Below are positions 1 through 28,479 of a stretch of DNA of 28,479 nucleotides, piece after piece. The position numbers and the translations under genes were made by a program. Under the pieces are notes generated by a model that had not been told where the DNA came from, did no database searches, and saw only the letters and a list, made by a program, of their open reading frames with translations. This DNA comes from Deinococcales bacterium (lineage in GTDB: Bacteria; Deinococcota; Deinococci; Deinococcales; JAAFIG01). Location: assembly GCA_043778225.1 (NCBI GenBank), contig JAYWGM010000038.1, positions 1 through 28,479 on the forward strand, in the 5' to 3' direction. Each line of letters begins with the position of its first letter. Within the stretch, counting starts at the first letter, position 1.

Positions 1-98
1 GACTTTGAGGGTTTACCGAGTACAACCGAATCTTGGGCTTATTTGGCGAATATTCAGTTGATTTTGAGACGTTTTGACACTTTATAAACACGCTCTAA
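1..98 (+). mobile_element. Right end of an IS5-family (IS1031-like) element: transposase C-terminus (1-87), right terminal IR ending at 95, TAA target site 96-98
   Basis: Frame 1 reads DFEGLPSTTESWAYLANIQLILRRFDTL*, matching the IS1031-group tail (D[YF]ExLPxTxE[AS]WxYLAxIxLxLRR). The end reverse-complements to GAGCGTGTTTATAAAGT (GAG terminus) and is followed by TAA, a TWA-type target. Confidence 0.8.
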
Positions 99-141
99 GT
101 TCGTCGGGGTTGCAGTCTAATCGTAATGCTAAACTGCTTCA

Positions 142-318
142 ATGAGTCCTGAAACATCCCAACGAATGACTACCCAAGAGATTTTTGACTTGTTAAAAGC
201 TGAAAACTTACAAACCCAAACGGGACGTATTGAGGTATTTTTTGCTGGAATTACACTGCTGGTCAAAGATAAAAGCTATGAAGCGCACTTGCAAACGAGT
301 ATTGACTCGGCTGAATAG
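142..318 (+). pseudogene. Internally deleted NlaIV/NgoBV-family type II restriction endonuclease remnant (58 aa)
   Basis: MSPETSQRMTTQEIFDLLKAENLQTQTGRIEVFFAGITLLVKDKS|YEAHLQTSIDSAE*. The N-terminal part resembles the NgoBV/NlaIV N-terminus as I recall it (LTAQQIFDKL...GQIRFFLGDVDIIVKQKD). TAAACT lies 6 nt before the ATG, and the ORF converges on an NlaIV-like methyltransferase. Confidence 0.7.
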
Positions 319-1606
319 GTATGTTCGGAATCGGTAAAATTAAGCGCTCTGCAATGGCTTTTACAACAGGAACAGCCACAGAATTACCGAGTAAGTCACA
401 ACTGATATTTTCTCCAACCAGCATTTGGTAATCATCTGGAAAACCATTCAAGCGCAACCCTTCTCGAATGCTTAAACGCCGTAGACCTCGAGTATCCAAA
501 ACTGCTATTCGACTCATGTCAGTTGCCACTAAGGTTGGACAAATTCCATTTGGGTCAAGAATTTTATTGATTTCAAAACTAAGTTTACCAACCACAATGT
601 TATAGCCTTTTTCTAAGTCCAGACGCGGTTGGCGCTTTTGCACTTCACCTGTTTTTATCAGGTCTTTAGGATGCTCAAACTCGAGGTAGCCTTTTTGCAC
701 AAGGTCATCAAGCAGTTCTTGCAAGTTAAATTGGTCAAATAGCCCTTGGGAATAAAAAAAAGTCGAAATTTCCTCGAGTGTTAAAGGCATTCCATCCATC
801 CAAGTGATACCTTTTTGAATTGCCCAGTGGCGCTTACGGCGTTCACGCAGCAACATCTCGAGCAGGCGTTTTTGAATAACCGAAACATCGCCTTTGAGTT
901 CTAAGTCCCAACTGTGGATATTATCTGCTCCACCACGTTTATCTTTGATACTTTTGCCGTATAAATCTTTGGGTCTATAATGCTTAAAAACTTTTTGGGT
1001 AAAAGCCGAATCCAAAACAGGTAAGCCAGTCTCGAGTAAATCACCGAGTCGTTTGAGTGGCACAGCTTCAAACTCGAGCGCAATAGCTTGCTGCAAATGC
1101 CCGAGGATAAAAATGCGTTTGCGTTCTTGCGGCACACCAAAATCTAGCGCATTCAAAACTTTCCAAGTGACTTGATAACCCAATTGCTCGAGAACCGCCA
1201 AAATGGTTTTGAGGGTGCGCCCTTGGTCATGGGCTACAAGTCCTTCGACATTTTCAAGCAGAAAACCAAGTGGTTTTTTTATCTCGAGAATGCGTTGAAT
1301 CTCAAAAAACAGTGTTCCTCGAGTATCCAAAAACCCTAGGCGTTGCCCTGCGCTGCTAAACGGCTGGCACGGAAAACCAGCCAGTAAATAATCAAAATCT
1401 GGAATGTCAGCCGCCACAATTTGTGTAATATCGCCTTGTATGGTTTCTTGGGCAAAATTTTGTTGATACGTTTGAATGGCTGATGCCTTAATTTCAGAAG
1501 TTAAAACATATTCGGTTTCTATATCCAAGGCTCGAGCCGCTTGCTCAAAGCCAAGGCGAATTCCTCCTATGCCCGCGAATAAATCTATAAAGCGAATTCT
1601 TTTCAT
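263..1606 (-). CDS. DNA (cytosine-5)-methyltransferase, M.NlaIV/M.NgoBV-like (predicted GGNNCC specificity)
   Basis: Motif I FIDLFAGIGG, motif IV AGFPCQPFS, VI ENVEGL, VIII PQERKRIF, X LGNSVAVPV. The variable region LYGKSIKDKRGGADNIHSWDLELKG is characteristic of the NlaIV/NgoBV methyltransferase group. Confidence 0.95.
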   Translation of the reverse strand: MKRIRFIDLFAGIGGIRLGFEQAARALDIETEYVLTSEIKASAIQTYQQNFAQETIQGDITQIVAADIPDFDYLLAGFPCQPFSSAGQRLGFLDTRGTLFFEIQRILEIKKPLGFLLENVEGLVAHDQGRTLKTILAVLEQLGYQVTWKVLNALDFGVPQERKRIFILGHLQQAIALEFEAVPLKRLGDLLETGLPVLDSAFTQKVFKHYRPKDLYGKSIKDKRGGADNIHSWDLELKGDVSVIQKRLLEMLLRERRKRHWAIQKGITWMDGMPLTLEEISTFFYSQGLFDQFNLQELLDDLVQKGYLEFEHPKDLIKTGEVQKRQPRLDLEKGYNIVVGKLSFEINKILDPNGICPTLVATDMSRIAVLDTRGLRRLSIREGLRLNGFPDDYQMLVGENISCDLLGNSVAVPVVKAIAERLILPIPNIPIQPSQYSFASALHSFYL

Positions 1607-1679
1607 AACGACCTTATAAGCATATTTTGATTCTAACCTACAGTATCTTTTGTTGACTTATTTTTATACATCTGTTCGT

Positions 1680-2519
1680 TTAAGTCACGAGCTTTAGCGC
1701 ACTTGCAAAGCACTTTTTGCCGATTCCAGCCAATTGCCATGACTCGAGCCAACGGTCTGATTCTTCGACATAAACATTATTTGCATCTGGGAAAACTCGA
1801 GCATAATTGATACTTGGGTGAAGTAATTCTGGAACAAACGAAAGCACTTCGTCTGGGGCAGCCGTACTTAAAAATCCCTGCATGGCTCGAGTCCAGACTT
1901 GCTCAAAAACAGCAATGTGACGTTCCATGTTTGGGGTATTCAATCCCACTTGAATACTGCCGCTATCCCCTATTCGCGCATGAATATAGCGCACTCGGTC
2001 TAACACAGGAGCAATAAACTCGAGTTTAGCCTCCATATCGCCGTAGACCCACTCGAGTCCCGTGTACCAATGGCTAAAATCAAGGTTAAATCGCAAATCT
2101 GGGAATACTTTTGCGGCTTGGACGGTGCGCCAAGCATCTTGGGTGATGGTGGCGCGGTGCGTTTCGATATACATGGGAATTTGGTGTTTTTGAGTTGCAT
2201 CGAGAATAGCCCGTAATAAAGCATCCATTTGCAGGTCGTCTTCAAAGCCTGTACCAACGTGAATGGTGACTGCTTCGGCTTTGGAAAGAACAGCCGCTCG
2301 AGCCACGGCATCAGCATCTTTGGGGTGGCGCACTGCTCCACCATCGGTAAAACGCAGTCCTGCCGCTCGAATCAAATCTGGGTCGCCACCTTGCACGCCA
2401 GTGTAGCCTTGGGCAGCAATCATCTCGAGGCGTTCAGCATCGGTTTTTCGGCTACCACTCGAGGACTCGGGTAAGTGCAGTAAGCTGCTCCAGTTTATCT
2501 CGAGTTGTAGACTGTTCAT
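1680..2519 (-). CDS. Sugar phosphate isomerase/epimerase-like TIM-barrel protein (xylose isomerase-like superfamily)
   Basis: Metal-ligand pattern IETHRATITQD, LDFSHW, YIHARIG, FVPELL. TAAGAT lies 6 nt upstream of the ATG. Confidence 0.8.
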   Translation of the reverse strand: MNSLQLEINWSSLLHLPESSSGSRKTDAERLEMIAAQGYTGVQGGDPDLIRAAGLRFTDGGAVRHPKDADAVARAAVLSKAEAVTIHVGTGFEDDLQMDALLRAILDATQKHQIPMYIETHRATITQDAWRTVQAAKVFPDLRFNLDFSHWYTGLEWVYGDMEAKLEFIAPVLDRVRYIHARIGDSGSIQVGLNTPNMERHIAVFEQVWTRAMQGFLSTAAPDEVLSFVPELLHPSINYARVFPDANNVYVEESDRWLESWQLAGIGKKCFASALKLVT

Positions 2520-2537
2520 AAGGGTATCTTACCAGCC

Positions 2538-3398
2538 TTACTTCAAGAATTCTTGGGCTTTTTTTGGCTGCATTGGAAATTGTGTTCCCATAATCGCATC
2601 CCAAACCCTGTCCGAAACCATACGGCGTAGACTCGAGAAAATGATGGCACTGAGTCCGACTTTGTAGCGGGTTCTTGGTTTTCGCGCTTGGACAGCCGCA
2701 AAAATAACTTTGGCTACAGCCTCAGGTTTGATAATTCCAGCATTAGAATTGGCTTGAAACATAGTTTGCGTGGTTTTTAGATGATTTTCTTTGAAGTAGG
2801 CATAGGGGCTGCTCGAGCCAGTTTTGGGCATGACCGCCGCAATTTTCTTATCGAATTCGGTATAGACCCCCGTGGGTTGAATCAGGCAAACATCTATCCC
2901 AAAACCCTGAACTTCAAAACGCAGCGCATCGGTGATGCTCTCGAGCGCCCATTTACTGGCATGGTACGCGCCAGCCCCAGGAGCGGTGAATGTGCCACCA
3001 ATCGAACCAACATTGATGATTCGCCCAGATTGAGAAGCCCGCATGGTTGGCAGTACCAGTTGGGTCAGGCGGACTAGCCCGAAGACATTGGTTTCAAATT
3101 GATGGCGCAATTTTTCTAACTCGAGTTCTTCGATGGGTCCGTTTAAGCCGTAACCGGCATTGTTGACCAGCACATCTATTTTGCCATGTTGCTCGAGGAT
3201 GGTTTGCACCGCTTTTTGCATTGAAGTTTCTGAGGTGACATCCAATTCAAGGATTTGACAACCAATTTTTTGCAGTGAGGCTAGGGTCTCGAGTTTTCTC
3301 GAGGTAGCGTAAACCACAAAGCCCTTTTGTTGAAAGTATTCGGCAGTGGCACGTCCGATGCCAGTGGCTGCTCCGGTGATTAAAACTATTTTTTGCAT
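2538..3398 (-). CDS. SDR family NAD(P)-dependent oxidoreductase
   Basis: TGAATGIG, LVNNAGYG and the catalytic YHASK (YxxxK) motif; AGGAG ribosome-binding site. Confidence 0.95.
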   Translation of the reverse strand: MQKIVLITGAATGIGRATAEYFQQKGFVVYATSRKLETLASLQKIGCQILELDVTSETSMQKAVQTILEQHGKIDVLVNNAGYGLNGPIEELELEKLRHQFETNVFGLVRLTQLVLPTMRASQSGRIINVGSIGGTFTAPGAGAYHASKWALESITDALRFEVQGFGIDVCLIQPTGVYTEFDKKIAAVMPKTGSSSPYAYFKENHLKTTQTMFQANSNAGIIKPEAVAKVIFAAVQARKPRTRYKVGLSAIIFSSLRRMVSDRVWDAIMGTQFPMQPKKAQEFLK

Positions 3399-3410
3399 GA
3401 GAATCTCTCC

Positions 3411-3478
3411 TAAGTAAACAAATGTTTACTTATAAAATCTAACTCGAGTTGCACAGTTTGTCAACAGGTGTTTACAAA
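3411..3478. promoter_or_regulatory. Two putative TetR operators (GT[AC]AACA-N2-TGTTTAC) between the divergent SDR and tetR genes
   Basis: Perfect palindrome TAAGTAAACA-AA-TGTTTACTTA at 3411-3432 and near-perfect TTTGTCAACA-GG-TGTTTACAAA at 3457-3478. Confidence 0.8.
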
Positions 3479-3486
3479 TGTACAAT
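3458..3486 (+). promoter_or_regulatory. Sigma70-type promoter of tetR (leaderless)
   Basis: TTGTCA (3458-3463), 17 nt spacer, TACAAT (3481-3486), ATG 7 nt later with no SD; overlaps the second operator. Confidence 0.7.
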
Positions 3487-3493
3487 CTGACTT

Positions 3494-4045
3494 ATGCCCG
3501 AAGCCAAACCACGCAATGCCAGCACCACTCGAGCCACGATTCTTATGGCAGCCAGAAGTTTATTTGCCCAAAGTGGTTACGACGGCATTAGCTTGCGCGA
3601 CATTGCCACCAAAGCCGATTGCAACGTTGCCTTGGTCTCGAGGTACTTTGGCTCTAAGGACGAGCTTTTTCGTGAAGCTGTTTCGGAAGGATTCAATCTT
3701 TCAGACATTGCCAGCAGCCACCGCCAAGACTTTGGGCAAAACATGGCGCGTTACATTCTTTCTAAGCGCCAACGCGGGGCGCTTGAGCCACTGCAAGCCC
3801 TCCTGCGAAGCACCAGCAACCCCAGCGCTACAGCCCTCATGCAGAACATCCTCGAGACCGAATTTATAACCCCACTGGCGATTTGGTTGGGTGGTGATAA
3901 TACCAAACTTCGGGCTGCGACCATTGCTGCGATTCTGATTGGGGTTGCCACCACCCGGGATATTCTCGAGAGTCCAAGTCTAACCAAACCAAGTGTAGAA
4001 AAAAATGTTGAAGTTCTCGCGCCGTTGCTTCAAGCCTTAGTTTAA
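3494..4045 (+). CDS. TetR/AcrR family transcriptional regulator
   Basis: TRATILMAARSLFAQSGYDGISLRDIATKADCNVALVSRYFGSKDELF is a canonical TetR HTH. Confidence 0.95.
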   Translation: MPEAKPRNASTTRATILMAARSLFAQSGYDGISLRDIATKADCNVALVSRYFGSKDELFREAVSEGFNLSDIASSHRQDFGQNMARYILSKRQRGALEPLQALLRSTSNPSATALMQNILETEFITPLAIWLGGDNTKLRAATIAAILIGVATTRDILESPSLTKPSVEKNVEVLAPLLQALV

Positions 4046-4151
4046 GTTACCAGCCAGCAGTCGAGAATGTATTGTATTCATTCGGCCTAATGTAAAGCAA
4101 AAAATCACCTGAGTTGGCTACGAAATTCAGTTACACTGCTTGAGGGGAATT

Positions 4152-6659
4152 ATGAACCAACAACAAGAATCTGTGGAAACAACAGAAAATATCAAAGCAG
4201 TACCAAAACAGGCAAATCCATGGGTAAGTTTTTTCCTAATCATCATCTTTTTTGTTATCATCAGTCTTACTCCCGCGAAAGAGTTTTTATCAAGCATCAC
4301 AGGTGGCGCGTGGGCGTTAGCACCTCAAAATCCTATCTTAATGATTTTACTGTTCTTTTTGTCGTTTTATCCTGCCGTAGCCATCCATGAACTTGGGCAT
4401 TGGGCATTCGGTTATGCCAATGGTTTTAAGCCAATGGGACTCATTCTGTACCCATTTCACTGGTATCGAACCAAGAAAGGTTGGCGTTGGCAACAACTGC
4501 CGAACACACCAAGCGGTGGTGGTATGGCAATGATGTACCCAAGTCACTTTACCCAATTACGCCAACGTTTACTTTGGTTTATCGCAGGTGCAGGTATTAC
4601 CAATATTCTTATTGGATTGATTTGTTTAATTATTGCCAATATGTTAGCTGTAGGTTTTAAGGGAGAGCCAACAGCTTTGGGTCATCCTGCTTTTTACTTA
4701 GCATTTTTTGGCTTCATTTCAATTTACACTGGCATCAGTGCTTTTATTCCAAAATCGTATCAGCAGCATGGTTATCAAGGCATAATGAGTGATGGAAAAC
4801 GCATTCAGAGACTATGGACACAACAAGACATCTCGAGCGAATTGGCTTCAGTACAAATTGATGGTTTAATTTATCAGGGACAACGCCCTCGAGACTGGTC
4901 TGAACAACTAATAGCCCAAATCAATCCTATGGCTATAAGTAACTCAATTGATGTTGTGGCTCTACAGTATTACTACTACGCCATGCTCGATAAGAGTGAA
5001 TTTAAGGCAGCCAAAGCCAGCCTTGAGCGCTTAGAATCACATCTTGATTTTGTTCCTGAATATGTGAGAAGCGAAATTCTATTTGAAGCCACTTTTTTTG
5101 CAGCACACCACGAAAAAGATTCTATTAGAGCCAACGAATTATTTAACCGCGCTCAAGCCATTCAAAGATTTAGTGATACAACCCACCAACGCGCCGAGGC
5201 TGCTTTGCATTGGCTCGAGAATCGTCCTGCACAAGCCCATGCTGCCTTTAAAAAAATCATTATAAGTCTAGATAATCGGCTGGATATTGGTTTAGCACAG
5301 GCTGAACGCGATTGGCTTGCGCCTTTGATAGCAGAAGCGGCGTTTGCAAACAACAAACCACTCGAGCCATACACAGAACAAAGTACACAATCACGCCAAA
5401 CTTTCAATCTCAATGGAATAGTTTGGTTGATTTTGGGTGGTTTACTTTTGTTTTCAATTGGAAATGCAATTCCATTTTTACAAACCCCAGAAATTCAAGC
5501 TAATGACCAAGCCTTTACTAAAGTCTGGAAAAGCCTTGGTTATGTAACCACAACTTTTCTCGCCATCTTGATTACCTTACCGTTCGCCAATTTTATCACT
5601 CGAGTCAGCTACGTGCTGTCTGGTGTCCAAGCTGGTTTTTTGTTTGGCTCATTACAAATTATTGCTTATTTTAGAATTTTTAGAAAAAACAACAGTTTTA
5701 GACTTGGCACTTTTGTGGTTTCAGGTTTACTGGGAGAAACAGGTGCTTTGGTCGCTCGAGATGGCTTAGATGTTCGCAAAGGCTTACAAAAAACCCTTTG
5801 GGGAACTTGGCTGACAATTGTGCTTACGGCATTGATTGGATTTGGATTCCAATGGCTTGTCGAGAGCGATTTATGGTTAGAAACCATTGCTGCTAGGCTT
5901 CAACCATTGTACCAACCAGAAGACCCAACGCCGCTTCGGATTGTAGCAACTATTTTTTTGATTTTACTGTTCGTTCCACTTGGTTTAATCATTATTGCTA
6001 TTGGTTGGTTATGTTCTTTTTTTGGTTGGCATATTTTTCATGGTGGTTGGCGGCTGGCAGTATTATCCAGAGATGGACAAGAGGCAAAACGAGAAGCGGC
6101 TCGTGCCATGTTGCTTGGCGCAGCAACCAATGGAATTCGTCCTCGAGATTGGTCTACGACATGGCTTGAACAAGTCACAGACGGTGAACCATTGGTCGCC
6201 CGAGATGTGCATATGCTGATTTGTGCTTATCTGGCAGCCCTTGACCATAATCAAATAGATAAGGCTCGAGGGTATTTAGAACGAGCTAGTGCTGCAAGCA
6301 GCTTACTATTCTTTCCCTACAATCAGGCTTTGCAACTTGAGCAAATCTATTACACCGCTTGGTACGCCAAAGATGCTGTGACTGCTCGTCAGATGCTCAA
6401 GAACGAAACAAATGTTCGCAATGACCAAGCAAGTTTTCAACGTGTTCTTGCGGCGTTATACTTTGCGGAGGGTAAAACACTTCAAGCTAGAAAAGCCATT
6501 GCAGAAGCTCGAGCCACCTTACCAAAATCTCAACATTCAGGGGTTGCAATTGCCGAATCAGATTGGTTGAATCAAATTGAAGCGGCTGTTTTGGAACTTG
6601 AATCCATAAGCGCTCACCAGCCAACACTCAAAAAACAAACGTCCAGTACATTGCACTAA
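4152..6659 (+). CDS. Membrane M50 (site-2 protease-like) metallopeptidase with an internal tandem duplication; each half has a helical TPR-like C-domain
   Basis: HELGH within a hydrophobic segment, IAGAGITN, SDG. The RPRDW...AE[RS]DWL block occurs twice. Start ATG 4152 follows a GAGGGG SD. Confidence 0.8.
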   Translation: MNQQQESVETTENIKAVPKQANPWVSFFLIIIFFVIISLTPAKEFLSSITGGAWALAPQNPILMILLFFLSFYPAVAIHELGHWAFGYANGFKPMGLILYPFHWYRTKKGWRWQQLPNTPSGGGMAMMYPSHFTQLRQRLLWFIAGAGITNILIGLICLIIANMLAVGFKGEPTALGHPAFYLAFFGFISIYTGISAFIPKSYQQHGYQGIMSDGKRIQRLWTQQDISSELASVQIDGLIYQGQRPRDWSEQLIAQINPMAISNSIDVVALQYYYYAMLDKSEFKAAKASLERLESHLDFVPEYVRSEILFEATFFAAHHEKDSIRANELFNRAQAIQRFSDTTHQRAEAALHWLENRPAQAHAAFKKIIISLDNRLDIGLAQAERDWLAPLIAEAAFANNKPLEPYTEQSTQSRQTFNLNGIVWLILGGLLLFSIGNAIPFLQTPEIQANDQAFTKVWKSLGYVTTTFLAILITLPFANFITRVSYVLSGVQAGFLFGSLQIIAYFRIFRKNNSFRLGTFVVSGLLGETGALVARDGLDVRKGLQKTLWGTWLTIVLTALIGFGFQWLVESDLWLETIAARLQPLYQPEDPTPLRIVATIFLILLFVPLGLIIIAIGWLCSFFGWHIFHGGWRLAVLSRDGQEAKREAARAMLLGAATNGIRPRDWSTTWLEQVTDGEPLVARDVHMLICAYLAALDHNQIDKARGYLERASAASSLLFFPYNQALQLEQIYYTAWYAKDAVTARQMLKNETNVRNDQASFQRVLAALYFAEGKTLQARKAIAEARATLPKSQHSGVAIAESDWLNQIEAAVLELESISAHQPTLKKQTSSTLH

Positions 6660-6665
6660 AGCCAC

Positions 6666-6941
6666 CTACCGATTTCGTGCTGTGTGAATTACACCGATGA
6701 TGTCAATTCTATTCTTACGCACAACATAAATAATTCGGTAAGGAGAGACCAGTAACTCACGGACATTTGGGTCTTCGTACTCAGGAACTTCACGTCCCAT
6801 TTCGGGGAAATCCCCCAAGCCATCGGCACGCAGCACCAATTTATCAACCATGCGCCGTGCATAAAGTTCGCTTTGTGGTTCAATATGATCATAAATTCGT
6901 TGCAAATGTTGTTTCGCAACATCTGTCCACGCTACTGTCAT
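6666..6941 (-). CDS. Type II toxin-antitoxin RelE/ParE family toxin
   Basis: VAWTDVAKQHLQRIYDHI...LGDFPEMGREVPE...VRELLVSPYRIIY...IDIIGVIHTAR. Confidence 0.9.
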   Translation of the reverse strand: MTVAWTDVAKQHLQRIYDHIEPQSELYARRMVDKLVLRADGLGDFPEMGREVPEYEDPNVRELLVSPYRIIYVVRKNRIDIIGVIHTARNR

Positions 6942-7120
6942 GGTCGAGCAATTCCAAAATGCGCTCGAATGGCTGCACTCGAATGAACCCGATCATTTCG
7001 GCTGTCCTCTAGTCCTTGCTCAATGACTTCTCGGACATAAATTTGGTACATTAAATCTTCCCATGTTCCATCTTCTGGAAGGTTTTCGACCAATTGATGG
7101 GCTGTTTCTTTAATGTTCAT
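6938..7120 (-). CDS. Putative antitoxin of the RelE/ParE pair
   Basis: Acidic 60 aa protein (LVENLPEDGTWEDLMYQIYVREVIEQGLEDS) whose stop overlaps the toxin start (ATGA). Confidence 0.85.
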   Translation of the reverse strand: MNIKETAHQLVENLPEDGTWEDLMYQIYVREVIEQGLEDSRNDRVHSSAAIRAHFGIARP

Positions 7121-7155
7121 ACTTTAGTCTAGCCCTTGAATTGGGTTTGTACAAG

Positions 7156-7590
7156 TTACCAGCCAACACTCGAGAAACGAATCCCGAAACTAATTTTTTC
7201 AACTGCCTCACGCACATAATCCACCATGGTTGCTGGTAATGTTTCATGCCATTTTACAGAACTGTGCTTATCTTGCTCGAGCAAAGTTGGTGTGCCAGTC
7301 CAACTTGAGGCACAAAAATACACGCCAAGCCATTCGCTGCCAACTCGTCCTGTTTTGTGGTGTTGCAAATGCACCAACTCGAGGTTTTCGGGTTTGACCA
7401 CCAGACCAGTTTCCTCGAGTAATTCGCGTGCCGCCGCTTCGGGCAAGGTTTGTCCGCCATCGTGTCGTCCGGCGGGTAAACTCCATTTGTTGTCCTGCCA
7501 ACCTGTGTTGCTGCGGTGCAAAAGCAGGATGCTCGAGCCTTGGCGCACAAGAATATAAACACTGATATTGAGGTAAAATTCTGGGTTCAC
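7156..7590 (-). CDS. NUDIX hydrolase
   Basis: Nudix box GRHDGGQTLPEAAARELLEETGL. Start moved to GTG 7590 because TACAAT lies 6 nt upstream. Confidence 0.9.
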   Translation of the reverse strand: MNPEFYLNISVYILVRQGSSILLLHRSNTGWQDNKWSLPAGRHDGGQTLPEAAARELLEETGLVVKPENLELVHLQHHKTGRVGSEWLGVYFCASSWTGTPTLLEQDKHSSVKWHETLPATMVDYVREAVEKISFGIRFSSVGW

Positions 7591-7685
7591 TCGGGTATTG
7601 TACATGGGTTTTTGGGGTAAACAGTACAGAACAAAAAATAAGGAAGCACAATAAATTTCATCTTTGTTTTGGCTATGCTGTGTGT

Positions 7686-8795
7686 ATGAAAAGACTTGGC
7701 TTGGCAGTTTTGGCGTTTACAGGTTTGGTTTTCGCGCAGCAAAGCAGCTATAAAACAACCACCATCGTGCGCGGACTCGAGAATCCGTGGGGCATGGCAT
7801 GGTTGCCCAGTGGCGAGATGCTGATTACTGAACGGATTGGGCGGTTGCGGCTGGTCAAAGGCGATAAACTCGAGGCAAATGCTATTCGTGGTGTGCCAAG
7901 TGTTTTAGCGCTTGGACAAGGTGGCTTGATGGATGTGGCGCTGCATCCCAAATTTGCTCAGAATCGTTTGGTTTATTTGTCGTATTCACATGGCACAAAC
8001 AACGCCAACCGAACTCGAGTGGCACGCGGCGTGTTTGATGGCTCAAGTCTAAGTGAAGTCAAAGTCGTCTTTGAAGTTACCCAAGCCAAAGCTGGTGGAC
8101 AGCATTTCGGCTCGAGGTTACAGTTTTTGCCCGACAACACCCTGCTGATTTCGACCGGTGATGGCGGCAATCCGCCAGCCAGTCTCGAGAATGGTTTTAT
8201 TCGTTTGCAAGCCCAGAATTTAACCAGTCGTCTCGGCAAAATTAGTCGCATTAACGATGACGGCAGCCTCCCTAAGGACAATCCGTTTGTGACCAATAAA
8301 AATGCCGATGGTGTGGTTTTTAGCCTCGGACATCGCAACATCCAAGGCTTAACTTATGACCCAATCAACAAACGCATCTGGGCGACCGAACACGGCTCGA
8401 AGGGTGGCGATGAGGTCAACCTGATTCTGAAAGGCGAGAATTTTGGCTGGCCCGTGGCTTCGCACAGCAACGAGTATTTTGGACCGCCAGTCTCGCAAAA
8501 TAAAAGTTTGCCGGGGATGCTCGACCCAAAACTGATTTGGACTCCGAGTATCGCGCCGTCCGGTTTAACGGTCTATAACGGCGATAAATTTCCTGCTTGG
8601 AAAGGCAATTTGTTTGCTGGGGCATTGGCTGGAACAGCCATTCATCGGCTCGAGGTCAGTGCTACTGGAGCGATTACCAAAGAACAGATTCTCGAGATGC
8701 CAACCCGAATTCGGGATGTTCGTGCTGGACCAGACGGGTTTTTATACATCCTGACCGATGAACGCGATGGACAATTGATTCGCCTCTCGCCTTGA
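7686..8795 (+). CDS. PQQ-dependent soluble sugar (aldose/glucose-sorbosone) dehydrogenase, secreted
   Basis: Signal peptide; GLENPWGMAWLP, GQGGLMDV, HFGSRL, LGHRNIQGL, EHGSKGGDEVN, RIRDV. TATGCT lies 6 nt before ATG 7686. Confidence 0.93.
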   Translation: MKRLGLAVLAFTGLVFAQQSSYKTTTIVRGLENPWGMAWLPSGEMLITERIGRLRLVKGDKLEANAIRGVPSVLALGQGGLMDVALHPKFAQNRLVYLSYSHGTNNANRTRVARGVFDGSSLSEVKVVFEVTQAKAGGQHFGSRLQFLPDNTLLISTGDGGNPPASLENGFIRLQAQNLTSRLGKISRINDDGSLPKDNPFVTNKNADGVVFSLGHRNIQGLTYDPINKRIWATEHGSKGGDEVNLILKGENFGWPVASHSNEYFGPPVSQNKSLPGMLDPKLIWTPSIAPSGLTVYNGDKFPAWKGNLFAGALAGTAIHRLEVSATGAITKEQILEMPTRIRDVRAGPDGFLYILTDERDGQLIRLSP

Positions 8796-8800
8796 GAAAC

Positions 8801-8842
8801 AAATCAATATCCTCGAGCCGCATGACTCGAGGATATTGATTT
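8801..8842. terminator. Bidirectional intrinsic terminator between convergent genes
   Basis: 17-bp perfect inverted repeat AAATCAATATCCTCGAG / CTCGAGGATATTGATTT with an 8-nt loop. Confidence 0.8.
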
Positions 8843-8846
8843 ATAT

Positions 8847-10931
8847 TTATTTTGGCAAAGCATTCAAGCGTGGGTCAACAATCACACGGTAACTTGCATC
8901 GGTGGCAATACAGCGCCCAAAAGCATCTCGAGCCGCCGTCACATCCGAACTTGTGCCAAACAATTGGAATTGCTGGAGGTGAATCGAACCCAGCACAAAG
9001 TAAGCTCGAGCGTAGGTTTTATCGAGCGTAATGGCTTTGTTGATTGCTTCAATGGCGAGGTCAAAGCGTCCCCGAGCCAGTTCTGCCACTGCCAAATAGG
9101 TCTGAACGATGGCATTGTTTGGGGCAATTTTAACGAGGTCAATAAAAGCATCTCGAGCATCATCTGGGCTGACGGTTTGTAGCATCGCCAAACCACGGTA
9201 CAAAAGGGCATGGACATCAGTAGAAGCCAATTTAACCGCCCGATTAAAAGCGGTCAGTGCCTCAAGTGGGTTTTCTGAATCGAGTAAACCTTGCCCCAAG
9301 CGAAATTGATACAAGGCTTCGCCAGTCAGTTTTGGCGTTCCTAAACGACGTATATCAGGGACTTCGGTCAATGAAACTTTGGCTCGGACACTGGTGTTGT
9401 TGAGTTTAATTGCCGCATCCAAGGCTTTGGCAGCATCGTCGGCTCGGTATTCACGCAAGGCAGTAATTCCATTGAGGTATGCCACATCGAATTCTGCTTG
9501 TGGCAATCTGGCTAAAATCGTTTTGGCTCGCTCGAGTCGTCCGGTTTGTAGATACATCCGTGCCACCAGTTTTTGATCTAAATTATTGGGATAAGCCACT
9601 TTTAAGGCGACTTCGGCTTCGTCATAACGCCCTAATTTTGAGAGTGTCCCCGCCAAGGCAAGGCTCGAGCGCTGAAATTTGCTGTCGCGGTCAAGCGACT
9701 GACGATAGGCTGCGGCGGCTTGGTCATAACTACCAATTCGTTCGAGCAAAAAACCACGGGCAAATGCCAGAACGGCGCTGCTCGAGTAACGTTTTTCTCC
9801 TGCGGCAACAAGGCTATTGGCAGCCTCGGTATCAAACAAACGAACAGCAAGCGAATAAATGATGTCCGGCACGTCTGGATACGTTTTAGTCACTTCCTGT
9901 AAATAGCTGACCGCACCATCGCGGTCTACCTCGAGCAAAGTATCCAGCACACGGGTGTGCAGTCCAGCATCGTCGGGCATTCGGGCAACCAAGCCAGTTA
10001 AAACCCCAACGGCGCGTTCGGTGTTGCCATACTGCTCGAGAATATCGGCAGCACTAATCGCCGCCTCGAGATAGCGCGGGTTGTATTGCAATGCCAACTG
10101 CATTGCATCCAGAGCGCGTTGCACCACATCTTGGGTAATCGGGGTGATGGCTCGGATGATATAACGCCCATTGAGGTAATGAATTTCTGGTTTGGCGGGG
10201 TTAATTTTTAGGGCAGCTTCGATCGCAATTTTGGCTTCTGGGTTTTTGCGCCCAGAAATTAAGCCAATAATATACGCCGCCTGAACAAACGGGTCGCTCG
10301 AGGCAGCTTTGGCAATAGGTGTGATTAAAGTCAGGGCTTCATCGTTTTTATTAGCAGCCACCAACAATAAAGCTCGAGCCGCCACCGCCCATGGGTTCTG
10401 GGGGGCTTTCTCGAGAACCGCCGCATTGCCTTCTGAACCCGGCGCAGCACTGGCAGTCACGATTTCTGGGGCTGGGATGGTGCGCTCGATGGCTGCCAAT
10501 TGTTGACTGTCTAGGCTGGTAGGTTTTAAGGACAGTGCCGTGATTAAACTGGCATTGGCGTTTTTGACCAGTGCCGCAAAGTCTGCCCCTCGAGCCACTG
10601 CGCTCTGGGTAGCCGTTCCGCGTTTAATGCTGTAGGTGATGGTATACGCACCGGCTGCTCCCTCGAGTTTACCACTGACCAGAATATCCAAGGCAAAGAC
10701 TTTATCTAAGGTTTCCTTGAAGGCTGGGCGGATTCGCACAGCGCTAAATAAATCCAGAGGGGCAGGCAGAATTGTGCCGTCTATGGTTTCAAGACTGCGC
10801 TGGATGGCAGTCGGTACAGCCAAGGACAGTACGGCATCGGAAGTCTCGAGCGGGTACATACCAATGCGTTGTCCATTGGCACTTCCAGCAAAGACAGCCA
10901 CGGACAGGGCGACTAAAATTCGTGATTTCAC
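8847..10931 (-). CDS. Secreted tetratricopeptide repeat protein
   Basis: Signal peptide MKSRILVALSVAVFAGSANG and many TPR units (e.g. ALKINPAKPEIHYLNG, AITLDKTYARAYFVLG). GTG start has TAAGAT 6 nt upstream. Confidence 0.88.
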   Translation of the reverse strand: MKSRILVALSVAVFAGSANGQRIGMYPLETSDAVLSLAVPTAIQRSLETIDGTILPAPLDLFSAVRIRPAFKETLDKVFALDILVSGKLEGAAGAYTITYSIKRGTATQSAVARGADFAALVKNANASLITALSLKPTSLDSQQLAAIERTIPAPEIVTASAAPGSEGNAAVLEKAPQNPWAVAARALLLVAANKNDEALTLITPIAKAASSDPFVQAAYIIGLISGRKNPEAKIAIEAALKINPAKPEIHYLNGRYIIRAITPITQDVVQRALDAMQLALQYNPRYLEAAISAADILEQYGNTERAVGVLTGLVARMPDDAGLHTRVLDTLLEVDRDGAVSYLQEVTKTYPDVPDIIYSLAVRLFDTEAANSLVAAGEKRYSSSAVLAFARGFLLERIGSYDQAAAAYRQSLDRDSKFQRSSLALAGTLSKLGRYDEAEVALKVAYPNNLDQKLVARMYLQTGRLERAKTILARLPQAEFDVAYLNGITALREYRADDAAKALDAAIKLNNTSVRAKVSLTEVPDIRRLGTPKLTGEALYQFRLGQGLLDSENPLEALTAFNRAVKLASTDVHALLYRGLAMLQTVSPDDARDAFIDLVKIAPNNAIVQTYLAVAELARGRFDLAIEAINKAITLDKTYARAYFVLGSIHLQQFQLFGTSSDVTAARDAFGRCIATDASYRVIVDPRLNALPK

Positions 10932-11076
10932 GCTGTTATCTTAAAGTCTGGCTTCTGAGAGAAGTAAGAACTTGGCGAGAAAGGCTTAATTTCTCTTCAG
11001 CTTGTCCTCAATTGCTGCACAGTTTTGAGTCAGCCACCGAGCCTAATTTGAACTCGAGCCATTTTAAGGAGTTCTT

Positions 11077-12159
11077 ATGTTGTCACCCCAGCCGTTTGAC
11101 CAAAATACCCTCACCATGCTCGAGTCTGAGCTTCCTAAAAACGACCTTCTGACGGTTGTTTGCTGCGTTAATCCAGCCAATGCAATCAATCAGGGTGGGG
11201 CTTTACGAATTCGCATCAAGAATTTTTTAGCCACCCTCGATGCCCCCGATAAACTCAAGAATGCCGTCATGGATGATTTAACGCTGGCACAAAAACAGAC
11301 CAAAACTCGGGCGTATTACCTTTGGGATGAACACGGTCATATTCAGTCCAAGACGATTGACGCAGAACTCGAGCTTCCCGAAGTGGCAAGTTTTGGCGCT
11401 CCCGACCTCGAGCCTTTACATTTTGGGCTTGAAGCCAATCCTTTAACCGCAATTGTTTTGGTAGACCGCGAATGGCGGCGTTTATTGACCGTCCGACTTG
11501 GCGAAATCCAAGAGCTACACAGTCCGCTCGAGGCAGATAAAACCAGCGTCCTTGGACGCGACACCGATAAAAATCAGCGCGAAGTACACGATGACCAAGT
11601 TTTTTGGCGTGATTTGATCGAACGGGTGCTTGATTTACAACGCACAGATGGTTTTGAGCAACTTTTGATTGCTGGACCACCCGAAGTCAGGTCTGGTCTG
11701 CTTGAGCAACTGCCCAAATCTTTAAGCACAATGCTGGTCGGCGAATTTGTGGTTCAGGGCGATGCCACACCCGCCCATATTCTCGAGGCAGCCCAAGCCA
11801 CACTACAAGAAGCCAGCCACACGGCTGGCGAAACCGCCCTAGGAAAAGTGCTTGAGCGTGGTGTGCAAGGCTTAGAAAACACCCTGACTGCCCTCCAAGA
11901 AGGACGGGTCTACGAGTTGCTGGTTTCTGGCAATGGCTCGGGTGTACCAGTTTGGCGCGATACCCAAGGCTATGTTTTTGCCACCTATCCAGCCCAAGGA
12001 ATCTCGCCTTTGACTGGCTTAGGGGTCGAAGGAACAGATTTACGTCAGGTTTTGGGCGAATTGCGTCAGCGCTTTGGCTTAAAGGTGCATTTTTTACATG
12101 ACGACCTCGCGCTCCGCCTCGAGACCGAGATTGGTGGTTTGGGCGGATTACTGCATTAA
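11077..12159 (+). CDS. Bacterial archaeo-eukaryotic release factor (baeRF1/VLRF1-like) family protein
   Basis: eRF1-like middle domain (IVLVDREWRRLLTVRLGEI...LLIAGPPEVRSGLLEQLPKSL) and L7Ae-like C-domain (GVQGLENTLTALQEGRVYELLV...GGLGGLL). AAGGAG SD. Confidence 0.8.
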   Translation: MLSPQPFDQNTLTMLESELPKNDLLTVVCCVNPANAINQGGALRIRIKNFLATLDAPDKLKNAVMDDLTLAQKQTKTRAYYLWDEHGHIQSKTIDAELELPEVASFGAPDLEPLHFGLEANPLTAIVLVDREWRRLLTVRLGEIQELHSPLEADKTSVLGRDTDKNQREVHDDQVFWRDLIERVLDLQRTDGFEQLLIAGPPEVRSGLLEQLPKSLSTMLVGEFVVQGDATPAHILEAAQATLQEASHTAGETALGKVLERGVQGLENTLTALQEGRVYELLVSGNGSGVPVWRDTQGYVFATYPAQGISPLTGLGVEGTDLRQVLGELRQRFGLKVHFLHDDLALRLETEIGGLGGLLH

Positions 12160-12168
12160 GGAGAGACG

Positions 12169-12684
12169 ATGAAAAAAATTATTCTGGCAATTGAAATTTT
12201 AGAAGATTGGGTCAAATATATGCCCGATTTAATCGAACACGCCAAAGCCACAGGCAGTGCGGTACATATTCTCGAGTTTGCCGCGCCACTTGGTACGGGG
12301 TTGTTTACCTCAAATGTGGCTGCACCCGTGACCGAAACACTTTTTCCGAACACAGAAATACTCGACCCCGATTTAACGCCCGGCGATACACGCTTGGCGG
12401 CGGCAGAGACCACGGCTTTTGTGGCGGGTATTGCCGAATATTTACGCGCCAATGGTCTCGAGGTCAGTACGGCTTGGCTGCCAGCCTTTGACCAAGCCCA
12501 ACTGGGCGAATATGCCCGCACGCAGAACGCAGACACGGTGGCATTGGTGCAGCGCGGTTGGTGGCAAAAACTACTCGAGGGAGACCCACACGCGATTCTA
12601 CTTCAACAAGGCTTAAAGGTGATTGACTTACAAGCCTCAAGCATTACCCCCGCCGAGCAGATTGCCAAGCTCGAGACCAGTTAA
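12169..12684 (+). CDS. Divergent universal stress protein (USP)-like protein
   Basis: MKKIILAI first strand, HAKATGSAVHIL, GEYARTQNADTVALVQRG. AAGGAG SD; operon context. Confidence 0.6.
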   Translation: MKKIILAIEILEDWVKYMPDLIEHAKATGSAVHILEFAAPLGTGLFTSNVAAPVTETLFPNTEILDPDLTPGDTRLAAAETTAFVAGIAEYLRANGLEVSTAWLPAFDQAQLGEYARTQNADTVALVQRGWWQKLLEGDPHAILLQQGLKVIDLQASSITPAEQIAKLETS

Positions 12685-12697
12685 AGGAGAAAATGCC

Positions 12698-13246
12698 ATG
12701 ACCAGCAGCAAACCAGAACCATTCCACCTCGAGATTCCTGAACCAGCGATCAGCCGTTTCTTGTTTGCCGATACCCGCCTTGCACCGCTCTGGACACTGA
12801 TTCGGCTCTATGTTGGCTATGAATGGCTGAGCGCTGGTTGGGGCAAATTGACCAATCCATCTGGCGTTTGGGTCGGCGACCAAGCTGGAAAGGCAATTAC
12901 GGGTTTCTTAAATGGCGCACTTTCTAAAACTGGTGGCGACCACCCAGATGTCCAAGGCTTTTATGCTTGGTTTATCCAAAACATTGCCCTGCCCAATGCG
13001 GTTTTGTTTAGTTACCTGATTACAATTGGCGAAATTGCGGTTGGTTTAGCTCTGATTTTTGGCTTGTTGACTGGCGTTGCGGCTTTTTTTGGTGGCTTTA
13101 TGAACAGCAATTTTTTACTGGCTGGCACAGTCTCGAGTAATCCTGTTTTGTTTATTTTAGCCACTTTTTTGGTCTTGGCATGGCGCACGGCTGGGTATTG
13201 GGGGCTAGACCGTTGGATATTGCCACGTCTGACCAGACAACCTTAA
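12698..13246 (+). CDS. DoxX/DoxD family membrane protein (TQO small subunit-like)
   Basis: IRLYVGYEWLSAGWGKL, GEIAVGLALIFGLLT, FMNSNFLLAGTVSSNP, AGYWGLDRW. AAGGAG SD before ATG 12698. Confidence 0.9.
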   Translation: MTSSKPEPFHLEIPEPAISRFLFADTRLAPLWTLIRLYVGYEWLSAGWGKLTNPSGVWVGDQAGKAITGFLNGALSKTGGDHPDVQGFYAWFIQNIALPNAVLFSYLITIGEIAVGLALIFGLLTGVAAFFGGFMNSNFLLAGTVSSNPVLFILATFLVLAWRTAGYWGLDRWILPRLTRQP

Positions 13247-13259
13247 AGGAGGACTTTTT

Positions 13260-14192
13260 ATGTTTCAAAAAATACTGATGCCCGTTGATGGCTCGCCTTA
13301 TAGCCACAAAGCCACCCAAGTCGGCTTAGAATTGTGCAAACAAATTGGTGGGAGCGTGGTGTTTACTTATGCTCAAGCTGCTTATGCAAACCAAGACGAC
13401 GGGTTGCGTTTACTTGCCCCGTACCAAAAAATGGCACAAGAAGCTGGTGTAGAGCATCAAATTCGGCTGACCGATGGCGATACTCAAAACGTGAGCACGG
13501 CAATTATTGAGGTCGGTCAAGCCACCGACTGCGATTTGGTGGTCATGGGAACACATGGGCGCGAGCGATTCGCCCGTTTATTGTTGGGCAGTGTTGCTGA
13601 ACGGGTCAGCCGTCAAGCCCAAATTCCAGTCTTATTGATTCACGAAAACACCGTGTTTTCGCAGTTCAAGAACATCTTGGTGGCGGTGGACGGCAGCCCG
13701 GCTAGTTTTCTTGCCCTGACCACTGCCAACGATTTAGCGGCTGCGCTGAGTGCCAAACTTGAGATTATCAACATCATTCCAGATGCAAATTCGATTTTTG
13801 GTTACAACAGTCTCGAGTATTCGCCAGTGGTTGACTTGGGGCGCTACAAGCTCGACCTCGAGAATGGCAGCCGAACAGTCATCAAAGCCGCTTTGGGGCT
13901 GCTCGAGTCAAACCCCAATAAACCAAGTTCGGTGCATAGCTCGAGCCAAGAAGCCCAGACCTTGAGTGTTGGAAACGCCATCCTGGAGGTTGCCAAAGAA
14001 AAACAAGCCGATGTAATTGTGATGGGAACGCATGGTTATGGTGGTCTCGAGCGCCTGCTACTTGGCAGTGTTGCCGAGCAAGTCTCACACCATAGCCATG
14101 CGCCAGTCTTGTTGGTTCGGGAAAAACTGAATCAGGCAAAACTAGGATTGGACTCAGCCGCCTCTTTTGCTGCATTGCTGCCGACTCCATAA
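13260..14192 (+). CDS. Universal stress protein with tandem USP domains
   Basis: Two copies of (K/N)ILxxVDGS...D(L/V)xVMGTHGxxxxxRLLLGSVAExVS. Confidence 0.95.
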   Translation: MFQKILMPVDGSPYSHKATQVGLELCKQIGGSVVFTYAQAAYANQDDGLRLLAPYQKMAQEAGVEHQIRLTDGDTQNVSTAIIEVGQATDCDLVVMGTHGRERFARLLLGSVAERVSRQAQIPVLLIHENTVFSQFKNILVAVDGSPASFLALTTANDLAAALSAKLEIINIIPDANSIFGYNSLEYSPVVDLGRYKLDLENGSRTVIKAALGLLESNPNKPSSVHSSSQEAQTLSVGNAILEVAKEKQADVIVMGTHGYGGLERLLLGSVAEQVSHHSHAPVLLVREKLNQAKLGLDSAASFAALLPTP

Positions 14193-14193
14193 T

Positions 14194-16845
14194 TTATGGA
14201 TTGACGACCACATCTTCAAAGGTCGGTAAGCCCAAGCCTACAAGTTGTGGCAGCACGGTTTTTTTATCGCCGACCAAGACCCAAATTGCATTCTCGAGTT
14301 GAATCGCATTTTTAGCAAGCGCATTGAGGCTGGCGGTCGTGACTTTGCCTAGGGCGCTGCTTTCGGCAATCAGGTGAGCAAAGCTGCGCCCTTCGGCACT
14401 CAGGCTAGAGGCACTGACAACAATATTTTCGGGTGTTGCCACACTTTCAAGCACGTTACTCAGCAAGCTCTGGGTGGCTTTTTGCGTCTCTGCGTCGCTG
14501 ATACCTGATTCGAGCAGCTTAAATTCTTTAAGAATTTCTTTGATTGATTCACCCGTGACGCTGCTTTCGACGGCTGTACGGGTATTGAGGATACCGTAGT
14601 TTTTTTCAAAAATAAAACCAGCACCAATGCCATAGGTGTAGCCTTTGTCTTCGCGCAAATTCGACATCAAACGGCTGGTAAACGTCCCACCTAAAACCGT
14701 GCCAAGCGTGTTGTACTCGAGGTAATTGCTGTTATTATAGCCACTGCTTGGGGTAAAAACCCGAATAAAAGTTTGTGGTGAATCGTCGCGGTCTACAAAC
14801 AACAATCTGGCTTTGCTCAAGCTCGGGGCTGGCATGGGCAGCATGGCTTGGTTTGTACCAGCCGCTTTGTATTTGCCAAGGGTTTTCTCGAGGGCGGCTT
14901 TGACTTCTCGCAGGCTTAAATCTCCCGCCATAAAAACTTTCAGGCTGGCTGGATTGATAACTTGGTTGTAACGGGTTTTAATTTGCTCGAGAGTGAGTTT
15001 TTTGACTTGGCTCGAGGTCACAAAACGCCCCATCGGATGGTTTGCCCCATGAAAGGCATTCATTGCAATTTCTAAAGATAAACTGCGTGGGTCGTCGGGC
15101 AGGGCTTGGCGTTCAAAATTAAAGTTTGCCCGTTCGTTTTCAAATTCGTCTTGGCTTAAAAGCGGCGAGCCAATCGCTTCGGTGATTAAAGCTAAACTTG
15201 GCTCGAGGTTACGCGACAGCGTTTTACCGTTCACAAAAGTTTGTTTGACGCTTGCACCAACTGTAATTTCTGCACCAAGGCTGCTTAATGCTCTGGTAAA
15301 ATTCTTGGTTTGGCTGCCCTTGTCTAAAAACGCTGACATCAGTTGGGTGCTGCCCAGCACAGTCTCAGAAGCTGTACCAGCGCTGCTGACTCCAAAATAG
15401 GTCATTGGGAATTGCCCAGATTGCCAATACGAAACCGCAATACCATTTGCCAGCTTAAATTCGGTGTTACTCGGGAAAGTAAAAGCAGCACTGCTTGCGT
15501 CGGGCGGGCGGGTGTCTCGAGTGGTCGGGTCAGTGCTTTCGACAATCGGCAAAACAGTTTGAATCAGGCGGTCGTTGGCTACCAAGAACTGACGGCTGGC
15601 AGCCACGATTTGGGCTGGGCTAAACTTTTTATACTGCTCGAGGCTTTGCAGCGTGTAGTTTGGATTGCCATAATAATACGAATCGATGTTCATGGCTTGA
15701 CCGCGCTCTACTAGGTTTTGCATTGTTCCAAGCAAGGTTTTTTCGGTGGCAGCGATGGCTGTTTTTAATTCGCCCAGCGCCAGCACCGACTTCTTAAAAT
15801 CGTTGAGTAAGGCATTCATTTTTTGTTCTAAAGTCGCCACGCTGACCGCTTCGCCTGGAAATGCCGTAAAATTCACCTGAGACTCGAGCAGACCGCCTTG
15901 CACATAGGTGTAGGCATCCGAAGCAATCCCTTCATCCAGCAAAACTTCATTGATGCGGCTCTGCAAAATGGTGGTCAATAAGTCAAGTTTGGCGTAATCG
16001 TCCGAGCCAATTTTTGGCACCCGCCAAACCATGCTGACCCGAGGCTGCGAAACACGGTCTACAAAAGTCACGCGCTTTTCGCCCAACGCAACTTTGGCTG
16101 GCACAGATTTACGCAGCGTATCGTTTTTACGCGCCAAGCCCGCAAAGAGTTTTTCGATTTGTGGCTTAATAGCGGCGCTCTTAAAATTCCCAGCCACCAA
16201 TAAAGAAATGTTATTTGGCACATAATAGGTCGCAAAAAAAGCCTTGACATCCGCCACCGTAGCCGCATTGAGGTCGCTTGGCGAACCGATTGTGCCACGA
16301 AAATATGGATGGTCGGATGGGTAAATCAGTTGGTTGACCGCTTCGTCAGCTTCGCCATAAGGGGTATTTTCGGTACTCTGGCGGCGTTCGTTTAAGACCA
16401 CGGCTCGTTGCAAATCGAGTTTTTTCTGGTCAATGTTTTCGCCCAATGCCTCGAGTCGGTCTGCCTCGAGCCAGAGCAGGGTTGGCAGGGCTTTGGCGGG
16501 GGCGCTCGAGTAGTATAAAGTCATGTCTGGGGCGGTAAAAGCATTGTTCGAGCCACCATAAGACTCGATAATTTGGTCGTACTGCCCAACCCCAACCCGT
16601 TTTGTTCCCATAAACATCAGATGCTCAAATAAATGGGCAAACCCACTGCGCCGCTCGAGTTCGTCTTTAGAACCGACCTTGACCAGAAAATTAACCGTCA
16701 CATTTGGGGTTCGGGTGTCTTCGTGCAGAATCACAGTTAGCCCATTTTGTAAGGTGTAGCGCTCGGTTTTTAATTCCAGCGCGGCGGCTTGAGGCACGAG
16801 TAAAGCTACACCGAGCAGCAAGCCAATTAAAAGTTTGTTTTTCAT
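14194..16845 (-). CDS. M16 family zinc metallopeptidase (pitrilysin/PqqL-like), secreted
   Basis: HLFEHLMF inverted zinc motif, VVLNERR, C-half SRLMSNLREDKGYTYG; signal peptide. Confidence 0.93.
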   Translation of the reverse strand: MKNKLLIGLLLGVALLVPQAAALELKTERYTLQNGLTVILHEDTRTPNVTVNFLVKVGSKDELERRSGFAHLFEHLMFMGTKRVGVGQYDQIIESYGGSNNAFTAPDMTLYYSSAPAKALPTLLWLEADRLEALGENIDQKKLDLQRAVVLNERRQSTENTPYGEADEAVNQLIYPSDHPYFRGTIGSPSDLNAATVADVKAFFATYYVPNNISLLVAGNFKSAAIKPQIEKLFAGLARKNDTLRKSVPAKVALGEKRVTFVDRVSQPRVSMVWRVPKIGSDDYAKLDLLTTILQSRINEVLLDEGIASDAYTYVQGGLLESQVNFTAFPGEAVSVATLEQKMNALLNDFKKSVLALGELKTAIAATEKTLLGTMQNLVERGQAMNIDSYYYGNPNYTLQSLEQYKKFSPAQIVAASRQFLVANDRLIQTVLPIVESTDPTTRDTRPPDASSAAFTFPSNTEFKLANGIAVSYWQSGQFPMTYFGVSSAGTASETVLGSTQLMSAFLDKGSQTKNFTRALSSLGAEITVGASVKQTFVNGKTLSRNLEPSLALITEAIGSPLLSQDEFENERANFNFERQALPDDPRSLSLEIAMNAFHGANHPMGRFVTSSQVKKLTLEQIKTRYNQVINPASLKVFMAGDLSLREVKAALEKTLGKYKAAGTNQAMLPMPAPSLSKARLLFVDRDDSPQTFIRVFTPSSGYNNSNYLEYNTLGTVLGGTFTSRLMSNLREDKGYTYGIGAGFIFEKNYGILNTRTAVESSVTGESIKEILKEFKLLESGISDAETQKATQSLLSNVLESVATPENIVVSASSLSAEGRSFAHLIAESSALGKVTTASLNALAKNAIQLENAIWVLVGDKKTVLPQLVGLGLPTFEDVVVNP

Positions 16846-17040
16846 ATGGGCATCTTAATACTTTATGACTGTAAAAATACAGCGCAGAACCCGCCCGATA
16901 AACCCAAAGAAGGCGGCGAGCTTGTCGGCGTGGGCGCACCAAAACGCCCCAGTCCTCGCCAAGGTGGCGCAGCAGCCAACCCACCAGAACCAGAGCGCCG
17001 CCAACAGCCAGAAAAAGCCGAGCCTCGAGTCAAACCTTAA
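16846..17040 (+). CDS. Possible small Pro/Gly-rich hypothetical protein (64 aa)
   Basis: The ORF fills the gap exactly: its ATG is back-to-back with the M16 start (CATATG) and its stop overlaps the convergent serine hydrolase stop (TTAA). No SD or -10 element recognised. Confidence 0.35.
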   Translation: MGILILYDCKNTAQNPPDKPKEGGELVGVGAPKRPSPRQGGAAANPPEPERRQQPEKAEPRVKP

Positions 17041-18902
17041 AGAATTTTATAGCTCGAGAGAATCGCTTGGATGGTTGGGGTCAGGGCTGGTAAATCCTTG
17101 GTTTGGGCTTGAACCGCCACCAGATAAACACTTGAGCCTTTTTGAGTCACAAAAACCGCGAGGGTTTGGTTATTGGGCAGGGCATACAAAATCTGTGTCC
17201 AAGTCACGCCAGCTATGGCTGGCAGGATGGTGCTTTGGCTGGGTTTAAGGTTAAAGCTCGGGTCGAATTGCTTGATAAATCCAAAAGCAGTTTCCTCGAG
17301 TGTGGCTTTGGCTGGCAAAACACTAAATAGAAAACCCGCCTCGGGTGCATCGGACTGTACAACCGTAAAATTTGGCGTGGTTTGGACAATTTCTAGACCT
17401 GTGGGGAGTACGGTACTGAAACGATTGTCGGTCAGGGTTGTGGTTTTTGGCAGGCTCGAGCCTAAAGCATTTGGCACTTTGACACCAACCACGCCACCGT
17501 CTTGCACCAGCCAGACATACCCACTGGGGCTGATTTGAAACTCGAGCAGCAAAATAAAGCCTTCGATGTCAACAATGTATTGAGTTGCCGAAGCTGGTAT
17601 CAGTTGGAAAGTCTGCCCTTGTTGTGTCCCGAGCAGTTGACCGTTCTCGAGCCGCAATTTTATCGAGTCGCCAGTAATTAACGCATACGTTCCCTCGAGT
17701 TGCTTTAAGGTTTCGGGTTTTGCCACAAAGGACTTTGCTGCTTCTAAAATGGCTTGGGTCGCCAAGGCTGGAGACTGACTAAAATCTGTGCGTGGACGCA
17801 TTTTAAGGAGTTCTTCGGTCAGCATCAGGCGGGTGGTGCTTAAAAAAGCATTGGCATTATTGAGGTTAGTCAGCAGCACCATACCCCAGCCTTTTTGTGG
17901 CAACATCTGAATTTGGGCACTAAAGCCATTGATGTTTCCGCCATGTTCAACCATTTTGACCCCACGGTATTCTTCGTTAAACCAGCCCAAACCATAGCCA
18001 AGGGCGGTCATCCCAGCCAAGCCCCCCGAAAAAGCATCGCCAATCGCTATTTGTGACTGGTGCATCTGGGCTAATTCGCGTCGCGGCACAAGTTTTTGTC
18101 CTTTTGCCATTTGGGCAACAAGGTACTTTGCCATTTCCGAAGCACTCGAGTGAATCGAACCGGCGGGTGCAATCACTGGAAAACGGTCAAAGGCTGCCAT
18201 ATTTTTTACGCCCTGAATGCCAAGGCTATGTCCTGCCGCAAAATTTCCGTCCATCACTGCTTGGGTATAATCCAAGGTGGTGCGCTGCATCCCCAGTGGC
18301 TCGAGGATATTGGTTTTGGTGTAGGCTTCCCAGCTTTGCTTGGTTAGGGTCTCGAGAATCGCGGCGGCGGCTACATAATTTTGGTTGTTGTAGGCAAAGA
18401 CTTTGCCAGGAGTCGAGCTAAAAGGAATCTGGGCAATCGTCTCGAGCAACTTTGCGCGGGTATCAATGGTTTTGTCAAACGCCCAAGCATCAAAACGGTC
18501 TAAACCACTGGTCATGGACAATAACTGGCGCACCGTAACTTTTGCGCCCAGCGCCGCATCAGAAAATTTAAGATTTGGCAGATACGTTTGGATTGGCGCA
18601 TCGAGCTTGATTTTGTCGGCGGCGACAAGTTGCATCATGCCAAGGCTGGTAAAGGATTTACTGACCGAGCCAATCGCAAAAAGCGTATCGGCATTGACAG
18701 GTGTATTGGTTTTGGTGTCGCGCACGCCATAGCCTTTGGCATAAACAACTTGACCATCTTTGACCAGTGCCAAAGCCATACCCGGCACAGCATAGCGCTG
18801 CATTTGCTGGGTAACGAGCGAATCAATTTCAGTGGTATTTTGCGCCGATGCCATCGGCATCAAAGCCGAAAATAAAAACAGGGTTGCTACAATTTTTTTC
18901 AT
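17037..18902 (-). CDS. Serine hydrolase (class C beta-lactamase/AmpH-like) with DUF3471-like and additional C-terminal domains, secreted
   Basis: FAIGSVSKSF (SxxK), FAYNN (YxN), EHGGNINGF; signal peptide; GGAGG SD before ATG 18902. Confidence 0.9.
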   Translation of the reverse strand: MKKIVATLFLFSALMPMASAQNTTEIDSLVTQQMQRYAVPGMALALVKDGQVVYAKGYGVRDTKTNTPVNADTLFAIGSVSKSFTSLGMMQLVAADKIKLDAPIQTYLPNLKFSDAALGAKVTVRQLLSMTSGLDRFDAWAFDKTIDTRAKLLETIAQIPFSSTPGKVFAYNNQNYVAAAAILETLTKQSWEAYTKTNILEPLGMQRTTLDYTQAVMDGNFAAGHSLGIQGVKNMAAFDRFPVIAPAGSIHSSASEMAKYLVAQMAKGQKLVPRRELAQMHQSQIAIGDAFSGGLAGMTALGYGLGWFNEEYRGVKMVEHGGNINGFSAQIQMLPQKGWGMVLLTNLNNANAFLSTTRLMLTEELLKMRPRTDFSQSPALATQAILEAAKSFVAKPETLKQLEGTYALITGDSIKLRLENGQLLGTQQGQTFQLIPASATQYIVDIEGFILLLEFQISPSGYVWLVQDGGVVGVKVPNALGSSLPKTTTLTDNRFSTVLPTGLEIVQTTPNFTVVQSDAPEAGFLFSVLPAKATLEETAFGFIKQFDPSFNLKPSQSTILPAIAGVTWTQILYALPNNQTLAVFVTQKGSSVYLVAVQAQTKDLPALTPTIQAILSSYKIL

Positions 18903-18964
18903 GATGTCCTCCAAGAACTTGCTCGAGTCTACGGCACGCTTAGCAATCCGTCATCCGTCCAAAG

Positions 18965-19918
18965 TTAGAGCAGCTTCTCAAAGCGCAACCTCGAGTGGTG
19001 GCGCACAAAACCCATGCTTTTATTCATCTCGAGCATGGCAGTATTCACATGGTCATTCATGGTGCGAATCTCGAGTCCGGTGGTCAGCACATGGCGTATT
19101 CCCTCGAGTTTTAAGGCTTTAGCAATACCCAGACCACGGAATTCTTTTTTGACCCCAGTCATGCCGATATAAAAATGGTCTTGTTGCTGACCGAGGCTCG
19201 AGAAAGCAAGCCATTGGTTGTTTTTTGTGGCAATCCAAATCGTTTCGGGGTTATTTTCGGGGTCTTCAAGAAAGTTTTTTTGCCACAATTCAAACGGTTC
19301 TGGGGTGACAGCCTGTCCAAATGGAATATCGAGAATCAACTCGAGGTCAAGCTCATAGAGTTGTTGCACACGGGTGTTGTCTGGGAAACTCGAGAATTTT
19401 TGGATGTGTATACCAGCCTGTTCTAAACTCGAGCCAAGCGCCATATACTGACTAAAATCCACACTTTTGGGGTCAAGCCGCGATTCAATCCGTTCCCACA
19501 CTTGGGCAAAACCGTATTTCTCGAGTAAATGTAAAGCGCCCAATTCAAAGTCGTTGCACATCGTTTGCAATTTATGGGCATCACCCAATTCAGCCAGATG
19601 ATTTTCGGCGGTGGTGTACAAAGCCGAACCAATACCACACGACCGATATTGTTTTAAGACATTGATGCGAAGAAAGTATTTACCAAGCTCAAACGAAAAA
19701 TCATCGTGGGCAACCTCGAGCATTCCAACAATTATTTTTGTATCGTTCTCGAGAATTTCTGCCACAAAGCGCTGCGAATGATACTTTGGGTCTCGGTTGC
19801 GGTCATGGCGCATCAAATCTTCGATGCTTATCTGCCAATCTTCGGTGCTGCTCTGCACCTTGGCAAGACTGGAATAATCAGACGGATAGCTGGCGCGGCG
19901 AATCTCGAGGTTGGTCAT
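18965..19918 (-). CDS. Tandem GNAT family N-acetyltransferase
   Basis: Two acetyl-CoA motifs, VLKQYRSCGIGSAL and TGVKKEFRGLGIAKALK, plus NTAMLEMNKSMGF. Confidence 0.92.
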   Translation of the reverse strand: MTNLEIRRASYPSDYSSLAKVQSSTEDWQISIEDLMRHDRNRDPKYHSQRFVAEILENDTKIIVGMLEVAHDDFSFELGKYFLRINVLKQYRSCGIGSALYTTAENHLAELGDAHKLQTMCNDFELGALHLLEKYGFAQVWERIESRLDPKSVDFSQYMALGSSLEQAGIHIQKFSSFPDNTRVQQLYELDLELILDIPFGQAVTPEPFELWQKNFLEDPENNPETIWIATKNNQWLAFSSLGQQQDHFYIGMTGVKKEFRGLGIAKALKLEGIRHVLTTGLEIRTMNDHVNTAMLEMNKSMGFVRHHSRLRFEKLL

Positions 19919-19961
19919 GTGAAAAGTATTACGCTTGGCTCGGATTTTATCAATATGCCTT

Positions 19962-19990
19962 TTGACGCATTGGCTGCAAAACGGTAAACT
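19962..19990 (+). promoter_or_regulatory. Sigma70-type promoter upstream of malZ
   Basis: TTGACG (19962-19967), 17 nt spacer, TAAACT (19985-19990). Confidence 0.65.
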
Positions 19991-20070
19991 ACTCCTAAAT
20001 CTATAGGCAACGCTTGTCTTTTGGACACGACCTCAAGCAGGTGGTGTTCATTGTTTTTTTAAGGAGTTTT

Positions 20071-21912
20071 ATGAATTGGACTGATTACCTGTACCACGAC
20101 CACACCCCGTTTTATGTTTCCAAAGCCGAAGCCGAAATCGGCGATTCGGTGCGGATTCGCTTACGTGTGCCACTAAATGCCGAAATTCAAAAAATCGAAT
20201 TGGCAACTTTACGGATTGGTGAGTTATCCAAAAAAGCCATGACCCGCTCGAGCCACACCGATGCCAACTGGCTCTATTTTGAAGCCGAAATGGACTTGAC
20301 CGCCAAGCGCACGATCTATTTTTTTATGGTCTACGCTGCCGACCAAATGGTTAAATTCAGCGCCCGAGGAGTCCAACGGGTCAATCCAGCTTTCCGCGAT
20401 TGGTTTGTTTACCTCGCCGAGCATCACCGTCCAGATTGGCTCGAGGACAGGGTTTTTTATCAGATTTTCCCAGACCGTTTTTATAATGGCGACCCCCAAA
20501 ACAGCGTCAAAGAAGCCGAGTACGATTATATGGGGCGACCCGTGCAGCAAATGGCGTGGGATGTGCTGCCAAGTAAAGAAGTCGGACCCTTACAACACTG
20601 GGGCGGCGACCTCGAGGGGATTCGCCAAAAACTGCCCTACCTGACCGATTTAGGGGTCAATGGTTTGTACCTCAATCCGATTTTTACTTCGCCCAGCAAC
20701 CATCGTTACGACACCACCAACTACCTCGAGATTGACCCACACTTGGGTGGTCAAGTGGCTTTTGAGGCGCTCTTAAAAGATGCCAAAGCATTGGGCTTTA
20801 AGGTCATTTTGGATGGCGTTTTTAACCACACTGGCGACCGCGCCCACGAATTCAAAAAGGCACTCGAGAACAAAGTCGAAAAAGAGATGTACACCTTTCG
20901 TGCCGATGGCACATACGAAGCTTTTTTTGGCGTTAAAACCCTGCCCAAGCTCGATTATGACAGCCATTTGGCATTTGAGCATTTTTTAGAAGGCACACAC
21001 GCACCCGTGCGCCATTGGATTCGGGCTGGGGCAGATGGCTGGCGCTTAGATGTGGCGCACATGATGGGCAAGTCCGGCACAGACCGTGGCAACCTCGAGA
21101 TTTTACGGCGCTTACGCAACGCAGCACGGCTCGAGAACCCCGAAGCCTGGATTTTTGGCGAGCGCTTTTGGGATGCCGAGCAGTATCTCCAAGGCGCATC
21201 CGACCCTTACGAACACGCTGGCGGCGGCGAGGACGGGGTGATGAACTACCATGGCTTTACCCTGCCAGTGCTGGACTGGTTGACTGGCACAGATTTATTT
21301 GGTCAGACCTTACTGCTCGAGACCCCAGAATTTCAGAGCATTCTCGAGGAAAGTTACCGTGTCATTCCGACCCCGATGCGTTTTTCGCACTATAATCTGC
21401 TTGGTTCGCACGATGTCCCACGGGCTTTAGAGCGCCTTGGCAACCTCGAAAAAATGAAAACAGCTTTTGCGATGCTGCTGACCTATCCCGGTATTCCGGG
21501 CATTTATTATGGCGACGAAATCGGGCTCAAAGGGGGCGACGACCCATTCTGCCGCGCTCCATTTCCATGGGATGAGAACAGCTGGAATACTGGCTTACGC
21601 GATTTTGTCAAAACCCTGATTCACGCCCGAAAAACCAGCCGTGCGCTCCAAGCTGGGGCGCTAAAATTCCTCGAGCATCGCTATGATGCCCTGACCTTTG
21701 CCCGCACCTATACCCACGCAGACGGACGCATCGAGAGTGCCTTGATTGGTGTAAACCGAGGCACTGCCCAAGCCATGAACTTTAACACTGCTTTGGTTGG
21801 GGTTTTTGAAGGCTCATGGCAAGATGCGATTACAGGCGAGATTTTCCATGCTCGAGATGGCATTTTGAAGGCAACCGTTTTTAGACCTCGGGTGCTATTG
21901 CCAATGCTGTAG
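20071..21912 (+). CDS. malZ: GH13 alpha-amylase family, maltodextrin glucosidase-like
   Basis: VFYQIFPDRF, GGDLEGI, SNHRYDT, LDGVFNH, GWRLDVAHM, IFGERF, LLGSHD, YYGDEIG. AAGGAG SD before ATG 20071. Confidence 0.88.
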   Translation: MNWTDYLYHDHTPFYVSKAEAEIGDSVRIRLRVPLNAEIQKIELATLRIGELSKKAMTRSSHTDANWLYFEAEMDLTAKRTIYFFMVYAADQMVKFSARGVQRVNPAFRDWFVYLAEHHRPDWLEDRVFYQIFPDRFYNGDPQNSVKEAEYDYMGRPVQQMAWDVLPSKEVGPLQHWGGDLEGIRQKLPYLTDLGVNGLYLNPIFTSPSNHRYDTTNYLEIDPHLGGQVAFEALLKDAKALGFKVILDGVFNHTGDRAHEFKKALENKVEKEMYTFRADGTYEAFFGVKTLPKLDYDSHLAFEHFLEGTHAPVRHWIRAGADGWRLDVAHMMGKSGTDRGNLEILRRLRNAARLENPEAWIFGERFWDAEQYLQGASDPYEHAGGGEDGVMNYHGFTLPVLDWLTGTDLFGQTLLLETPEFQSILEESYRVIPTPMRFSHYNLLGSHDVPRALERLGNLEKMKTAFAMLLTYPGIPGIYYGDEIGLKGGDDPFCRAPFPWDENSWNTGLRDFVKTLIHARKTSRALQAGALKFLEHRYDALTFARTYTHADGRIESALIGVNRGTAQAMNFNTALVGVFEGSWQDAITGEIFHARDGILKATVFRPRVLLPML

Positions 21913-21949
21913 CTTGTATTTTGCCGATGCTGTAGCTTGTATTTTGCCG
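21904..21949. repeat. Perfect 23-bp tandem duplication spanning the malZ stop codon
   Basis: ATGCTGTAGCTTGTATTTTGCCG at 21904-21926 and again at 21927-21949. Confidence 0.95.
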
Positions 21950-21957
21950 CCAAAAAA

Positions 21958-22557
21958 TTATTGAAAACCAAGCACCTGCAAGGCTCGAGCCGATTTACTT
22001 AATGCACTTGGCTCGAGCCTCCCCATGGCTTGTAAGGTCAGTGCGACTTGTTGCAACTTGGTCTCGTCAGCAGTGGCAAGGGCTTCTAGCTCGAGTTCTT
22101 GAAAGGTTTCTAAAATTGTTTCACCGCGTTTAATTTGTACGCTGTCTAGGCAAAGTTCGCCAAGCTGCTCGAGGGCGTAGACTTGGCGAGTGGTATCAAA
22201 ACGGCAAATCACCACCAGTTGCTCGAGTGGTAAGCCACCCAATTGCTCAAGAATGCTCGGGTCGGTCAATTCGGTTATGGTTGTGGCTTCGCCTGCCGAA
22301 ACTTCGATTTCTTGTTTGGCGTGCCAACCATTTTGGATTTGGCTCTGACCTTTGTAGGTAAACACATGATTGCCATTGTCTATTCGCCGCAGCCGTAGAC
22401 TCGAGCCAGCCCGCCGCAAGGTTAAATCTGGGGTATCAAAATAGAGGTTGACTTGCTGCTCGATTCGCACAAATCTGAGGCTCACCCCAGCAATGCTGAC
22501 CACACCCTCGAGTTTTGGTGGAATGCCGGTTAGTTTGAGTTCTCGTTCGATTGCCAT
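21958..22557 (-). CDS. CYTH domain protein (triphosphate tunnel metalloenzyme)
   Basis: N-terminal IERELK (ExExK), YFDTPDLTL...LRLR, ELCLD, ELELE, SKSARAL. Confidence 0.92.
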   Translation of the reverse strand: MAIERELKLTGIPPKLEGVVSIAGVSLRFVRIEQQVNLYFDTPDLTLRRAGSSLRLRRIDNGNHVFTYKGQSQIQNGWHAKQEIEVSAGEATTITELTDPSILEQLGGLPLEQLVVICRFDTTRQVYALEQLGELCLDSVQIKRGETILETFQELELEALATADETKLQQVALTLQAMGRLEPSALSKSARALQVLGFQ

Positions 22558-22628
22558 GTGGTTACTTTACCCTAACCATGTTGATTTTGAATTCTTTGCT
22601 TCATTTCGAGTATCCTTAGGCTTATCCC

Positions 22629-23198
22629 ATGAACGAAACCGAATTGCTCCGCCCCAAAGTTGCCCTGCCAACCACGCCGCGCAACTTTGCCGAACTCGAG
22701 CGCTACTCGAGCATTAAACGCTTTTGGGATTTACTCGAGGGTTGCCATAAAAACGGGTTTAGCGTGGTTGTGCCAAAGCGCTCTGAACCCAGCCTCTGCC
22801 GCCGTGAAATTATGGGCATTACGCGGGAAAAAGCTGGTGGACTGCACAACGATGCTGCCTTAAAACTGGCACTCGAGGACGACGAAGAAATGGCACTCGA
22901 GGCGCTTAATTTAATCCCCGAAGCTCGGGAAGCGGTACAAAAATTACTCGAGGGTTACCGAGCGCCATTTGTTGAAATTCTAAGCAGTGCCTACCGACTC
23001 GAGTTTCGTGTTCAACTGGCTTTTACCGCTCGGCGTGAATTATTGCTACGCGCAAGTGCCGAATTTGTGCCGCTGCCCGACCTCGAGCCGCCGTTTCCGA
23101 TAAGCTGGAAACTCGAGCCGATACGCTGGCGGCGTGATGATTATAAGGTGTTGCTCGAGCGGGCGGCTTCTGGTAGCCTCGAGCGGGCAAATCACTAA
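22629..23198 (+). CDS. Hypothetical protein (189 aa)
   Basis: Clean ORF with normal composition and TAGGCT 6 nt before the ATG; no family recognised. Confidence 0.75.
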   Translation: MNETELLRPKVALPTTPRNFAELERYSSIKRFWDLLEGCHKNGFSVVVPKRSEPSLCRREIMGITREKAGGLHNDAALKLALEDDEEMALEALNLIPEAREAVQKLLEGYRAPFVEILSSAYRLEFRVQLAFTARRELLLRASAEFVPLPDLEPPFPISWKLEPIRWRRDDYKVLLERAASGSLERANH

Positions 23199-23333
23199 GT
23201 ATCTCCCGCCTGCATTTTAGATTTTTCACAAAACGGCAAATCTGTCATTACGGCGTGAGATACGTCACCCTTACTCCTGTTAGTCGGAAATGTTTTAGCA
23301 AAAAACTCTAAAACATTTCGGGGAGGTACTTAG
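23195..23333. mobile_element. Putative MITE-like or structured element bounded by 13-bp inverted repeats
   Basis: CTAAGTATCTCCC (23195-23207) and GGGAGGTACTTAG (23321-23333) match 12/13. Internal inverted repeats: GTATCTCCCGCC/GGCGTGAGATAC and GAAATGTTTTAG/CTAAAACATTTC. Confidence 0.5.
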
Positions 23334-23336
23334 AGA

Positions 23337-23370
23337 CAAAATAAAAAGCCCCACGCCAAAGCGTGAGGCT
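23337..23370 (-). terminator. Intrinsic terminator of the Gly-rich protein gene
   Basis: Minus strand reads AGCCTCACGC-TTTG-GCGTGGGGCT followed by TTTTATTTTG. Confidence 0.8.
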
Positions 23371-23384
23371 CGAGCCAAGCAGAT

Positions 23385-24197
23385 TTAGCCTTTCATTAAA
23401 GCGCCAAGTAAGCCAGTTAAAACACTGCCTGTGCTGACCGCTCCAGCGTCGCGCTGACCGTTTTGGTTGGTGACTTGTGCGCCTTGGGTGACTGCCCCAA
23501 GCAATGCGCCAAGCGGATTATTGGCTTGTTGTCCGCCGCCCATGACTCCGCCAAGCAGCCCTCCGAGCATTCCGCCTAAGCCAGTGTCTTGTTGAGCTTG
23601 TGGCTGTGGCTGCCCACCACCCAGTAAGCCGCCGAGCATTCCGCCTAAGCCGCCACCTTGCTGTTGTTGTTGGTTGCCACCGCCCAGTAAGCCACCCAGC
23701 ATTCCAACAATGTTTCCTGCGCCACCACCCATGAGCATTCCAGCAATTTTACCGATGTCTAAGCCGCCGCCAGCATTCCCACCACCGAGCATTCCAAGCA
23801 GCGGAGCAAGTGCGCCAAGTGGACCAGCCGCATTTGTGCCTCGAGTGTCGTGCTTGGCAAAGCCGTTGGTCAGCATTCCAATAATAGGACCAAGGTCGTT
23901 AGCGCTCAGTTGATTGCTGCGCCCAGCAAAAGCCTGTGCGCCTTCGGAAAAAGCATCGCCGTAGGCTTTGGCGGTAAAACCATTTGTACCCGCCGAACCT
24001 GTCATGGCTTGTGAAACTTGTCCAAAAACTTGCCCGAGGTCAGCACTTGGGTCGCTCGAGGCAGCCGCTTGAGCCGCTTTGAATTTCTCAAGCAGTTTTG
24101 TACCGTGTTGTGGGTTGCTTGGGTCAGCCTCGTTGATGTCGTTTTGGTCGTTTTGCAGTTGATTGACCACCGAGCCGAGCAGTTCGTTTAATGTCAT
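23385..24197 (-). CDS. Gly-rich hypothetical protein with a DhaL/DAK2-like helical domain
   Basis: GGAGG SD before ATG 24197; LGGMLGGLLGG repeats; flanking segments resemble DAK2 motifs (INEAD..QHGT, RDAGAVSTGSVLTGL). Confidence 0.7.
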   Translation of the reverse strand: MTLNELLGSVVNQLQNDQNDINEADPSNPQHGTKLLEKFKAAQAAASSDPSADLGQVFGQVSQAMTGSAGTNGFTAKAYGDAFSEGAQAFAGRSNQLSANDLGPIIGMLTNGFAKHDTRGTNAAGPLGALAPLLGMLGGGNAGGGLDIGKIAGMLMGGGAGNIVGMLGGLLGGGNQQQQQGGGLGGMLGGLLGGGQPQPQAQQDTGLGGMLGGLLGGVMGGGQQANNPLGALLGAVTQGAQVTNQNGQRDAGAVSTGSVLTGLLGALMKG

Positions 24198-24262
24198 ATG
24201 TTTTCCTCCAGATTGGTCTTGCCTCAAAAAGGTAGCACAAAGCGCCACAAGATTTCACTTAA

Positions 24263-24901
24263 CTAAAGAATGGGTGCAACAATTTGCAACTCCTCGAGGT
24301 GCGCCGTGTCGTTAAGGCGCTCGAGAATCCAGACCGCACCTGTAGGGGTCCAGTGGCGCTCGAGAACCGTAAGGCTGGCATGGGTAATCCGTAAACGCCA
24401 AATTCGTGGCGCTGCCAGTGGGTTGAGCTCGAGCAAACCACAGGTTAAAACTTGAATAAAACCGCCATGCGAAAACGCCAGAATCTCGCCGCTTTGGGGT
24501 AAATTCTCGAGCCAGTGCATGGCACGAGCCCGCAGACTGGCATAGCTCTCCCCTAAGGGCGCGGCGCAGTTTACGGGGTCTTTTATCCACGCATTAAATT
24601 CTGGGTGCTGGGCATTTTCGGTGTTTGTACCACCTTCAAAGACCCCAAAATTGAGTTCGCGCAAGCGAGCATCGGGGTGTGGTTCAAATCCCGATAAGCG
24701 GGCGGTGTCCAAGGCTCGGGTTAAATCGCTGGAATACACACGGTCAAAATGTTTTTCCTCGAGCCGCGTCCTAAGTTTCCAGGCTTGTTCTGCCCCCAAG
24801 TCGGACAAGGGGGTGTCTGACCAGCCCTGCCAACGTCCCTCGAGATTCCAGTCGGTCACGCCATGGCGCACCAAACAGATTTTGAGTGGCGCATGGTTCA
24901 T
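24263..24901 (-). CDS. Histidine phosphatase (phosphoglycerate mutase) family protein
   Basis: LVRHGVTDWN, YSSDLTRALDTA, LRELNFGVFEG, FSHGGFI, LNDTAHL. Confidence 0.95.
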   Translation of the reverse strand: MNHAPLKICLVRHGVTDWNLEGRWQGWSDTPLSDLGAEQAWKLRTRLEEKHFDRVYSSDLTRALDTARLSGFEPHPDARLRELNFGVFEGGTNTENAQHPEFNAWIKDPVNCAAPLGESYASLRARAMHWLENLPQSGEILAFSHGGFIQVLTCGLLELNPLAAPRIWRLRITHASLTVLERHWTPTGAVWILERLNDTAHLEELQIVAPIL

Positions 24902-25281
24902 GGCGCAACAGCCACGCGGGGTCTACCGTCTATGCCAATTGCCACAAAAGTAAAATAACCACTGGTCACCAAACTCGAGTCGTTGGGCATGGCTTTTAAG
25001 ACATCCACCCGAACCCGCATACTGGTGCGCCCGACCGATTCAACTTTTGAAATCACTTCAATCACTTCGCCCATTTTAATCGGAATCCTAAAATCCACTT
25101 TGTCCATACACGCTGTCACCACCGAGCCACCACTAAAACGCCCAGCCGCAAAACCCGCGACCTTATCCATAATCGAAACAATGTGTCCACCAAAAGCCGT
25201 ACCGTTTGGGTTGGTCTGATTTGGAAAAATTTGCTCCAAGCTTCTGCACTCCGAGTGGGCGTATCGTTCTTCTAAAGTCAT
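24898..25281 (-). CDS. Acyl-CoA thioesterase (hotdog fold, YciA-like)
   Basis: IFPNQTNPNGTAFGGHIVSIMD, VVTA, VGRTSM, FTFVAI. Start ATG 25281 follows GGGAG. Confidence 0.93.
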   Translation of the reverse strand: MTLEERYAHSECRSLEQIFPNQTNPNGTAFGGHIVSIMDKVAGFAAGRFSGGSVVTACMDKVDFRIPIKMGEVIEVISKVESVGRTSMRVRVDVLKAMPNDSSLVTSGYFTFVAIGIDGRPRVAVAP

Positions 25282-25283
25282 GA

Positions 25284-25637
25284 TTATTTCTCCCATCCTG
25301 CCAGTGCTTGGACAAACCCAGCAATTTCTTTGAGGTCTTTGGGGGGCATATCTGGATAGGCTGGCATTTTGGCTGCACCAAGGTCTTTACCCTCGAGAAT
25401 TCGCGTTTTGATGTAGCTTAAATCGCGCAAACGCGGGTTTTCGATCATTGACTTGCCGTAGCCACCAATGCCGCCATCATGGCAACGCATACAATTGTAC
25501 TGCTCGAACAAAGCTCGTCCCTCGGGGTGGGAAGCTGTGGCTTTTGCCAGCGCCTCGTTTTGCGGCGCACAGGCAATTAAAATGCTGGGAATCACAAGCG
25601 CCAATGCCAAAAGCGCTCGAGTAAAGGTTAGTTTCAC
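25284..25637 (-). CDS. c-type cytochrome, probable lipoprotein
   Basis: Heme motif CMRCH, axial Met in KMPAY, lipobox-like LIAC after a hydrophobic signal. Confidence 0.9.
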   Translation of the reverse strand: MKLTFTRALLALALVIPSILIACAPQNEALAKATASHPEGRALFEQYNCMRCHDGGIGGYGKSMIENPRLRDLSYIKTRILEGKDLGAAKMPAYPDMPPKDLKEIAGFVQALAGWEK

Positions 25638-25766
25638 ATTGTCTATTGTGCGCTAAGTCAAGGCATGACGCGAGAGACACAAAGCCCAAGGGGTGATTTG
25701 TTGTCTGATTGTGCAGTCTAGCTTTTCTACCTCCCATTCTCGAGCTTATCGTGTTACGGTTTATTG

Positions 25767-26933
25767 ATGCGTTACCTGACTGCTGGTGAATCTCACGGAC
25801 CAAGCCTGACCACGATTCTCGAGGGTTTCCCTTCGCAAGTGCCATTAAGCGCTAATGATGATGTCAACCCGTGGCTCGAGAAGCGCCAACAAGGATATGG
25901 GCGTGGCAGACGAATGCAAATCGAAAAAGATGCCGTAGAGTTCTTGAGCGGCGTTCGGGCTGGACGCACCACGGGCGCACCGATTACGCTACAAATCATC
26001 AATAAAGACCACGCCAATTGGCTCGAGATTATGGATGTGCAGGCTGGCAACGAACCGCGCAAAAAAGCCTTGACCGCCGCCCGTCCGGGTCATGCCGATT
26101 TGGTCGGCGGCATTAAATACCGTCATAAAGACTTGCGCGATGTGCTAGAACGCGCCTCGGCTCGAGAAACCGCCTCTCGAGTAGCAGTTGGTGCAATTGC
26201 CCTCAAATTCTTGTCCGAGTTGGGTGTGCAGGGCGCAAATTATGTAGATAGGCTGGCTGGAATTGCCTCGAGCGTGCCATTTGACTGGGATAAACTGGAA
26301 GACATCGAAGCCTCAGTGGTGCGTTGCCTTGACCCAAACGCCGCCGAACAAATGATTGCGCGAATAGACCAAGCCAAAACCGATGGCGACACACTCGGCG
26401 GGATTCTCGAGGTGCGCTTTAGAAACCTTGTCCCCGGACTGGGAAGTTACACCCACTGGGACAGAAAACTCGATGGTCGAATTAGCCACGCCATCATGGC
26501 AACCCAAGCGGTCAAAGGCGTAGAAATCGGTAGGGCATTTGCCAATGCCGACCTGCCGGGTTCAAGGGTTCACGATGCCGTCTACTACCGCGAGAGCAAC
26601 CTAACCCAAGGGCATTACCAACGCGACACCAACGGGGCTGGAGGACTCGAGGCTGGCATGACCAATGGCGAGGATTTGGTCATTCGGGTCGCCTTAAAAC
26701 CCATTGCGACCCTGATGAAGCCGCTCCCAACTGTGGATGTGGTGACACATCAAGCTGCTGATGCTGCTCGAGAACGCTCGGACACCACAGCTGTACCCGC
26801 CGCAGGTGTTATCTTTCAATGCGTGATAGCCACAGTGCTAACCGAAGCCTACCTCGAGAAATTTGGCGCGGACACACTGCCCGAAATTCAAGAACGGATT
26901 CTCGAGTATCAAAGGTTTGTGGAACAGTATTAG
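25767..26933 (+). CDS. aroC: Chorismate synthase
   Basis: MRYLTAGESHGP, GYGRGRRM, RPGHADL, ERASARETA, NGAGGLEAGMTNG, KPIATL, ERSD. TACGGT lies 6 nt before ATG 25767. Confidence 0.98.
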   Translation: MRYLTAGESHGPSLTTILEGFPSQVPLSANDDVNPWLEKRQQGYGRGRRMQIEKDAVEFLSGVRAGRTTGAPITLQIINKDHANWLEIMDVQAGNEPRKKALTAARPGHADLVGGIKYRHKDLRDVLERASARETASRVAVGAIALKFLSELGVQGANYVDRLAGIASSVPFDWDKLEDIEASVVRCLDPNAAEQMIARIDQAKTDGDTLGGILEVRFRNLVPGLGSYTHWDRKLDGRISHAIMATQAVKGVEIGRAFANADLPGSRVHDAVYYRESNLTQGHYQRDTNGAGGLEAGMTNGEDLVIRVALKPIATLMKPLPTVDVVTHQAADAARERSDTTAVPAAGVIFQCVIATVLTEAYLEKFGADTLPEIQERILEYQRFVEQY

Positions 26934-26995
26934 CTCGAGAAAAACAAGTTGGGTGTAAATGGCAATGCGGGATGCGGAAAACATTGGAGGTAAAA

Positions 26996-27263
26996 GTGAT
27001 TCGAGAAAAATATATATCTTTAGATTAGAAATTTTCTCAATCAGAAAATCACTGTTGAAAACTTTGAAAAAACTTATCTACGGGAATTCAAATCAGATTT
27101 ATTGCTAGATGATCTTGAGTTATTCGGTATACTCGATCGATTGTTTGCTTCTGTTGACTGTTACTGGGCTGATTGCGTAGAGGGACAGGAAAGTAAATTT
27201 GAAATATCTGAAGTTCAGTTACGAAAAGATGCTTGGATTGCTTTGGAGTCGTTAAGTTCCTGA
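26996..27263 (+). pseudogene. Frameshifted colicin D-like immunity domain gene
   Basis: GGAGG SD and GTG start. MIREKYISL, then one extra nt near 27023, then IRNFLNQKITVENFEKTYLREFKSDLLLDDLELFGILDRLFASVDCYWADCVEGQESKFEISEVQLRKDAWIALESLSS*. Confidence 0.7.
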
Positions 27264-27414
27264 AACGCCAAAGCAGTGTATGGTGGGAATCGGTTTAAGT
27301 CATATTTTGCGTGGCGTGGGCTTTGCTCACAACATCATTCCATCACATATTTAGAAGCACCAAACCTTGATGTGCGCCTCGAGTGTGTTAGCAGAATCTC
27401 TGTTTTGATATGCC

Positions 27415-27519
27415 CTAAAATTTTGCCTCTAACACAACCCCTGCTTGCCTAGGCTCGAGCCGAATGGTCACATCAAATTCAAGTTCATGCGCCACCCGAA
27501 CTAAACTCGAGACTTCAAG
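27415..27519 (-). pseudogene. C-terminal remnant of a probable XRE-family HTH protein truncated by the IS3 insertion
   Basis: LEVSSLVRVAHELEFDVTIRLEPRQAGVVLEAKF* begins directly at the IS3 left end and resembles the LxxxxLxRxAxxLxxxVxIxL tail of HTH_3 proteins. Confidence 0.55.
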
Positions 27520-27520
27520 G

Positions 27521-28380
27521 TGAACTTGATAGACTTTTGTTAGTTCAAGGTTGAGACTATCTAAGAGGAGTCACAACCATGCGAACGAAACCACGAGAAT
27601 TTACAGCAGAATTTAAGCTACAAGCCATTAAGCTCGTTTTAGACGATAAAGTACCAGTGAGTAAAGTAGCCAAAGACCTAGGAATTGGCATTCAGAACCT
27701 CAGTAGATGGTTAGCCATCCACAACAAGAGCCTAACTGAGAAACGCCCAGCTTTCACTGGACGAGGTATAAACGCCCTTTCAGAGCAGGAAAAGCGTATT
27801 AAAGAACTCGAGCGTGAGAATTATATTCTTAAACAGGAGCGTGAAATTTTAAAAGCAGCAACGAAGTTCTTCTTACTCGTAAGATAGCACCTGACGGGCT
27901 ACTCGCGCTTCGCCAAGGAAGCCAAGTAAAATTTACTTTCATGGATGAGCAAAAGAAGAACTTCGAGATTAAAATAATGGCACGAATGCTCAACGTGACG
28001 GTGGCAGCGTATCGGATGTGGAAGAAACGAGGAGTAAGTAATCGTAGGAAAGAAGATGCTGTGCTAGGCGAAGAAATCAAGATTATTCACACAGATAGCA
28101 AACGAACTTATGGTTCGCCAAGGGTAAAAATCGAATTGCTCGAGGGAAAGGGTAAAAAGGTAAGTCGTACTCGAGTCAATCGTCTGATGCGAGAAGCAGG
28201 TTTGATTACTAAGTTTAAGCGAAAATACGTGATTACAACAAAGAGTAACCATTCGCATAGTATTGCTGAGAATATCTTAAATCGTGAATTTCAGGCAGAC
28301 AAACCGAACCAGAAGTGGGTATCAGACATTACTTACCTCGATACAAGTGAAGGCTGGTTATACCTTGCAGTGGTGCTTGA
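27521..28380 (+). mobile_element. IS3-family insertion sequence, truncated within orfB
   Basis: Left IR begins TGAACTTGATAGAC; orfA and orfB are in the 0/-1 frames; homology stops after YLAVVLD. Confidence 0.9.
27579..27887 (+). CDS. IS3-family transposase OrfA
   Basis: REFTAEFKLQAIKL...VAKDLGI...LSRW HTH and leucine zipper RIKELERENYILKQEREILKAATKFF; GAGGAG SD. Confidence 0.9.
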   Translation: MRTKPREFTAEFKLQAIKLVLDDKVPVSKVAKDLGIGIQNLSRWLAIHNKSLTEKRPAFTGRGINALSEQEKRIKELERENYILKQEREILKAATKFFLLVR

Positions 28381-28411
28381 CCCGTCTTTCCGCTACCTGT
28401 GCAGGGGTTGA
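27941..28411 (+). pseudogene. IS3-family transposase OrfB, truncated after the first catalytic Asp
   Basis: YGSPRV, RVNRLMREAGL, NILNREF, KPNQKWVSDITY, GWLYLAVVLD, then unrelated sequence; the second D and the E of DDE are missing. Confidence 0.85.
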
Positions 28412-28479
28412 AATAATTTCTAATCACTTGGCTTCAATCGAGCATAAAAAGCCGTTCAAAGTTACCTCTGATGACCTTT
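28381..28479. mobile_element. Possible terminus of a second IS (IS1634-like end) inserted into orfB
   Basis: IS3 homology breaks abruptly at CCCGTCTTTCCGCT; the reverse complement AGCGGAAAGACGGG resembles GCGGAAnGnnGG-type IS ends as I recall them. Confidence 0.4.

Follow-up and report, generated by a model that had tools for sequence, protein, structure and literature searches.

The locus analysed here, a window of 28,479 bases forming one contig of a Deinococcales bacterium assembly (GCA_043778225.1, JAYWGM010000038.1), raises a simple question: why is it filled from end to end with the six-base palindrome CTCGAG? A preliminary description had counted about 185 copies by hand against about 6 expected, and both figures hold. 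There are exactly 185 matches across the entire window (487..28175; the first at 487, the last at 28170-28175), or 6.5 per kb, where base composition predicts 6.5 copies and 100 dinucleotide-preserving shuffles gave a mean of 3.97 (sd 2.1, largest 10), none of them attaining 185. Relative to a set of 24 chosen ORFs, 172 copies lie within and 13 wholly outside, the latter comprising all seven positions listed earlier as intergenic (3443, 8812, 8826, 11053, 18922, 23369 and 26934) together with 17024, 25739, 27378, 27454, 27506 and 27807. All three coding frames are used, as had been claimed, with 115 copies read as Leu-Glu, 28 as x-Arg-x and 30 as x-Ser-Ser/Arg; these total 173, not 172, because one copy falls in two overlapping ORFs. 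Density is 6.80 per kb in ORFs and 4.08 per kb outside them, the latter over only 3,184 bases. Locally it peaks in a small ORF without a Pfam family (22629..23198, + strand; 11 copies in 570 bases, 19.3 per kb), whose product has 10 Leu-Glu pairs, and is under average in a low-GC gene (42%; 4140..6659, + strand; 9 copies, 3.6 per kb). Two intergenic copies 14 bases apart (8812..8831) are flanked by convergent ORFs at 7680-8795 (+) and 8847-10931 (-).

The excess might have been limited to the window, or might have disappeared once amino acids and codons were preserved, and the preliminary description had offered both as grounds for refuting it. In the 4.03-Mb assembly to which the window belongs (G000), all 107 contigs carry CTCGAG at 4.0-10.6 per kb, and the total of 24,877 copies, about one per 160 bases in every reading frame as well as in intergenic DNA, is 26.7 times (about 27-fold) the base-composition expectation. 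Within-gene synonymous shuffles, which preserve amino acids and codons, gave 21.7 ± 4.2 copies in the window (500 shuffles, largest 34) against 173 observed, and 2,210 against 20,989 genome-wide. As the excess survives these shuffles, the attempted refutation fails. Saturation of the separate frames likewise supports the earlier argument that codon or dipeptide bias is insufficient: CTCGAG spells 12,400 of 17,886 Leu-Glu pairs (69.3%) and is contained in 4,202 of 7,455 [SPTA]-Arg-[VADEG] triplets (56.4%) and 4,361 of 10,324 x-Ser-[Ser/Arg] triplets (42.2%), where codon use elsewhere in G000 predicts about 2% for such synonymous placements. A crude ORF caller puts 6.19 copies per kb inside genes and 6.13 outside, and around the starts and stops of genes the profile stays level at about 6 per kb. 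Leu-Glu is the most over-represented dipeptide in G000 (O/E 2.33) and in the CTCGAG-rich genome G032 (2.04); it is unremarkable (1.34) in G143, a poor control of the same GC as G000 in which CTCGAG itself has an O/E of 1.00.

The word is a strict hexamer. Its flanks show no base preference, and its nine pairs of one-letter variants stand at 0.15-1.4 times expectation in G000; the transition variants TTCGAG (O/E 1.37) and CTTGAG (1.41) are not depleted, and the commonest variant class retains the TCGA core (6,184 against 3,503 and 4,106). Gaps between copies have a CV of 0.998, so that placement is Poisson-like with a deficit only below about 20 bases, and no 10-11-base periodicity was seen in G000. 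Such random placement fits independent gain and loss at each site, not a spacing rule. All 19 site-free gaps of at least 1.5 kb are low in GC (31-47%), which suggests that they are recent imports without the word. Enrichment is independent of restriction-system load, as 34 of 64 six-base palindromes fall below 0.1 of expectation in G000 and 4 of 64 in G032, which is also rich in CTCGAG.

The same excess is found across the family. All 18 other sampled genomes, covering five genera and a locus GC of 44-66%, carry 4.3-6.8 CTCGAG per kb genome-wide (genome sizes rounded), and 19 separate assemblies, closed G013 among them, show the excess. Deinococcus-like genomes avoid the word, and named Meiothermus and Calidithermus are enriched in it, more weakly than the family. 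The CTCGAG abundance in Meiothermus mentioned in the preliminary description proved correct: named loci have 2.27 copies per kb, and the word spells 53% of their Leu-Glu against 15% expected. Named Thermus loci are without excess (23% against 28%). The initial reading of the phenomenon as one of HIP1 kind is upheld in that enrichment is at the DNA level, frame-blind, and genome- and family-wide; no published description of CTCGAG hyper-abundance was found in the literature.

The gene aroC, encoding chorismate synthase (25764..26933, + strand; Pfam Chorismate_synt; 11 CTCGAG), served as the comparative test case, in a codon alignment of 30 genomes, 18 from the family and 12 from outside it. Column 657 is CTCGAG in all 18 family genomes, while the three f3 genomes spell the same Leu-Glu as CTGGAG or CTGGAA, and column 1107 is CTCGAG in 16 of 18 family genomes and in none of the 12 others. 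At column 258 the word appears through amino-acid change (Thr-, Val- or Gln-Glu to Leu-Glu), and at column 1155 a change to Leu-Glu creates it in all seven genomes of the genus of G000. Columns 412 and 427 are patchy inside one genus, and G015, alone among six close relatives, has replaced ACTGAG (Thr-Glu) with CTCGAG by three adjacent substitutions. Family-wide presence and the patchiness in aroC show that the word is old and that its turnover is ongoing.

The force behind the word acts on DNA without regard to frame or GC and independently of restriction-system load; it is old, remains active and has come close to saturation. Our preferred reading, to which we give a probability of roughly 40%, is that CTCGAG is a HIP-type self word maintained by a directional force at each site. 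A reader with sequence specificity, akin to restriction-modification enzymes, would recognise the bare hexamer; in cultured relatives this would be an orphan methyltransferase placing m6A on CTCGAG, and in the family no reader was found. When two alleles meet, on integration of kin DNA after natural transformation or in heteroduplex repair, the DNA bearing CTCGAG would be slightly favoured, giving each potential site a small directional push (conversion bias or equivalent weak selection) whatever its frame, strand or gene. Over the family's lifetime about half of the writable places may have been filled in this way, with amino acids even altered to Leu-Glu and Ser-Ser. We infer that a protein reader exists, that G000 is methylated, and that the push comes via recombination or repair. 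G000 encodes ComEC and DprA, as does poor G143, and the competence genes checked were found 5/5 in both searches, in rich or poor genomes; Deinococcus, which avoids the word, is naturally transformable. Competence by itself thus accounts for nothing. In a sample selected for site clusters, some viral contigs of unassigned host carry 5-7 CTCGAG per kb in all frames, which runs counter to a purely transformation-based push, as this predicts no such thing.

The cognate methyltransferase expected at the outset is borne out in relatives and not in G000 itself. SMRT data (Blow et al., 2016; PMC4752239, tables S3 and S4) record active m6A at 94.1-99.5% of CTCGAG in Marinithermus hydrothermalis, Meiothermus chliarophilus and M. 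ruber, three species of the window genome's order that share its word; the enzymes are M.Mhy14884I, M.Mch9957IV and M.Mru1279II, and the entries name no cognate nuclease. The matched genomes carry 2.4-3.4 CTCGAG per kb, and the enzymes were located in G025 (479 aa), G163 (563 aa) and G171 (597 aa), with an Eco57I-type catalytic domain and a TaqI_C domain. Unlike these species, G000 has no ortholog of the CTCGAG enzymes (best 23-25% identity). Among its approximately 20 methyltransferase genes, one on contig C65 has the same architecture (660 aa, Eco57I plus TaqI_C), but it looks mobile, since it occurs in 3 of 31 genomes searched and its ~50% identical relatives are proteins whose sources are named as Betaproteobacteria, Rhodocyclaceae, Gallionella, Burkholderiales and Methylococcales. 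The window's own C-5 cytosine DNA methyltransferase gene (263..1606, - strand; Pfam PF00145, 280.8 bits), which itself carries 10 CTCGAG, has nothing that ties it to the word, and it is not family-wide, as frames like it (451-480 aa, with comparable Pfam scores) turn up only in G001, G003, G007, G016 and G017. No methyltransferase common to G000 and closed G013 was found; G000 lacks orthologs of the G013 enzymes, which comprise two of D12 class and one each of C5, Type ISP and HsdM (best 27-33% identity or no match). G013 and G002 gave no N4/N6 methyltransferase match, G010 gave no C5 match despite 4.3 CTCGAG per kb, and an XhoI-type nuclease occurs in 0 of 16 family genomes. G159, which we take to be M. 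silvanus, has 2.45 CTCGAG per kb, equal to the density in M. ruber. SMRT sequencing detects m5C poorly. For this reason the absence of CTCGAG from the five motifs in the published M. silvanus methylome entries (PMC4752239) is not proof that methylation is absent.

A parallel to the excess is known from another phylum, the cyanobacteria, in the long-unexplained HIP1 (GCGATCGC) and its alternates among highly iterated palindromes (Elhai, 2015, PMC4390886; Xu et al., 2018, PMC5861425; Kamoku and Nielsen, bioRxiv 10.1101/2024.09.10.611283; Rodriguez-Cruz et al., 2026, PMC13756078). Such palindromes are reported as 15- to 300-fold over-represented (PMC5861425), and HIP1 has been associated with orphan methyltransferases recognising it (PMC4390886) and, more recently, described as quasi-periodic and proposed to be a watermark of kin DNA (PMC13756078). 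Like CTCGAG, HIP1 is a GC-rich, over-represented palindrome, genic and intergenic and clade-wide, with a methyltransferase link that has its counterpart in the orphan-like m6A of the three cultured relatives (PMC4752239). CTCGAG differs in phylum, in being another word of six bases rather than eight at about one per 160 bases, in having no methyltransferase conserved family-wide and in its Poisson-like spacing. The terms CTCGAG, Meiothermus and those beginning Deinococ are absent from Elhai (2015; PMC4390886). The main text of Blow et al. (2016; PMC4752239) has CTCGAG in two places, concerning a Nocardia orphan whose motif clusters at the replication origin and not a genome-wide excess; that text mentions neither Meiothermus nor Marinithermus and does not use 'over-represented'. 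As cultured, more weakly enriched relatives exist, the phenomenon is testable there. Chi (RecBCD/AddAB) is likewise an over-represented self word favouring recombinational repair of own DNA, but Chi words are asymmetric and strand-biased whereas CTCGAG is palindromic. G000 gave no match to PF12705, the nuclease domain of AddAB/RecB type, and only 7 of 15 other family genomes gave one. HIP1 has itself been compared to Chi (Kamoku and Nielsen, bioRxiv 10.1101/2024.09.10.611283).

An abundant chromosomal protein, such as a nucleoid organiser, might instead bind CTCGAG for a tiny fitness gain per site, with neither methylation nor recombination bias, a reading that we find unlikely but credible. 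It would suit the even density in genes, between them and at gene ends, the stability across 44-66% GC, the lack of a conserved methyltransferase in the family, and M. silvanus, which has the word and no CTCGAG motif in its published entries (PMC4752239). It sits poorly with Poisson-like spacing, which has neither helical nor regular period, it requires effective selection at each of about 25,000 sites, and no candidate protein was found. Bare six-base palindromes without flank preference, of which CTCGAG is one, are typical of restriction-modification enzymes, not of architectural proteins.

Uptake signals, such as the USS of Pasteurellaceae and DUS of Neisseriaceae, are short genic and intergenic words, lacking in foreign DNA and believed to spread by molecular drive, which occur in all frames and distort peptides. 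CTCGAG does likewise, the putative imports lack it, and ComEC and DprA are present. A surface receptor preferring CTCGAG fragments, with accumulation through uptake bias and recombination, would nevertheless be a rather improbable explanation, even though a role as uptake signal is now proposed for HIP1 (PMC13756078). The competence genes checked fail to separate rich from poor genomes, and no receptor was identified. Known uptake signals are also 9-12 bases long, non-palindromic and present about once per kb, whereas CTCGAG, a palindrome of six bases, comes at 6 per kb; as one signal per fragment suffices, saturation is expected far below one per 160 bases.

Methyltransferase-linked repair by Dcm-Vsr in Escherichia coli shifts word frequencies toward the recognition site (CCWGG), although the effect is small. 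By the same logic, which is that of Elhai's HIP1 model, very-short-patch repair and a cytosine methyltransferase would turn T:G mismatches in near-cognates into CTCGAG. We consider this very unlikely, and the canonical Vsr explanation is largely refuted. In rich G032 a Vsr gene (PF03852, 58 bits) comes immediately after the sole C5 methyltransferase, a pair resembling Dcm-Vsr, C5 methyltransferases occur in rich G142, G032 and G013 and in neither poor G143 nor G144, and variants with the TCGA core are the commonest class. Vsr, however, was detected in none of 16 family genomes and in neither g19 genome; order-wide, 27 of 326 genomes have it, most of them poor in CTCGAG. The C5 enzymes of G013, G032, G142 and G000 are not one orthogroup (G013 and G032 against the rest, 22-35% identity), G010 is rich without a C5 match, the transition variants are undepleted, and methylation in relatives is m6A, not m5C (PMC4752239).

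That no special system exists, and that codon or dipeptide bias, palindrome avoidance sparing one word or an assembly artefact suffices, has next to no chance of being right: the Leu-Glu frame does hold 12,426 of 20,989 genic copies in G000 (59%), and CTC and GAG are favoured codons in high-GC relatives, Thermus being fully explained so, but away from CTCGAG in G000 CTC makes up only 9% of Leu codons and GAG 23% of Glu codons, and the reading is refuted by the synonymous shuffles, the equal non-genic density, the 19 assemblies and the O/E of 1.00 in G143.

One element of the window stands outside the proposed self-word mechanism. A multi-copy intergenic repeat of about 140 bases (23195..23335) has no CTCGAG in 17 of 17 assembled copies; its contig depth is about 10 times that of its flanks, and it is a marker of DNA that resists the word.

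The palindrome CTCGAG occurs exactly 185 times in the window, spanning 487 to 28175, which bears out the hand count of the preliminary description. Base composition predicts 6.5 copies, and 100 dinucleotide-preserving shuffles gave an expectation of 3.97 (largest 10). The 24 ORFs picked from the ORF list and Pfam matches hold 172 copies, with 13 outside, and all seven positions that had been reported between genes are confirmed. By coding frame, the copies number 115 (frame 0, read as Leu-Glu), 28 (frame 1, x-Arg-x) and 30 (frame 2, x-Ser-Ser or x-Ser-Arg). A codon-preserving null had been preset as the refutation test; with synonymous codons shuffled within each gene (500 runs, largest value 34), 21.7 ± 4.2 copies were expected against 173 observed, and the enrichment survives. 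Of three sequencing runs listed, two contain the stretch, both from one study and neither from RNA; their main assembled contigs are identical to the window. Minor contigs have 39 variant positions, one of which (22015) lies inside a CTCGAG, too few for testing, and assembled contigs cannot reveal base modification.

The excess extends beyond the window to the whole assembly (4.03 Mb, 107 contigs, 48.7% GC, 89% complete), so an effect limited to this stretch, a possibility raised earlier, can be set aside. The genome contains 24,877 copies, 26.7 times the base-composition expectation, making CTCGAG the commonest of all hexamers, and every contig carries 4.0-10.6 per kb. A crude caller (at least 150 aa) gave 2,962 ORFs covering 84% of the genome, short genes falling in the uncalled part; 20,989 copies lie in called genes (12,426, 4,202 and 4,361 in frames 0, 1 and 2) and 3,908 outside, at densities of 6.19 and 6.13 per kb. 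Synonymous shuffling predicts 2,210 ± 44 copies in the ORFs, against the 20,989 observed. Of 17,921 Leu-Glu pairs, 69.3% are written CTC GAG; away from the word, CTC makes up 9.1% of Leu codons and GAG 22.6% of Glu codons. The places that the protein permits are realised at 69.3%, 56.4% and 42.2% in frames 0, 1 and 2, where about 2% would be expected in each.

CTCGAG behaves as a strict hexamer, with flanks near background and one-letter variants at 0.15-1.4 times expectation. Spacing is near exponential (CV 0.998) with a shortage under about 20 bases, and neither regular nor helical (10-11-base) spacing was found in the genome. A distance of six is absent; such spacing would make GAGCTC, which has 24 copies genome-wide. 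The dispersion index rises from 0.88 at 500 bases to 1.0 at 1 kb. Around the starts and stops of genes the density stays level at about 6 per kb, apart from slight drops at starts and over the final 20 bases. The 19 gaps of at least 1.5 kb that are free of the word all have low GC (31-47%). Absence of CTCGAG is a flag for imported DNA, and abnormal behaviour is to be expected when such DNA is digested or cloned with XhoI.

The word also skews codon use and the make-up of proteins. No dipeptide of the genome is more over-represented than Leu-Glu (O/E 2.33; 15.9 per 1,000 codons), and Ser-Ser has an O/E of 1.58. In the CTCGAG-poor control G143, examined over 200 kb at the same GC, the word has an O/E of 1.00 and spells 7.6% of Leu-Glu pairs, which have an O/E of 1.34 and occur 8.5 times per 1,000 codons; Leu-Glu frequency is almost doubled by the word.

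Turnover of sites was seen in one gene, chorismate synthase (aroC; 25764-26933, + strand), in a codon alignment with 25 site columns, from which no rates were derived. At column 657 all 18 family genomes have CTCGAG, against CTGGAG or CTGGAA in family f3, and at column 1107 it is present in 16 of 18 family genomes against none of 12 others; both differences are purely synonymous. At columns 54, 84, 111, 258, 1143 and 1155 an amino-acid change to Leu-Glu was needed, and at columns 412 and 427 presence is patchy inside one genus. One genome, G015, alone among six relatives about 91% identical, has gone from ACTGAG to CTCGAG via three adjacent changes, and at another place from TTAGAR to CTCGAG. 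Together, these data show that CTCGAG is under a directional force, old and still at work, that acts on DNA site by site, is blind to reading frame and has nearly reached saturation.

Within the family, each of the 18 other genomes sampled, from five genera, carries 4.3-6.8 CTCGAG per kb (genome sizes rounded). In a survey of the order (326 genomes of at least 80% completeness, including a flagged one, G293, on which no result depends) all 16 family genomes are rich in the word. Densities are intermediate (1.4-3.5 per kb) in three genera of family f5 and several of f2, the 104 genomes of genus g7 have 26-1,372 copies each, and the word is avoided in Deinococcus-like genomes. Of the genomes labelled f3, two are rich, namely G142 with 7.0 per kb and G032 with 3.6 per kb; G143, which shares the genus label of G142, has 0.3 per kb, a 23-fold difference. 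The aroC loci of the family range from 44 to 66% GC, yet have 3.8-8.7 CTCGAG per kb throughout. The family forms a single clade (100/100) in a 35-genome aroC tree, with G032, G142, G143 and G144 unresolved close to its base; at least two changes of the rich state are required on this single-gene tree, which may also be compatible with a single origin. Loci from named genera were retrieved using the aroC protein of genome G030, and they show what the genomes of intermediate density are. Those of Meiothermus are indeed abundant in CTCGAG, as the preliminary description suggested (2.27 per kb; CTCGAG spells 53% of Leu-Glu pairs, where 15% is expected), as are those of Calidithermus (3.7 per kb; 62% against 25%), and those of Thermus have no excess (0.89 per kb; 23% against 28%).

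Palindromes are otherwise avoided in the window's genome, where 34 of the 64 six-base palindromes fall under 0.1 of expectation. GGCGCC has three copies, GGGCCC, AGGCCT and GACGTC one each, and among four-base words GGCC has 131 (O/E 0.009) and GATC an O/E of 0.13. This depletion, together with about 20 methyltransferase genes, indicates a lineage under heavy restriction pressure. G032 is rich in CTCGAG without general palindrome avoidance, and the two are therefore separate phenomena.

CTCGAG resembles HIP1, the highly iterated palindrome of cyanobacteria. It too is a palindrome over-represented genome-wide past base, dinucleotide and codon composition, found in every coding frame and in non-coding DNA, and it is clade-wide and kept over long divergence (18 of 18 other family genomes). 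HIP1 has gone unexplained for three decades and has had an experimental handle only since 2024; methylated HIP1 is reported to enhance natural transformation (bioRxiv 10.1101/2024.09.10.611283). According to Elhai (2015; PMC4390886), abundance of such a word always goes with a gene for a methyltransferase that recognises it or its core. A full-text literature search, with subscription journals outside its scope, and Elhai (2015) yielded no published report of a CTCGAG excess in Deinococcota. CTCGAG is a second and denser case in an unrelated phylum, and highly iterated palindromes are not confined to cyanobacteria.

The preliminary description placed a cognate CTCGAG methyltransferase elsewhere in the genome; such enzymes are published for three cultured relatives, but no shared or orthologous one was found in the window's genome or in the closed family genome G013. 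In the methylome tables of Blow et al. (2016; PMC4752239), Type II m6A methylation of CTCGAG, with the nuclease partner unnamed, is active in Marinithermus hydrothermalis (Marky_0034; 94.6% of sites), Meiothermus chliarophilus DSM 9957 (MeichDRAFT_0814; 94.1%) and M. ruber DSM 1279 (Mrub_2385; 99.5%), and the two main-text passages on CTCGAG concern Nocardia origin clusters. The candidate enzymes, picked out by their position and size, lie at G025:C1:33946-35382 (Marinithermus; 479 aa), G163:C3:817289-818977 (Meiothermus, or Calidithermus, chliarophilus; 563 aa) and G171:C1:2437352-2439142 (M. ruber; 597 aa), in genomes with 2.9, 3.4 and 2.44 CTCGAG per kb, respectively. The first two have an Eco57I-type domain plus TaqI_C. 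The M. ruber protein is 50.6% identical to that of M. chliarophilus, and the Marinithermus and Calidithermus candidates share only 27% identity over 135 residues, so that even among cultured relatives the specificity comes from non-orthologous enzymes. No relative of the three exceeding 25% identity was found in the window's genome.

SMRT sequencing is poor at detecting m5C, which bears on the motif list of M. silvanus. Genome G159, which we take to be this species from its replicon sizes, has 2.45 CTCGAG per kb. For strain DSM 9946 five motifs are tabulated, and CTCGAG is not among them in that table (Blow et al., 2016; PMC4752239).

Across 31 genomes surveyed for four Pfam families, no methyltransferase proved to be family-wide. 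G013 encodes two D12-class enzymes, one C5 enzyme in a defence island, one Type ISP and one HsdM, for none of which an ortholog was found in the window's genome. The C5 enzymes inspected adjoin nucleases (e.g. EcoO109I-type, HNH), and those of rich genomes are not a single orthogroup. Rich G032 has one C5 enzyme and two large Eco57I-type enzymes (about 1,300-1,500 residues), one with MmeI-type domains; in poor G143 the C5, N4/N6 and Eco57I-type families are all without a match, and the D12 class has one of only 21 bits. A TaqI_C-type enzyme on contig C65 of the window's genome has the same architecture as the published candidates (Eco57I-type plus TaqI_C), but among the 31 genomes it is present only in this one, G001 and G003; it looks mobile and was rejected as the family's methyltransferase. 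Eco57I-matching proteins of about 485-540 residues, found in many genomes, were also rejected, the seven scanned being Type I HsdM subunits. A D12-class enzyme of 17 of the 18 other family genomes was rejected too: it breaks up into several unrelated subclasses, and the window's genome gave no match to the one in G013, G009, G011 and G018. Separately, at G000:C89:21497-24825 in this genome, two ORFs come after dprA within about 700 bases, one of 277 aa and one of 380 aa that resembles D12-class methyltransferases; G007 also has this pair, at 86% identity.

The m6A at CTCGAG in cultured relatives is in line with the HIP paradigm. Two observations argue against any one methyltransferase being essential: no shared enzyme was found in the family, and M. 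silvanus carries the word with no CTCGAG motif on its published list. Strict six-base palindromic recognition points to a reader of restriction-modification type. As for an XhoI-type restriction-modification system, no XhoI-family nuclease (PF04555) was found in the 16 family genomes, and the six matches across the 326 genomes of the order include five in genomes of ordinary density (0.7-2.0 per kb) and a sub-threshold one (G270). In four f4 genomes (L309, at G021:C1:73699-77256, and L306-L308) the nuclease gene adjoins a beta-class N4/N6 methyltransferase; these genomes have 0.7-1.8 CTCGAG per kb, with avoidance not visible, and the best protein of the window's genome is only 24-27% identical to the partner enzymes. 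A Dcm-Vsr type of repair differs in that Vsr (PF03852) is matched in none of the 16 family genomes (82-94% complete) and in 27 of 326 across the order. The only Vsr found in a rich genome is that of G032 (L119:1489-3007; contig C11, about 83.9-85.5 kb), where the Vsr gene comes straight after a C-5 methyltransferase gene, which it overlaps, and before an SNF2-type helicase. Uptake sequences (USS/DUS) are about 9-12 bases long and occur about once per kb, whereas CTCGAG is a strict six bases without flank preference at 6.2 per kb; ComEC and DprA are present in all five genomes checked, rich and poor alike, and so do not discriminate. Recognition of the Chi kind by AddAB or RecBCD does not fit, Chi being asymmetric and strand-biased whereas CTCGAG is a palindrome, and the AddAB/RecB-type nuclease domain PF12705 has no match in the window's genome (seven of 15 other family genomes match).

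By analogy with recent HIP1 work, the most attractive link for this frame-blind force would be a role of CTCGAG in the integration of kin DNA, a reading to which we give a probability of roughly 0.4. A bolder proposal, which we consider unlikely, is a previously unknown "word drive". Its reader, not related to any known CTCGAG methyltransferase, to Vsr or to XhoI, would turn near-cognate DNA into CTCGAG as DNA is repaired or recombined; the drive would operate with no conserved methyltransferase and would have the strength to rewrite proteins. If such a drive exists, HIP1 and CTCGAG would be two independent inventions of a general principle of kin-DNA marking, and cultured Meiothermus and Calidithermus, with the rich and poor pair G142 and G143, would be the entry points to the machine. 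The Deinococcota offer natural contrasts that cyanobacteria lack: a saturated family (about 6 per kb); cultured Meiothermus, Calidithermus and Marinithermus, for which m6A at the word is published and the density is about 2.4-3.4 per kb; M. silvanus at equal density, for which no CTCGAG motif is published; Thermus, which has no excess; avoidance in Deinococcus-like genomes; and G142 against G143. These contrasts make the reader of the word, and the need for methylation, directly testable.

Tandem repeats have no link to CTCGAG, which is in the unit of 46 of 294 TRF arrays of period 10-39 against 38 expected. In the window's genome, periods of 20-39 bases (mostly 23-27) account for 221 of 353 non-overlapping arrays. 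Their units are unrelated in sequence, and they resemble the Bacillus tandem repeats of "constant size, variable sequence" (PMC8161180). Copies of an intergenic repeat of about 140 bases (23195-23335), 75-99% identical, lie on at least 17 contigs, in several cases at the contig end, and the repeat is also found in six genomes of the same genus; its contig depth is about ten times that of its flanks. Paired changes in its two hairpin arms suggest a structured RNA or a MITE, and Rfam gave no family match in the window, this repeat included. None of its 17 copies has CTCGAG, and with so few assembled copies, structure-like paired changes and no site it was rejected as a neutral clock for CTCGAG gains.

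A viral scan used three clustered CTCGAG as its pattern and gave 131 stretches, of which 80 were read, a sample biased by that pattern. The IMG/VR contigs L233, L218 and L187 have 5-7 CTCGAG per kb in all three frames; no protein similarity of the dense viral contigs to the window's genome was found, and L233 encodes RusA and a Mu-type portal. Elsewhere in the window, an ORF at 11077-12159 (+ strand) matches baeRF_family10, a bacterial archaeo-eukaryotic release factor family (Pfam, 57 bits). By Pfam, one contig end carries an IS3-type transposase fragment (HTH_21 and rve; 27941-28411, + strand), and the other a C-5 methyltransferase with an adjoining 279-aa ORF that has a weak TIM-barrel match (263-2519, - strand).
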